From: Psammoneis japonica
Lineage: Eukaryota
Assembly: GCA_008632985.1 (NCBI GenBank)
Contig: QPGO01000079.1
Coordinates: 1 to 64,000, forward strand
Direction: 5' to 3'
Length of the DNA stretch: 64,000 nt
In this document: positions 1 to 64,000 of the stretch, one piece after another
Layout of the letters: every line of letters begins with the position of its first letter
Position numbering within the stretch: the stretch's first letter is position 1
Program-made: the position numbers and the translations under genes
Notes under the pieces: model-generated
Seen by the model: the letters and a program-made list of their open reading frames with translations, nothing else
Told to the model about the DNA's origin: nothing
Database searches by the model: none

Positions 1-2203
1 GCGGTACAAGGTGTGATAAAACACTTGATCGGGCTCTCCCTCCATGGCGCCGCCTTTATCGATATCAACGTCAGATAAAATGACACTGCGAATCACCTCG
101 TAGCCTGGAGACTGTTCATCCTCCCAGATTCGTTCAAGCTTCTCCTGCAATCCTGGAGGACACTTAACATCTTCAAGAATCTCTTCATACGGTTTATGGC
201 CAGTTGAAAGATGAAGCAAACAAAGGCCAAGATTGAAGCAGTCATGACCATACCCTTGTGTCGCAGCATCCCCAAGAATCATAAAGTCAGGTGTAGTATT
301 TTCAGGGGTGGTAATCTGAGAAATTTTTATAGGTTGGCCTTCCGACTCCGCTTGTATGTTGGCTGTCCCATAATCTGCCAGCTTGGCGATGAGGGCCTTC
401 TCAGAAGGCATACGAATAGCAAAGACGTGTCGTCCTAGTCCATATCGGAGCACTGTGTGGGAACCAGCATCGTCAGCGCACCCTGCATTTGCGTCTTGCA
501 AGAAAACGTTTAACAACTTCAAGTCATAGTGCTTCATGCTGTACCAGTCCCCTGCCGCGTGCAGTGCAAACGCTATCTGAAATAGAATTGACTTCACTTC
601 CCATGTGTCCATTCTTTCATAAGGTAGCTCCTTGATGTAGTTCTCTGCGTCGCCCTTGCAACATAACTTCATTCGAATGTATTGATACCTGAACGTAAAA
701 GAAGACGGCACGTTGAGATGGATGCGCTATTCCAAGACACAGTGCAGAATACATCTTCTACTCACCTTCCACGTTTTTTCGGTTCCTTTGGAAGAGCACG
801 GCCTGGCACATACGTTTTCCCCATTGGATTCCTTTTCTTCTCACAGCCCCAGACGTTGGGCGGCGGAGCAAACGGACACGTGAAGACACCTCGAGTAATA
901 ACAAAGTTAGGACAGACGTTACGGCGCGTCAAAGAAGACAACATTACTGAAACCGCTAACTCTGCCCCCACCACTTGCTTCTGTCCTAACGAGTCGATTT
1001 CATTTACATCCCTTTTCAAACAGAAAAAACGAGGAGGTAAGGAACGATCCAAAGAGAGACGTTGATGAAATCGAGTGCTGCACTTGTAAACTTACATAAC
1101 AGATACGGCCTCATAGGGTTGAATGGAAGTATTGAAAACTTTGTAAACGCTTTTGAAAGCCCCCTCGGACAAAAACATCGCCCATGGAAACTTGCTTGTT
1201 AAGAATTCCAAAGGCCTCTCCATGGACCGAACAATAGACGAAGCTGCGTAACTGTCATCTTCTTTTCGACCCTCATCAAAGAGCTCGGAGCAACCCACAC
1301 TAATGAGCATGAGAGAGGCACACGCAACAGTGGATGCGTCAGCCCACTCGGTGGAAACAGCTGACGTTGATTGAACCAATTCCGGTTCTGTCAAGAACAT
1401 AAATATCGAGACGAGAATCTTGGAAATCCCGAGCGCTACTTCTACTGGTGATGTTTCGATAGATTCAGGCTTGGATAGAGGAGAAGTAGACTCCTCGATA
1501 CCCCACATTGGAAATGACGAAGTTGGATCCGACAAGGAGGGAGCTTCCACGTCCGGAATAGAGTTCTTAGTTACCGCCTTGTGGGAGAACATTGTATGCC
1601 TCCTTGCTGTCGGAAGCCTTAGAACTGGATCTAAGGCAGCCGATGGCCAGAGCGACATTCGTCTTCTTTTTGAAAAAGATCGCATTTTTCTTCGGTTAGC
1701 CTTAGCCGGGCTCATGTTACTAGGCATACCCAATGATGATGGACTTCCTGCATCATTCAAATTCATTTCGGAGAAAAACGTGGCACCAACACTTGCGCGG
1801 CGAGCATGCTCGGTCTCCGGTGCTGCGAGTAATGGTGATGAAGCCTTCGCTTCAGTGTGACTTTCCTTTTCAATCTCCTCGATATCCACTTCCAGCTCGA
1901 AACCAAGGTCGGACGAGCGACGTAATGCAGCAGGATCTTCAAAGTATGATGTGGGCTCTTCACCCTCGATACCGAGAATCGATCTCGAAGCTTGACCTGA
2001 AACGATTCAAATGGATAATATATTAAGACTTCCGCTGCAACTGAGAAGTCAGTGGAATGGCGTGTGAGTCGAAACTTACCGGAAGCTTCAAAAGTCTTAT
2101 TCAAGGAGCCCAACAAAGTATCTAAAGGTTCCTCGTCACACGGAGTCGATGTACCCCAGTCTCTTCCATTGTAATTTGGCCCAGACGATCCCCACATCTG
2201 CAT
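1..2203 (-). CDS. Haspin-like protein kinase, multi-exon, 3' end runs off the window
   Basis: Exons ~2000..1096, 1011..766 and 688..<1 join in frame across GT-AG introns (1095-1012, 765-689). Motifs: SEGAFKSVYKV, YQYIRMKLC, HYDLKLLNVFL, KLADYG. The 5' structure upstream of ~2000 is unresolved (frame break or intron). Confidence 0.75.
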
Positions 2204-2210
2204 TGGACTG

Positions 2211-4028
2211 TCACGACAAAAAATAAATAGAGGATGAGTGAACAGGACTGAAGAAATCCAGAGCGAGTAGAAAACCGCATATCATGGACACGTACGTTTC
2301 GACAAACTCCAAGGAGCTCCTTGCAGCAGCTGCAGGCTTGCTACTGGGTGCAACACCAACCATGGGCGACACGCTGTTACGAGGTATTCTCGAAAGACGG
2401 GGCAGTATCCCTCCTTGTTTCTCGCCACCTTTCCCCTCAGGTCGCACAGCATTTTGGTTCTTGGAGGTGCTCGTGTGGCTTGCAACAGGGAGCTCGCCAC
2501 TTTGATGAAAGACACCGTTCAAACGGACACCAAACACTGGATGCAGGTGTCGATTTACACCACTCTGAAGGGATCCCAGAAGTTGCTTGCTGTCGACAAA
2601 AATGCCGTGCGTGTCAATAACACGAACAACTCTTTCAGTTCGAGCTGCATTTACGCTAGGTGCAAGCATGAAATTGCTGTTGCTGCGTCTCCATTTCTCG
2701 TCGCAGTTTACCGGCAAATCTTCCAATTTCTTCAACGCACGCAAAATTTTGATTCGTCCTTGGTATTCCTCCAAGGTTGTCTTGACATCGTACCATTCCA
2801 TACCCATAGTTGCAAACGGGTGATTTTCATTCTGAACGTCCGAATCGACAATCTCCGTGAGACAATCATCAAGAAGATGCGGTTTTCGAACCCAAATCAA
2901 ATCCACTGCGGGTAATCGAATGCCTCCTCCGAACAACTCCATGTGGGTTCCCACAAGATAAATGGAAAGGTCATCCACGGAGTCCAACAAGCTATGCACA
3001 AAGACAGTCAGCCCTTTTAATTCACCAAGCGTTTTCAATAATCCTGTTTTTTCCCCAAACTGCAACGTTTCACTCTCCTCAAATAGCTTCGAGTGCACAG
3101 CTTTCTCACGGTCATTGGCCACATCTACTGTCTTGGTCTTTTCGACAAGCCGCTGCCTCTCGGATAACTCTTGAACTGTCTTGGTTGTCATGCTCTCAAC
3201 AGTCGTCGCCGTGTCGTTCACCGGCAGACGAGACCGATGTGACGGTAAAACCGGAAGCGTCTTGGTGGTCTTGCTTTCAACAATTGTCGCCATGTTGTTT
3301 CCCACAGTGCCACCACGGCCTGACGCTGATTGATTGTTCAAAGGCAGTCGAGGTTCACAGCACTGCGAAGCGGGAGGCCACCCACCACCAAAGGGGAGTG
3401 GAGAATATCCGTAATGATTGTTCAGCTGCGACTGAGGAGCGACGAGCGGAACCACCGGAGGCCACCCACCACCAAAGGGGAGTGGAGAATATCCGTAATG
3501 ATTGTTCAGCTGCGACTGAGGAGCGACGAGCGGAACCACCGGAGGCCACCCACCACCAAAGGGGAGTGGAGAATATCCGTAATGATTGTTCAGCTGCGAC
3601 TGAGGAGCGACGAGCGGAACCACCGGAGGCCACCCACCGCCATAGGGGTGTGGAGAATATCCGCCATGAACGGCGACTGCCGGCTGAGGAGCGACGAGCG
3701 GAACCACCGGAGGGTGTGGAGAATGTCCGCCATGAACGGTGATTGCCGGCTGAGGAGCGACGAGCGGAACCACCGGAGGACGACCTGGTTGAGCTGGAAT
3801 TGTGGGTGGGCCATTCGCCAAGTTTACTTGTGAGGTGGGACGGCTTTGAGGATGTCGTTCATAATAAGCGGCGACCATGGCAGCCTCCTTTTCTTCTTTT
3901 TTTCGCTGATAGCGTTCCCTGTCCCGCGCCCTTTTCTTTGCACGAGCTATCTTTTCATCCCGTTCCTTCTCCTTCTTAGTCTTCTTCTTCTTCTTGTATG
4001 GCCCCCGTGGCTTGCTCTCCTTGGCCAT
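2211..4028 (-). CDS. Hypothetical protein, basic N-terminus and Pro/Gly-rich 28-aa repeats
   Basis: 605-aa ATG-initiated ORF with an NLS-like K/R-rich start and an in-frame repeat GGGWPPVVPLVAPQSQLNNHYGYSPLPF. No recognised domain. Confidence 0.55.
   Translation of the reverse strand: MAKESKPRGPYKKKKKTKKEKERDEKIARAKKRARDRERYQRKKEEKEAAMVAAYYERHPQSRPTSQVNLANGPPTIPAQPGRPPVVPLVAPQPAITVHGGHSPHPPVVPLVAPQPAVAVHGGYSPHPYGGGWPPVVPLVAPQSQLNNHYGYSPLPFGGGWPPVVPLVAPQSQLNNHYGYSPLPFGGGWPPVVPLVAPQSQLNNHYGYSPLPFGGGWPPASQCCEPRLPLNNQSASGRGGTVGNNMATIVESKTTKTLPVLPSHRSRLPVNDTATTVESMTTKTVQELSERQRLVEKTKTVDVANDREKAVHSKLFEESETLQFGEKTGLLKTLGELKGLTVFVHSLLDSVDDLSIYLVGTHMELFGGGIRLPAVDLIWVRKPHLLDDCLTEIVDSDVQNENHPFATMGMEWYDVKTTLEEYQGRIKILRALKKLEDLPVNCDEKWRRSNSNFMLAPSVNAARTERVVRVIDTHGIFVDSKQLLGSLQSGVNRHLHPVFGVRLNGVFHQSGELPVASHTSTSKNQNAVRPEGKGGEKQGGILPRLSRIPRNSVSPMVGVAPSSKPAAAARSSLEFVETYVSMICGFLLALDFFSPVHSSSIYFLS
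3373..3778. repeat. 84-bp coding tandem repeat (3 identical copies plus 2 diverged/shorter)
   Basis: Units start at 3373, 3457, 3541 and 3625. The period is a multiple of 3 and there are no spacers. Confidence 0.95.
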
Positions 4029-6050
4029 TGTCTACAGGTCTGGTCTCGGTCGTCTTCCGGTTTTTGTGTATTGTATGTCGGTCGGCTTGAGAATGCGGTC
4101 GGAGAAGTGTCTATTTCGATATATATTCCTTGTTGATATAGTTTCTATTGTGTCGTTGCCGTCGTTCTTGTTGTTGTTTGTCGTGTTGTGTGTTGTGGCG
4201 TTTTGCTCGTCTGAGAAAACGCAAGAAATTGCAACGCAACGGCTCCGCTTCGTGGGTTTTGAATTTCGAAATGCCGGACAAATTTTATTAAAATTTGTCC
4301 GAATTTTATAATGAAAAGTAGCAAAGATTTCATGTGTTTCTAGTTCAATCTCAACAAAAAACCTAAACAAAAGTGAGACATGTCTGTAAATCGAGAGATT
4401 GAAAAGCAGCCACTGTACTTGTTCCTTGGTCACATTGATAATCCTCAATACCTCTTCTGGCACGGGGGGAGCGAACCTTTGGAGAACGACCCGCAAGTTG
4501 CTACGGGATTCACTCCAACAAAGGGTTAGCAAGGTTGGTGCTAGCCATGCTGCTTCCCCCCATGAATCAGGGGGTGGCTCAGAGGAAGTTTTATCCATTG
4601 TCAGTTTGTTGAGCGTCCCAAGTGTGTTCTTTGTTCGTTAAAGTGATCATTTGACACTGTTGAACGTGAATCTCCGCGCAAAGCAATACCAGGTACAGAT
4701 CTGATATTGAGTGGTGCTCAAGGCATTTAATTCATGCGAAAGGAATATGCAAAGCCCGTGAGTTCTGGTGGCTCGTGGGACATCGTTCGGAAATCAATGT
4801 ATTCTGCCTACGTCAATAACTAGAAGTAATCGGGGAGTACATCAACACGCTTTCCGGTACACATTCAGCTCTCCACCCGTCGAGTTCCCTCGTTGGTCTT
4901 GGATACACGCCGGATGATGTGAGCTATCATCAATTCATCAACACGTCGCAGGAATACATGTCTTGTGTCACGGCAGTTGAAGGCGGGTGGCTTGCTGAGC
5001 TATAGGACCGATGTTCTTCTCGGTTAAGGAATCGTGTGAGAGCACTGCGAAACGAAGGAAATAGCAAGTTCTTAAAGCTGGTTCTGGACGATTTCGTCTC
5101 CCATATCACCGCCATTCACAACCGGTCGCATATTTTGTTCCTTTCACGACTTCTCTAACCTTCATTTTCAGAGGCACCGACAAATCCTCCAGAACAATCT
5201 TCCGACTTGCTCATACCGGTATTAACAGCTTCCGCTTCTTCGTCAGAGGGCCCAATCCCCAGTAGTGGACTCCTCGTCGTCTACATCCTGTGCAGGCATT
5301 ACGACGAAATCGTAAAGAACAATGTGCAAAGCCTCGTAAGGAAAGGGCGAAGGGTAAGAGTTGAACTAACAGTGCTGCTGAGCTGAACAGAAACGACCTA
5401 TGACAATTTTATTGGAGTGTACTGAATGATGACATATGGATGCAATCGCTGGGACTATTATCTATTCGTGGTTGATGTGAAGTAATGATTTTTGTCAATG
5501 CATCATATCTCCCTGTTTCCTGTTGACAAGTCCCTGTTTTCGAACTGCATATTTGGTTGTCAGAGAAACGCAGACATCGCCCAACTAGATTCTATAAGTG
5601 CGGAGGGACGGAGCCACGATGGGATTGAGCTTGGCTCAAATGCTGTCTCTCGCAGTGGCCCTTTTCCCGAATTCAGCCTTTTCTCGTACCGTATCCAGCT
5701 GCAGCCCCTATAGCAAAAAGTAGCTGGAAATCAATGTTGTTTCCGGCTCTCCCTGATGATCTGCCTTATCCACAAGTGTCTCCGATAGCTCGCAAGTATG
5801 AATAGCTTGTTTGCGTAAGATATAGAGCATTGCTCGCGAATATGAATAGCTTGCTTACATACGATATAGAGCGCATAGATCATTGTTTCTCATCACTGTA
5901 CTTCTACTACTTTCGCTAAACGAATGACATGTGAAGAAGCAATGTACACGGTCCAATTATCAATCCGCAACCAACGTCTCCATCGTATCCACGAAACCAA
6001 CCCCACTCCCAAACATTGAGAAAAGATGGAACTAGAGAGAGGGTTCCTAC

Positions 6051-7228
6051 TTACTCATCTTCATCATTGCCCAACTGTTCGTCGCCCGATCCTTGGTTTG
6101 ATCCGCTGTTCGCGTCCTCCTCAGCGCTAGTGCTGGAAAAAGTCTTGAGACGCTTTGCAAGGGTGTCCTTTGTGCCGTCAACATCGCCTCCTACTTCGCT
6201 GAGCTTTCGGCGCAATTTACAAACGCTCATATTTTCCACATTCTCTTGGTCTTGCTGATTACGGGTGGAACATGCAGCCCTCATCAGTTCCCTCAGTAAA
6301 TCAGTCGATTCAATGGCACCGATGCCGCCGCGTTCGTCCGATTTCAACAACTCTTCACGGTTAGCCACAAAGTGATTGATAGCAGCTTCCTTGAGTTGAG
6401 CACAATTTTTCCTATCTGCATATACCAGCCAGTTTCCAAAATTGCGGTCGGTGATTGCGTACTCCGCGATTGTCGCTTCAACGTGGAGCTTGAGATTGGT
6501 GCACTCAAACTTGTCGGCAAGATCGAGTAGCGCCTTGGCACCTTTGGCCCAATTAAAGGTCTTTGATATCTCGTCCGAGTATATAAAGTGAAGGAAGTGC
6601 TTAAAGACCGAAGGCTCGATCGTTTCGCCAAGCACAACTGCCTCCTTCTTGTCGTTGTTGGAATTGCACTCGAAAATTTCGGCAAATCCTGGAGCTCTCT
6701 TCGCTACAATGTTCTTGTGCGCTGGAAACAGTTCACCGCCAACGGAAAAGGATACGTCGGAGTATTCCAACGATGTGCAGAGGTCCGCAATGTCCTTTTG
6801 GAGCGTGTTGGATGGACGCCAAATCGATGAATTTGGAACAACCTCCAAATCGACCATGACAACAAGAGCTCCGTTCACGAGGAATCCATTTGCTGGATTC
6901 AAGACGTTTTCTCGCGTTTCGAAATTCGACATTCCATACATTGTATTGCCCGTTGGCTGCCACGTGATCGGGGCGGAGGCAGGACCCTGTCTTCCTCCGG
7001 TCCTAAATGAGAGTTTCGCCTTGAAGGATTCACCCCCCATGCCCCCCATGTCGGCGGCGCGGCACAAAACCAATGTCACATACACTGTGTTTTCATCAGA
7101 AAGCGGGCACCCACTCGTTTCTGTGGGAGATTGGCAAAATCTGGAAACGTAAAGCTGATGGTCCGCTTTGTCGCAGGAGGCATCGCTTGGGCTCCAACGA
7201 CGACAGAAGCTTTGACAAAGTCAGTCAT
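6051..7228 (-). CDS. MATH/BTB-POZ (SPOP-like) protein with SAP-like C-terminus; frame break near 7120, possibly a pseudogene
   Basis: BTB motif YSDVSFSVGGELFPAHKNIV...FKHFLHFIYSDE and C-terminal LRRKLSEVGGDVDGTKDTLAKRL. The N-terminal MTDF...FTFPDFANLP (ATG 7228) is in a different frame and the MATH core looks shortened. Confidence 0.8.
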
Positions 7229-7660
7229 GGAGTTTCTTTTCGATTGGTGTGGACGAATGAGTTGTATGCCAACGGTTTGAGGTTGATGGATACCACAGAG
7301 CACGACGTTGTTGTGTCTCTTTGATGCGTGTTCCGAGTTCCGACGTTGTGTTTCGGTTTTCGATCTGGATCTCTCCCTATGTGAGAACGGTGTGCGTGCT
7401 TCCGCCGTCGTTTCGTATATGCACAGTACCATCACGTGAATTGGACAGATTTCAATATGCAACTATTCAAGTTCAAAGCTCTATGAATGATGGCTGTTTT
7501 ATAGATATGAATAGATAATAATATATATAAAAATGTGGTTTATCGACTCCAGACACAGATTCCAGATTTCAGATTTTCAGAAAAACTGATCCAATCACAA
7601 CAACAGAATAGAACGACATTGCATCCCATATATAAAACTCACAACGAAGATACGTAGAAA

Positions 7661-9943
7661 ATGGCCAAGAAATCCAAGCCAACGCAAAGCAAGCGGACTT
7701 CTAAGTCGAAAAAACGGATTGCTCTAGAAAATCGCAGATGCCGGCAAAGAGAAAAGGAAAAAAGGGAGGCCAACGCCGCTGTTGCTTCAATCGTAGCTCG
7801 CTGTGGATATCCGTGCACTTCCCATCTTCCCACCGCATACTTGCCGAATGTCCCAAATTCAGCTACTGTCCACCCTCCTTGCCCGGATGCCATTCGTCAG
7901 CTAATGCGGTGTTCACATGCTTCCTCGTTTCCTGGGTCGGTTGGGTCGTCAACACCGAAAGCTCCAATCGCCCAGCAAGCTTTCGAAGCGATCACTGCAC
8001 TCTCGTATTTATCAAGAGAAATGACACAGCTTGGAAATCGTCTCATCGATGTCATGGACAACCTCACTCTCTCCGGAGCTTTAGCGCCGTACGTGGTATA
8101 TTTTCTATGTTGTGTTTCGTTTGCTTCAACATGTTCCCAATATTTTGTTCCCATATTCTTTTTCTTTGTAAAGCCTTCCTGCTCAGGTTGGAGACAACAA
8201 CGATATTGTGCCACCCTTATTTGCTGCGCCTGCCGCTGTTCCGGGAGCATATGTCCGTGGCGACTGCAGTCATTTCTCGTCCACCCAGCTTTCAACAGTC
8301 CGTAATTCGGATGCTGTCTACTTCGGGAACCAGAAGCTCGCCACGTCTCCTTCTGGAAGGTCTCCGGCGAATCTTATCAACACGAGCCAGCATGGAGCTT
8401 CGCTGGTGTCCATCACCAACCAGGCGCCCCCTGTGGATTCCCCGGCACCGCTTGTCAGCCTTAGCGAGGATTATGGAGCTTCTCCAGCGCAACTTACCAA
8501 TCAGGCGACACCTGCAGCTTCAACAGCTCTCGAAGCGCTCACTGAACTCTCGTATTTGCCAAGCGAAACGACACAGTTTGGAAGTCGTCTCATCGGTGCA
8601 ATCAACAAACTCACTTCCTCCAAAGCTTTAGCACCGTACGTGGTATATTTGCTATGTTGGAAATGTTGTGTTTCGGTTGCTTCAACATGTTCCTAATATT
8701 TTTTTCCTATATTCTTTTTCTTTGTGAAGCCTTCCTGCTCAGGTTGGAGACAACAACGATACTGTGTCACCCTTATTTGCTGCGCCTGCCGCTGTTCCGG
8801 GAGCATACGTCCGTGGCGACTGCAGTCATTTCTCGTCCACCCAGCTTTCAACAGTCCGTAATTTGGATGCTGTCTACTTCGGGAACCAGGAGCTCGCCAC
8901 GTCTCCTTCTGGGAGGTCTCCGGCGAATCTTATTAACACGAGCCAGAATGGAGCTTTGCTGGTGTCTAGCACCAACCAGGCGGCCCCTGTGGATTCCCCG
9001 GCACCGCTTGCCAGTCTTAGCGAGGATTATGGAGCTTCTCCAGCGCGACTTACCAATGAGGCGACACCTGCAGCTTCACCGGCACCTCTTTCCAACCAGA
9101 TCCAGCGCTATGGAGCTTCTCCAGTATTTTTTACCAACCAGGCGGCACCTGTAGCTTCCCCGGCACCACTTGCCAATCTGAGCCAGCATAATGTAGCTTC
9201 CGCTGCTCCGTTTGAAAACCTGAATCCGAACTCGAAAGCTTCAGGCATAAGTGGCAGTCTTTTGTCATCACCGGCAGAAAATCACTCGTATGACCCTCCT
9301 GCATCTAATCTATCCCCGGCAGCTCCGATTCCTAAAGAAGTTGTGATGCCCCATGCACAAGTAGCAATGAAAAATTGCCAGTATGTGAAAACATCGTAAG
9401 CACTCTAATCTAAAGGGCTACTCTTTATGTCTGCTGGGGTCGGCGATAGATGGATCAACACCATAGTGGCTTTTGTGGAGTCATGTTAATTTTGCGTTCC
9501 AGGGTATTGGAATTTTGCACCAGCTGCAACACCGTAACATTAAAACGCATTGCTCGTTCAACTTCGATAAACGCTGCATCAATCTGTTGCGACGTTGACA
9601 ACAGCCGCCGCCGTTGTTAGCATTCTAACCCCTTTTGACTCGTATTTTGTGGGACCTAGTTGTGGTACTACTTGGACGTAAAAAAAAAAATATCCAAGCA
9701 GGGTTTGTTCAATGTACGATTTGTGGCCTGGGCGGACCTTGCCGGATCCTGACCTGTGCAGAACTGGAAGCCGAAGCAGCGGCTGATGCATCTCTTAGTT
9801 CGGGTTTGACACACCTGCTATATACTGCGGTAGCTTCTGACACGCCCACATTCTCACACTGTGGAGAAGGTACGACAATTCTAGAGGAGAAAACAAATCT
9901 GGAAGTGACTGGGTTGGAACCCAGCTGGTTCTCATCCAATTAA
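7661..9943 (+). CDS. Hypothetical multi-exon Ala/Ser/Pro-rich protein (model uncertain)
   Basis: ATG at 7661 with a basic N-terminus. GTACGT...AG T-rich intron-like segments at ~8089-8173 and ~8636-8729 separate the ORFs. The downstream exons are uncertain. Confidence 0.4.
7975..9075. repeat. ~550-bp tandem duplication of an exon+intron unit
   Basis: AAGCCTTCCTGCTCAGGTTGGAGAC occurs at 8171 and 8727; the two peptide blocks are near-identical (ORFs 8208.. and 8764..). Confidence 0.9.
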
Positions 9944-10086
9944 AGAATACAGGTACCTGTGAGGTGGCTCAAGGTTTGTTTCGCTAGAAACAGGTGGTGA
10001 TGCTGCTTGCCGAGCAGAGCGACATTATTCAGCAGTTTTGTGGTTGCGTTGCTCTGCCGTTTTACAATTGCACAACTGTTTGCCCT

Positions 10087-11877
10087 GACGAGACCATTGT
10101 GGATCCTTCACGTGCGGCGGACTTGATTTGTTTACAGTTTTGATACCTTTTGGGGAGCGCGAATGCGATGCTACGAACTACTTCACTACGTAAAACAGTG
10201 TGGTTGTGCTCCGCCTCATCGAAATCAAGGTTGGATTCCATCTGATAGCAAGACTTGGTGCTCAAGCGTATGGCTCCCGAGGTCGACGAAGACTTAACTT
10301 GCGGGGAATGGGAGCGTATTATCTCGGTCGCTCGCAACAGCACTGAATGTTTTGAATACTGCGATAGCCATTCGCGACACTTTGCGGTTGTTATGCGCCC
10401 CAGACAACTACAGTACTGTACGTCTATGTCCCAATGGTACCATAATTGATCCCCTGTTAGTGATTCCTTGATTGCCGTACGGTAGGGCTTCTCTACTATA
10501 GCCCTTCATGCGCAAACTTGTATCGTGCAAACCTGCAAATGTTCATTTTGAGCTACGTTGGGCAACTTCACTGAACACACTTGTGAACAGGTTTTGCCTG
10601 TGACAAATCAATCCTGTGAGACGCAGTTCCTCAATCGTACAGTACTGTAGATACAAAAGGGCATCTCTTACTTGCGAGAATAGTCGTACTCTAGACCGTA
10701 CTCTTGACATGAATAGTCGTAGGTACTCTAGACATGCTCGAGCGTCCCCTGACTCCTGTGAATATGACATGAAGGTGAATAGAAACACGCGTATAAAGAA
10801 TAAGATGGCCGTAATCCTTACCTAGTCTATATGCCGTGGCTATTGGAGCGCATTTCGTGTTCTTGGTTTGCCCATGATGCAAAAGAAATTGAGATTGCCA
10901 TCGTAAATGCCTGAAAAACACATCGAAATGGCAATGGCACATGAGAATGAGCTGGCGACACCACGTTTTATGCTTCAATGCTTGGAGCTGCGCTTAAGCC
11001 ACGTCTTCTTCGTAAACCAATAGGCAATGAAACGGCATGCTTCCTTCTGAAATCTATGTGATAAGAAGATAAGATGAATTTAGGGAGTGGTCATGATTCA
11101 CGATTCGAAGGAAAATCAGACGTTGCATTTCCTGAAACGACAGAAGCAGCACTTGCACGCCAATGAAAGCACCGACGAAAGCGTCAACGAACAATTGGCG
11201 TTGCTGCAGCCACGGGTAGAGTATTCGGGGAGCTGTAGTCGGGGGGGGGGGTGCTGCCGCCGCGACAGGAGCAAGGGTTGGAGATCCTATTGGCGCTGGT
11301 GTTGCTGCCGCCACTGGAGCAGCACTTGGCTTTGTGTTGAGGGGGGCACCGTTGGAAAGTGATAGAAACAGGCTTCTTTCTCGATATCCTGCATGCCCTC
11401 ATAGAGCAAGCCGTAGTCATTGGTAGGATCTGATACTAAAATTTCTAGTTCACCGCAGTCGACAAAGGAGTCACCCGCAAGCGTGCGGCTCGAATCAGGA
11501 TCCATTAACCCACCCGGCACATCACGGATACGGCAGGCGCCGGCTGATACGACTGGATTGTTGCACCCGCAGTAAACACAGGCGACTCCTTTCAATGCAT
11601 CGCAAAAATCGTCACCCTCGGTAAGGAAGTACGCATCACCAGCGTATGAGTAGCCTGTCATTTCATAAGTAATATTGGTGCTAAGGTCCGCCGGGACAGT
11701 GCCGTCTTGCACAAATCACAGTAAGGTCGATGAGGCGGAGCACAACCGCACTTTTTACGCCAGTGTACTAGTAAAGTGGTTCGTACCGGTAGCATCACAT
11801 TCGCGCTCCCCACAAGGTATCGAAATATGTAAACAAATCAAGTTCGCTGGACGTGAAGGATCCACGATGGTCTCGTC
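10087..11877. mobile_element. ~140-150-bp imperfect inverted repeats (10087-10222 / 11727-11877) enclosing ~1.5 kb; possible non-autonomous TIR element
   Basis: GACGAGACCATTGTGGATCCTTCACG...CTCCGCCTCATCGA aligns to the reverse complement of TCGATGAGGCGGAG...CGTGAAGGATCCACGATGGTCTCGTC. No TSD found. Confidence 0.55.
11054..11712 (-). pseudogene. Fragment of a Cys-containing, PTLAP-type extracellular protein gene
   Basis: Two offset ORFs (11287..11712 and 11054..11314) with protein-like composition. No ATG or signal peptide; the fragment abuts the inverted repeat. Confidence 0.4.
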
Positions 11878-12290
11878 TCGCACAGATTGGTAGTCTCCTT
11901 TCTTCGTTCATGGTCATAGAAAACGGAAACGACATCGGGCGTGGTTTCGTGCTGGAGATTCGGGACCATAAATGCAGTCGGGCTTGGTGTAGCTCGAGCT
12001 TCTTCACACTCCATCTCCATATTCCGCTCCGCATCAAAGGGAATACAGGGAGGCTTGACGCACTCTAGTGTTGACTGCACGGGTGAAGTTGCCGGAGAAC
12101 TCCGCAGGGGTTCCTTGCCTTGGACCTGGTTGTTTATATATGACTTTTTCCGCTTGTTGCTCAGGATTCCGGTGATTTTGTCGATTCGTCCTGTTTTCTG
12201 TTTTCTACTTCTCTGAGGGACTTGACGCCGTCATCTCGTGAAGGTCATGAGAACTATCGTTTTTCATCAGGCGCTTTCCTTTTTATGATT
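11874..12290 (-). pseudogene. Degenerate duplicate of the 5' end of the gene at 22201..26068
   Basis: Aligns in the same orientation with ~25674-26083 (peptide PSPTAFMVPNLQHET is shared), with indels and loss of the start. Confidence 0.9.
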
Positions 12291-12543
12291 ATATCACATA
12301 TTGCAGCTTTGTTGACTCCATGCACATGGCATGGCCAATGACGCGTTGTAAGGCGACCGAGAGACTTGATTTTCAACAATAAATGTTGTCCGTGAGCAAA
12401 CCGATTGAAAAAGCAACGCATCCAAAGCTTGTAATTCACTTACATTGGATAACTCCAGAGGACATCGACCATGTTTTCACAATCAAAGGTCTCAATATCA
12501 TACAAAGATATGCATTGTGGTTTCAATACACCGCGATCTTTGG

Positions 12544-12963
12544 TAATCTCACGTACCATTGGGCGCAACCTTCGCGGTGAAAGGGGGGGGGAATCGTAAA
12601 ATCACGTGTTATTCTGTAAAACACGTGCTTCGTCGTGTAAAACACACATTTTGGCTCATTACCCTATATCTTACGTAGGATCCTACTACGTAGCAGGCTT
12701 TTTCGAGCATTCGTCGGTCAGTCGTCGGTCAAGTTTGGCTGTCGAAACAAAACCAGAAGGAACCCGGAAGTGAACATTCACTGTCAGTGCGCGCGATTTG
12801 AATGCGCAAACAGCAAAAACTGCTCGACTCGACTGTCGAAAGCACCATGACGACCCAAGCCGCTGCTTGTTACTAGGGCGTTTTACAAAACAGGGGTGTT
12901 TTACACATTTTGACAATCTGGGGTGAAAGTGGGGTCAGGGGCACCGCCCAATACGTGAGATTA
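12544..12963. mobile_element. MITE-like element (~420 bp), TA-flanked
   Basis: Left end TAATCTCACGTA(CCA)TTGGGCG, right end CGCCCAATACGTGAGATTA. Subterminal GTAAAA repeats on the left are mirrored by TTTTAC repeats on the right. Non-coding. Confidence 0.7.
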
Positions 12964-13448
12964 ATTCAGTGTGCCCAAACGCCACAAACCGGTTTCCGAT
13001 ACCGTTTCCATTTCGATTGTTGGAGCATCCAGACCCTCCTTTTTGCCGCGGCCAGAACGACTGTCGGTGCTTTCACCGTATTCTACCTAAATCGTCATCT
13101 GATATCTTTGAAGAATACTCTGACCCATCGCTCACAAACGAAGGCATAAGCAGCCGCGATGATTCACTGATTTGCGCATTTTCGCTTCTGTTTTGAAAGA
13201 ATGGGAGCTTACCGGTACTTCCGATTGAAAAGTGCCAAACGATTCTTCGCCCCCGCTTTTTTTGCTTTCAGTCTTTTCCTGCAACGATTCCGTAACGGCA
13301 ACCAACTTCTACGCCAATTCATTCAGTGAAAGTTGAAGTAAAAGAGTGCAACGGGATTCACTTTCATACGAAGTGGTTTGGTGATGGGAAAAATCCGCGA
13401 ACGACGCCACCTGCATTACGGCAGACCTCCTCCATCTGCAAGCTAAGC

Positions 13449-13948
13449 ATGGCGTCGAAGAACGTTACGATTCGGGCTGGAGAACGCCATGACGTCCCGG
13501 ATGCATTGGCTCTTGTTAAGGAACTTGCAAAATTTGTCAAGCATCCTCACGCTGTCTTGGTTTCTCAAGAAGAAATGCACGATGCCGGTTTTGGTCCCAA
13601 CAAGCTGTTTGATTTCTTTGTAGCACTCGACGAAAACCAAACCATGGTGGGCTTTGCCCTGTACTTTGATTACTACTCAACTTGGAATGGACGTTGTGTC
13701 TATTTGGAAGATTTATACGTCAAGGCTGAGCATCGCAAGTCCGGCATTGGCGGTCGACTTTTCGATGCCGTGGTGCGTGTGGCGCATCAACGAGGTGAGA
13801 CGATTGAAATGGCAAATGCTGGAATGGAAATGAAACCGCCAGACAATTTTATAAAGCGAAACATGCCGAATTTCAAGAATCGTGGGTGAATTGTCAACTC
13901 AATGAAACTCAAATCGACAAATTGGTTTCGAACAAACCAATGGAATAA
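13449..13948 (+). pseudogene. GNAT diamine/spermidine N-acetyltransferase-like gene with two frameshifts
   Basis: YSTWNGRCVYLEDLYVKAEHRKSGIG motif. The expected RLKWQMLEW and NETARQFYK segments lie in shifted frames after ~13797 and ~13830. Confidence 0.8.
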
Positions 13949-14455
13949 CTACAGTGTTATTGTTGGCCATGCCCTAACTCTGTACGGTCGACAATGTTGT
14001 GTTTGTCAAAGCTATTAGCCTAAAGTACCGTAAAGCGCTTCTTCAGTCTTTCTTTGCTTAGCTTTAGCACAAAGAGTGCCTGTGCAGCAGTAAAATCTAA
14101 TAATTGTGTGGCACTACATTCGTTCGTTTAAATCCTCTTACAGAGCAAGCGCATCCAACCGAGGAGATCGTCAAAAGCCATTTCGAAGGGGAACAACCCC
14201 ACAATTGTGGCGTCTGATGTCTCTGATGATCCCCTTTTTAGCTTCTGGCTTGACTTTCTTGGGTAATCCACGTGCGGTATATGACTTCCGCGTAAAAGGT
14301 TCTAGCAACGCAGGTTTGAAAGTTTCGCAACTAAAAGGTGACAATAAGGAGAGTCTGAGTGTGAAAGCAATCCTTATGGCATGTTGGCATGATAATCCCG
14401 GAGAATTCAGTTTTTTTAGCAAGCAAAAGAATAATACAGTATAATATTCAGTGAA

Positions 14456-15514
14456 TCATTTTAGTTGCGTCGCGTTTACGGGTGGCGGACTCCATTTGGT
14501 GTAGTTGCCTCCATAATGCAGAGCATGGCGCAAACCAAAGTAATGATTGTCGGGTATTTGATTGAATGGGATGTACTCGCAGAGGTTTGGGTTTTGAAGG
14601 CACGTGGATTGCAAGACGGCTTGATCCTCTCCCATAAACATGTCGCGTTCCACAAAGCCCTTGACGACAGCGTCAAAGCGAGATTGAAATTCCATCCACG
14701 TATCCTTGTAACCCGCCATTTGAGAGCCAGAATGATAAAAGCAATCTCGTTGTTGCCTCTTGTCATTCCACCAGAGCACCGGTGGCGGTTTGGGCGCGTG
14801 GTGGCCCATTTGCAAAATGGCATTTCGCGACAGTACCTCGGGGTGCTGCATCATTTGTTTGCCGTTGTATTTGCCATTTCGAAAACAACCAATGTCGCTC
14901 CAAATGAAAATGCTGGAGCGGAACGGATCGTGTTGAATAGCTTGATTTACAAACCACGTCTTGGACAGCCAGACCCAAAACAATTGATAGGAACGATGAA
15001 TACGCTTTTCGGGATCGATATCCCACTGATGCCGCCAGAACTCAGTTGAATAGTCGGTCGCGAGTGGAACTTTATCAATATCCATTTCGACAATGACAGT
15101 CTTTGTTGGTGCGTGTGAACGAAACTTTTCAATAACTGAGACATACTTTTGGGAAGTAAAGACAACCATGGCGTCTTGAAGAGAAAGCATGTTTTTCATC
15201 CAGCCGAGGTAATTGTCAGAAGCATACTTGGACGGCAATTCGAAATATCCCGTCACCACTGTGGCATCCGACTGATCCGGGGATCCTTTCATTGCTTTCC
15301 ATGGATTGCCATTCGACTGTCTTATTGGTGTTCTCACCAACGGCAACTCTTGCTTGCGTGGTGATGATGATTCAACCGCCGATTTCAGAATGCGAGAATT
15401 GATGATCCATATTACAAACACAAACAGGCTCGTAACAAAGGCAAGTAGGTGAAAAACAGTACATGAAAGCTTCTTTCTCTTGGTCTTGGAGAGTGTGGGT
15501 CGTTCTTGATGCAT
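14456..15514 (-). CDS. Type II membrane protein, HtrL/YibB-like (putative glycosyltransferase-related)
   Basis: 352-aa ORF with an N-terminal TM helix. Motifs TVVTGYF, WLSKTWFV..AI..DPF, WSDIGCFR and GEDQ. Confidence 0.7.
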   Translation of the reverse strand: MHQERPTLSKTKRKKLSCTVFHLLAFVTSLFVFVIWIINSRILKSAVESSSPRKQELPLVRTPIRQSNGNPWKAMKGSPDQSDATVVTGYFELPSKYASDNYLGWMKNMLSLQDAMVVFTSQKYVSVIEKFRSHAPTKTVIVEMDIDKVPLATDYSTEFWRHQWDIDPEKRIHRSYQLFWVWLSKTWFVNQAIQHDPFRSSIFIWSDIGCFRNGKYNGKQMMQHPEVLSRNAILQMGHHAPKPPPVLWWNDKRQQRDCFYHSGSQMAGYKDTWMEFQSRFDAVVKGFVERDMFMGEDQAVLQSTCLQNPNLCEYIPFNQIPDNHYFGLRHALHYGGNYTKWSPPPVNATQLK

Positions 15515-15689
15515 CTTGCTGGATTTTTTCTTTCTTCAAGTACGTACGGTCGTCATCGTCCGCATTGAGCCTCGCGCCTCGCCCAAAATCATATCTTCAG
15601 GAAAAAAATCATTTTCTCCAATCTGGAATCAGCGCCTGTGCTAAAAGGCACTGTCTGTCTCCCGCCCCCCCCCCCTCTGCTGTACCGGT

Positions 15690-17200
15690 GAGGAGTGGGA
15701 TCGGTGTCTTGGACGGATCTGCACCAAGTGCCACCGAAAAAATCAACTGCCGACATCATGAGGTCCTCTTGCTGAAGAGCTCAAAGCCTGCTTGATCTGC
15801 TTCTGCTTGCCTGAAAGCTGCTTGTTTGTCAAAAATGAAGCTCCCAGTGCAAGAAAATCTGTTGTGGCCATGCTTGCCCATGATGCTCAATGGAAAACCT
15901 GTGAAAAACAGGTTCGTCATGCTTTTCCTTCCTGCCTGCCACACATGCACCACATGTGGTCACTGAGGCTTGTGCCAGTTGCTGGCAATGTGACAATGCA
16001 TTCCGACTCGAGCTTCCAAAAATGTGCAAAATGGGAGGGGAAATCACAGCAACCCACAAAGAACAAGCAACACACAGAATCCATGCAGGTTTTTGAACTG
16101 CTGGTGTGCAATGGACAATTCTGAGGTGTTCATGCTGTGTGAAAAAGGAGGAGAAAGTCTGCTGTGCATGTGCATTTTGTCTCTTTTGTTGCCGCAGTTC
16201 TCTCAGCATTCCCTGGGTTCTCCAACAAAGAGACCCCCAAACCATCAGTCTGCAGCTGGTGTGTCAGCAAGAGGCCAGTCATGCCAAGGCATCTTTTCAC
16301 TTTGGAGATGGGAGAGCTTGAAGTCTTGCTGCTCTCTTTCTCTCTTTTGGCTGGGTGTGGCAATGAAAACTTGGCTCCACGATTGAAGAAGCAATGCAAC
16401 TCATCCTGGAGTTGAAAATTGGGAGCTGAGCAGATGCTCCCAAATGGTTGGGAAGTGAAGGTGAATGATGTCAGTGCAAGATGCAACAGCATTGTGCACC
16501 CCCTCACAGCTTCTTGACATTTTGACCAACAAAACATGGAGCACACTCTGTCAAGATCTGCACAACACATGCATGCTGAGAGCCCCCATCAATGTCGCTG
16601 GAAATCCAACTGCTCCATTGAGGCAACTCATTGCACAGTGGATGGCAGATGTGTGGGAGAAGGTGCCAGGGGAACTTGCTTGAAGTCTCCTTCTTGATTG
16701 CTGGCTGCAAGGATCCAGCTGATGAGCCCAGCAACCCAATGTGCACGGCCATCGTTGAAGCTGAAACAGCAACGCAGTGCAGGGACAGACCAGTCAGCTC
16801 AATCTGCAGTGCAGCAGGTGAAGATGCCATTGCTGTGTTCAAGGAGCCAGAAGATTTTGGCGGAAGTGACGCAGGGGACAAGGGGGGGGAGGATTGATTC
16901 TGCAGTTTTTAAATTTCAGTTTCAGCATGATTTTATGTGCGGCAGTTTTGGCGGCACAAATCCCAGAGCTTGGGCAGCACTGGTCAACAATCTGTGCTTT
17001 TTGAAAATCTGTGCCTCTTTCTGCGGACCCCTGCATTGAAAATCTGTGCTGTCTGAACCGAAACCTGTGCCCCACAGATTTTTATGATGGGCTAATCAAT
17101 CACGGGCGCGGTGTCGCTCGCATCCATGCATGCGATGCACGCACGCACCAAGCTAGATTTTCATGCAGCACGCAAGACGCAAGACATACAAGAGACACCA
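15690..17200 (+). mobile_element. Hypermutated pogo/Tigger-like (DDE_1) transposase relic; TpA-depleted domain 1
   Basis: TALCTPSQLLDILTNK resembles the TxxxQPLDVxxN motif and PLRQLIAQWMADVWEKV resembles the C-terminal WxxxxW helix. No TA between 15686 and 16909. Confidence 0.6.
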
Positions 17201-19361
17201 CCATTGGAATGGACAATCAACCCACTATTCCGTTTGACATTGGATCAGGGCATATTGTCTCGTCTGGAGCCTTTAATCCAGGACTCTAGAGTGTACGACG
17301 CGGGCTTCTTTAACTGCTTCTTTTGCGACCTGGAGCCTTGCAGATTCTACCTCTGTCAAAAACAGGAAGTGTTTGATATTGAAACTGCGAGACAGATCGA
17401 TCTGAACTATCCTTGAATTGGTGTTGAGAAATTTGTTGCTTCCAAGACTGTCGTTCGAATTGTCACGTGTGTGACTGAATCAAATTCTTCGGAAATATTT
17501 GAAGTGTCGATAGATGCACCTTTGGGCCTTCATGTCGTGGTTACTCCCGACACTCTTATTTTTCCGAGGGCGATTCGGCTTCGTATGAGGTTTAATTGTC
17601 TTCGGCGGATGGTGCGACACCAGATGAATGACACTTTGGTTCCCTGACGTGGAACAGCGTCGGTAATACTACACAACGCTATATTCCATCTGCAGCCCGA
17701 CTATTGCCGTATTGGTACAGGACTATGAGGCTCAGACGCATATTGTCGGCAATAACCTTATTGGTTCCGTAAGCTTTGACATTGAGTTTGGTTACACTGG
17801 ATTCTATTCTGCGGACTTTTATGGATTTAACGCCGCGATCGTTCAAGAGGCACCGGAGGAGGACAATCCATTCAACCGCTAAAGTTATACCGGTATCAGG
17901 CTAGACGGGGTTCGACGTTTTTAATTTGAGCCAGCTATTGGGTTCGTACGCTTTTCTCTGGTTGATCAATACACGGACGGGAATCATGATGTCGACCTGT
18001 ACGCTGTGTTTGGGAATGCTCCCTTGCAACTCAAACTCTTGGTGAATGCGGGGGTTGTATTCCTATAGCAGGGTGAGTGTCACTGCCTCGTCCGATGAGG
18101 TGGTGGACTTGATTAACCCGACAGCAGTAAAGTCTACGTTGTCGATGTCCACGCATATGAAACGCAACGTCCCGATGCAAGATCACTTTTGTTTGCCTGG
18201 GCACTAGACAGCACTGCGGAACGCCCAAATTAATGCGCCTGCAACAGCTGCATAAACTCCCCATCACGTTCGACTGGTACCGGTATGGTCAAATCTTGAG
18301 TCTTCTTCCCTTGGGGCGGTAACAGGTACACACACCGGGGCTAGAGGGCCGCTGCATGGGGCGTACAATCATTGCCATTCAAGAGTGACGTAATAGTTAA
18401 TACCCAATTTCTACTCAATCCAATCCAAAAAAATTCACAACTCATTCGAGCTACTCTGCCTATGGTAGACTCAGTCGCGCAAGGGAGTCGGGTCAAGCTA
18501 TTACCATGGATCAGGCCATAGCTCTACGAGGACAGAGCCGTTTCTTCGTTAGTGCGTCATGGCACTATGTTACGTGTGATTGCTTCTGCTACCACGCTAG
18601 CAGCACCTGGACGATGCTCACAAGTTCCCAGCACAAGTAGAGGCTGCTCATTGGGTGACTGCAGGAATTAGAGACTCAACTTTTAGCTCCATTATTCCCA
18701 TTTCGCAATCATGTACGAGTGGTCAAGCTGAAATAAGATATTATGTACTGGCAAGCGAACAAGAATCGATCATCGGAACTAGCTTGGACGAAGACTGCAG
18801 GTGGGAGCCAGCGATGGGGTGAAGGACAATGATGGTGAAGCCGCCATCGTAGGATGTTAGCTGGGCACCGGGATGGCGCATACTCTCCAACACCCGTTGC
18901 TTCATCGATGCTGATGAAGTCATACATCACAACACTTGGAGATGCGTCGTTTTGCATGATGAAAAATGTCCGGTCTCGGTTAAAGTTTCCACCGTTGTAC
19001 GAGTCTGTGTTGGGATATGTTCGATTCCCACACAGCTCTTTGCGTCCTTGTTGGCCCGCTCCTGGGAGTAAACCCTAGGCTCCAGAGCATCTGCGCTATT
19101 TATAAGTTACCTGGCTTGCGATGGATATAGTCTCAAACAACGCCGTTTTCAAGTTGGCAACTGACGCTTTGGCATGGTTTGCGAAGTAGAAAAGAAAAGA
19201 TTGCTGAGTTTACTCGTACCGGCCTAGTAGGACACTCGATCGGAGGCCATCGTTAACAACTTCATCACACACAGTGGGGGCAAGAAGTTTTCTTGAAGTA
19301 TTCGGCATCAGTGTATTATTTACATGTATTTGTTTTTCGTTATTTTTGAGTTTCATTATTA

Positions 19362-21769
19362 CTAGGCACCGCTACGAAACCCCGTCGCTTCGGCGCAAAG
19401 TTGGTAGATACGTTTGAATTCCTTCTGGGCGGCCTCCGCCGAGATTCGATCTTCAACTTCGTAGGTAAGCATCTTTTTCAAGAGATCGACAACATCCCGA
19501 CCACCGACCACCGCTTCTAGAGCTTTCAATTTAGGGTGCTCGAAGACGTCGTCCGAGAATTGCGGAAATTCATCGGCATTGTCCCCTTCCCAGGCCTCGG
19601 GCATTTCACCGGTCAAAAGCTGGTATTGCATCACGGCACTACTGTACACGTCGGCTTTGGGGGTAGTTCCGCCCGAGCCCTTGAGGGGATTCTTTTCGAA
19701 TATTTCTGGAGCTTTGTAGCCTGGCGTTCCGCAATGCATAGTTCCCTCTTTGTTGTCGTGAACGGTGCGGGACAGCCCAAAATCAATCAATCGCACTTCC
19801 ATCACGTCGTGGTTGCGCTCCAATGTTTTGCCGTCGTGACAATCCATTCCTTTCGCAAATAATACATTCGCCGGTTTCACGTCACGGTGGATAACACCCT
19901 TCTCAGCGGCAACTGCAAGAGAGCTCATGATCTGGTCCATGTAGCGGGACGTGCGGCGAATCTTGACGACAGGGTCCTTCTCTTTCTTCAAATCGGCAAT
20001 GGCAACCTCGAAAGTAGCCGAGCTGCACTCCTCCATAAGAATGGCTGCAGTAATCTTGCTCCGAGTGGCACTCTTCCCGTCCGGTAGAACATCCATGATC
20101 CACCGCCCATAAAAGCTAGCCACATACCTCAGGCTATGAAGCAAGGAGTGGCAGTGGATCGGGCGACAAAGGTAGTTTACGATCTGGGCAACCTTGAACA
20201 CCTCCACTTTTATCACAGCCGAAAGTGGGAGCTTGGGATTCATGGACAAGTCACATTGGCCATCCGGAATGAGGGCAGGTGCGTCACTTTGACGGCCAAC
20301 CGGAACGACTTGGTAACAAGTTCCGAAATTGCTGCTTCCTTGTGGCCGGTAATGAACACTTTGTCACAGTCCCACTCATGTCCAGCAGCGGCGCACTGCC
20401 ACATGTCACTTGTTTCGGGCTTTCCCGCACTCTCGTATGCATCACACAAATTTCCCACGTTGTTGAAGAAGTGGTCACTCTTGCCATCCTGTTTGAATTG
20501 TTTGAGAGAAGCACGAATCACCTCGTTCATGACCAAGAACTCTAGAGGGAACGGTGAGTCTCCCTTCTTCATCACTTCACTCAACGGTGACAATAAAGTG
20601 TTGGCAGTCGCAGAAGTACTGGCAGGACTCTTTGGTAATTTAGGGCTTCCTGAAGATGCAGCAGAAGGAGCGCGCAGAAATGATCCATACCCCGACGCCC
20701 GCAGGTGGACTTCGGCATCATTGAGAAACTCATCAAGGATGCCAAGGCCTGGATGGAGCTGGTCCAGCTCCTTGTGAGCAGCCTCTGCTTCCTGAAACAA
20801 GCGAGACCCCAGTTTCATGACAAGTTCAACTGGAATTGAAATGACTCCTGCAACTTGCGGATCTGTCGCTTTCGGATCAGTGGGGGCGGGAGCGTCTTTG
20901 ACGAATGAACGCAGAATCCACGCTTCCGTGGGGACACTTGCAAACGGCCCGTCAACGATGCGAAAGCGGCGTGTCAGAATGTCCTTGACGAGACAAACGA
21001 GACGGAAAGCCCTTGAAAGTTCCATTCTTGGCAGCAGAGAATGCATCATACTCCGTCACCATTTGGTTCATTCCGTCGTGACCAAAGATCGCTTCAAAAA
21101 TGATCTTTTTTGCTGATGTCTTGTACTCAAAGCTGGTTTGATCGCTGATTTTGTCACGGTTCAATTTGAGGTCGTCCGAAAGTATTTCCTCAAATCTCCG
21201 ATTGTTCAAAACCTTGGAGTAGTGGTCTCGCCCTTTATCAAACAGGAGAATGCCTTCAAGAATGTAGGTAACAAACTCGCGCGTCGCGGCGGCGTTGCCC
21301 GAGTCGCAAACCACTTTTGCGACTTCCGTGAGTAGATCGACAACAAGGTCTTGGGAGGGCTTCTTCGGCTTCTGGGTTTTCATGACCCAAGACAAAGTGG
21401 CTTTCATCGGAGTGACCCCCTGGCTGTCACCGGACAAAATTCGAATCCTTGTCATTTCGTTCAACTTCTCCGAAAGCAAGGGCCCCAAATTCGAAGTCTT
21501 GATGATATGATCGTTCCTGCGGACAGAAAGGGCTGTGATTGTTTCATCACTTTCAGCAACAACTCGGCCATCACTTTGAGAGCGACGCGCAAGTTCTCCT
21601 CTGAGTTACCAAAAATGGGCTTCAGAGTACTACCAGTGCCTGCATCATCCTCAAACGAAATGACCGTCGGGATCAAACTACTGCTGTCTGGATCGTCGTC
21701 AGCATTGTCATTATTTCCATGTCTGGCAGCGACACGCCCATTGCGGATGCGTGGGGTCGTCGTTTCCAT
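19362..21769 (-). pseudogene. Ser/Thr protein kinase gene split over four overlapping frames
   Basis: IHRDVKPANVL, LIDFGLS, CGTPGYKAPE and DVYS lie in 19362..20249. Upstream ORFs 20240..21049, 20952..21488 and 21461..21769 overlap end to end in different frames. Confidence 0.75.
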
Positions 21770-22200
21770 GTTCAGTTTTGAGGAGCTATTGCTCGATGAG
21801 TCGATGAGAGATACTCATACCAATACCAATCTTGGATCTTGCCATGTTGTTTAGAGTACGGCTTGAAAGTAACGCTTGCCTTCAACCCGGAACTCCTCAT
21901 TCAGAATCATGGTTCAACTCAAGAAGTAGTCGTATGCTCTAGTGGGCGGTTTCACTACTTTTTTCGTTTCCTCGGTTGCGTTTTGCGCATCAGACAGAAC
22001 GCCAAACCCAGAGACGAAGTTATCCAGAAGACTCCAGCACATGTCCCGGTGACGCCAAGACAAGAGTTGTTGAATGCACCGTATGGTGATGAGTTATCGT
22101 TAACCTTCTAAAAGTGAGGCGCTTGCGCTGCCTCTACTGGATTTTTCGCAATTAGAGCTTGCCATCTGACCACATTTTCGCCATGCCCCGTACACTCTAC

Positions 22201-25200
22201 TCAAACGACAACGTACTCCTTCTCACCAAGGGTTTCCAAGTCACTCTTTTTCCATGTCTTTGGTTCTAGCTTGGTATCAATCCATTCGGCCGTTTCTTCC
22301 GTCGTACTTGTGCGCAACGCCAGCGTCGTTTCCATGTTGATAATGAACCTGCCAACCCGAGACTGCACCACTTCAAACTCACGATCGTCCTCTTTCGATA
22401 CGACAATGGAGCACTTTGATAGCAACACTGACACCAATGGAGTCACGTCCTTGAGCTTGTCCTTGTCTGCTTCAGGTGGCCAATCGTAAATGTCAGAAAG
22501 GGGCGCTGGTTCTAGTTTGTGAAAGACCTCCTCTGCCGTAATCGAGTCCGGAAGTGATTGTGGTATTTCGAACAGGTGCAAATAGGAATCCACGGTTACA
22601 ACGGCCAATACTTTTTGCCATGTCTTGCTCGGCCTTCGTTGCTCCACAACTTTCATGGAGAAAATCAATTCGCTCGTTAGTGGCGACTCGAGCGCTTCAA
22701 GGTCCTTCACTTCTGGTGGAATGAACGTGCGTCGAGATCGATTGAGAATGGAGGATTTGTGCTGCGCTTCCTTCATTTGGACTCGCTTTGAATGCTTTTG
22801 AATCGTTTCATGAATATGTGTATCGACCTCCTGATCCATTTGTCGCTCCACCAACTCTTGCAATACGGGGGAATGCACAGAATCGAAACCCGACAAAAGG
22901 TCCACCTGTTGAGGCAAATACTCCGAGAGCAAATCTTGCAGTTTGCTTTGACGACCCGCTTCATTCGTCGTGACTGAATCGGCAAGACGTAGCAATTCCG
23001 GTGACACTTTGTTCCATAACTCGGATTGCAACTTTACCGCGACACGATAGCGCATCTCTGCCAACCACAAATCACGTGTATCTCGTTCCGCCATTGGGCT
23101 TTTTGGAGATAGCTTCGACAGGGATGATAGCGCCGTGCCGAGAGAAGCATGGGGATGGTCAGGGGATGCGGGAGGTGTTAATTTCCTTTCTGGAGTGCGC
23201 GCGAGTGAAGGTAAAATCAACGCCTCGCCGTAAACTCTAACATAAAAGTCTATGACAAAATTGTTTCATAAGAAGGTTAGTGACAAAGGCGAAAAAGACT
23301 TGTGAACCAATAATGCAGCCCTTGGACTTACCCCACGCACTAGCGACCTTCGATTCCGCCCCCTCGAGCTCTGCAATGATACCTTTACCCTTCGCGTCCA
23401 TTCTTCGCAAACGAGACTTGAGTTCCTGCTGATGGTTCGTCAACGTGCTCGCCTGCCTTGCTGAGGTAGATTCTTTCTTTGCACTTTCCTCAAATCTCCT
23501 GGAAATAACAGACTGAGCATCAATGAGAGATGTGAGCATGCCTCCACGTCTTTCTTCTGGTGTATCCAAACTATCTCGCCATGCTCCTTCATTCTGTACC
23601 ATAACCACCGTGTAGTCCTTATGACTGCGTTCTTCCGATAGACGAGTCTGTCTCCAGTAGCCCACCATGGAATTCCCCAAGATGTTTCCCTCGTCGTCCA
23701 AATACACGTCCTCATATATTTGTTGCATAGCCTCGCCGTAAGCTTGGTTTGCGTGAGCCACGCCGAGAACCAATCGATGGGCACGAGCGGTTTCTTGCAA
23801 ACCAGAGTTCATGACATCAACACACGATAGCCATTTTGTCGATGCTGCCTGGAGTTTCTCTGAGAACTCTGTGCGGCGTCTCTCCTCGAATGCTTTTAGG
23901 TCTACGTGATTTTTGGTCTTTAGCGTTTCCTCAAAAGGTGGATGAGAAGGAGCATCGCCAGCTGATGGTGTGGATGCATCGGTAGCAAATAACTTGTATC
24001 CTTCGTCGTCAGAGGAGCTCGGACTGAGGGCATCGTTAGAACTTCCCAAAACCGTAGCAGCTGCAGCCCGCACTCTAGGGTTAGCAAAATGACTGGTCGG
24101 GGAGCTGCGACTAGAGCTATCGTCTGACGATGAGAATGTCGTGGACAATGTGTCGTCGATTGTCACCTTCTCAGCAACGGGTTTGGAGTCTTCGAGATGA
24201 GGTGCTTCACGGTGCGCTTCGGCAGAAGAAATAGTATCAATAAGCATCGCTGTCTCCTCCTTGCTTGCATCGATCGCTGCCTTTTCAACTTGATTGAGAA
24301 ACGGATGCTCTTTCGTCTCATCACTGATAATATCTGTTACAACTTCATTCTGTGGTTTTGCCTGCTTTTGATCTCGTTCTGGCTGTGCATCTCTTTCAAT
24401 GACTTCTAACATCTCAGGGTTCTCCTCGGTTCCTCTGGCCTCGACTTTTTTCATCTTTGCCGTGGTAGATTCCGTAGTTGCAACGACCGCGGAAGTTGCA
24501 ACTTGTTTGGGAAACGTATGCTCCGTCTTCTCGCCACTAGTAATGTAAGATGACGGAGCAGCCGAAAAGGCCTGCTTTTCAGCTTCCACTTTCGGTACAC
24601 CTCTTTCGATGAGCTCTGGCATCTCGGGTGTCTTATCCTCGGTTCTTTTGGTCTCTGCTTCTTTGGAAATTTCCGTAATGGCTTTGACTAGAGTTTCTTT
24701 CTCGTTTAAAGAAATATCTTTGGGGGTGTCAACGTCAGCAATAGCAGAGGGTGCATTCTCAGACTCGAGTTCATCTATCACTGGGTGTGCTCGATCCCGC
24801 CGCTCCGACGAAACAGCCGCTGTCGAATCCTCTTCGTCCTTTGTATCTGGCGCTTCGTCCTCCATCGCCTCCATCTTCAATGGTCCTCTGTCTTGCTCAA
24901 CACGAGCTGCAGTCACACTCTGACCTGTAAGAGAGTTGCAACTATCATTGTCTATCTGCTGCTGTACTTTCTCGTCGTCCACAATATCTCTATCTGTTGT
25001 ACTTTCTGTTTCAGTTTCCTCGGGTTGACTCTCAACTGGCATAGGGATTTGAGTGCCAATGGCTTTCTCGTCCCACATTTCATCCTCCACCGGTGTTTCT
25101 GATTCATCTTTGATGCTTGAAGCGGATGCGGTGATTCCTATGGAAAGCCGGTCTCGACGACTCTCGTTGCCTACCCCGCCCTGTTGTGAAATATGCACAT

Positions 25201-26068
25201 CTACCGAATCTTCTGACTTACTTTGGGTTTCCGAACTATCACTTTCGTCATCATCTGATTCTTCAGGGCTACTCGACTCAGAAGACTTTTCTTCTTCTTC
25301 TTTGTCATCATCACTTATGACTACCGAAGAGCTTTTAAATTCTTCTTCGTTGCAGCCAGTGGACTGATGGTGCTCGCTCTTGCCTCTTTTCGATGTTGTG
25401 GCGGATGTCGCCCCTTCATCGATATAAACATCTCTCTCGCTATCAGACTCCTCCTCGTCCATATCTTGTCCCTCGAGAGAATACTCATCGTCCAGAATGC
25501 GCTTACCACTTCTTGCAAACATATCCGTAGGGGGTTGTGACGAGAATTCCGTCATGTCGTTGCTTCCACTGCTACTCGCAAGCTCTCGCAGCTCCTGCTG
25601 GTTTCCTTCAATCTCAAACAGACTTGTATCATGACTCACAGCACTCGCTCTCGTGGCGTTGATGCTGCTCCTTGTCTCGAACGGATTGGTAGTCTCCTTT
25701 TTGCGCTCATGGTCATAGAAGGCGGAAACGTCGTCGGGCATAGTTTCGTGCTGGAGATTCGGGACCATGAATGCAGTCGGGCTCGGTGTAACTCGAGCTT
25801 CTTCAAACTCTAACTCCATATTCCGCTCCACATCAAAAGGATTAGATGGAGGTGTGGCGATCTCTCGTGTTGGCGGTACGGGTGACGTTGCCGGAGAACT
25901 CAACAAGGGTTCCTTGCCTAGGACCTGGTTGATTTTTCGTTCGTGTCGTTTCTTTTTCTTGTTGCTCAACATTCCCCTGATTTTGCGGATTCGTCCTGTT
26001 TTCGACTTCTCTGCGGGACTTGACGCCGCCATCTCGTGAAGCTCATGGGAACTATCGTTTTTCATCAT
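22201..26068 (-). CDS. Large acidic low-complexity protein with C-terminal helical/coiled-coil region and PH-like domain
   Basis: Two exons joined in frame by a GTAAG...CATAG intron at 23331-23250. PH-like segment KTWQKVLAVVTVDSYLHLFE...LRTSTTEETAEWI. Confidence 0.75.
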
Positions 26069-26734
26069 GCGCTTTCCTTATGATTAGATCGACGTGACGT
26101 TGGGTGATTGAAGTAGGAGTCGAAGAAGCAAGCTGCCTTTGAGCGTTGAACGCTAAGACAGGGTGAACCAGCACCTTTCTTGTCGACAATCCAAATCGAC
26201 CACACGTGAAACACGCACGATCACTGCCCGCGGCAGAATACGACTGGCATTTTTCTTGGCCAACGCAGCCTTTCCGAAAACACGTCGATACAAGAAATTA
26301 TAACACTTGTAGATACGATGAACTTTGAAATATGTTGGATAAAATACTATCAATAATTTTGTACTTTTTCAGCAAGATAAATAACCTTCGGATATGAGCA
26401 AAATTCACGTTCACTATTGACTAAATTTGGTCTGCGGAGTTCGCAAGACTGTCGCACGATCATGGCGGGACTTATTTATCATGAAATTTCATATGAATCT
26501 GAATAGAAAAATGATCTGAAACGCGATCATATTGGGCGATAATATGTAGCTAAGGATCCGAAGAAGCATAATTTCCCAGCGGACGAAACGGTTACTGTAA
26601 TTTCAAACGCAACCAAGATCGTCCACGATCTATCGCTCACCATCACTTTTTCGATGGATTCCAACACAATGCCACACAAAAAACAACAGCGCAAAATTTG
26701 CCTTGTATCGCAGATAACGAACAACTCATTCATC

Positions 26735-27115
26735 ATGATGTTTTTTCGCATTCTCACGCTTGCCGTTCTGGCCATTTCGGTTTCCTCGTGGGAGGATTTG
26801 GCGACGGAGGAAGGCTTTCGCCTTTTAACGGGAGAAGCCAAGAAGAAGGGAGGCGAACGTGATAAGAAGTCCAAGGTGCCAAAGAGGTTTCGTAAGCTGA
26901 CCAAAGAACCCAAGGGTGCCAAGAAGGAATCCAAATCACCGAGAAAGTCTTCCAAGGCACCCAAGGGAAGCACGACGCCCAAAGCCAAGGTTCCGAAATC
27001 CTCCAAGGCACCCAAGGGAAGCAAGACGCCCAAGACCAAGGTTTCGAAATCATCAAAGGCGCCACGTGTCGGCAAGAGTACGAAGGGACCCAAGGGAAAG
27101 AAGAAGAGCCCCTGA
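26735..27115 (+). CDS. Secreted Lys/Ser-rich silaffin-like protein
   Basis: Signal peptide MMFFRILTLAVLAISVSS, RLL (RxL) motif, then 17-aa repeats KSSKAPKGSxTPKxKV rich in KxxK. Confidence 0.7.
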   Translation: MMFFRILTLAVLAISVSSWEDLATEEGFRLLTGEAKKKGGERDKKSKVPKRFRKLTKEPKGAKKESKSPRKSSKAPKGSTTPKAKVPKSSKAPKGSKTPKTKVSKSSKAPRVGKSTKGPKGKKKSP

Positions 27116-27499
27116 AGCTCTCTTTAGAGGCATTTAGATTTTCTGTTTCTTTCAATGCTTCGCTCGTCTGTGTTTTTACGCTTTTCTGCTTTGAGCAAAA
27201 GTCATGCAATGTATAAGTGCAGAAAGTAGACTCATGTTAGGAACAATGAACTGCAAAGAAACTATTCACGGGTTGCTGCAGCGCCATGGACCTGCAAACG
27301 CTCAAGCGCAAAAAAGCAATCACAACCGAACCAATCCGGACCCGTAGCCGGCCCTGCTACCTCGGTTATGACGACTTCAGTGCAAACCACATTGAAAACA
27401 ACGGAAGCCTCAGCCGTGACGTCTACAAATGCCTGTCGAAGAGCCTCTATCAGACGTAACACCAGCACTCTGCAGGAGATGCAAAGGCAAAACTTGCCT

Positions 27500-28401
27500 T
27501 GACACACACAGCGACGCCTTTAGTGTCGAGGGTAATCTCGAAGCGCATCATGGATTTCGTGTTTTTGTTTGCCATGCCTCCAAGTTCTCAATCCTTAAAA
27601 AGATCCCAATCAGTAAAGTACGCCGGGACCCAGCTTGGATTAGAGATCTCGTTAAAAAGAGGCGAACGCATGACTTGCCCCTCTTCGTTAACACTGCTCT
27701 TTTCAAATGCATAGTTCAGGACTTTATGCAGAAGGACTGGCGCCCACCTTTGTTGAAGTTGGTAGACGAGACCGCAAAGCTGACACAAGTTACGGTTTGG
27801 TGTCATTGGCGAAGAAGAAAAGCTCCAAAGATTTCCACAACTACGGACATGGTTGCTTCATCGTATGCAGACTGTCATCGACGACATGATACAGGACCTT
27901 CGTGTAAATGTATCGGAGTTCCTTGACAGTGAGGAAACATTCCCATACTCGCAAAATCATTACTTAAACGAAACCGCATCTCGCCTGTGGTCCGAAAGAC
28001 TACAGGGTGATTTGATGGAAGCTCTTGGATTGACCGACATAATGCAAGATACAAGCGCCTCATTGACGATGGAGGGTACGAAGAGTACAATCATGGCCAT
28101 TTTTGAGCGAGACCAGAAAATTTCGGTTGAAGAGCACATGGCGGAAGACATGCAGCATGCGTTGGATGCCTATGGCAAGGTGCGCATGAAGCATTTTCTT
28201 GATGTCATTCCGATGAAATGCGGGAAGGTGTTTTTGGAGTTCGCTGAGAAAGCCAACAACGCCATAGCGGTGCACCTTACGGACGAGGAACTTGAACGCC
28301 TCGTGTGCGTCTCATCCGATGACATAATCAAACAGAAAAGCCTCAGGCGTAAGCACGAAGAGCTTGAAGCTAGACTGAAGGTCTTTGACGACCTTATTTA
28401 A
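27500..28401 (+). pseudogene. Mx/dynamin-like GTPase, C-terminal (middle/GED) fragment, frameshifted
   Basis: RRTHDLPLFVN...DWRPP, PYSQNHYL and ALDAYGKVRMKHFLDVIPM are present. No GTPase domain upstream; frame break near 27800. Confidence 0.7.
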
Positions 28402-28585
28402 AACCGATAGACACCATTTCAGTGGTTGTGGTTTCGACTGCGAAGCGTAGGTGTAGAGACGGGAGACAGACATGTAACAAGATAGTTAGTTCTTGATTTC
28501 AGAGTATCGGTTCATTGTGACGATTGAAAAGAGTGCAAAGCAAAGCAGCACCTTGAGCTCGGCAGCCCACTAAACTCACACTCGT

Positions 28586-29983
28586 TCAAACGGCGCCATA
28601 GTTTACATCGGTTCCCGCCTTGTCGGCGAAAACTTCCTTAACATTGGATCTCTGACTGCCAACCAAAGGATCACTTTCCTCTTCTGTATCATAGACGTGC
28701 CTATGAATCGAATCTGTAAGTTTCTTGGAGTCCACAAGGAATTGGCCAGTAGTAAAGTAGAAACCGACAGAAGTCAGGAGTCCGAAAATCATTCCGTTCG
28801 TAATGCTGTAGGTGAGCGGCATGAGAATGATCGTCAAGAACGCCGGTAGAGCATCACTCATGTTGTGCCACTTGATCTTGGCCGATTCTCCCATCATCAT
28901 TACACCCACAAGCACCAATACGGGTGCCGTTGCGCTGCTCGGGACAGCGCTGAACAAAGGAGCCAAGAAAATGCTGGCAGCAAAATACAATCCAATGACC
29001 GCGGCTGTCAGGCCAGTTCTACCCCCTTCCTTGACTCCGGCGGCGCATTCGACGCAAACAATGATTGGTGTAGACCCGAGAAAAGCCGCGACAAGAGTAC
29101 CCGCCGCCGAAGCCATGAATGCCCAAATCGATCCTGGAATCGTGCCATCCTCTCGAATAATCCCACCTAGGGTCGCCAACCCAAACATGACTCCAGAGAT
29201 ATCAAAGATACAAATTAGAATAAAAGCTCCAATCGCTGGATATAGCACTGACGCTTGTACAGAAAATACACCAAGTGGTTGTATATAGTCATTGTTGTGA
29301 TACGTAGGAATATCAATCACCGAGTCCGGCCAGTTGTTGTTCATAATCCAGTCAACAACAGTCAGTAGTGCAATACCAATCAAAATGGCACCCTTGATAT
29401 CGTGATAGAGCAATGATGCAACAAAAAGCGTTCCAGCCAGTGCCAACTGGAGAGGAGGGTCTGACAAGTCGCCAAGGTCGACCAGTGTCTTTTCGTTGGC
29501 GACGATCAAACTCACACTAACCATTCCAATCATGGCTATGAGCAATCCCATCCCAACAACGATCGCGTACTTGATTGTTTCTGGAACAATTTTCATGAGT
29601 AATGCGGACAGTCCTACAAGAGTCACTGTCGCAACAAGAATACCCGACCACCAACAAATCGTCAAAGCCTGTTCAAGCGTACAGTCGCCGGCTTGAACTA
29701 GTCCGTATGTTAGAAAAGCGCTGAGACCAATGCCCGGGGCACAGCCAAAGGGCAGGTTCCCACAAAGTCCAACAATAAAACATGCGGTTGCAGCCGAAAG
29801 TGCCGTAGCAAAGACTGCGTCGTCGTGGTCAACACCAGCTTCAGCCATAATCTGCGGATTCACCAGTAACAGATAGCTCAGCGTCAGAAAGGAAGCAGTC
29901 CCCGCACGGACTTCACTGATAACATCTGTGCCGCGTTCACTCAGCCGAAAGAACGAGTCAAGGCGATCTGCGACTGAACTCAT
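28586..29983 (-). CDS. AzgA/AZG-type purine permease (NCS2 family)
   Basis: 465-aa intact hydrophobic ORF with SEVRAGTASFLTLSYLLLVNP, APGIGL, ECAAGVKEGGRTGLTA and MPLTYSITNG. Confidence 0.95.
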   Translation of the reverse strand: MSSVADRLDSFFRLSERGTDVISEVRAGTASFLTLSYLLLVNPQIMAEAGVDHDDAVFATALSAATACFIVGLCGNLPFGCAPGIGLSAFLTYGLVQAGDCTLEQALTICWWSGILVATVTLVGLSALLMKIVPETIKYAIVVGMGLLIAMIGMVSVSLIVANEKTLVDLGDLSDPPLQLALAGTLFVASLLYHDIKGAILIGIALLTVVDWIMNNNWPDSVIDIPTYHNNDYIQPLGVFSVQASVLYPAIGAFILICIFDISGVMFGLATLGGIIREDGTIPGSIWAFMASAAGTLVAAFLGSTPIIVCVECAAGVKEGGRTGLTAAVIGLYFAASIFLAPLFSAVPSSATAPVLVLVGVMMMGESAKIKWHNMSDALPAFLTIILMPLTYSITNGMIFGLLTSVGFYFTTGQFLVDSKKLTDSIHRHVYDTEEESDPLVGSQRSNVKEVFADKAGTDVNYGAV

Positions 29984-30169
29984 TTTGATGGTATGATTAT
30001 AAAAGTTATGGATCTGATGAAAGGACCTGCGTTTTGCTTTTACTTCTCAACATCAACCGAGAAGAAGAAGCGACGGTAGTGTCGAAAAATTCTTGAGAAA
30101 AAGATCTCAAAAGACCCGGAGTGTGCGGGTCGAATCTTTCATTTTGCGCGGGAGAATACATCAACTTTG

Positions 30170-32700
30170 AAGAACACCTCTCATTTCACAAAAAGACACA
30201 ACGCTCCACCGCCGTTGCGGTGGTGTTGCTACCTCCAACACTTTTGTTCTTACAGCGTGCTGTCCCTGCATTGCTGCCTCCTTAGAAACAACCATGTTAG
30301 TTTGCCATGTGCAAGTGTGGCCATGATGTCTTCCTTGTCCGCTGCTTCTTTTGTGTGTGGAGAAGCCGAAGATGTTCTTCGCTCAAAAGTGCCGTGGCTT
30401 TGCTGCTGCAAATGGCGCAGGTGCTTCATCATCGTTGATCCAACAGAAGCCTTGCAAGGAGATGGTGGAAACATCACTGCCTTCAACCAAATGACAAAAA
30501 CTCTTGCACCAAGAGCACAGACTCGAGCTTTGCATCGCGACACAGGACACCTTTTGTGTGCGACGTGGCAGGGCACCTGCACTTTGGCAAATGCAATGGA
30601 GCAGGAGAAGAGCAATGCCTGCATCAAATGTTGGCAATTCACAACTGTGGTGGCAACCTCACCTGGTGGGCTGCACTGAGAGGGGTGGGGGGAGCAGTGC
30701 ACTCCTGGACGAAACACAGCAATTCAGCAGCAGATTTGCTGCATTGAGCCAGCTCGAGCACCCTGTTTGTGGAGCCACCTGGATTGACAAAGACATTGAT
30801 CATCAAGGGCACAGCCCAAATCCCAAGCCAGGAACACTCTGTGATCATTGCTGGTGCTGTGCAACTGTGCTGCCCTTGCTTGGCATGTGAAGATCAAGAA
30901 CATCCAAAGAGACAAATGCAGAGGAGATGGCAGGTGAGTGCTGGGGCACATCATTTCATGACTCACGAAAGACCAAAGTTGTTGTCAGTTGAGTTGGCAC
31001 TGTTTTCTTTGTTGCCACTGTTCTTCAAGCTGACAGCATCACTTTTGACTTCTTTTTGCTTTGTTTGCTCCACCCCACTTGACCCAAGAAACTGGAAAGA
31101 GTGTGCACAGAATCACAGGGGTGTCTGTCACTTTTTGATGAAATCAGATGAGGAGCCATCCCCTCACCTGCAAAAAGGAAGGACTCATGATGGCAAGTGC
31201 ACCCACAGCACCTGCTTGAGTTGGCATGCAATGCAATGCTGTGTGAAATGGTCGGAGGCATCGACACAGCAACCCCATCACCCATCAGAGACATGTGTTG
31301 GCTCAACAAAAACAAATGAGTGTGGTGCAGAGGATCAGGCTCCAAGCTGAAAGCAGAGAGAAAAAGTCTGCTCACCTTGCAAGTTGCAAGCACCACTGTG
31401 GAGCTGAAAATGCAGCTGCCTGTGCAAATGGAGAGAGTCATCTTGCACACACAGACTGCTGTGAACAGCGCCCTTGCTCTCATGGCAAAAGCCATTCGCA
31501 GACATCTGAAAGAGATGTCCAGAGAAGAAAAAAAGAGGTGGGGGCTGAAATCTGAAATGTGGGCAGCCTGCTGGCCAATCATGACAAGGTTGCAAAAGAG
31601 CAGCAGCAGCAAAGAGAGCCCCATGTGCTGTTGGCATGATGTCCAGAGCTGTTTGACAGATGGGGGACCCCACTGTCATCGAGCCCACAACAAGGCTGAA
31701 ATCCAAAATTTGGGCATCCTCACCAATCATGACAAGGTTGCAAAAGAGCAGCAGCAGCAAAGAGAGTCCCATGTGTTGGCATGTCCAGAGCTGTTCAACA
31801 GATGTTTGGCTTGGCCCCTGCTGCTGTCGGCCTGCAACAAGCTGAGCCAACTGAAGAGCAGCAACGGCGCAACTCATCATCCCTCTCAGACAGCTTGTGA
31901 GAAGCAGCTCAGCAGAACACATGTGTGATTGCTTTGCAGAGAGCTAACAGCAACTCAATTGAGAGCTTCTTTGGCCAAGTGTGCACACCCTGCATGTTCT
32001 CCTGAGCCTGGGAGTGCTGCCAGCACTGTGTTTTCTGCAGTGCTGGTTTGGGCACACTCAACCAAGTTTCTTTCTGGTCAGATGGTGATCAACATCTCTG
32101 TCATTTTCCTTGTAAAAGGAAATTGCTTGATGAGATGCTCTGCGAGCACCGCCAGTGTGGCCTCACTTTGTGGGACCTGCCTGGAAGCCTGCTGCAAGAA
32201 GAAAAAAATCAGAGACAAAATGCTGGCTTGACACTCAGCGTGCCACACGACTCAGCTTTCAGACTGCAATGGTGGCATCTGCAATGGGAGTTGCCATCGA
32301 AGACATGATTTGCAAGTTTTCAGTTTTTTGCATGATTTTGTGGGTCGTCTCTGGTGGGATGAAACCACGCACAAACAAGTGGGTGGAAATGATGATGTTC
32401 AATGTCTCAAAGTCGTGCGACGCACACCCAACGTGCAGTGCAAACAACACAAGAATTCTCAGGAAGATTGCAAGTGGAGTCAGAGCACAGTGGGCCCTGC
32501 AGCATGCGGGTGGCTTGGGGAAGACATTCCCATTCCATTGCCCCGCATTTGGGCCCTGCAGCATGCATGTGCTGTGCGCAAATGAGTCAGGGCCCTGAGT
32601 GATGCCAGCTGCTGACTCCTCGATCACCTGTTGTTGCGTGCGTGGGTTGCGGTTCACGTTCATGTTTCTGCCCGCTTTTCCAACGTGGTTCGCACATGCA
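30170..32700. mobile_element. Unclassified hypermutated repeat relic; TpA-depleted domain 2a
   Basis: No TA between 30300 and 31944. Internal duplication at ~31575/~31722. ORFs are Tyr-free and Cys/His-rich in all frames. Confidence 0.55.
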
Positions 32701-32710
32701 ACTTTTCGAG

Positions 32711-35700
32711 CAAAGGGAAAAAAGTGTGTCACAAGTGTGTCAAGTGTGTCAGTGTGCCATGCCATCACGCAAACTCCACACAAACTGCGTCCGGGTGACA
32801 CACACTTGTTTGCTTGTGGGTGACACACTTAAAAACACAAGGGTGGCACACTTGCTGACACACTTTTTCACCGATTTGAATTGCCCCTGACACACTTGTT
32901 TTTCAATTTCTACAGCCCCCTTGCCGGTGCACAAACATGTAGAATGCACAACCAAATTGATGGCGGAAAAGGGAAAAGTGTGTTGTGCAATGTCATGCAC
33001 CAACGTCTGCGCAACCAGAGTTGGACTGGAGTTTTGTGTTTAATCCCGCTGATTTCCGCAGCACTGACCGCGTGGATTTCTACACTGTGCGTTGAATCCA
33101 CGCCTTTTCGCATGATGCGAACCACAAAACATCGAAATGGCAAATCGACGCCGACCAACAGGAGCTTCATTTCTTCCACAACCAACTCTTTCTCTCCTTG
33201 TTTCTGCTCTTCACCAAAACTTGACAAAAACTCTGGTCACACAAAGAAATTGACAGCACTCGTTTTTCTTTTGTGTCTGCCAAATTGTGCCCAGAACACT
33301 GTTTCCACAGGACTCTGGTGCAGATTTTGTGTGGAAACATTGTGGCACGTGGTTGTCACTAATTCTGCTTTGCCATTGGTGAGCACATTGATCCAGTGTG
33401 CTCAGAGCACTTGCACTGGTTGGAGAAAACTACAAAGAACACCAGCTGGGAAAAAGTTGGCTCATTTCTGCACCAACAAACTTTTCTCACAGCAAGCCCA
33501 GGCACCGGTCGCCGCCCCTTTCTGGAAAGCCCCCTGCTCCTCTCCTGTGCAGTGTCGTTCCCCAAGAGGCTGAGAAAGTTTTTTGTTCAGATCTGAGCCC
33601 AGTGCACAGCACTGCTTGGTGAGTTCCATCCACACTTTGCAGCTTCTTGCTGGTCTTTGCATTTTTGCAAAAAGGAAGTCTGACCCACCCGCCGGACGTG
33701 GCGGCCCAATTTTTAATTTTGACAGACAATCTCAACTCAAGCTTGTTCAACAATTTTTTTCTGCTGAAAAACATCATCAGCTGAGCCATGAGCACCTCCA
33801 AGGGTGAGCCTGAGGATGGGCTCACTCCCCCCCCACAAGCACAGCAAGGCTTCTTTGCTCAGTTTGTGCGGCCCAAGCTTTTGCTGGAGAGGATGGAGTT
33901 TGAGCAACGCCAAAGAGACCTGCTTTTGATGGTGAACAATGCAACTGGCACCAATCTTGTGCCTCCTGACCTTTTTGCGCCTTGGCCTGCTCCAGCTCAA
34001 GCCAGCTTTTCGCAAGTGCAGCCCAGCTCCAGCCAACCTGCGGCCCGCAGAGCTCAGGTGTCACAGCTGTTGCCGTCCTCCGTTGGCAGGAAAAGCACCC
34101 AATCACTGGGGCAGGCTCACTCTGCTGCCAAAAGCTTGCCCTCTGCCAAAGCTCCGTCTGGCACTTCAGACCTGGGCCCATTTGCTGCATCTGTCCCTGG
34201 CTTGTCCGACACCAACGTGGGCTTGCCCGAGTTCCCCAACTCCTCTCAAGTGCCAACAAAATTGCATTTCATGTCACTTGGTTACAATGTGCATTGTGAA
34301 AGTGTGGCGTTTGGTTGTGTGTTTGACTCAAGTGCAGCATCACATCACACCATGTGATGTGATGTGATGTGACATGACATTGTGCCACATGACATCACAT
34401 GGCATGATGTTGTGCCAAACAATGTGACCATTTTGTGTCATGTGATGAACTGCATGAATGTCAATTGTCTGTCTCAAGTTCTGCAATTTAGTTTGTGACA
34501 ACATTTCATTTTTTGGTGTCATGTGATGAGCTGCAAAATTGTCAATTGTCTGTGTCAAGTTGTGCAAAATTGTCAGCTGTCTGTGTCAAGTCATGCAATT
34601 TTGTTGAATGCAGAGCGAAGCAAATTCAGACATTGGTTCTGCAATTTTATCCAATGCTCACACCAGGTTAAATTGAAAATTTGCTCATCTCAGGTGAAAT
34701 CACGACACAATTCAAGCGCCATTGCATGCAGCGTGATGGCAAATCCAGACATGGGCTCTTCAACATTTAGCTCATCTCAGCTCATTTTAGGTTAAATTGT
34801 GACATGATGTTGACATGTTAAGTTGCACAATGTCACACGTGAACGAAGTTGTTGTGTGTTTGGCTGAAGTGCAAAATCATGTCATCACATGACACGATGT
34901 GACATGTCATCACATGACATCACATGACATGATGTGACATGACAAACATGGCATGACAACATGTGGGTGTAAATGCCGGTTTGGTGTTGACACATGAAGT
35001 TGCACAATGTCACACATCAAGGAGTTTCTGCACCATCACATGCAGCGTGAGATTTTTTCAGCCTTTGCCAGATCTGGTGGACAAGCCTTCATTGCGTTTT
35101 TCAATTCGGCGCGACTGCTTTTGTCCGGGGCTTTCAACACACAAACCTTCTCTCCTCCAATTCTCTCAAAACAATCCAACATGGTCACCTTTGTTTTGAA
35201 GTCTTTGTCGCTTTTGTGGTGCTCCTGAAACTCAATGTGGCCATGCCATGCCTTGGTCACAGCAGCTGCAGATCAACCTTTAAAAGGATTGGACTTGAGC
35301 TTGTCCTGTTGCTCGTCCTGCGGCTCGCACTGCTCCTCCTGTGGCTCGTCCTGCCTCTGCTGCTCGTCCTGCAACTCCTGCGGCTTGTCATTCTGCCCAT
35401 CCTCCCCATCACCCACCTGCTCATCTTCCTTGGGTTGGTCCTTGTCCCCGACGTGGTGCTGTTTGTAGTTCTTTGGATCCTTGAGATTTCCCTGGGGGGC
35501 AAGTCGGTGCGACAAAATGGCCTTCATTGCCGCCTGCTTTCTCCCTCCATGTTGCGCAACAATGGCATCCTCTGCTGCCGCCGGGCACCTGTTCCTGGGC
35601 TCATTTGCTTCAACAACAGCAACCTCTGGGAAGGCCTTGCCCCCGTGGCCCGCCGGTGCATCTTCTTCTGCCATGCTCTCATGACGGGATTTGTTGGGCT

Positions 35701-36488
35701 TCTTTCCTGTCTTGTTGCTCTTCTTCTTCCTGTGTTTCTGGGGCAACTTTGCCACATTTACGTTGTCAGAGCTGTCAGCAGCAACAGCATCATCAGAGGA
35801 ACTGCAGGCAGAGGAACCGTCAGTGTCCTCAGAGACATCATCATCCAAGTCGCTGTTTGGAGCCGTCTTCCTTTTCTTGTTGGTGCCCTCAGAGACATCA
35901 TTTTTTTCCCTTTTCTTCTGAAGACTCTTCAAGTGCTTCCTCCAGGCCTTGAAGTGCACACATTTAGGGCCATGCTTCTGGCAGCAGCTGGTGAGGGTGG
36001 TGGCTTTCTGGGTGGAACACTCCACCCCATGCTCGGCGGTGCAAGGCAAACAAATGCACTTGGCAGGTGTTTCCTCCACCATGCTGGGTGTCACCATGTT
36101 GTTTGCCCCACCTCCCATGGATGCGGCAAAACAACGGATTCCTCCTTCCCTCATGGAAGTCTTGACAGCTGCCTTTAGCGCACGAAAGTCATTCTTTACA
36201 CTTGACGACATCATGGTCTACCAACACACAAACGATGTGAATGTGAACTTGGACGGTGTGCACCGTAGTGGGTGGCCGCGCGTCAGTTCAGAATTCTGAT
36301 TGCATCGTGTTGTGGTGGTTCCTCTTCACACGCACACGTGGCGGCGTGTGCGGGCCTTCTGTCACTGGACGTCACCGTGACGTTGTTTTGATCGCATTGG
36401 ACGAAACGCGAGCAAAATTGCGCGTAAAAAATTGACACACTTGAGTGACACACTCGTGACACACTAATGACACACTTTTTTCCCTTTT
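32711..36488. mobile_element. ~3.8-kb TIR DNA element (MULE-like?), hypermutated; domain 2b
   Basis: Left end AAAGGGAAAAAAGTGTGTCA and right end TGACACACTTTTTTCCCTTT are perfect inverted termini, with multiple subterminal GTGTGTC/GACACAC repeats. TTCGAG lies in both flanks (degenerate TSD at best). Relic ORF 35273..36214(-). Confidence 0.7.
34336..34963. repeat. Two blocks of degenerate pentamer repeat (TGTGA/CATGA/CATCA), inferred ancestor (TATAA)n/(TTATA)n
   Basis: Blocks at ~34336-34430 and ~34878-34963 have period 5. Most unit variants collapse to TATAA/TATTA when TG and CA are reverted to TA. Confidence 0.75.
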
Positions 36489-36596
36489 CCCCTTCGAGCC
36501 TCGGGACAGCAACACGACGACGTTGTATGTTGTCTTAAAGTCCATCACTCTCATCTCGTTCATTCACACCCACTTCAGCATTTAGTGTCATGACCA

Positions 36597-38606
36597 ATGG
36601 AAGAGCAGGGTCACGATAAAGCGGCTGACGCTGCTGTGGAATCTCAAGGTGATGACGACTCTTCGCATGACCAAAGCATCAACAATGGGAATGTTGGCGA
36701 TCCGGCCCATGAGAATTGCAGAGAGAACCACGTTGCTGCTTCTATACGAAGCTTCGACAGAGAAGGGTTCAGAAGAAGGTCTCGAAACTTATGCTGCGCT
36801 CATGGAATTGAATCGCATTCCATGCCTCTGGCCGTTGCCTTTGTTGCTTTTGCGTTCACCTTTACTGGCAGTTGGTTGTGCTCATTTTTCGTCGGAGCAA
36901 CAACGGGCTTTACAGGCAACAATTATGGTATACGGACGTTAGAAGATATAAATGGGAGTTGCCAGACATGGGACACTCTCTTTTACAACTATACAATCGG
37001 GCCATGGATTGCCACGGGTCGCGTCTTGAGCATGCTTGCCATGGTGCTTGGCTTGTCACTTGTGACGGCCATGTCTCAGGCTCTCAAGTGCAATCTCATT
37101 AGCTGGTCCCTGGGCTTGGGTTTTTTACTCTTTTTCCTTGTGAGTTTTGCAACCTCCCATCAATTCAATACCTTTTCCTTCTTCTTTGTATTCCTCTACA
37201 TGGTTTTGGTGTTGATTGTAAGATCTCTCTTTATCCATCCCGTGCATCGAGTCATTACCAAGAGAGGTTCAAGAATCATCGGTTCTGCCTTGATTCTAGT
37301 GTTCTTTTCCACAATATTGACACTGCTGGTGTTAAAGTCGGACTTTTGTCAGTGTGATCACCTTACAAGCGAGCGCTTGGAGGGACGGCTGGATCCGAAT
37401 CAAGATCCGTGTACCATTGAATGCAAGTTGGGTCCAGCCGGAGGCATGATGATATTTGGTGCAGTCTGCTGGCTGTGCACCTCCGTGGCTGTATTCAAGT
37501 AAGTTGTACAGCCACAAGACTTTGAAACCGAAGAATCACCAATCTATGCGGGTTACTCTACCGATTGTATCACGACACGAGCAAAGAACCTTGGAAAGAA
37601 GCTCACAAGTTCACTTCATTTTAGCCAACGTACGAGAAACGAAACTAGTACTACATGGGATGAATCTGTATCTTCTCGAGGATTCTCTAGGGGAAACTCC
37701 CAAGATAATAGCAGTATTTCAGAAATCGACGCAGAGAATCACAACAATGAAGAGGAAAACCAAGAGTTTCGTAGATCATGCTGCGAAAAGCTGTGCTGTG
37801 ATTTCAGAGTCGAGAAGCGCAACAACAAGGCCTTTTGGTGCTTTCGGGCATTTCTGGGATTTGTGATTATCATATTTTTCGCAGTTTTTGCCGTCCTGGC
37901 TGGTTCCAAGTACGAAAATGGAGTCGCCGAGCGTACACCCAGCACCTCGCCAAGCTTCATTACCAATGTGACATGCGCATTCAATCCCCTCGACCCAGCC
38001 GCCCCCTTTGTCACGTACCAGACTCTAGAGGCAGCTGCCGCAGATGGAATGGTGGTGGCCCACTGTGGCGCATGCGCCCATTGTTCCAATATGGATGATA
38101 TACAGACCTATGTGACGACACGCAAGACAATCACCAAGCAAGCGAAAAGTTGCGGACGCCATGCCGTCATTGGAACGACGTCGGGTTTGGACAAGTGTTT
38201 GAAGGACCGGATTGGCTTCACCCCGAGGTGTCGAAAATGTTGGTCGGAAAACATGAAGTGCGACGCCAAGAAATGCATCTTCACATGCATGAAGACGCTC
38301 TTTACGGGATTTCTTGCCAGAAACAATGTGCCGGAAAGTGGTAATATCGGAAGACTCAATCGGTGTCTGCAATGTGACGAGCGACGATGCGGTACCGCTT
38401 TTGTCAGGTGCTCAGGATCTGCCCGGAGAAGGCTGGGCATTGAAAGTGCCATTGAACGAAACCCCAAAGGCATTTGTCCCTTGGTCAGATTTAAATGGGA
38501 AGACTATGAGTTCCCATACTCAATGACATCGGACACCAGCATGACCGTTGTCTCCTCGCTTTTGCTCCTCATCCTCAACTGCGTCATTACGGCCATAATG
38601 TCGTGA
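36597..38606 (+). pseudogene. Multi-pass membrane protein with C-terminal Cys-rich domain, interrupted by one in-frame TAA (37500-37502)
   Basis: ORFs 36597..37502 and 37863..38606 are in the same frame, and the sequence between them is open after the TAA. Cys-rich motif HCGACAHCSN..D...Y. Confidence 0.75.
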
Positions 38607-39302
38607 TACCGGTAGCACTAATCTGCCCTGCTACTTGGTCACGCCGATCCAAGTAAGCAATGAGATATGTACATATTTAAGTTTTAATCTTTATCATAAT
38701 ATTCGAAAACAATAGAGTATCGCTACGACGGCAATACAATGTCGAGAAATGTTGGTCGAGCAAAAAAGCATGCTGAACTCGCCGCAGAAGAAGAAAACAA
38801 GAATCAAGAGCCAATCGACAGGGAAGCCACGAATAGATGTGTACAGAATTGCAAACCTTCGCTTGGTTTGGAGCTTCCTAAAAATGTGACAAACAAGTGG
38901 ATCTCCCCGATATGCACATACATCATGGAAAGTACGGGCCAAGACCCAGCGTGCCGTTGCATAGCATCAACTCAGAGTAAGCACGGCGTCCGAATAGGCG
39001 TGTTATGATCAAAGTCTCGACTTGAATAAGAAGATAGCCAAGAAGAACGGGACAAGATAAAGGCACGAATCACAGCAATTAAACACAAAGTGCCGGTGGA
39101 CCTTATCGCCATGTCTCGAGACGGCACAATGCTTGACGGTCTTCCGGGTGCAGGATCCAAACTACCGTATCGATTTGATACGGATGTTTTATGAGCACTA
39201 TGTTTGACTTGAAATATGCATCATTCTATACACTGTATGCATTTTTCTACAGTTAGCTGCATGGCATAAGCGTATTCTCTTCTTGTACGAGTTTTCTCCT
39301 TG

Positions 39303-39818
39303 TCATTGGATGTCTTGTTCTTCCTGATAGGTAGCTGCAGATTCGTGCAGTATTTCATCCACACTCAACACGAGCATTTCGTGTGTCTGTCCTTGCCGTT
39401 TGCTGATAAATTGTACAAAGAGCTTGTCCTTGAAAAAATGGCAGTACGAAGTCGTTCCCCGTGATTTTCCGCCTTGGTTTCGTGCACTCGCGGTTTCTAG
39501 CGTCCAAACAATCGTGTCTTTATAGGACACGAGGTGTCGTTGTCGACGGTACTTGGTGTTCTTGTCAAGAGCGCGCTCGCTGGTACTTTTGAGCTTCCAA
39601 CAAGCATAGCTGTACACATTGTTGGTAATGACATCGTGATTGGCCTGCTTCGACGGATAAATGAGGCATTGTGATGACCCAAAAGGAGAAAAGCAGGACG
39701 ATGTTTGGTTGGCTTCTCTTGTCGTACTATCAGACATAGTGATAGGGGTCTTTTCAGTATCAGTTTGATACTGCACACGCAGCACATTCGACGAGCTGTT
39801 CATGGTTTGCTTCGCCAT
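39303..39818 (-). CDS. Hypothetical protein
   Basis: ATG-initiated 171-aa frame with ordinary composition. No recognised domain. Confidence 0.3.
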   Translation of the reverse strand: MAKQTMNSSSNVLRVQYQTDTEKTPITMSDSTTREANQTSSCFSPFGSSQCLIYPSKQANHDVITNNVYSYACWKLKSTSERALDKNTKYRRQRHLVSYKDTIVWTLETASARNQGGKSRGTTSYCHFFKDKLFVQFISKRQGQTHEMLVLSVDEILHESAATYQEEQDIQ

Positions 39819-40415
39819 TGTTACGTACAGTATGTTGTATTTTGGTAGTTTGCGGTGCTGGGTTGGGGGGGGTTGGGGCAAGGACGACTCTATCGGTAAA
39901 TCCTTGGGTTGGGGGTGGTGGAGTGAAATATGCAAAATCCGTTTGTGGCGACTTCTTCGCTGTTCCCTGTTGCCAGTCGTGGCCACGACTCACGCTTAAG
40001 TTTTTCTCGTCGTGCCCCTGTCAGTGTGACGTCATCGCAAATTTTCAAAAATATCATTTTTTCCCTCCATCAGTCGATCGCACCGCCAACGTACTGTACG
40101 CATTATGATGAGAAATATGGTAAGGGCACCGCAAAACACACACCATACACAGTAGAGTAGAGGGTATGGTGTGACGGTGAAGAACGAAAGTCAAATGGAA
40201 TACATTTCTTAAAGAGAATTGCTCTCGATGCCTGCTCAGTTAGCTCGAATGTTTTATGGCGCTGCTGTCCGTCGGTTCAGTCCGACTAGTCGGATCGCCC
40301 ACTCGCCCCTTCCGAAATCAACGCTAGGGCCCTATGGCGACTCAGATGTTTGCGTTCGACACCTACCACCCAACCACCCTACCGGTTCAAACTTACTATA
40401 TCTTTGGTTATCGCA

Positions 40416-42212
40416 ATGACTGTAGAAGCGACTGACAATGATGTTTTGCTGGGTCGAGGAAAAGGCCCTCGAGAGCATAGCGGCAATCGCCATTTTGCGT
40501 GGCTCATAAAGAGGTATCGATCTGCCTACCAGAGTGCAGCGCAAAGGTGTGAGAAAAGCGAGGTGGCTCAACGAATTCTACAAGCGGTGCATGCACGAGG
40601 TGGCCGCTTCTTGCAATTTACTGAGCATTGTGAATGGAGAGAAGTAACTGCAGAACGAGCCCTGCTGAAGATAAAGAACGCGTTGAGGACAAAACAGAAT
40701 TTCGAAACTGAATTTTACGAGACCGCCGCCGCCGTATTTCCTGTCTCGGAAGACTTGTCTCTTAACGCACAACATAGGGGCACGCAAATACCAACAGCGT
40801 TATATGTCAGGCCAAGCGTGCTACATCAACTTGGCTTTTTATCCTCAGACGACACTCTTACACAGTCATTTCCCGTCATTCCGCAAGTCCTACCAACACC
40901 AACGAGCAACTCACGGTTAGTACAGCCGCCGCCTGTTTATCAGTCTCCTTGGTTGTATCCTACTACTATATCGACGCCAGCTTTGATCCCGAACAACTTA
41001 TTGGAACCGCGAGTTCATCATCAACAACAAACACGGGGACAACGACCGCTTATCCATAGTGCAATATCACCTTCTACTTCACCTCTTCAACAAACTCGAA
41101 AATATGTAGCCCCCACTAGCCCTTCGGATATCCCCCCTCGAAAGGATCTGGACCAGCACGTGCAAGATGTAGCTTCTGTTCAAAGGGAGCCGACGCTACA
41201 ACAAGATACCACCGCAAAAGCGCAGTTCCCTCCACCTCAAGAATTAGTGTCGAATGAAGACATTGCGGCTGCTGAATTTTTGCTTTCGGTAATGACTGAT
41301 TCGGCATCGATGAGTTTGCAACATCCGCATGATATTATTCTTACGGAAGAGGAGCAGCGCGCCGTCACGGAAGATCTATTTGGGAAGCTCCGAGTCTCCA
41401 AACCACCTCCCACAAAGCGTGCAAGGACTACAAGCTGCGTTTCTATTTTGTTGTCAGAAATGAAGCATCATCTGGAAACCATTCGGACAAGCGATAAACA
41501 AGCTTGGTTGAAGGCTCGTCAGAAAGCTAGAGAAATAGAGAAAAATGATAAACGGATGGAGCTGTTTCTTAAGCGGGAAGACATGGATCCAGAGAAAGCG
41601 GCACATCGATTTGTCAGATACTGGGAGGAACGACGTCAGTTGTTTGGACAGGACGCGTTCTGCTTACCTCTGACTCTCGACGGAGCTATGAAAGGTTCTG
41701 AAGAAGCGGTGCGGGTGGGATTGTTTCAACTGCTTCCGTCGTTAGACGTCTCAGGAAGGCAGTTGCTTCTCTCCGTTCTTCGCATGAACAGTTATAATGG
41801 ATACGAAACTCTGGACATGATTAAAGCCTATTGGCATATACATGAATTGATTGCCGAGCATTCGAAAGCTGCCAATGGGGTTATTGTATTGGCATGGTGC
41901 AAGGATGCCTCCGGCTGGGAGATCGATTTGAAAATCGAAAAAAGCATGCACCATCTTTTGGAAAACGTGTTTCCTGTGCCGCTTCGTGGATTCCATGCTT
42001 TTTGCATACCATACTTTATAACCATGTTTCTGAAGCCTATTCAACTGGCGATACAGCCCAAGTCTGTGCGTTCGCGACTCGTCATACATGACGTTGCTGA
42101 GGACGAGGTCGTAGAAGCACTATCGAGCTACGGCATTCGTAACGACGCGATCCCAATGGAAATGGGCGGGACGTGCAAACATGATCACTCGGAATGGATA
42201 AAAAATCTTTGA
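40416..42212 (+). CDS. DUF6824 domain + CRAL-TRIO domain protein
   Basis: N-terminal NDVLLGRG...HSGN..F....Y...EK......GGRFL and C-terminal FLKRE...AAHRFVRYW...D.SGR...IPMEMGG. Confidence 0.85.
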   Translation: MTVEATDNDVLLGRGKGPREHSGNRHFAWLIKRYRSAYQSAAQRCEKSEVAQRILQAVHARGGRFLQFTEHCEWREVTAERALLKIKNALRTKQNFETEFYETAAAVFPVSEDLSLNAQHRGTQIPTALYVRPSVLHQLGFLSSDDTLTQSFPVIPQVLPTPTSNSRLVQPPPVYQSPWLYPTTISTPALIPNNLLEPRVHHQQQTRGQRPLIHSAISPSTSPLQQTRKYVAPTSPSDIPPRKDLDQHVQDVASVQREPTLQQDTTAKAQFPPPQELVSNEDIAAAEFLLSVMTDSASMSLQHPHDIILTEEEQRAVTEDLFGKLRVSKPPPTKRARTTSCVSILLSEMKHHLETIRTSDKQAWLKARQKAREIEKNDKRMELFLKREDMDPEKAAHRFVRYWEERRQLFGQDAFCLPLTLDGAMKGSEEAVRVGLFQLLPSLDVSGRQLLLSVLRMNSYNGYETLDMIKAYWHIHELIAEHSKAANGVIVLAWCKDASGWEIDLKIEKSMHHLLENVFPVPLRGFHAFCIPYFITMFLKPIQLAIQPKSVRSRLVIHDVAEDEVVEALSSYGIRNDAIPMEMGGTCKHDHSEWIKNL

Positions 42213-42399
42213 AAGCTGGTGAAGGGCAGAGTGGCCACGTAGCGGTAAAGCGAAAGTAAAATTAAGTTTTCCACTCTTATCCTGCTCTGTGTGGGTCTAT
42301 GTCGAGCCTCCCGTGGCAACTGGCAACATGTGTTCGTAAGTGGCGCTGGGGCTTATGACCGTCTCAAACGTGTCAGATGGCAGCACGTCTTATGGTGGA

Positions 42400-45300
42400 G
42401 ACACAGGGTGCATGGGGAGTTTGGTTTTTTCTTTGTCAACTGGGGAATGTTTGGATGGATTCTTCTCTTCATTGAGGATGAAAAATGAAAAAATTCACCT
42501 GACACAACTAGACACCACAGGAGACAAAGCAACCATCTGCTGTGCTGTGCTTGAAACTGCTTGTGTAAACTTAGATCTGTGTTGTTCATTGTGGAAGCAA
42601 TGGAACATTGATTGTGAGAACCCATCTCTCTCTCTCTCTAGAGCATGAACGAGCTTGCCTTGTAACATGCATTGCAACATTTTCCTTTGTTCAAGTCTCA
42701 GCTTTTTCCATCCTGGTGGCATGTGGTGGGTGGAGATGACAAAATGTGGCTCACTTGATGAAATGAAAACTTCCAATTTGAAAGTCTGTGTTTCACAAAG
42801 CAGGTGGCCACAGCTTCCCTCCAAACAAAACTCCAAATTGACTTCAGCACACATCTCCATTTGTGTGTTGTGACAGCATCAACTGCAAGCAGAGCAACTT
42901 GTTTGTTCCACCCACACACAGCAACATTTGAGACACAGGAAGATGTTCAAATTAACTTTGATGCTTGAGCTGACAGAGTTGGGGCAAATTTCAAGCTTTG
43001 TCTCTAAATCAATGTCTGAGAGAAAAAAAAATTCATGTGAGCATGCATTTGAGTGATGAGGCCTGTGACAACTGGACATCACAAATGGCATCTTGACTGG
43101 TGCAACAGAAGCTGCTAAAAGCACATTGACAGATTTCAAAGATGGGAAAGGCAGAGCTCACAGACCTCACCAAAAGAGATTTGTGAGAGACTCTTGAGAG
43201 TGTTGGACACATGAAAGAGATTCAGAGCAATGGCTGCAGGGACAACACACTCACATTTGATGACACAAGCATGTGTGTGTGCTGTTTCAAGATGAGGCTT
43301 GGCACAATGCCATGCAAACATTGCATTTCATTGGGTCCAAAAGCAGCACTGTGAGTCAAAAAGCTCTGACTCCAAGCACTTGAGAAGCAGAAAGCATTGT
43401 GCTTGAAGCTTTGAACATCACAGACAATGCTGCCACATTTGCTGTTGTGCTCATTGGAAGATTGTTGGCTGTCAAAACAGGTTGAAAACTGTTTTCTCCC
43501 AAACAGGGAGAGAAACCATGAAAGGCTGTTCTGAAAATGACAAAATGGATTGGCAATGTCATGAAGGAACAAGACATCCAGCCAATCAAGGAGAGTTCAA
43601 CACATGTCACAATTCTTTGCTCCCTCTCTGTGCAAGTTGAGTCAGACCATTTTCTGGCATCAAAGCTGCCTTTTCTTGTTTCCAGCTTGATGTCAGAGAT
43701 GCAAGTGCCCAGCTCTCAACAGGTGGATGTGCCAACAAAATTTCCAGCAATGAAAGCCTCTCTCTGCTGGTGCTGTGCTTTTTAGAGTCATCTCAGCTTG
43801 CATTTTTCTGCTGTTGCCTGACCACCACCCATGGCCCTTTGCTCTTTGGAAGAACCAAGTCAAACAAGTTGCAAAGGAAGAAAAAAAGAAAGAAGAAAAA
43901 AAGAAGAAGAAGAAGAAGAAGGCAGCAAGAATCCCTGGCAAAGCCAGAGCTGCAGCCATTGAAAAGCTCCACCTTGGCTCTCAACCAAAGTTCACAGCTT
44001 CAAACAATTTGTTGCATGCAGCTGCTGGATTCTCTGTGCAAGCTGCACAGAGAATGACAAAGAGCTGCAAAAGAGCCTGTTGAATGATGAACATGAGCAC
44101 TTTGACTTTGCCTCTGCAGTGTGGCTGTGCAAGCCCAGCAGGGGGGCAGCAAACACCATGCCCACGTTGCTGGCCCACGCAAGATTGCAAGTGACAACAA
44201 CATGGCAGCCAACCAGCTGGAAGAAATTGAAGATGCAGAAGAGCAAATGTTGGAGAAGTTGGTGTGAAGTTGCAACTGTTTTGCCAGCTGCTGCACAGTC
44301 CACTCCCTTTCATCATGCTCACAGTGTCAAACATGTTCTCTCCTTCCAATGCTGCTGTGCAGCTGTTTGCAGCCTTCTTAAAATCAGTTGGAAAAGAAAA
44401 GGAAGGCCATGAAGAACAAGAAGCTAAAGCCTGCTGCCAGCTGCAGCAGATGGCGCTGAAGGGTGCACAGCCAGTGAAAAAGAGATGACTGTTTGCAACA
44501 CACAGCTGCCAATGAGAGCCAACGCATCACGGCGACGTGTTGCAGCCTTTAAATGTCACAAAGGGCGTGACAAAAACAACCTTTTGTCTGCATGCATGCT
44601 ACGTCATGAATTCACAGCGGAGTTGTTCATCTCGCAACCATTGGGCAGGAGGCCAGGGGTTCGAAACCCGAGTGGGAGTTGTCTGCAGAACGTTGGTCAC
44701 TGTCGAACGCGCAAAACTCTGTGCAGTTCTGTGTGTTCCTTCGTACGTACCCACACTGTTCCGCCAAAACCGTGCAGTGTCAGCACTCGTTGGTAAAGAG
44801 CCGCACGGACGCGTGACACATGGGGAGGAGTGCAATGTGCAGCTGCTGGTGAGAGCCAATGCATCACGGCGACGTGTTGCAGCCTTTAAATGTGACAAAG
44901 GGCGTGACAAAAACAACCTTTTGTCTGCATGCATGCCACATGTTGCCGCCATTGGCTCATGTGCACTCCCAGCTGGGAGGTCTGCAAGTGGTGCGGAAGA
45001 GGGCTCATGTGCAGCAAGCTCTCAGGACAGCACAACCTGGAAGCAACAAGCTTGAGCAGGAAATGCAGCAAAGCACAGCATCTTGAAAGGAGCAAAAGCC
45101 AACACTTCAGACCTGGGCAGAGCTTTGGACTGGAAAATGGTCAGCACAACAGCTGAAAAGCATTTTGAATTTTGGAGGTTTTGCTTGATTTTCAAGCAAA
45201 GGGCCAGCTCACTCAAGAAATTCCCTTTGCACAGGAAAAACAGTTTCAAGGAGAAGAGGAGGAGAGCATCACTGCAGATGTCTCTGAAACAACTGAGAGA

Positions 45301-47570
45301 TGGTTTGCTTCCCTGCACAAGAAGCCTGGACATTGCAGCACCCAAATTTTTGTGCAACTTAAAACATTGAAGCCCGCTCTGAGCCAAGAACCAATGTGAA
45401 AGAGCATTTTTTGAAAATGTTGGAAAGCAAACATCCACAGCAACTCAGTCAATGATTTTCATGACTCTGTGGCAAAAACAGCTTTTGAAAAGCACCAAAA
45501 GGCTGCCAAAATGGGAGCAACCATGAGGGCAAAAAGAACATGAGAAGTGTGTCATGCAAATTGAGTGCCCAGCACTGGGCTTTTTGCTGACATTGCAGGT
45601 GATGAGACTGGAGCCATTGAAAACAGAGACTGTGCTGAAATGTTTCTCAAAGAGATTCAAGACCTTGTGTCAGCGGGGCAGATGTTGTGAGATGAAAGAT
45701 TGAAAGCAACAAGAGTTCAAGTTTGAAGAACAACACACCTCTGGTGCCACCCCAGCAGAGAGCTGCCTGGAGCCACCAAGGTTTGGCTTTCTCCAAGACA
45801 GCCCAAGCATGACAAAGGAGGAGGTGCAGCAGTTTGCAACAAAGGTGCAGCTGTGAGTGCAAGCATCTGGATTGCCATCAACTCAACAATTGATTTGAAA
45901 AGGTGGGAATGTCTGGGAAAGCCTTTGGGCTGGGAGGGAGAAACCTGTCTTGGTGCAACAGAGAAAAACATCACAAGAATGAGTTGGTGTCCCAGCGCCC
46001 AAGTGTGGCAAGTGGAAAGCAGCAAGTGCTGCACGTGGACAGGCAAGCATGTGTCCTTTTTTCAAAGTCTCTTGTGCCATCTTTGACAGCTGGCCATTTT
46101 GTTTCATTTTCAAACAGCACCATCCACACCAGATTTTTGACTTTGACCGCAACTTGTGCCCTCTGTCTCAAGCCACACAAACACATCAAGCTTTGCAACA
46201 TGTGTTTGCAATGCCTTGCTGCTTTTTACAAGCAATTGTCTCATCTCCAACAGCGCCAGCCATTGGTGGCAAGGACAACTCTTGTGAGCAAACAGCCCAT
46301 GTCATGCATGCCAAAAGGTCTCTGTTCTCAACTTCTTGATCAGGCTGCCAGCACCTCACTGTGTTGGTGCACTTTAAGCTCTTTCCACCATTTGTGGTTT
46401 GTTGAGCTGACAGCACATGTGCAGACAAACCACTGCCACCACATGAATCTCTCAAGAGTTGGGGTTCATGAAGAAGCAATGATGAGTCAAAGAGCAGAGC
46501 TCAAAATCACAATGAATCGAAAAGCCCCAAAATGGAGTGCAGATGCAGCAGTCATGCCACATGCCCTCATTGTTGAAATTGGGGGGTGAGCTCAGCAAAT
46601 GTCTTTTTGACTCCATTTGCAGAGCTCTCTGTTTTGCAGGTTGCAACATGCACCAAGTTCTTGTTTCTGGAGCACCCCTGCATGCTGCGCGCGCAACTTC
46701 TTTGCCATGAATGTCAGCAAGATGCAGCAGAGGACTTTTGTTCACAATGGGTTTGCTTGCAGCTCTGACACAAGCCAGCCACTCAATTGGTTGGACCACA
46801 GGTGAGAGCAAATGTGCTTCCTCCCAGCCAGTCTGTTTGCACATGGGACAATCATTTCTGTGCCGACGCTGGTCTTTTTGTGTGTCACATTCTTTTTTGC
46901 AGAGACACTGCACCGCACACTGAGCCAACACATGCCAGCCACTCATCAACTCCAAACTGGTCAGCCAAAAGTGAGAGCACACAAGTTTTGTCCCAGCTGG
47001 TCTGTTTTTGCAGATTGGACAATCATTTCTGTGGTGACAGTCTTGTGCGCCACAGTTTTGTTTTTGCTTTTGCAGAGAGACACAACACACACTGTGAATG
47101 AAAGGCAAAAAAGAAACAAAATTTCTCACCTTGTGGATGGAGAGCTGATGCCACAAGTCCATGCCCTTGCTCCACAGAGCCAGCGGAACTCTCTCTTTCT
47201 TTAGAGGCTCTGTGTTTCCCAGCCAGCCAAGAGAGGCAAAAAAACACAAATCAAGGCGAGCAAACAGCAGCAGCTTGCCAAAACAAAAGAGCACAGAAAT
47301 GGGCATGCCATGCCCCAACAAAACTTTTGATTTGACTCTCGTGTCACACACCAAGAAGGGAGGTCATGCAAAGAGGCACACAACAATTTCTCTGTGGCGC
47401 TGGTGATGGAGAGCGCAGGGTGTGCAACAGGAGCAGTGCAGCACGAGCCATCACAAGCAAAGCAAGTTGCAGTGGATGCACTGTGCTCTGACTTGAGAGC
47501 AAATCATCGTGTCACAATCTCTCCCACAACATTTTGCACAGTGTGCACCCAATCTGTCAAACATGTGGAA
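42400..47570. mobile_element. Nested, unclassified hypermutated repeat relics; TpA-depleted domain 3
   Basis: About 20 TAs in 5 kb, with none in 45362-46226 or 46377-47201. Internal ~170-bp duplication (46801/46971) encoding HRNDCPxCK on the minus strand. Confidence 0.55.
44494..44940 (+). mobile_element. TRIM-like miniature LTR element with tRNA-like internal Pol III boxes
   Basis: 110-bp direct repeats at 44494-44603 and 44831-44940 (TG...CA in the second). Purine tract GGGGAGGAG directly before the second repeat, TGTT on both flanks, and internal B-box GGTTCGAAACC at 44658. Confidence 0.55.
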
Positions 47571-47766
47571 ACACAGTAAACAAACATTTCCCTCCAACAG
47601 CGCCTGTAAGTCGTCCGCATCTCCCTCCAACACCGTCCATCCGTCGGCGGGATCTGCATCTGTGTAATCAATCCACGTGGAGAAAGCAAGAAGATAGCAC
47701 TGCACGCATGCGCTCTCATCATCAACAAGAAATCAAGCAATCAAGCAGCAGCAAGTAGCCACCACC

Positions 47767-50038
47767 ATGGCGGCGGCCAATGAAAACCGAGCCACGCTAG
47801 TGGTGGGATTGTCCCTACCACAATCAAGTCGTAAGTATTGTTTTTGTTGTTGCACTGTTATGGATTGCTATTCTTATTCTTTTTTTCTCACCCCAAACTC
47901 TTCTCACTCATCACTCATCTGTACACAGCCGACGCAGCACGCTTGTTGCAAGTCGCTCGCGAGGATGGCTACGACTATGTCACCACCATGCTTCCCTCGA
48001 ATACTACTGGGGAAAGTAGAAGTGACGTGACGGATTTGGAATCGCGTTGGTGGCGCACGTCGGTTGTGGGATGTGTCGCTCCAGAATTGCTGCAACAAGA
48101 GCGATCTCATTGGGAATCTCTACTCCAAAGCCAAGCCGACTGGGCCACGCACATGTCTATTCCTGCAATACTCTTACCACTCTCGACGGATCCCATGTAT
48201 GTGCGTGCCATTTCCAGTATTGCACCCGCATCATCCGGTTCCAACGGCCAAGTGTGGATCAAGACGCGATTAAACGAGACGGATCTCAACCGATTTTCAG
48301 CCATTCACGCTGCCAGCGACGGAGCGTCCAATGTAGGCATACTGTTGGAAATGGAAAACATTGCTTTGCCGGCCGTGTCGGGAGCGGCCGCTTCCACTGT
48401 AGCTGGGTACATGACGTTAATTCACAAGGCGATTGGCTCCCAACTCAAGGCTGTCTGTTTTCCAACGTCTGTGTTTCTCACAAATAAACGTGGCTACCCG
48501 ACTCTCTCCAAAACTCACCAAGTATTGGTGACGGAAATTTTGAGACGCATTGGACGAACGGTACGCATTCTGGTGGAGGGACCGCCCGTGCATTTATTGG
48601 AGTCCCCCGATGCACCCGTCGGTGCCACGGGGTGTTTGCCCTACCTTCAATATATTCGTCACATTCGACAGCGACCGGAAATCACCAGCGTGCTTGACAC
48701 GGAGGAAGCCACCATGGAGGAACCCTATCTCGATCATTTGCAACGTCCCCTTCAACCGCTCGGCGACCATTTGGAATTTCAAACGTACGAAACCTTTGAA
48801 AAGGATCCCGTCAAGTATGCGCAATACAAAAAGTCCATCTTGCTGGCACTGCGCGATGGTTGGACGTCGGTTCAAGACCCCTCGGAGGCGCTGACTGTCA
48901 CCATTTTGATTGTGGGCGCCGGCCGTGGTCCCCTCGTGACGGCTGCACTCGAAGCGGTGGAATTGTGCAAAGTCCTTCCCGAATTTGCCAATCACACGCC
49001 CCTCCAAGCACGGATTTGGGCCGTGGAAAAGAACCCATCCGCCGTCTTGTATTTGCAATCCATGGTCAAGACGCATGCCGAATGGAAACCCATTCGTGTC
49101 CTGCAAATGGATATGAGGGACTTGGCCAAAGCCAAGTTGGGAAAAAATGTCGTGGATATTGTCGTTTCGGAGTTGTTGGGGAGTTTTGGGGACAATGAAT
49201 TGTCGCCCGAGTGTTTGGAGGGGGTGAGAAAGACGGGGCTATTAAAAGACACGACTGTGTGTATACCACAACAGTTAAGTGTGTCCTTTTGTTGGTGGTG
49301 TTGATATTATCACTGTTGCTTTTTCTCATCTCAACTCATCCATTTGCGACTCCTTCTGTTATTCACAGATACACGTCATTTCTAGCACCCGTCTCGTCCA
49401 TGCGTTTGCATTCCGAAGCTCGCGCCCAAGCGTTTTTTCCCGCCTCGGCGGCGGACGGCTTGGATTCGGCACCCATGGGTCATTTAAAAGCAATGGAAAC
49501 GCCCTACGTGGTTCGGTCCCACGCGGCTTGTCAGACTCATGTCGAAAAGCCGTGTTGGGAGTTTGTGCACTTTTCTTCCGAACATCAAAAAATGCAACGA
49601 CATGTGGAGCTCGAATTTTCCGCCGACCCGACGCACGGTGCGGGATGCGGCAGTGGCTACGGTCCGTTTGATTCGGCCGTGGCAACCATGGCCCAAGCGT
49701 CGGGCAATGCCTCTTCTGGAAGTATTTTGGTGCATGGCTTTTTGGGAACCTTTTCGTCACGGCTGTACGCGTCCACTGCGGAAGCACCCAAAATTAGCAC
49801 GGCGCCCACATCCTTTTCAGCAGGCATGTTTAGTTGGTTTCCCTTGTATTTTCCCCTCTCGACACCCCTCTTGGTGCCGTCCAATGCGCGACTTGTAGTG
49901 AACATGTGGAGACGGACGGATTCAGTCAAGCGCGTGTGGTACGAATGGAGTGCTCAAGTTGTCGACAAGGATGACAATGTTCTCTCCATGACGCATGTTC
50001 ACAATGCCAATGGGAGATCCTATCATGTAGACATGTAG
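47767..50038 (+). CDS. PRMT5: Protein arginine N-methyltransferase 5 (3 exons)
   Basis: Exons 47767-47830, 47929-49273 and 49369-50038 splice in frame. Motifs FLTNKRGYPTL, LQPLGDHLE..TYETFEKDPVKY, VGAGRGPLV, VSELLGSFGDNELSPECL, MFSWFP and WYEW. Confidence 0.95.
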
Positions 50039-50329
50039 TTGTGTACTGTAATGATTGCATGTAGTAGTTGCTGTCAGGTTTGGGGAGGAGCAGGCATTGT
50101 AAAAAGGCGAAACGTCGGAGATTTTTGCCAGAACAATAAAGGAACAGCACAAACAGGTAGCAAGCGATGTGTGTATAGAGAGATTGCCACCACCGCAAAC
50201 AACTTAATCTGCGCAACAACAGGGCCAACACTCTATAGGTACCGGCACCGGCACCGGCAAGGTTACCGGTAGCGCTATCCACTCATAGAGCTCTCTGTAC
50301 TCTAGCTAGTAGCTATGATGTGCTCGCTA

Positions 50330-52000
50330 GGACTATCATGTTAGCATTGAAATGCATATGGAAACTGTTTTTTGGTGTCACCAATCGACTTGGCATAGTG
50401 TAGACACAGGAGAAACCACCCCATGACCCGTTGAATAATGGAATCCCCCCCACGACGGATCTGTGCTCCATGCCATCTCTAGAGAGGCTGCGACAAGTGA
50501 AGCAAGAGCCCTCATAAAAGGTCGGCTTGGCACTGCGGCCGATTCTTGAATCTGAGAATAGCTTTCCATCTGCACAGTTGGCAGACGGCATCCTGAAACA
50601 AGCCCAAGGCACCAGAGGAGCACCCTCCTTCAGACCTTGAGCCCCTGTGCTCAGCACAGGACCCTGTGGAGAGTTTGGGTTTGCCCACCCACCCCCTTGT
50701 GCAGAGCAGGGCTTCTGCCAAAAGCTCTGCCCCACAATGCTCCCAAGCATTTCCAATGTCGAGTTTGCTTCTTGGCGGTTCTTGGCTGGGATCCCAGAAG
50801 CTCAAGTTGGAGGCGGGGGCAGCTGAAGTGCTCACTCGAATCCTTGAGGGTGCCGCACTCCAACCTCCAACATCACTGTGGAGCTCACAGAGAACAAAAG
50901 GGAACAAAACTCTAGAGCATGTTGCAAAACTCAACAAAAGTCAACATGACATGACAGTCAATGTTGGACAGCAATCCACATCAACAATGTCCATGCTGAG
51001 AGTGTTCAAAAAGAAAGATCTCAGGGTGTCAGGAGTTTGTGAAAAACCGGGGCAACATGGCCAAGAGGCAACATGAGTCCAGGGGCAATGATGACAACAG
51101 AGCACACATGAGTGAATGTCTGCAAGCTTTGCCATCATCAATGTGTGACAATGGCATGATGCGGGGGCAAAGTGTCCATTTGACTGGATGACAGGGCTGC
51201 TGCTCACCAAGCGTTTCTTCGCTTGCAGCCGCGGCACCTGCAGCATTCAAGACAGTCTTTCGAAGCCAGGCACATTGTTGTGGCAGTCAAACAGTTCAAA
51301 AAGGGTGCACTGCATTGATGTTGCCAACACAGCAACTCCACCTTTGTGCACACATGCCTGAAGCAAGAACTCGGTGCCCCCGCCCTCTTTCCCGGAAGGA
51401 GTGGCACACTTCTGGAAATGTGGCAGACATTGCTGAGAGCCTTGAAGATGCACGACATGTTGGCTGACAAGAGCAGGAAGAAAGGCAGCCAATCTGTTGT
51501 TGAGGCAGCCCACAGCCCCACTGTTGTGTCCTTTTTCTTTCTTGTGACTCTCTTGCCATCCGCCGTTCCTCGCTCCAGCTTCCAGCTGACATTGGAGCAA
51601 ACAGCGACCTGGCAATCTCCAAAACATGTGTGCTGCCACGAATGAAGCCTCTGCGGGAATGTCCTCCTGTGGTCTTCTGTCCAGATCCACCTCCTCATCT
51701 TCATCTGGCACGTCAACCCCTCAAAGGGTTTGCTGCCAGACTCCATCGCGGGCGGCGCAGACTTGACGCTGCTGGATCATCGCCAAGCCAGCCCTCAAAT
51801 GGATGATTCTTTCCACACGAGGCACAGTGAATGAGGCCAATTGTGCAACGTTAAATGCAGAGACAGCGTCTTTGTGTTGTTGGCAAAACGTTCAAAACAG
51901 TGGAAGCGATGGCAGCAAACTGCCGCACCGCACAACAGGATCGAGGCGGCATTCACACCGCGACGCGAAGAAAGATTCAGAACAACATCGTCATCACGAT
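50330..52000. mobile_element. Unclassified hypermutated relic; TpA-depleted domain 4
   Basis: No TA in 50915-51851, a stretch bounded by CTAG and TTAA survivors. Lies between two genes of normal composition. Confidence 0.55.
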
Positions 52001-52470
52001 CTTCGAATGAACTGAAATTTTGAATGATTTTCTACAGAAACAAATACATTCATTTCCTTGTTGCACTCTGGTATCTGTCCATGCTGCATAAGATACGGTA
52101 GTGACTGTACATACGTAAATCGTACGAGAACAGGTCATTGAAGATCGCCTCCACGCCACGTAGCGCTTGGGTACTCATTCTACGTAATCATCCGTTGGCC
52201 CTCGCAACGCCGCTCCCCGGCATTTTGGCTTTTTCTGTCTCGATCTCCACGTTCGCGCATCGCATCTCTCAGCAGCAACAACAACCGCTCTTATCGTTGT
52301 TGCCAAGAAGAACTCGCTTTTCCTTTTGACGCTCTAGACGATCGTTGTGTTTTTGTTTGCATTCCAATTGCAACACAAGCACTAAAAGCAGTCGTCACCA
52401 CTAGTCTACTCTCTCGTTCCGTCTCCGCCTCGTCTTCGACGGCCTCGCGCGCAGGCCGTGCGCGCAACAC

Positions 52471-54973
52471 ATGGGTTGCGCCAACAGCAAGGACACTCCA
52501 ACTCCAGGAGCAACAACCACGACACAGAGTCGTAGTAATACTACGACATCAAAATCTGCTCCAGCTACTTCTCCCAAAGCATCCTCCAAACCAATGGACA
52601 TGGAAATTGATTCCAAAACGGGCGGTGGTGACGCCATGAAACGTGAAGAAACCATTAATATTCACAATCGTGTTCGTCAACAACGTGGAAAGAATGTCTT
52701 TGCACAGCCACTGGATTTAACTTCGGAATACACACCGCCTTCCTTTCCAAAGAGCGATGCCGCTATTCAATTTATCGATTCGTCGCTTGCGGATAATTTC
52801 ATTTTTGCATCGTTGTCCACCAAGGAACGCCGTTCTCTGATTGATGCCATGCAGCTCCAAGCCGTGCAAGCCGGAACACTCATTATCAAACAAGGCGAAG
52901 TGGGGATTATTTCTATGTCGTCGAAGAGGGTCAAGTGAGTTTTTCCGTCGATGGCAATCACGTGGGCAGTTGTACGCGTGGAGCGTCCTTTGGAGAATTG
53001 GCGCTCTTGTACAATTGTCCCCGGGCCGCTACGTGTTTGGCCAATACGGATTGTCGTCTCTGGAAGGTGGATCAGTTGACCTTTCGTCACATGCTGGCCA
53101 ACAACACGGCCAATCAACAAAAGGATATTCACGAGACTCTACGAAAAGTGCCGTTCTTATCGGAACTCGATGACGCCGATTTGGTCAAGATTTCCGATGC
53201 CCTCACGACTGTCACCTTTCCCGAAGGCGAACGTATCATCAACAAGGGGGATGTCGGTGAAGTCTTTTACATTTTGCGAGAAGGAACCGTCAGGGTGCAC
53301 GATATTGGTTTTGGCGATTCGCAGTATGTCGATCAAGATTTGCAACCCGGCGACTGGTTTGGAGAACGCGCCCTCTTGACGGGAGAACCCCGTGTTGCCA
53401 ACATTACGAGCACCTCGTGGTGTTCGACGCTGTGTCTGTCGCGTGATACCTTTGAAAAGGTCTTGGGGCCGCTCCAGGGACTTATTGATCACGCCATGAA
53501 GAAGCGTGTCTTGATGGGAGTGCCCATTTTTGCCAATTCCAAGTTTCAACCCTACGAAATGGCGCGTTTGACGGATTTGGTAACGGAGGCGTCGTTTAAA
53601 AAGGGAGAAATCATTGCCGAAGAGGGCAAACCGGCAAATCAAAATTTGTACATTCTTCGGAGTGGACGTGTCGTTGTGGCGCACAGCGACGGGGTCATTT
53701 CCAATTTGGAGAGTGGAGATTACTTTGGAGAGAAAAGCATCAAGGACGACGAGGGAGTCTTGTCGAAGCAAACCATTTCGGCAAGCGAAGACACGACGTG
53801 TGGTGTCTTGACGCGTTCGGATATTGAGAGTGTCATTGGTGACATTTCTCGTCTTGGACAGCCGCTTCCCATGGCATCGAACCGGATGAACCTCAATATT
53901 AAGTTCAAGGATTTGGTCAAATTCCGTATTTTGGGTGTCGGAACCTTTGGTAAAGTGTGGCTTGTCTCACACAAGAGAACGGGTGTCCCGTACGCACTCA
54001 AAATGCTCAACAAGCGTGAAATCATTGGTCACCACCAAGTGGAGGGTGTCATTCGCGAGAAAAACATTATGAGTTCGATTGATCATCCCTTTGTTGTGAA
54101 TCTCGTCAGTACCTTTCAAGACGACCGCAGTCTCTACATGCTCATCGAGTTGGTGCAGGGCGGAGAGCTTTTTTCGGTGGTGCACACGGAAACGCGGGAC
54201 GGCGTGCCCAATACCAATGCTCGCTTTTATGCCGCGTGCATCTTGGAGAGTTTGTCGCATTTGCACCACCGCAGCATCTGCTACCGGGATTTGAAACCTG
54301 AAAACATTTTGATTGATGACAAGGGATACTGTGTCTTGGTGGATTTGGGTTTTGCAAAGATTGTAGTGGACAAGACTTACACTCTATGTGGTACGCCCGA
54401 GTATTTGGCGCCCGAGATTATTCTCTCCAAGGGTCATGACAAGGGAGTGGACTATTGGGCATTTGGTGTAAGTTGTTTGTTTGGGAAAGTTGTGTTTTTG
54501 TATTGGCGTTTTTGGTATTGATTTTGCTAACCCACTTCTCATTCGCATTGCCTTCTCGATCTCGTTAGGTCTTGATTTACGAGATGCTCGTGGGCCGTTC
54601 CCCCTTTTACAGCTACGGCACGGACCAAGTCAGCCTCTTTAAGCGGATTGTCCAAGTCAAGTACTCGTTCCCTCCCGGTGGTGTTGTGAACGAAATGGCC
54701 CAAGACTTGATTCAGCGCCTCATTGTTCGTCGCCAAGCCAATCGCTTTGGGTGTTTGGCTCGGGGTGATATGGATATTCGAGATCACGCTTGGTTTAACG
54801 TGATTGATGTCGACAAGCTCCTCAACAAGAAGATTGCCGCTCCGTGGGTGCCGCACATTAAGGACCCTCTGGATGTGAGTCATTTTGATTCCTACCGTCA
54901 CGTGGAGAACGAACCCCCGTCCAACAAACCGGCTCTTACCGCGCAACAGCAAGCATTGTTTAAGGACTTTTAG
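52471..54973 (+). CDS. Cyclic-nucleotide-dependent protein kinase (three cNMP-binding domains + AGC kinase, PKG-like); 1-bp frameshift near 52905
   Basis: MGCANS acylation-type start; FGELALLYNCPRAAT, FGERAL...PRVA and GDYFGE; LGVGTFGKV, YRDLKPEN, GTPEYLAPE. Intron 54468-54568. One G is missing in the G run at 52902-52905 (expected GDYFYVVEEG). Confidence 0.9.
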
Positions 54974-55156
54974 ACTCAACATACCAGAGAGAGTGGCAGC
55001 GGTGGGGTTGGTTATGTAGTGTCGGATTTCTTAATCGTTGGATTTTATTGTGATTTGTTGGCTAGAGATTTAGTTCTAGTTTATTGTGTATCTAGTTGTG
55101 TACCGGTAGCTTGTTGAGACGTGACCGCGTAGGGAAAAAGGTCGCTTTGTCTATGA

Positions 55157-57154
55157 TCAGATAGATAGCGTCCTTCTTGAGAAAATGTTGCTCGCAGTGT
55201 CGCTCATTTGCTCGTTTCCTGCATTACTCGAATGGTTTGCGCGTGAAATGGTTGCATTGTGGCATTTCCGTATTTGATCCGGTTCCATGTCGTGACCCAT
55301 AATGTAATATTCATTCTCTAGACAATTCCCGTCATAGGAAAACATTTTGGTTCGGATCCACTTGATTCTGCTCTTGAAGGGAGATTCGTCCATCCAGATT
55401 CCAAACGATGTGTCTTCGCCTTGGTACTTGAACAACTTGTTGTCGGACGACGAGAGATATTCTCCAATGGAGCGGGAAAACACATACCCGGCTGCCCCTC
55501 TTGGCCATGCGGGGTAGGTCGTTCTCGGGTAATATAATTCTGCCCATTTTCCATCACGGTTGACGGGTGCGTCCCATACAATGTCGCCGATCACCGTTGG
55601 CGTCTGGGGATGAAGGGACTTGAGATATTCTTCAAGACCTGGCACACGCATTACCATGTCATCGTCCGTCTTTGCAATCCATTGAATCTTTGTGTGTTTC
55701 ACGAGCCAAGCCGTGCCGCCAAGGAGTTTGTGAGGCAACGATCGGTAGGATTCCTTGATTGCCACCATTACGATATCCTTGTATTGTTCTTGCTCCTTGA
55801 TCAAAGCATTGTCATCGTCGTGATTTCCCCACAGCAGTCGTCTTGATGTCGCATTAGTAGTATCATTCTTTGGTGCCTCTTTGATACATGTCATGTTTTG
55901 ACGTTGGCTGAGTGGAATGTCGCATTTGGTTCCCACAACAAAGTACACGCTTTGGTTAGCGGCCCACGTCTCGCGAATGGTTTGCCGCCGTTCAAAGTTT
56001 CGTCTAGCACTCAGTACAATGACAGCCAAGGAAGAATCCTTGTTGATGGGTGGTTCCTTCCACTTGGAGGGAATCGTGGTGTCTTGCATGGACGTGTCTG
56101 CGTCTTTTTTGGGCAAAGCGGCAAATGGAGGCTTCATGGGTTTGGCTGCTGGAACGACTTGGACTGCACTAGTGGCAGTAAAGGTCTTCTGGTGGTTGCC
56201 AAAGCATGCACGGATTTGGTCCACACTCAGTTTGTTCCCAATAATGAGCGCCTCTGGATCGTAGCATTCGCCTTGATTGCGAAACAGCATCGTGTCTGAA
56301 TACCATTGAACCGAAAAGGGAGCTTTGTCCAACCAAATCCCTAGACTAGTGTCGGCACTCTGAGACAAGAGCAGCTCACTAGCATAATCTGCCACGTGTT
56401 GTGCAATACGTCGACTCACTACCCAACCCGAAGGCCCTCGCGGCCAAGTGGGATACTCGGACTGATTGTACTGCTCATCGGCATATGGACCCGATTTCCA
56501 CACGGGCGCCCCAGCATCGACAATTTGGCCAAAGACTGTTGCATTTGTAGCAGGATAAATGCTCTGACCGTGTTGAACATGTCTCAAGTACTGATTGAGA
56601 GGGCCGATCCTTACCACCATGCCGTCATTGACCCTGGCAAACCATTCAAAGCGATCGCCCCGGTTTGTCTGAACGAGCTCGGTCAGTCCGTCTCGCAACA
56701 TGGCTGCCTGATGCGTATCGGTAGCGTTCAAGACAATCAAGTCTCCATGAGTCAGTCGTTCCCGATACAGTCGTCGCTTTACACTGGCTTTTTGTTTTTC
56801 ATCGCATGTCACCGTAGAAATGTTGAGCTGTTGCAAATCGCTACACGCTCTCCCAACGAGAAAAAAGACATTTTGTTCGTACCCCGATCCCCACGTTTCT
56901 CGAATGGCTTGGCGTTGTTTGAAATTTGCTCGAGACGACGACACCAGGACGGCGAGACGGACTTGTTCACGGGGTGCATCAGACACTGGATTTTGATTTT
57001 CAACAGCAAAGTAGCGGTGCAACTTGCGATTGTTCCAGAGCATGAGTGTGCAGAGCATTCCAACCAGAGATAGCGTCACCGTGACGGTGGAAACTCCACC
57101 TCGACGACCCCGTCTTTGTCCGCTACGAGGTGGTGAAACGGAAGCTTTGCGCAT
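55157..57154 (-). CDS. Beta-1,3-galactosyltransferase-like (GT31) with two tandem catalytic domains
   Basis: N-terminal TM helix and two copies of R..IRETW...F.VG. The second domain has KTDDD and GED; the first has degenerate RVNDG/SAD. Confidence 0.9.
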   Translation of the reverse strand: MRKASVSPPRSGQRRGRRGGVSTVTVTLSLVGMLCTLMLWNNRKLHRYFAVENQNPVSDAPREQVRLAVLVSSSRANFKQRQAIRETWGSGYEQNVFFLVGRACSDLQQLNISTVTCDEKQKASVKRRLYRERLTHGDLIVLNATDTHQAAMLRDGLTELVQTNRGDRFEWFARVNDGMVVRIGPLNQYLRHVQHGQSIYPATNATVFGQIVDAGAPVWKSGPYADEQYNQSEYPTWPRGPSGWVVSRRIAQHVADYASELLLSQSADTSLGIWLDKAPFSVQWYSDTMLFRNQGECYDPEALIIGNKLSVDQIRACFGNHQKTFTATSAVQVVPAAKPMKPPFAALPKKDADTSMQDTTIPSKWKEPPINKDSSLAVIVLSARRNFERRQTIRETWAANQSVYFVVGTKCDIPLSQRQNMTCIKEAPKNDTTNATSRRLLWGNHDDDNALIKEQEQYKDIVMVAIKESYRSLPHKLLGGTAWLVKHTKIQWIAKTDDDMVMRVPGLEEYLKSLHPQTPTVIGDIVWDAPVNRDGKWAELYYPRTTYPAWPRGAAGYVFSRSIGEYLSSSDNKLFKYQGEDTSFGIWMDESPFKSRIKWIRTKMFSYDGNCLENEYYIMGHDMEPDQIRKCHNATISRANHSSNAGNEQMSDTASNIFSRRTLSI

Positions 57155-57429
57155 TATAGTTCTATTTGTTTCATCTCATTGGGAAGCCGTCGGTAAAAAG
57201 CATTTCTCATTTCGTCGTCGATGAGAGGTATGAGCTATCATACCCGGTGTTGGTTCACGCGCGGTGCGGTGGGGCGGTGGGGCCAAGGATATAAATCCTT
57301 GGGTGGGGCGGGGTCCAGAGCAGGGTGCCGCACCTGCATGCCCGTTCGTTCAAGATTCAAGATGTGGTCGCGGCGCGGCTCTGCTGGCTAGCTAGAGGGC
57401 CCTCTAGAGCCAGCCAGTTTAGCTCTAGA

Positions 57430-60400
57430 GGTCGTGTTCCTCACCACTCATGTCTTTCGCACGGTGCTCTCGAGTGTCGACACTGCTCTTGAACAAAGAC
57501 AATGGACCAGCAGAGACATGGATTTCTGAGCGCAGAGGTGGCGTGGCTCGCTTGTGTGAGATTTGTGCTGGGTTTGGTTTGTGTTTTGTCAACTTGAGTT
57601 CACTGGAGACCTGAGAAAAGGGAAAAATCAAAAAATGTGAAAGATGACATCTTGTGTGTTGTTTCTGCAAGTGTGCTGTAATTTGTGATGGCTGGGTGGT
57701 GCAAAATGGAGCAAGAAATGAAGCGATTCGATTCACTCCCTCATCTGCCAAATCATTGAGGACATCCAAGAATTTTCTCACCTTCGCCTTTTCCTGCAAG
57801 TGGCTTGGTTGTGGTGCTGACAGAGTTGGCAAAGATCTGCCACTGACTCTCCTGCAGCGGTGACATGGAGCTGGAGCCTGCAACAGCGAGCTGGCCAAGA
57901 TTGCTCCAAGCCAAGAATGCTCTGTCTTTGCTTGTTGTGTTTGTGACCAACGGTTGGGGGGCATTTGTGAGGAAACTCACAGAGAGTTTTAGGCATGGGA
58001 GATCCTTTGTGGCGCCATTTCTCTGCACTCGTTCTCAAAGTTTGACACATGGGTGGTGTCAGATGGAGTCAAAAGCCCACATGCTGGCACAAAATGTGCA
58101 ACGTTTGATTCACTCCACTCACTCAAAAGTGCCATGATGATCAAATTCACTCCTGCAATTTCCGTTGCAAGCCTGACCCATTTTCCAGCCAAATGATTGG
58201 GGTGTCATGCCGCCATGATTTGTCATGTGGCTGCATTTGGAGGTGCGCTGTTGCTGTTTTTTGCAACAAAAGTTGAGCAAACATTGAGCCATTTCCGGGC
58301 TTCCACAAAACTCATGATGCTGCTGAATCACGCATCACCTCCAACCCAGCTGCCTTCTTCCTTCCTTCACACAAGCTTGCTCCACTTGATGCAACATTTC
58401 AGCTGCATGCACAGGTGTGCTGGAACCATCCTTGGGGAGACTGGGCTGTTTGCGCCGGAGCTTCTTCCTTTGCTGATGTTTCTGCAGCTGAGCAGGGTCG
58501 CTGTGCACTGCCAGGATGCCAACAGTGCACTCGGTCTGCCCCGAAGCATGGTTTAAAGAGGCGCAGGCTTGCAGGGCTTGTTCATGCAATTTAGAAGCCC
58601 CTGCCCAACTTCAATGTCTTTGGTCTCCAGCCAGACATTGGCTCATCTAACAGCAGCAAAAAAATCATTTTTGCACCACATGAATGCCAAAAGGCAGTGT
58701 TTCATGGCAACCACAAGGGCTGGACAAGGCCCGACAATGACATCTTCTCTCAATGATGCAGGCACACACCTTCTTCCACTTGCTTGCATGCCACACAGCC
58801 TCCTTTTTGGTGATTGGCAGCACCTTGTGCTCATGTTGCCTGCACCTCCTTAGAACTCTGAAGCTTGTTTTTTCAGCACTCCTGTGCATGTGCGTGTTGT
58901 GTTTTTCTGCACAAAATGGTCACACCCCCCTGGGCATTTTTGGTCAGAGGCTGCCAAGATCTTTCACAAACTGTTTCGTGGCAATGTCAACAGGAGTGTG
59001 CTTTGTGCAGGCAGCCATGCAGCAGCCTGGTTCTGCCATGTCAATGACAGCTTTGTCCCAGCAATGACATTTCATGCCCATGTTGTTCGCATCGAGGACA
59101 CCTTGAAAGTGCGGATGAGAGCAAATCTCTCAAAGAGACACTTTGGTCATGATTCGATGGCACAGACGGTGAGTTGCTGGGTGAGAATCACTGCCGCACA
59201 TTGCAGAGATTGCAAAATGGTGTTTGTGAGAGAGAAGCAATCCAGTCTGCGACAATGTCCGCAATTTTTTGATTGTTGTCATCCACAATCTTGACATCAC
59301 TTTCACACTTAAAAAAGGATTTGGCTGGGGACTTGAAGATGAGCCGCAACTGGGGTCATGGGCTTGAAAATTGAATTTGGGCCACAAGTGCCAAACCACA
59401 GGGTGATCTTCTTTCAGGAGCACTCTTTCAGTTTAGGAGCAGGCTTTGTCAACACATGATCAACAGCATCATCACCCGTTGCAGACTCCAACTCTTAGAA
59501 TCCCACAGCTCTGTTCCGCCCTTCCTCGTCCTCTCTTGTCACCACACCATTGTCATCTTCCATCATTGACACCTCACGCAGCCACCCCCATCGTGCTGTT
59601 GAAACAAACACCTTGTTGCCTTTGATCAAACCAAGTCAAGTGCTGTTGGGAGGACGGAATGACACTTCTCGTGGCAAACGAAATCTCGCACACTGAGCCA
59701 CCTGAACACCATGCTTCAACGCAACAAAATCTCCCACAACAATGACGAATCCTTGCGCGGACACACTTTCATCGGTTGCACAGATCCTTCTGACCAGTGG
59801 GTCATGGGACTTTGAAAAAGTGGGCGCATGGATTTCCAGCCCATCCGCCCAAAATGTGTTGCTGCCCCATCACGCAGCGCACCTTCTGGCACTTTTCCAA
59901 TGACGAGAGCACAAGTTCAAAATCATCAACGGCGAAAATGGCGCTTGTCTCGGCGATGCTCGTTTCAAAGACAATCGTCTTGATGCCACCAGCAACCCCT
60001 GTCCTGTGACTCATGTGTGTGGCTTGTGGCACTGTGGCGAGAAAATCAAGTGTGTTGAGTTGCAGTTGTGTGTCTTGTGGTGCAGCATTGTGTTTTGATG
60101 CTTTTTGGGTGTGTTGTTGCCTGACCTTGTCTTGCTCATGGTTCTTTGTTTCGTCTCATGTTCCAGAGCAAGGTGCTGACATGTTCTGTCATTCGCGCCA
60201 TTGATGTGTTGTGAGTGAAGTGGATTGAGCTGTGTGGATTGTGGGGTCGACCTCGGTGACCAGCACTGCTGGTCAATCTGGGGTGCATGAGGAACCGCTT
60301 CTGGTCATTTGTTCGAGACAGCCAGACTTGGAACACAACAAAAACACCTGCGCTGGCTTGTGTGCGACAATTTTGGGCCATGATTGCGTGCTCAATTTGT

Positions 60401-61880
60401 TTGGTCATGTGTCCTTGGAGTTGAGCATGATCAATCTCTCGCTCGTCCTCGTTGTTGGACAAGTTGGTGCCGCTTTCTGGTCGTTTGTTTGAGATGGCCA
60501 GACTTGGAACTCAACAAAAACACCTGCACTGGCTCATGTGCGACAATTTGGGGCCATGATTGCGCGACCAATTTGTTTGGTCATGTGTCCTTGGAGTTGA
60601 GCGTGATCAATCTCTCACTCGTCCTCGTTGTTGGGCGCGTTGGCGCCGCTTTCTGGTCGTTTGTTCGAGATGGCTGGACTTCTGACTCAACAAAAACACC
60701 TGGACTGGCTCATGTGCAACAATTTTGGGCCATCATTGCGTGCTCAATTTGTTTGGTCATGTGTCGCTGGAGTTGAGCGTGATCAATCTCGCGCTCGTCC
60801 TCATTGTTGGGCACACTGGGACCGCTTTCCAGTTGTTTGTTCGAGATGGCTAGACTTGGAACTCAACAAAAACACCTGTGCTGGCTCACATGCGACAATT
60901 TTGGGCCGTGATTGCGTGCTCAATTTGTTTGGTCATGCATCCTCAGAGTTGAGTGTGATCAATCTCTTGCTCGTCCTTGTTGTTGGGCGCATTGGTGCCA
61001 CTTTCTGGTTGTATGTTCGAGATGGCTAGACTTCCAACTCAACAAAAACACTGGGCTGGCTCACACGCGACAATTTTGGGCCATTGTTGCGTGCTCAACT
61101 TGTTTGGTCATGCATCATTGGAGTTGAGTGTGATCAATCTCGTGCTTGTCCTCGTTGTTGGGCGCACTGGGACCGCTTTCTGGTTGTTTGTTCGAGATGG
61201 CTAGACTTGGAACTCAACAAAAACACCTGGACTGGCTCGCGTGCAACAATTTTGGGCCGTTGTTGCGTGTTTTCGATGCCTCTTCTTGGAGCCAAACAAG
61301 AACACCTGGGTTGGCTTTCATGGAACATGTTTGGACGACATTTGTGTGCTTGATTCATTTGGTCATGTGTCCTTGGAGTTGAGTGTGATCAATCTCGCGC
61401 TCATCCTCGTTGTTGGGTGCGCTGGAGCCGCTTTCGCGTCAATTTTGTGGTGTGTTTCTCCCTGGAATGGCCATTTTGCGCCTGGATTGGCTTGCACGCA
61501 ACAACTTTGGACTCTCACTGTGTGTTTGGATCATTCAGTTGTGCGTCCTTGCAGTTGAGCCGGAGTGCGAAACTTTGTCGGATGGTTTGAAAGCGGGGCA
61601 AGACGCGGAGGTTTTCTGTGGCATGTGGCTTGCAATTGCATTGCAGCCCAATTTGTGTGCTTTGTCAACATCAGCAAGGAATTGCTCAGCTCTGCTGCAT
61701 GGCAGCTCATCGCATTTTGCCTGTCTCTGCTGGCCATTCGCGTGGTCGGGATGATTTTTTAGCCGCGATGCGCCCTGTTTCGCAACGCGCGTGCTGAGGT
61801 GCGTGTGCCCACTTTTTCCAAAGTCCCCCAACCCATTCCATCTCCATGCTGTGCTGCAAACATGTCAGTGACGGAGTTAA
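57430..61880. mobile_element. Unclassified hypermutated relic; TpA-depleted domain 5
   Basis: About 14 TAs in 4.4 kb, none in 59498-60850. Begins after a CTCTAGAG doublet and contains a 176-bp tandem array. Confidence 0.55.
60295..61440. repeat. 176-bp tandem repeat, ~6.5 copies
   Basis: Units start at 60295, 60470, 60646, 60822, 60998 and 61173. Many differences fall at TG/CA/CG/TA sites. Confidence 0.95.
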
Positions 61881-62006
61881 ATGTCAAATGATGAACATAG
61901 AACTTACACAAAAACGCATTGAACTCAACAACGTACTCACTAACACATGCAGTAGCCAGCAGAGGGCCCTGCAACAGCCACTTTTCCTTTCTATGTCTGC
62001 ATTACC

Positions 62007-62259
62007 TTCATCGTGGAACCCCGCAAATACGCGGGGACCTGTAACCCGGAAATGCGTAGAGTTGTACGTGCATGTGTGGGGACTATTTGCGCAGGTTTTG
62101 TACCAGAGCTATCTCGCGAACTAGGCGTTTTTTCGAAATTTTTTCGTAGAAACTGTACCAGTTTTGCGTATGTAGGCTACATGTTTCAGTACCACATACA
62201 AAAATGAGCGTAGACCTCTACAGGAGGGTCCCCGCGTATTTGCGGGGTTCCACGATGAA
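62007..62259. mobile_element. 253-bp MITE-like element with perfect 33-bp inverted repeats
   Basis: TTCATCGTGGAACCCCGCAAATACGCGGGGACC (62007-62039) and its exact reverse complement (62227-62259). Confidence 0.7.
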
Positions 62260-62380
62260 CCTTCAAAGTCACGAAAAATCTTCACCCCACACCCCACACC
62301 ATCGTATCTTCTTGCGATGATTTTACCCTTTCTCCTCTTCATAACAACACCGTATTTTTTTTTCGCCCCTTCCGTTCTCC

Positions 62381-62931
62381 ATGTCGACTGCTACCGAATC
62401 CACCGAACAACCGACCCTCACAATTCCGTCTGCTGAATTTACACAATACTGTATTGCAACGACTTCCGTTCGGAATTTAGTTACGTGTACTCCCGCTATG
62501 CACTATCGAACCAACAAAGGACGTGGACCACAAGCGAAGCTGTACCCTTGGCCCGGCGTATCTTTCAAGAAGCAAACGATGCCGAGAAATTGGTGACTAC
62601 TCTCCGTTCCATGGCCGACGAGATCGAAGAACACGCTGTCTATATGAAATTGGACTTCATTCGGCTCGCAGAAAAAGCATACGCCGACACAACTTGCAGC
62701 GATTGTTCGGCCAGCCTCTCGGTTCGAAACTGCCGCCTCTGCTTCAATTGCGGCACCCCCTTATGCCGCCGTTGCATGCTTGACTGCGAACAGTGCGATA
62801 ATGCAGAACGCGGCTCTGTCTTGTGCAGATCGTGCTGCCCGGGAATCGATCCCGGGAATGAAGCCTGCAAATGGTGCATTCACCACACGAAGACATTCCA
62901 GCAAGAGCAAGCCGACTACGGCAGTTATTGA
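62381..62931 (+). CDS. Hypothetical Cys-rich (CxxC repeat) protein
   Basis: Multiple CxxC pairs in 62485..62931. The ATG at 62381 is in another frame (short intron or frameshift). Confidence 0.5.
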
Positions 62932-63039
62932 ATACCCGCCTCCCTTACCAAATGGCCACTTCATTCCCCTAGCGATCGTACGTAAAATAACTAAACATAC
63001 ATTCCTTCGTCTTTTCTGGTGTTTACTACAGCTGACAAC

Positions 63040-63797
63040 GACAATGCTAAAACCACGATTCCCATAAAGACAACGGTCGGTGTACATCCATGTCATGTGG
63101 ACAAAGAGGGACTGTCTGCGGATGAAAAGTTGGAAACTATAGAGATTGCTACAAGAAAACAAGGAGACCGTGGCAGCTGTGGGTGAATGTGGCTTGGACA
63201 CAAGTGAAGGCTTTCCACCGCTCGAGAATCATCAATTACCTTGGTTTCGAGCTCAAGTCGAGTTGGCATCTGAATGGAATCTCCCATTATTTGTGCATGA
63301 AAGGCTGGCATTTGATGAAACAATAGAGTGCTTGGCTTCTGTACAGGTTCCAGTGTTCATCCATTGTTTTACCGGAACGCGAGAGGAATGTCGTGAGCAC
63401 GTCAAGAGGGGATGCTCTATTTTATTTTCTGGATTTATTTGCAGAGTCCAATGACAATTGCGCCAAGGTACAAGCTTGTCTGGCAGAGGGGCTGATACCG
63501 CTGGACATACTCATGGCTGAAACAGACGCACCGTACATGGGCTTTGACGGCTGTCGCGATGCGTACATGGAAAAGAATGCAGAGTACGTTGCCAGTCTCA
63601 ATGGCAAGAAACGAAAACGACTAACCAAGAGCACCTATCCAAATGTACCCAGCTCATTACCACAAGTTGTTGACAAGATTATGGAATGTATAAACAAGAA
63701 TAGACTGGATTGTGGAGAGGAGTTGTAGGACCGAAGCCGTTTGTCGGAACAAATGACTCGAAACGCGATCGCTTTCTTTGGTTTTGAAGGAATGTAA
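63040..63797 (+). pseudogene. TatD-family DNase, 5'-truncated, with frameshifts and an internal stop
   Basis: TVGVHP, AVGECGLD, PLFVHER, IHCFTG and AETDAPY are spread across three frames. The TAG at 63726 precedes the MTRNAIAFF terminal helix. Confidence 0.85.
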
Positions 63798-64000
63798 CAC
63801 ACTAGAGTAAGCACTCGCCACTCAAATCTACTAGCAGCCGTAGCCTAGTAATCATCAAAGCTAACCTACACTGGCGACGATAAGAAGTAAAGATGACGTT
63901 TATACCGGCAACTATTTCAAAATCTTGTTGCGGCATTGGACGTACAGTATCTCTCGAAATGACAAGTCACAAAAAAAAGTGCAGCTCCGCCGGTAAATGA

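Follow-up and report, generated by a model that had tools for sequence, protein, structure and literature searches.

The 64,000-nt stretch of Psammoneis japonica DNA studied here (the window; positions 1–64,000 of contig QPGO01000079.1, assembly GCA_008632985.1) includes long runs of sequence from which the dinucleotide TA is missing. The question raised by this locus is which process could have removed TA from them. The five longest TA-free gaps of the window extend from 30298 to 31945 (1647 bp), 59496 to 60851 (1355 bp), 15683 to 16910 (1227 bp), 50913 to 51852 (939 bp) and 45360 to 46227 (867 bp), and agree within 2–3 bases with the five zero-TA runs of the original prediction, which had been located by eye. 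Outside the islands that surround these gaps, the longest TA-free gap is of 361 bp, and in mononucleotide shuffles (n = 200) it was of 197 bp. At the non-island TA rate of 0.038 per position, the number of such runs expected per window is about 1e-11 for a length of 867 bp and falls to about 1e-24 for 1647 bp. Hence the observation is genuine and lies far beyond chance.

The TA-free runs are the cores of five larger islands, obtained by merging 200-bp windows with at most one TA; together they comprise 18,050 bp (28% of the window), and none is assigned to a strand. Island 1 (15651–16925, 1275 bp) has an HtrL_YibB-like gene on one side and the next gene on the other; it includes 2 TA (observed/expected ratio, o/e, 0.03), with CG, TG and CA o/e of 0.21, 1.85 and 1.59. 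Island 2 (30301–36175, 5875 bp; 23 TA, o/e 0.06; CG o/e 0.35) begins at a distance of about 255 bp from the 5′ end of a xanthine/uracil permease ORF. Island 3 (42651–47600, 4950 bp; 18 TA, o/e 0.05; CG o/e 0.19), in which the part from 42651 to 44400 has a CG count of 2, is interrupted by a young high-copy element and ends about 235 bp ahead of a PRMT5 ORF. Island 4 (50526–52025, 1500 bp; 3 TA, o/e 0.04; CG o/e 0.47) is flanked by PRMT5, whose relatives place the host among diatoms, and by a gene for a cNMP-binding protein kinase. Island 5 (57426–61875, 4450 bp; 15 TA, o/e 0.05; CG o/e 0.55) includes a 176-bp satellite, and about 250 bp separate its start from the 5′ end of a galactosyltransferase ORF.

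When islands are pooled and compared with the rest of the window, TA o/e is of 0.05 vs 0.57, CG o/e of 0.36 vs 1.00, TG and CA o/e of 1.73 vs 1.17, and G+C of 0.493 vs 0.483. By this comparison, the islands had been correctly described as sequences in which A and T are abundant, TG/CA is in excess and CG is reduced yet present. The loss is specific for TpA: AA/TT is undepleted (81.3 vs 78.5 per 1000) and ApT is mildly reduced (o/e 0.78 vs 0.93–0.94). There is also a GpC surplus (o/e 1.28 vs 1.01–1.06). As a side effect, islands produce long false ORFs, because TGA is the sole stop codon left, and they defeat homology-based repeat annotation.

The TA-free sequence was compared with contigs assembled from one public run. 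The read data correspond to a single sample (three runs), possibly the source of the assembly itself. Since the run comes from the same sample, agreement of the contigs checks the technique and does not replicate the biology. The contigs confirm the sequence without TA and run across island edges into adjacent genes: one of 2299 bp, covering 28643–30941, differs from the window at 2 positions, a 1001-bp contig covering 31737–32737 at 1, and a 10,745-bp contig covering 44974–48000 at 7. Three in-island differences (30729, 30740 and 31819) are CA/TG in the window and CG in the contig, as miscalled 5-methylcytosine would look. An artefact of assembly, base-calling or polishing at modified bases is nevertheless scarcely credible: separate contigs joined to flanking genes are at least 99.7% identical over 2.3, 1.0 and 3.0 kb, and no artefact is known that removes TA. 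Separately, five differences, three of them at TpA, were found at 28216–28641, a hint of live polymorphism.

Losses and gains of dinucleotides balance in the islands. With respect to the rest of the window, the deficit of TA+CG (70.7 per 1000) equals the excess of TG+CA (70.4), and the total of pyrimidine–purine steps is the same inside (242.0) and outside (242.3). When non-ORF DNA alone is taken as background, the deficit is of 78.5 and the excess of 69.3. The gain is shared between TG (+36.8 per 1000) and CA (+33.6), which, together with the TA o/e of 0.05, bears out the prediction of a change on both strands and to near saturation. A runs test of TG against CA along the strand gave z values between −0.2 and −0.8 for five segments out of six; island 4 gave −2.55. 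In a forward simulation, both conversions (TA and CG to TG/CA) were applied to the window's own non-island DNA, and the correlation with the islands rose from 0.78 (unconverted) to 0.97 for dinucleotides and from 0.76 to 0.956 for trinucleotides. The two-process model leaves the ApT deficit and the GpC surplus unreproduced. We also regressed the product spectrum on the 44 trinucleotides that include neither TA nor CG. This estimated 41 converted TA per kb (bootstrap 35–47), the non-island TA density being of 38 per kb, and 29 converted CG per kb (21–38). Control blocks gave 0.3 (−4.4 to 5.4). The fit was best when both terms were included (R2 0.73), and R2 dropped to 0.62 if TA was the sole term and to 0.51 if CG was.

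Several other explanations were considered and rejected. CpG decay alone falls short (R2 0.51 vs 0.73 with the TA term), and deamination of 5-methylcytosine cannot remove TA. Biased gene conversion is not TA-specific and would not accompany CpG loss. Selection against TA was discarded as well, zero TA across 1.6 kb of non-coding DNA exceeding any known constraint.

The 176-bp satellite of island 5 (60295–61269, + strand, 5.6 copies, with degenerate units to about 61556) provides a view of the process between sister sequences. When five units are aligned, 11 of the 39 YR steps show both TG and CA (six TG/CA only, four also CG, one also TA); at one step, the units read CA, CA, TG, TA and TA. Transition-variable sites fall within YR steps in 30 of 41 cases. 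In two pairs of duplicates located outside the islands, used as a control, no TG/CA double difference was found. As CG is kept in 36 of the 65 cells of CG-bearing steps, a step whose ancestral pair is gone from all units is unlikely to have been CpG. Paralogous contigs likewise differ from the window by CA↔TG exchanges at 35043/4, 35048/9 and 35238/9. The presence of TG in one copy and CA in another at the same step means that conversion happened in place, after amplification. Its polarity is directly seen at two sites, namely one array step and a TA vs CA difference between the terminal repeats of the young element; the other evidence for conversion assumes that the ancestors of the islands resembled the rest of the DNA of the window. 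For none of the islands was an unmutated progenitor or sister copy recovered. A second process beside CpG decay, converting TpA to TpG/CpA in discrete domains as originally predicted, is thus supported by mass balance, simulation, array units and regression.

The TAs that survive in the islands follow a rule: 40 out of 61 are located in YTAR words. An additive model with four parameters for the 3′ neighbor (r(T) = 3.75, r(C) = 1.8, r(G) = 0.83, r(A) = 0.27) fits all ten tetranucleotide classes and improves strongly on a flat rate (chi-square 102, 3 df, p = 5e-22). The lost adenine shows a strong preference for its 3′ neighbor, TAT >> TAC > TAG > TAA, TTAA being nearly immune, and it is because of this preference that most survivors are in YTAR words, among them TTAA, TTAG/CTAA and CTAG.

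We then considered what the islands consist of. The depth analysis covers 20 kb of the window. Within it, 30002–32669, 42675–44008 and 45343–47343 are at single-copy depth, and the right part of island 2 (32670 to about 36000), adjacent to a left part that is single-copy up to about 32669, is at 3–6 times the baseline. In these 20 kb, the single-copy segments are as free of TA as the 3–6-copy segment. No sequence shared between islands was detected when exact 30-mers were compared in purine/pyrimidine space. The proposal that the depletion is repeat-targeted is therefore not supported.

The transposable element hallmarks formerly attributed to these domains fared unevenly. The arrays are present (the 176-bp satellite and smaller ones), whereas neither a DDE relic, terminal inverted repeats nor LTRs were recovered. 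A first set of 10 island ORFs gave no Pfam match, none of the 97 island ORFs of at least 90 aa exceeded the Pfam cut-off (best score 18.9 bits vs 21.9), and none of the 150 island ORFs of 45–89 aa that were scanned, out of 181 (31 more at 59375–61883), matched at E ≤ 0.001. The window does not include any inverted repeat of at least 60 nt, and direct or inverted repeats at the termini of the islands scored within the range of shuffles (15 each), even in purine/pyrimidine space. Viral contigs searched with two island ORFs gave no match, and Rfam at gathering thresholds gave none in the window. The sole coding-like stretch is a 314-aa ORF at 35276–36217 (− strand), acidic, lysine-rich and of low complexity, which lies in the multi-copy part of island 2 and shows a 3-base purine periodicity (chi-square 18–26 at 35401–36150). 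It has no Pfam match, no relative at E ≤ 0.001 among 610 candidates and none among 1.84 billion representatives. With respect to a foreign or mobile origin, there is thus one 3–6-copy segment and one satellite, and no Pfam, viral or other homology. The islands are probably old insertions, one part corresponding to a 3–6-copy element and one including a satellite.

It could be argued that such insertions were already devoid of TA when they arrived, either as DNA of a TA-avoiding virus or element or as cDNA of RNA hyper-edited by an ADAR-like enzyme. An origin of this kind would suit the observations that searches recovered no relative with TA for any island, that the paralogous contigs at 32670–36000 also look TA-poor, and that, among the 35 in-island differences listed (in 40 of 655 rows), just one gives TA in the other copy. 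We nevertheless regard it as quite improbable. A given step can be TG in one array unit or paralogue and CA in another, and the number of conversions required matches how dense TA and CpG are in DNA of the host itself. Moreover, five unrelated sequences would have to share one extreme state and to have edges at gene borders. The strand-coordinated runs that hyper-editing of one strand of an RNA would give are not seen, and no relic of a viral or retroelement protein was found in island ORFs. ADAR prefers a 3′ G, which differs from the 3′ order T > C > G > A of the islands. A preference of ADAR-type editing for 5′ U, stated in a 2026 preprint (Mettrop et al., 10.64898/2026.01.13.699255), would speak in favor of hyper-editing. 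Hyper-editing of the ADAR or APOBEC type before integration is not supported: five of six segments are without strand clusters and array units were converted independently.

The edges of the islands give information about what is targeted. At all ten edges, TA density switches within one 250-bp bin, and at about eight of them CpG drops in the same bin. Islands 4 and 5 depart from this on the right, where CpG recovers 0.5–2 kb before TA, hence the TA and CpG processes are not strictly coupled. CG→TG/CA decay is present in all five islands (CG o/e 0.19–0.55), and TA loss is throughout more complete than CpG loss. Ordinary CpG decay would have gone to 45%–80% loss, which implies CpG-methylated heterochromatin, present or past, in the islands, and both processes would end within about 250 bp of common edges at most borders. 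Taking into account these common edges and the equal effect on single- and multi-copy DNA, the target looks like a chromatin domain rather than sequence homology. The coincidence of most TA edges with CpG-decay edges points to heterochromatin as the guide; a link of TpA loss to 5-methylcytosine itself is one that we infer. In diatoms, methylation is mainly at CpG and occupies repeat blocks, as long as 30 kb, between which gene-rich DNA is unmethylated (PMC5124317).

Coincident edges would also be expected if heterochromatin were repeatedly repaired by an error-prone polymerase. In antibody hypermutation, mutations of A:T pairs arise through Pol eta acting at WA motifs; its errors are A→G and TA is its hotspot. 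Repeated excision repair of deaminated 5-methylcytosine could provide the gaps to be filled, and this would explain why edges coincide with CpG decay. We consider a Pol-eta-like origin very improbable: WA motifs also cover AA, yet AA/TT is undepleted in the islands (see above), the loss is limited to TA and essentially complete, and the process is strand-symmetric. In the viral regions of Bigelowiella natans, furthermore, the A→G and T→C mutations reported are all at TpA (10.64898/2026.01.13.699255).

Island 3 is interrupted by a young element of very high copy number (44494–44939, + strand; summed depth about 30,000 vs 60–140 elsewhere). It consists of terminal direct repeats of about 95–109 nt (44494–44602 and 44831–44939) flanking a 228-bp core, which includes what we take to be a tRNA-like B-box, GGTTCGAAACC. 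ARAGORN predicted no tRNA gene in the window, the young element included. As the element retains CpGs and six TA, it was not hit to saturation. Two of these TA are in GTAC, a susceptible context, so the process is now inactive there, episodic or blind to the element.

Overall, it is likely that two transition processes have acted in place on silenced non-genic DNA between these diatom genes: a TpA-specific A:T→G:C process and CpG decay. The former would turn TA into TG or CA, with about equal probability for both strands, and would work site by site, without strand-coordinated runs, until saturation is reached. Adenine deamination is the chemistry that we prefer, by analogy: a candidate deaminase of the TadA/ADAT type, brought to silent chromatin, would turn DNA adenine into inosine, which is also the proposal made for B. 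natans. The 3′ T preference of the island process is a mismatch with the tRNA substrates of ADAT/TadA, which are not known to have U at position 35.

The thymine of TpA might be the modified base instead, for example by TET/JBP-type oxidation to 5-hydroxymethyluracil or 5-formyluracil, which would then mispair with G and give T→C. Because A→G on one strand is T→C on the other, sequence does not separate both chemistries, and read from the T side the context order is ATA > GTA > CTA > TTA. A palindromic target, equal effect on both strands and the lack of coordinated runs suit an enzyme that reads double-stranded TpA. In dinoflagellate DNA, TpA and TpC are the preferred sites of hydroxymethyluracil, and G is a mispairing partner of 5-formyluracil. 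Even so, we hold thymine modification to be unlikely: no TET/JBP gene was found among the window ORFs scanned against Pfam, and the authors of the B. natans study favor adenine deamination, for which they name an ADAT2-like candidate.

Comparison with known mutational systems sets the islands apart from most of them. Fungal RIP also introduces dense transitions in selfish or silent DNA, in a dinucleotide context and in association with methylation and silencing. RIP requires duplicated sequence, changes C→T mainly at CpA, and so creates TA and lowers G+C; in the islands, unlike this, TA is destroyed, G+C stays level and single-copy segments are affected equally. RIP was rejected on these grounds, TA being lost rather than made, segments of single-copy depth being hit and homology between islands being absent. 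The CpG decay of methylated repeats is recognized in all islands as CG→TG/CA changes, polymorphic among array units, and accounts for about 29 of the approximately 70 extra TG/CA per kb. APOBEC3, which acts on retroelement cDNA, and ADAR, which acts on double-stranded RNA, resemble the island process in that they hypermutate parasitic nucleic acid by deamination of bases. The C→T/G→A changes left by APOBEC lie in strand-coordinated runs, and ADAR acts on RNA and is found in animals, whereas here the substrate is chromosomal DNA, hit after array amplification, strand-symmetrically, without clusters and with 3′ T preferred.

Before 2026, we know of no cellular process that specifically destroys TpA in DNA. 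A process of this kind is not unprecedented today, as it has been shown experimentally in B. natans. According to the preprint, 231 de novo mutations occurred in two viral regions integrated in the genome; 230 were A→G or T→C, each of the 230 at TpA and yielding TpG or CpA, and the genome includes 124 clusters poor in TpA and rich in CpA+TpG, in which 81% of proteins are without annotation (Mettrop et al., 10.64898/2026.01.13.699255). When the thresholds given there (10.64898/2026.01.13.699255) were applied to 1-kb windows, 18 of 64 passed, in runs of 6, 6, 4, 1 and 1. In the full-text literature covered, which lies outside subscription journals, this preprint is the sole report of TpA→TpG/CpA hypermutation, and none concerns diatoms. 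Comparable islands were not found in 80 metagenome loci around PRMT5 relatives (517 kb), a set that is uninformative about other diatoms, as about 16 loci look diatom-like and most are short; in the set, the longest TA-free runs (up to 800 bp) occur at 60–70% G+C and CpG o/e above 1.

Both systems have TpA as the sole target and TpG and CpA as products. They differ in host (a chlorarachniophyte, that is, a rhizarian, vs a diatom, a stramenopile), in target (integrated viral DNA vs DNA without recognizable viral or transposon genes) and in evidence (mutation-accumulation lines vs a fossil footprint). They also differ in depth, with Rho_TpA of 0.01–0.14 in most passing windows here vs 0.45 for the NCLDV stretch in B. 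natans, as given in the preprint. CpG is depleted in the islands and has 0 occurrences in the main text of the preprint; likewise, the 3′-neighbor rule is seen here, and neither “context” nor “trinucleotide” appears in that text. New in the diatom are saturation, edges mostly common with CpG decay and the context rule TAT > TAC > TAG > TAA.

The footprint in a diatom means that the TpA process is not peculiar to one chlorarachniophyte, and that it can shape a sizeable share of the non-coding DNA covered here: the completed footprint occupies 28% of these 64 kb, which are gene-dense. The context rule is a testable specificity that can be used to screen candidate enzymes. The original view of a candidate genome-defence mutator is plausible, and appears to agree with the mutation-accumulation results in B. 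natans. We suggest tentatively, as a possibility that falls somewhat short of being probable, that an old TpA mutator, guided by chromatin and perhaps SAR-wide, is common to diatoms and to the rhizarian B. natans. This mutator would act on CpG-methylated silent DNA regardless of copy number, by adenine deamination or thymine modification, preferring TAY and sparing YTAR until every susceptible TA is eventually erased. If this were true, the shared mutator would join RIP of fungi and APOBEC of animals as a third way in which eukaryotes defend their genomes by mutation, and one for which genetics would be possible in transformable diatoms.

The window holds 1809 TA dinucleotides in 64,000 bp, with a G+C content of 48.6%. 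Listing of all TA gaps bore out the five TA-free runs of the original prediction, which correspond to the five longest gaps in the window: 30298 to 31945 (1647 bp), 59496 to 60851 (1355 bp), 15683 to 16910 (1227 bp), 50913 to 51852 (939 bp) and 45360 to 46227 (867 bp). If TA occurred at its non-island rate throughout, only about 1e-11 to 1e-24 runs of such length would be expected per window, and the maximum gap in 200 mononucleotide shuffles was 197 bp. A 500-bp profile, combined with a simple segmentation, showed that these runs are the cores of five larger TA-depleted islands, 18,050 bp in total: island 1 (15651–16925), island 2 (30301–36175), island 3 (42651–47600), island 4 (50526–52025) and island 5 (57426–61875). 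Beyond them, the maximum TA-free gap is 361 bp. The observed/expected ratio (o/e) of TA is 0.05 in the pooled islands versus 0.57 in the remainder of the window, that of CG 0.36 versus 1.00, and that of TG and CA 1.73 versus 1.17, G+C being 0.493 and 0.483, respectively. TA density switches inside a single 250-bp bin at all ten island edges. At about eight of these edges CpG drops in the bin where TA switches, and on the right side of islands 4 and 5 it recovers 0.5–2 kb earlier than TA. The segment 20651–21600, with 10 TA in 950 bp, was rejected as an island: it lies within kinase-gene ORFs and shows ordinary coding composition with normal CpG and TG/CA, and it serves well as a negative example.

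We compared the window, across 28001–48000, with contigs from three runs of one public sample. The contigs reproduce the TA-free sequence: one of 2299 bp (28643–30941) differs from the window at two positions, one of 1001 bp (31737–32737) at one, and one of 10,745 bp (44974–48000) at seven; two of the three span island edges into the adjoining genes. As the assembly may derive from this very sample, the agreement is a technical check only. The TA-free islands are no artefact and form part of the chromosome. Among the differences listed, positions 30729, 30740, 31819, 35070, 35236 and 35275 of island 2 read CA/TG in the window and CG in another contig, which is CpG decay present as allelic or paralogous polymorphism. 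Outside the islands, a contig of one run (X1) shows five differences at 28216–28641, all A/T in the window and G/C in the contig, three of them at TpA (28325, TA to CA; 28572 and 28640, TA to TG); a contig of a second run (X2) agrees with the window at 28216 and 28325. Ordinary DNA may thus also be polymorphic for this type of mutation, but five sites are too few to judge. Another X1 contig, of about single-copy depth (86), runs from 33344 through 32 other letters straight to 36466, and therefore a form without about 3.1 kb of island 2 exists, as allele or paralogue. The segment absent from it includes an acidic ORF and small arrays, and the right end of the junction falls within an 11-bp tandem repeat, TGACACACTAG (36433–36476).

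The islands occupy intergenic spaces and end roughly 120–500 bp from the flanking ORFs. Pfam identifies the ORFs between them as ordinary eukaryotic proteins: BTB, protein kinases, a xanthine/uracil permease, DUF6824 with CRAL/TRIO, PRMT5, a cNMP-dependent kinase and a galactosyltransferase. The best named relatives of the PRMT5 ORF come without exception from diatoms (Bacillariaceae sp., Nitzschia, Cylindrotheca, Pseudo-nitzschia, Seminavis and Ditylum), with identity up to 64%, which identifies the host as a diatom and rules out Bigelowiella natans. TA is normal in other intergenic stretches, such as 9.4–13.2, 17–19.3 and 62–64 kb. Repeats were also observed outside the islands: perfect 84-bp tandem repeats (3373–3753) within a 606-aa ORF (2211–4031) and a 556-bp tandem duplication with nested 81-bp repeats (7978–9239; ORFs at 7.7–9.4 kb), both with normal TA, as well as a dispersed direct repeat (11872–12286 and 25671–26084; 86–91% identical, 13.8 kb apart). 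The second copy of the latter overlaps the 5′ end of a 946-aa ORF (23237–26077), and the pair is probably a paralogous gene start.

The transposable element (TE) hallmarks invoked in the original prediction, a DDE relic and terminal inverted repeats, could not be recovered. No Pfam match was obtained for the 10 island ORFs of a first scan, none of the 97 island ORFs of at least 90 aa reached the Pfam cut-off, and none of 150 ORFs of 45–89 aa (150 of 181 scanned) gave E ≤ 0.001. By our estimate the conversions change only about 7% of bases, and TE or viral domains should therefore stay detectable if once present. Neither terminal inverted nor terminal direct repeats of the islands rose above shuffles, and no two islands have sequence in common, even in a purine/pyrimidine alphabet that collapses transitions. 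A 176-bp satellite of 5.6 units (60295–61269) lies in island 5, and island 2 contains a few small tandem arrays. Coding-like 3-base periodicity is confined to 35401–36150; for the 314-aa acidic ORF there, two protein searches of very large size turned up no relative. Copy number was estimated from summed contig depth at a likeness of at least 80%. Flanking genes give 85–160, and the island segments 30002–32669, 42675–44008 and 45343–47343 are baseline-like (60–135), which contradicts repeat targeting for much of the island DNA, single-copy segments being equally affected. Depth reaches 200–445 at 32670–36000, and therefore about 3–6 copies are present. No progenitor sequences of the islands were found, all read data coming from one sample.

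The direction of change was deduced from several lines of evidence. Per 1000 positions, islands fall short of the rest of the window by 34.7 TA and 36.0 CG and exceed it by 36.8 TG and 33.6 CA, a deficit of 70.7 against an excess of 70.4 (by our arithmetic, 78.5 against 69.3 when only non-ORF background is used). Pyrimidine-purine (YR) steps total 242.0 in islands and 242.3 outside, as expected if only transitions occurred. In a forward simulation on the non-island DNA, TA was changed to TG/CA at 95% of sites over two rounds and CG at 63%; the island profile was reproduced with r = 0.97 for dinucleotides (0.78 unconverted) and 0.956 for trinucleotides (0.76), G+C remaining level. We also fitted the product spectrum over the 44 trinucleotides without TA or CG, so that the depletion itself is unable to drive the fit. 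The best fit was 41 converted TA (bootstrap 35–47) and 29 converted CG (21–38) per kb, the non-island TA density being 38 per kb; control blocks gave 0.3 (−4.4 to 5.4). R2 was 0.51 with CG alone, 0.62 with TA alone and 0.73 with both. The ApT deficit (o/e 0.78 versus 0.93–0.94) and GpC surplus (1.28 versus 1.01–1.06) of all five islands exceed what TA and CG conversion predicts, and AG/CT is up and GA/TC down; the ancestors may have differed in composition, TA may have supplied more of the changes and CpG fewer than was assumed, or a milder A:T to G:C pressure may act at ApT.

Among five satellite units, 19 of 39 YR steps are polymorphic, and 30 of 41 transition-variable sites fall within YR steps. 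At 11 of the 39, some units carry TG and others CA: six show TG/CA only, four also CG, and one reads CA, CA, TG, TA, TA. Two duplicate pairs outside the islands, used as control, show zero TG/CA double differences. CG is retained in 36 of 65 cells of the CG-bearing steps (our count), so that steps without the ancestral pair in all units are unlikely to derive from CpG; the candidate former-TA steps number 7 per 176 bp, versus 6.7 expected at host TA density (our arithmetic). Paralogous contigs exchange CA and TG with the window at at least three steps among the differences listed. For island 5 and the multi-copy stretch of island 2, at least, these in-place changes exclude acquisition of the composition before arrival.

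Strand use is about equal, judging from the TG and CA gains, and the order of TG and CA along the sequence looks random in five of six segments (runs-test z −0.2 to −0.8; island 4, −2.55), with no sign in this test of a processive single-strand editor. APOBEC and ADAR editing, which leaves strand-coordinated runs in other contexts, is a poorer fit. So is Pol eta, whose WA motif would entail AA depletion as well, AA not being depleted in the islands. Fungal RIP requires duplication and runs in the opposite direction, and it also fits poorly. YTAR words account for 40 of the 61 surviving island TAs. Measured against background, the surviving fraction is 0.60 for TTAA, 0.40 for CTAA/TTAG, 0.15 for CTAG, about 0.06–0.10 for GTAA, CTAC and GTAC, about 0.01 for ATAA, ATAC and ATAG, and 0 for ATAT. 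An additive model presupposing host-like ancestral contexts, in which the loss rate of either adenine of a TA step depends on the base 3′ to it (T 3.75, C 1.8, G 0.83, A 0.27), fits all ten classes and is better than a flat rate (chi2 102, 3 df, p = 5e-22). In island 5 TA loss is complete and CpG loss only about 45%, and therefore TpA is the faster target in these islands.

Within island 3, a very-high-copy element (44494–44939) is the source of a summed depth of about 30,000 at about 44.0–45.3 kb, versus 60–140 elsewhere. Its 228-bp core, which has a tRNA-like B-box, lies between two terminal direct repeats of about 95–109 nt; neither ARAGORN nor Rfam made a call at the element. The terminal repeats show four differences in 95 well-aligned nt, three of them at CG/TG, TA/CA and CG/CA steps. 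The element retains CpGs and six TA. It looks like a young SINE or miniature terminal-repeat element inserted after the mutation of the island. As it keeps TAs in susceptible words, the process is either not acting there now or episodic.

The core of the original prediction is supported: within discrete domains, CpG decay is accompanied by a TpA to TpG/CpA process. Most likely, the islands are the completed footprint of a TpA-specific DNA mutator that is targeted by chromatin and resembles the one found in Bigelowiella natans; on the process itself our confidence is high. The chemistry may be adenine deamination at TpA, thymine modification being less favoured. In diatoms, methylation has been described as mainly CpG, in repeat blocks up to 30 kb alternating with unmethylated gene-rich DNA (PMC5124317), a pattern that the islands would fit by analogy.

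A full-text literature search returned one precedent for TpA hypermutation (Mettrop et al., bioRxiv 10.64898/2026.01.13.699255). According to the main text of that preprint, two integrated viral regions of B. natans mutate about 1000-fold above the remaining genome in mutation-accumulation lines, 230 of 231 mutations being A to G or T to C, all at TpA and yielding TpG/CpA. The genome has 124 clusters of TpA-poor, CpA+TpG-rich 1-kb windows, mostly unannotated and enriched in DDE and reverse-transcriptase domains, and its authors propose DNA adenine deamination with an ADAT2-like candidate. With the preprint's thresholds, 18 of 64 1-kb windows pass here, in runs of 6, 6, 4, 1 and 1. In contrast to B. 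natans, the present islands carry no recognisable viral or TE genes, CpG decay accompanies TA loss and a 3′-neighbour rule applies; the preprint's main text mentions neither CpG, context nor diatoms. The change is also saturated here, Rho_TpA being 0.01–0.14 in most passing windows, versus 0.45 in the B. natans NCLDV region. B. natans is a chlorarachniophyte whereas the present host is a diatom, and a kind of process very recently described would now extend to a major, genetically tractable algal group.

Follow-up and report, generated by a model that had tools for sequence, protein, structure and literature searches.

A 176-bp tandem array in a diatom genome as a possible record of regional TpA and CpG conversion to TG/CA

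How could one and the same dinucleotide of a tandem repeat come to read TA, CA and TG in neighbouring copies? This question is raised by a 176-bp array from Psammoneis japonica, which was analysed within a window of 64,000 nucleotides representing the whole stretch of DNA under study. TRF reports a repeat of period 176 with 5.6 copies and 87% matches at 60295-61269, to which two degenerate units can be added on the right. The units and the nearest ORF are as follows (a strand is assigned to the ORF only):

60295..61269, core 176-bp tandem array (TRF, self-BLAST, alignment)
60295-60470, core array unit U1
60471-60646, core array unit U2
60647-60822, core array unit U3
60823-60998, core array unit U4
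60999-61173, core array unit U5, 175 bp
61174-61269, partial core unit U6, unit positions 1-96
61270..61560, degenerate units U7 and U8 (BLAST and alignment; served as outgroups)
61270-61428, U7, ~78% identical (BLAST match 61295-61435 at 78.7%)
61429-61560, U8, very diverged (weak BLAST match 61481-61524)
59802..60014, minus strand, 70-codon ATG ORF, possible gene only, immediately left of the array

The first-pass annotation had placed the array at 60295..61440. Its start agrees with TRF, whereas its end lies inside the degenerate part, and the array reaches ~61560. Head-to-tail copies of one non-coding unit bear out the assignment to the tandem repeat class (minisatellite/satellite). The period of 176 is not divisible by 3, the array contains short ORFs only, and a Pfam search of these ORFs returned no match. 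A non-coding, intergenic 176-bp tandem duplication in a diatom genome is the best explanation of the element. Its core comprises 4 TA, 48 CG, 125 TG and 73 CA dinucleotides.

The motif GC..GACTT is matched six times in the array, each time enclosing one variable dinucleotide (no strand assigned):

60323..60324, site in U1, CA
60499..60500, site in U2, CA
60675..60676, site in U3, TG
60851..60852, site in U4, TA; ends a 1355-bp TA-free gap begun at 59496
61027..61028, site in U5, TA
61202..61203, site in U6, TA

The motif search thereby reproduces all six states given in the first-pass annotation. CG is present at this site in no unit, and the outgroup units U7 and U8 both read TC. A column survey revealed that TA is otherwise absent from the repeat unit. 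The three TA copies do not count as independent observations, because U4-U6 are adjacent units that have other states in common.

The additional TG-versus-CA and CG/TG/CA columns that had been quoted for the array are likewise present in the unit alignment. The CATG-nn-TC column carries TG in U1-U3 and U7, CA in U4 and U5, and CG in U8; the CTTC-nn-AC column reads CTTCTGAC in U3, CTTCCAAC in U5 and CTTGGAAC in the remaining units; and GAG-nn-TGATC has CA in U1, CG in U2 and U3, and TG in U4, U5 and U7. CG, TG and CA all occur at six core sites. TG-versus-CA columns are in clear excess over chance, since 11/38 pyrimidine-purine (YR) column pairs are variable at both positions as compared to 4/111 other pairs (Fisher p=5.4e-5; YY 1/41, RR 0/30, RY 3/40). 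Transitions affect 32/88 YR columns versus 8/85 other columns (p=2.5e-5), while transversions are equally distributed (6/88 versus 6/85; p=1.0). Few transversions separate the units, with 22 transitions and 2 transversions between U2 and U4, 21 and 1 between U3 and U5, and 25 and 2 between U1 and U4. The stretch is present, as contigs, in a single DNA study, with no RNA dataset listed for it, and more than 100 contigs of the sequencing run concerned (X1) represent further copies that are 85-95% alike. In these copies 25 of the 29 transitions fall in YR steps, among the 40 differences listed, and changes relative to the window go both towards TA and away from TA. Five metagenome loci that share a conserved 21-nt motif with the unit were dismissed as chance matches, each extending over only 21-30 bases. 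Strand-coordinated deamination was also rejected as the source of states common to neighbouring units, U4 and U5 sharing both TG-type and CA-type states.

To describe the substitutions at the 38 YR pairs, a four-state model (CG, TG, CA, TA) was employed. Bootstrap values of the unit tree are only 51-86, and the groupings clash: transversions set U1, U2 and U4 against U3 and U5, whereas YR transitions set U1-U3 against U4-U6. Because of the weak bootstrap and these conflicting character sets, every model was fitted on two topologies. The history of the array is not tree-like, whereas the likelihood tests assume a tree. The rate of CG->TG/CA is 10.5-12 times the ordinary transition rate, and including this CpG effect raises the log-likelihood from -177.7 to -149.0 on one tree and from -205.4 to -163.9 on the other, i.e. 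by 29-41 units. Thus, the ordinary CpG decay suspected earlier is clear, and it is the source of most TG/CA variation in the array. The 12-14 sites reconstructed as ancestral CG retain this state in 0.45-0.52 of the unit copies, as compared to 0.95 for 16-17 ancestral TG sites, 1.00 for 7 ancestral CA sites and 0.27-0.50 for the 1-2 ancestral TA sites; in non-YR columns the majority base is present in 0.927 of copies.

For the GC-nn-GACTT site, a uniform prior yields posteriors of 0.89 and 0.98 for a TA root on the two trees. A prior taken from the window gives 0.76 and 0.955, and an array-like one, in which TA makes up only 3%, gives 0.44 and 0.90. With a fitted TA loss rate the posterior reaches at least 0.98. 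Hence TA is the favoured, best-supported ancestor, with a posterior of 0.44-1.0 provided that the prior allows TA, and the first base of U7 and U8 is T. The first-pass annotation had proposed an ancestral TA that mutated separately on either strand, a reading that is supported here.

Is TA lost faster than expected at such sites? A free TA->TG/CA rate takes values 18-47 times the ordinary rate and improves twice the log-likelihood by 10.1-13.5 (p ~0.0002-0.002), a tree being assumed. The gain is stable to a 0.5-1.5-fold change of the rate scale and still amounts to 13-15 when the GC-nn-GACTT site is left out. A model without TA creation reaches 7.3-10.0 at the fitted rate scale and 1.7-13.1 across varied scales; since it fits nearly as well, fast TA loss is not separable from rare TA gain. 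The array contains one ancestral TA site, two at most. By arithmetic, the TA/TG ratio of ~0.04 in TA-poor domain sequence corresponds to a loss over gain of ~25, in agreement with the array estimate. Paralogues of normal composition conserve TA slightly less than other dinucleotides (0.73 versus 0.76-0.86). That TA persists in U4-U6 sits poorly with a loss rate that is high at all times; the process may be episodic.

The surroundings of the array speak to this question on a larger scale. The following domains are depleted of TA (no strand assigned):

57427..61877, TA-poor domain holding the array, 4451 bp: 14 TA, 151 CG, 535 TG, 408 CA
30299..36175, TA-poor domain, 5877 bp: 23 TA, 129 CG, 662 TG, 628 CA; 1647-bp TA-free gap inside
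42510..47576, TA-poor domain, 5067 bp: 20 TA, 54 CG, 529 TG, 595 CA; broken by an island with CG and TA at ~44470-44948
15684..16909, TA-free domain, 1226 bp: 0 TA, 16 CG
50560..51851, TA-poor domain, 1292 bp: 1 TA, 32 CG

Together, the five domains contain 58 TA where ~666 are expected, and the longest TA-free gaps measure 1647, 1355 and 1227 bp as compared to a mean gap of 27 bp. A scan of 64 one-kb windows, using the thresholds applied to Bigelowiella natans, flagged 18/64, of which 16 lie in 3 runs (6, 6 and 4); 0/20000 permutations matched 16 windows in clusters. In flagged windows the observed/expected ratios are 0.093 for TA, 0.396 for CG and 1.716 for CA+TG. Outside these windows the CG ratio is 0.980, and the array core has a value of 0.80. 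The share of YR steps (0.244 versus 0.242) and GC content (0.490 versus 0.484) remain constant, and 400-bp windows show a bimodal distribution of the fraction of YR steps that are TA or CG. The domains are thus shown to be sharply bounded and poor in TA and CG, with GC content and YR-step frequency unaltered. Low TA and CG combined with high TG and CA at constant GC and YR-step share are as expected from conversion of TA and CG by transitions, and composition points to TG/CA as the direction of change. As the array resides in a nearly TA-free domain, TA loss appears as a regional process rather than an oddity of one site.

A Pfam scan of 123 domain ORFs (>=80 codons) yielded 0 matches above the cut-off and 4 sub-threshold ones, and thus no sign of the foreign origin known from Bigelowiella natans. 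Membership in the B. natans type becomes less likely by this result, which is still compatible with a similar mechanism, as strong mutation could mask a foreign origin of the domains. Matching by purine/pyrimidine only across the window, in search of mutated/unmutated element pairs, recovered known repeats only. A simple-sequence origin was discarded, the compressibility of the domains (0.29-0.335) being that of complex sequence (0.31-0.32 in normal parts). A T-arm-like motif near 44650 was not confirmed as part of a tRNA; ARAGORN finds none anywhere in the window.

We propose, with a probability of roughly 0.55, that the array records a regional, context-specific transition process turning TpA and CpG into TG/CA. 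According to this model, both self-complementary pyrimidine-purine dinucleotides would be converted to TG/CA in certain kilobase-scale domains. CpG would be lost through C->T on either strand, and the CpG rate excess is most simply explained by deamination of 5-methylcytosine, methylation at this locus being putative. TpA would be lost through A->G on either strand, appearing as TA->TG or TA->CA. GC-TA-GACTT would represent the unit's one ancestral TA, left unchanged in U4-U6 and converted to CA in the U1/U2 lineage and to TG in U3. On this view TA loss would be due to mutation and not to selection, and would resemble the TpA-only hypermutation of Bigelowiella natans; the putative agent is an adenine deaminase or, alternatively, the deamination of adenine in a modified form. 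A bolder version, which we regard as speculative and on balance rather improbable, is that diatoms, or at least this one, possess a regionally targeted DNA editing system that erases TpA and CpG from chosen domains. Both dinucleotides are palindromic, and in this version either could carry a heritable modification placed symmetrically on the two strands, 5mC in the case of CpG and conceivably a modified form of adenine in that of TpA, the deamination of each leading to TG/CA.

The alternative that survives best, albeit an unlikely one, invokes chance in addition to ordinary CpG decay. Here, the TA site would have undergone two unrelated ordinary transitions, T->C on the lineage leading to U1 and U2 and A->G in U3, and the surrounding scarcity of TA would reflect rare TA creation or an ancestor that never had TA. 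This account profits from the base model, which favours a TA root already when TA is treated as an ordinary site, and from the model without TA creation, whose fit improves almost like that with fast TA loss. In addition, the array offers only one TA site, and paralogues whose composition is normal show no marked instability of TA. However, with ~11/85 other columns variable, simple arithmetic gives a probability of only ~0.02-0.04 that both columns of one TA site vary, and the signal of TA avoidance persists once that site is removed. Moreover, five sharp domains with so large a deficit of TA at a constant YR-step share need a TA-specific cause.

Selection in place of mutation we consider somewhat less probable still. 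TA and CG would be purged as harmful, e.g. as UpA/CpG in transcripts or owing to constraints of chromatin or DNA structure, and the array site would merely follow that pressure. Composition alone fits selection as well as mutation, and a deficit of CpG and UpA together with an excess of UpG and CpA is described for RNA viruses and cytoplasmic mRNAs in the available text of PMC3829696 and related work. In contrast, long-ORF sequence in the window retains CG (0.94) and TA (0.46), and TA-free and CG-poor stretches do not exactly coincide: 59577-59976 is TA-free, yet CG-dense, and the TA-free ORF left of the array lies within it. Depletion is also near-total across kilobases without recognisable function, and a mutational process of the same kind was directly measured in another alga, B. 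natans, according to the available preprint text.

That the site started as CG, which the first-pass annotation had named as the finding that would overturn its view, is very unlikely. CA and TG would then be single deaminations, and TA would result from one second hit that subsequently spread to U4-U6. The prominence of CpG decay, the 12-14/38 YR sites reconstructed as CG and the lack of TA elsewhere in the unit lend this idea some appeal, and where the root prior of one tree is fitted with TA=0, the posterior is distributed over CG (0.34), TG (0.39) and CA (0.27), but such a prior bars TA by construction. With any prior that allows TA, the CG posterior does not exceed 0.19, or 0.004 if the tree with the better fit is taken; in addition, the first base of U7 and U8 is not C, and CG is kept at the site by no unit. 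The faintest prospect is given to direct TG<->CA flips in one event (tandem double substitution or 2-bp inversion) that need no CG/TA intermediate: for three singleton TG->CA changes no unit shows an intermediate (columns 7, 24 and 121 of the alignment, 0-based), a flip rate of ~1 improves twice the log-likelihood by 6.4-8.5, paralogues from TA-poor domains differ at six TG/CA sites versus 4 CG/TG or CG/CA sites, and other copies show adjacent TG>CA or CA>TG pairs at 60018/19, 60086/87 and 62088/89, but flips leave the three-state site and the absence of TA unexplained, fit less well than fast TA loss (5.4 versus 13-15 with the GC-nn-GACTT site left out), and would look identical to a two-step path on which CG or TA exists only briefly.

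A regional process converting TpA and CpG to TG/CA can be compared with several known systems. In fungal RIP, CpA is converted to TpA, whereby TA rises and GC falls. Both show a burst of transitions within a region, transversions between the copies of a duplication being almost absent, and the process described here could likewise serve to degrade unwanted DNA. The sign is however opposite, as TA is nearly abolished (0.09) and CA/TG is elevated (1.72) at a GC content of 0.490 versus 0.484. If true, the bolder version of the proposal would constitute a two-armed, GC-neutral counterpart of fungal RIP that acts on spacer DNA, beyond viral inserts. The scarcity of CTAG in E. coli is attributed to very-short-patch repair, which converts T:G mismatches to C:G. 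The array site is C-TA-G as well, and its derivatives CCAG and CTGG reflect the same conversions, but in contrast to this bacterial, motif-specific repair bias, all TA is lost whatever its neighbours and in certain domains only. Studies of primate substitutions explain TG<->CA doublet changes in methylated genomes by a CpG intermediate. This route accounts for array columns that read only TG and CA; yet flips without CG exceed its prediction in the array, and the fit gains from adding either a flip rate or a fast route through TA.

CpG methylation in repeats via DNMT5a has been reported for diatoms (PMC9998398, as far as its available text goes). The CG->TG/CA rate excess of ~10-12, the sites at which CG, TG and CA coexist and the CpG observed/expected ratio of 0.40 in the domains resemble CpG decay driven by 5mC. 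CpG decay, however, lowers GC and leaves TA, whereas the domains have lost TA even more thoroughly, at a constant GC content.

Among known cases, the TpA-only hypermutation of B. natans comes closest, judged by the available text of the preprint by Mettrop et al. (bioRxiv 10.64898/2026.01.13.699255). There, A:T->G:C changes are targeted to TpA, yielding TpG or CpA depending on the strand, within integrated viral or other foreign sequences; the de novo mutation rate is raised regionally by orders of magnitude, and an ADAT2-like DNA-editing adenosine deaminase is a candidate agent (same preprint, same text). Conversion of TpA to TpG or CpA by strand would be shared with P. japonica, where the direction is suggested by the site and by composition, and the thresholds of that study are passed by the flagged windows reported above. 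Differences are evident, too. B. natans is a chlorarachniophyte, whereas the host here is a diatom (stramenopile), and depletion is far stronger, with an average Rho_TpA of 0.09 as compared to the 0.45 given in the available text for its giant-virus insert. CpG loss accompanies TA loss here, so that GC does not rise; the available preprint text mentions CpG 0 times. The spacers in P. japonica, unlike the targets described there, carry no recognisable viral or transposon domain and are at least partly single-copy. Finally, de novo mutations were measured in B. natans according to that text, whereas here the process is read from sequence composition and copies.

The literature searched contained no report of TpA-specific hypermutation or of TA-free domains in diatoms, and within it TpA-specific hypermutation is described once, in the 2026 chlorarachniophyte preprint. 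If mutational, the process would be present in a second, ecologically dominant algal lineage, in a far more complete form judging from the TA deficit and coupled to CpG loss, hence the constant base composition. Under the bolder version, TpA hypermutation would moreover be widespread among SAR algae and no peculiarity of one chlorarachniophyte. Tandem arrays like the 176-bp one would provide natural recorders for measuring it, and in such genomes the neutral evolution of sequences, their dinucleotide statistics, the finding of genes and mechanisms of genome defence would all have to be treated differently. Gene finding is affected in a simple manner: in TA-free DNA, TGA is the only possible stop codon, which gives rise to spurious long ORFs.

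The inference made in the first-pass annotation about a variable site of a 176-bp array points to something larger than was visible there: in domains of kilobase size, this diatom has lost TpA and, to a lesser degree, CpG to TG/CA. Window-wide observed/expected ratios (TA 0.43, CA 1.33, TG 1.32, CG 0.81) blend two compartments. Counted per 400 bp, TA plus CG make up a bimodally distributed share of the pyrimidine-purine (YR) steps, one mode lying below 0.15 and the other at 0.35–0.45. Thresholds taken from a preprint on Bigelowiella natans flagged 18 of 64 one-kb windows, 16 of them in three runs (30001–36000, 42001–48000 and 58001–62000), which was matched by 0 of 20,000 permutations. Mean observed/expected values were 0.093 for TA, 0.396 for CG and 1.716 for CA+TG in flagged windows as compared to 0.557, 0.980 and 1.183 in the unflagged ones. 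The fraction of YR steps (0.244 vs 0.242) and the GC content (0.490 vs 0.484) hardly differ between flagged and other windows, as expected if transitions, which leave the order of purines and pyrimidines intact, turn TA and CG into TG/CA, since GC gain at TA would then offset GC loss at CG.

TA-poor domains, with limits set by TA positions
15684–16909: 0 TA
30299–36175: 23 TA
42510–47576: 20 TA
50560–51851: 1 TA
57427–61877: 14 TA; holds the array

Together, these 17.9 kb contain 58 TA, where the TA density of the normal parts would predict about 666. Their sequence is complex and directly adjoins Pfam-supported genes; in a Pfam scan of domain ORFs of at least 80 codons, 0 of 123 reached the cut-off. 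Long open frames in TA-poor DNA at 35051–36217 and 46452–47363 (375, 314 and 303 codons, all lacking a Pfam match) are probably spurious, because without TA only TGA stops a frame. The extent of TA loss differs from that of CG loss, CG in the array still being at 0.80 observed/expected. The stretch at 59577–60014, which spans a 70-codon minus-strand ORF (59802–60014), is TA-free yet CG-dense (about 24 CG in the 400 bp of 59577–59976), indicating that the two losses are separable. By arithmetic on composition counts, TA/TG in the domains is about 0.04, which corresponds to a loss/gain ratio of about 25, and CG/TG, at about 0.17, comes near the ratio of fitted gain and loss rates. On the plus strand of 59927–61877, TG exceeds CA (skew +0.26 to +0.41 per 500 bp; 125 TG vs 73 CA in the array core), which may reflect strand-biased conversion; in the remaining domains, the two are roughly balanced or CA is slightly in excess.

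The tandem array (TRF: period 176, 60295–61269, 5.6 copies, 87% matches) comprises six core units and two degenerate ones, and no further copies of the unit were found elsewhere in the 64-kb window.

Units of the array
U1, 60295–60470: core unit
U2, 60471–60646: core unit
U3, 60647–60822: core unit
U4, 60823–60998: core unit
U5, 60999–61173: core unit
U6, 61174–61269: core unit, partial
U7, 61270–61428: degenerate unit after the core, about 78% identical
U8, 61429–61560: degenerate unit after U7

The first-pass annotation had read a GC..GACTT site as CA (60323, 60499), TG (60675) or TA (60851, 61027, 61202), and these states, one per core unit, were borne out, as were the other columns it quoted, which match their description in the unit alignment. 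The three TA at this site (column 28, counting from 0) and a T-to-A singleton at 61012 are the array's four TA and the only TA between 59496 and 61760.

Variation among core units is concentrated at YR steps. Of 176 columns, 54 vary, 40 by transitions only and 14 with a transversion. Transitions affect 32 of 88 YR columns vs 8 of 85 others (p=2.5e-5), and transversions 6 of 88 vs 6 of 85. Variation is present in 18 of the 38 column pairs that are YR in every core unit, and in 11 of these it affects both columns (TG vs CA), as compared to 1/41 YY, 0/30 RR and 3/40 RY pairs (Fisher p=5.4e-5 for the YR excess). CG is kept in a core unit at six of the 11 double-variable sites and in U8 at one more, leaving columns 7, 24, 121 and 28 without CG; the invariant pairs comprise 12 TG, 7 CA, 1 CG and 0 TA. 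Transversions (columns 35, 36, 56, 87, 119, 144, 173) separate U1, U2 and U4 from U3 and U5, with 1–2 within a unit type (4 for U1–U2) and 7–10 between types, whereas YR transitions (columns 11, 28, 66, 115, 131, 145) separate U1–U3 from U4–U6. U2 and U4 differ by 22 transitions and only 2 transversions, U3 and U5 by 21 and only 1. Since the two sets interleave, columns 144 and 145 being direct neighbours from different sets, neither a single tree nor tract-wise gene conversion accounts for the states of U1–U5.

A four-state model (CG, TG, CA, TA) was fitted to the 38 YR pairs on two rooted topologies, one adjacency-based and one IQ-TREE-derived, the latter fitting the whole alignment better; the 85 non-YR columns, where the majority base is present in 0.927 of copies, calibrated the ordinary transition rate. 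CG changes to TG/CA at 10.5–12 times that rate (log-likelihoods with vs without the CpG effect, −149.0 vs −177.7 and −163.9 vs −205.4). The count of ancestral fates proposed in the first-pass annotation was run on the copies inside the window.

Reconstructed ancestral states and fraction of unit copies keeping them
CG: 12–14 sites, 0.45–0.52
TG: 16–17 sites, 0.95
CA: 7 sites, 1.00
TA: 1–2 sites, 0.27–0.50

When freed, the rate of TA to TG/CA rose to 24–27 times the ordinary one, with a doubled log-likelihood gain of 10.1 and 13.5 on the two trees. Scaling the calibration 0.5–1.5 fold gave 18–47 times (p about 0.0003–0.0014), and with column 28 left out the gain persisted at 13–15, the rate estimate lying at its upper bound.

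Posterior of TA at the root of column 28
Uniform prior: adjacency tree 0.89, IQ-TREE tree 0.98
Window dinucleotide frequencies as prior: 0.76, 0.955
Array-like prior (TA only 3%): 0.44, 0.90
With the rate of TA loss fitted: no lower than 0.98 on both trees

A TA root was excluded only with a fitted root TA frequency of zero (adjacency tree). Both U7 and U8 read TC, so the first-base T is old; they say little on the second base, because their next two bases differ too. TA in U4–U6 counts as one retention, these units being adjacent and having other states in common. Of the readings considered for the site, the one originally suggested, ancestral TA with separate hits on either strand beside CpG decay, has the best support.

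In the one DNA run that contains the stretch (X1), 184 contigs match 59300–62400, and 107 are below 95% identity, so related copies of the array and of the flank to its left are present elsewhere in that genome. All differing places comprise 83 transitions and 25 transversions. Among the 40 differences listed (69 more lie beyond these), which carry no direction of change, 25 of 29 transitions fall within YR steps, 17 involving CG and 8 TA, including three adjacent TG/CA doublets. Between paralogues in the window, such doublets occur only within TA-poor domains (6 sites); paralogues of normal composition conserve TA at 0.73 vs 0.76–0.86 for other dinucleotides.

We favour, at a probability of about 0.55, a regional transition process with two arms as the cause. 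CpG decay, which the data show, is one arm; diatoms have CpG methylation in repeats via DNMT5a (PMC9998398). The window-encoded DUF6824/CRAL-TRIO and PRMT5 proteins have their closest named relatives among diatoms (best match of the latter, 64% identical). For the other arm, we infer A-to-G change directed at TpA. The closest precedent for this TA half is B. natans, where two integrated viral regions acquire mutations at about 1000 times the rate of the remaining genome in mutation-accumulation lines, nearly always at TpA and yielding TpG or CpA (10.64898/2026.01.13.699255); the preprint mentions neither CpG nor diatoms. Our literature search found no report of such TA-poor domains in diatoms. 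Competing one-parameter changes also improve the model fit, so that the array by itself shows TA avoidance and not its manner. Rare creation of TA is a less likely rival, a model with no TA creation gaining 7.3–10.0 at the fitted scale and 1.7–13.1 across scales. Selection as the source of the pattern appears improbable. An ancestral CG at column 28, with a posterior of at most 0.19, is quite unlikely, and direct TG/CA flips, which gain 6.4–8.5 at a rate near 1, are slightly less credible still.

Two segments of different composition touch TA-poor DNA. An island at 44470–44948 inside a domain has many CG and several TA and is flanked by direct repeats (44494–44602 and 44831–44939, 91–94% identical); it carries a T-arm-like GGTTCGAAACC motif, ARAGORN called no tRNA there, and a young insertion accompanied by a duplicated flank is a possible origin. 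At a domain edge, a 253-bp element (62007–62259) of normal TA and CG content ends in perfect 33-nt inverted repeats (62007–62039 and 62227–62259). Summing contigs of run X1 gives a very high depth there, about 1000–3300 vs 50–100 nearby, and the element appears to be a MITE-like insertion of high copy number.

Elsewhere, DNA of normal composition (10087–11877) has two inverted repeats, one of 55 nt (89% complementary) and one of 46 nt (80%), at a spacing of about 1.5–1.7 kb; they may be the termini of a DNA transposon. An 84-bp tandem repeat (3373–3779, 4.1 copies, 94% matches) lies in a 606-codon open frame lacking a Pfam match and, 84 being a multiple of 3, probably corresponds to a repeat in the encoded protein. 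Finally, 11872–12295 and 25671–26090 are 82% identical at 13.8 kb distance, duplicating part of a 946-codon open frame (23237–26077); the former is probably a gene fragment or paralogue.
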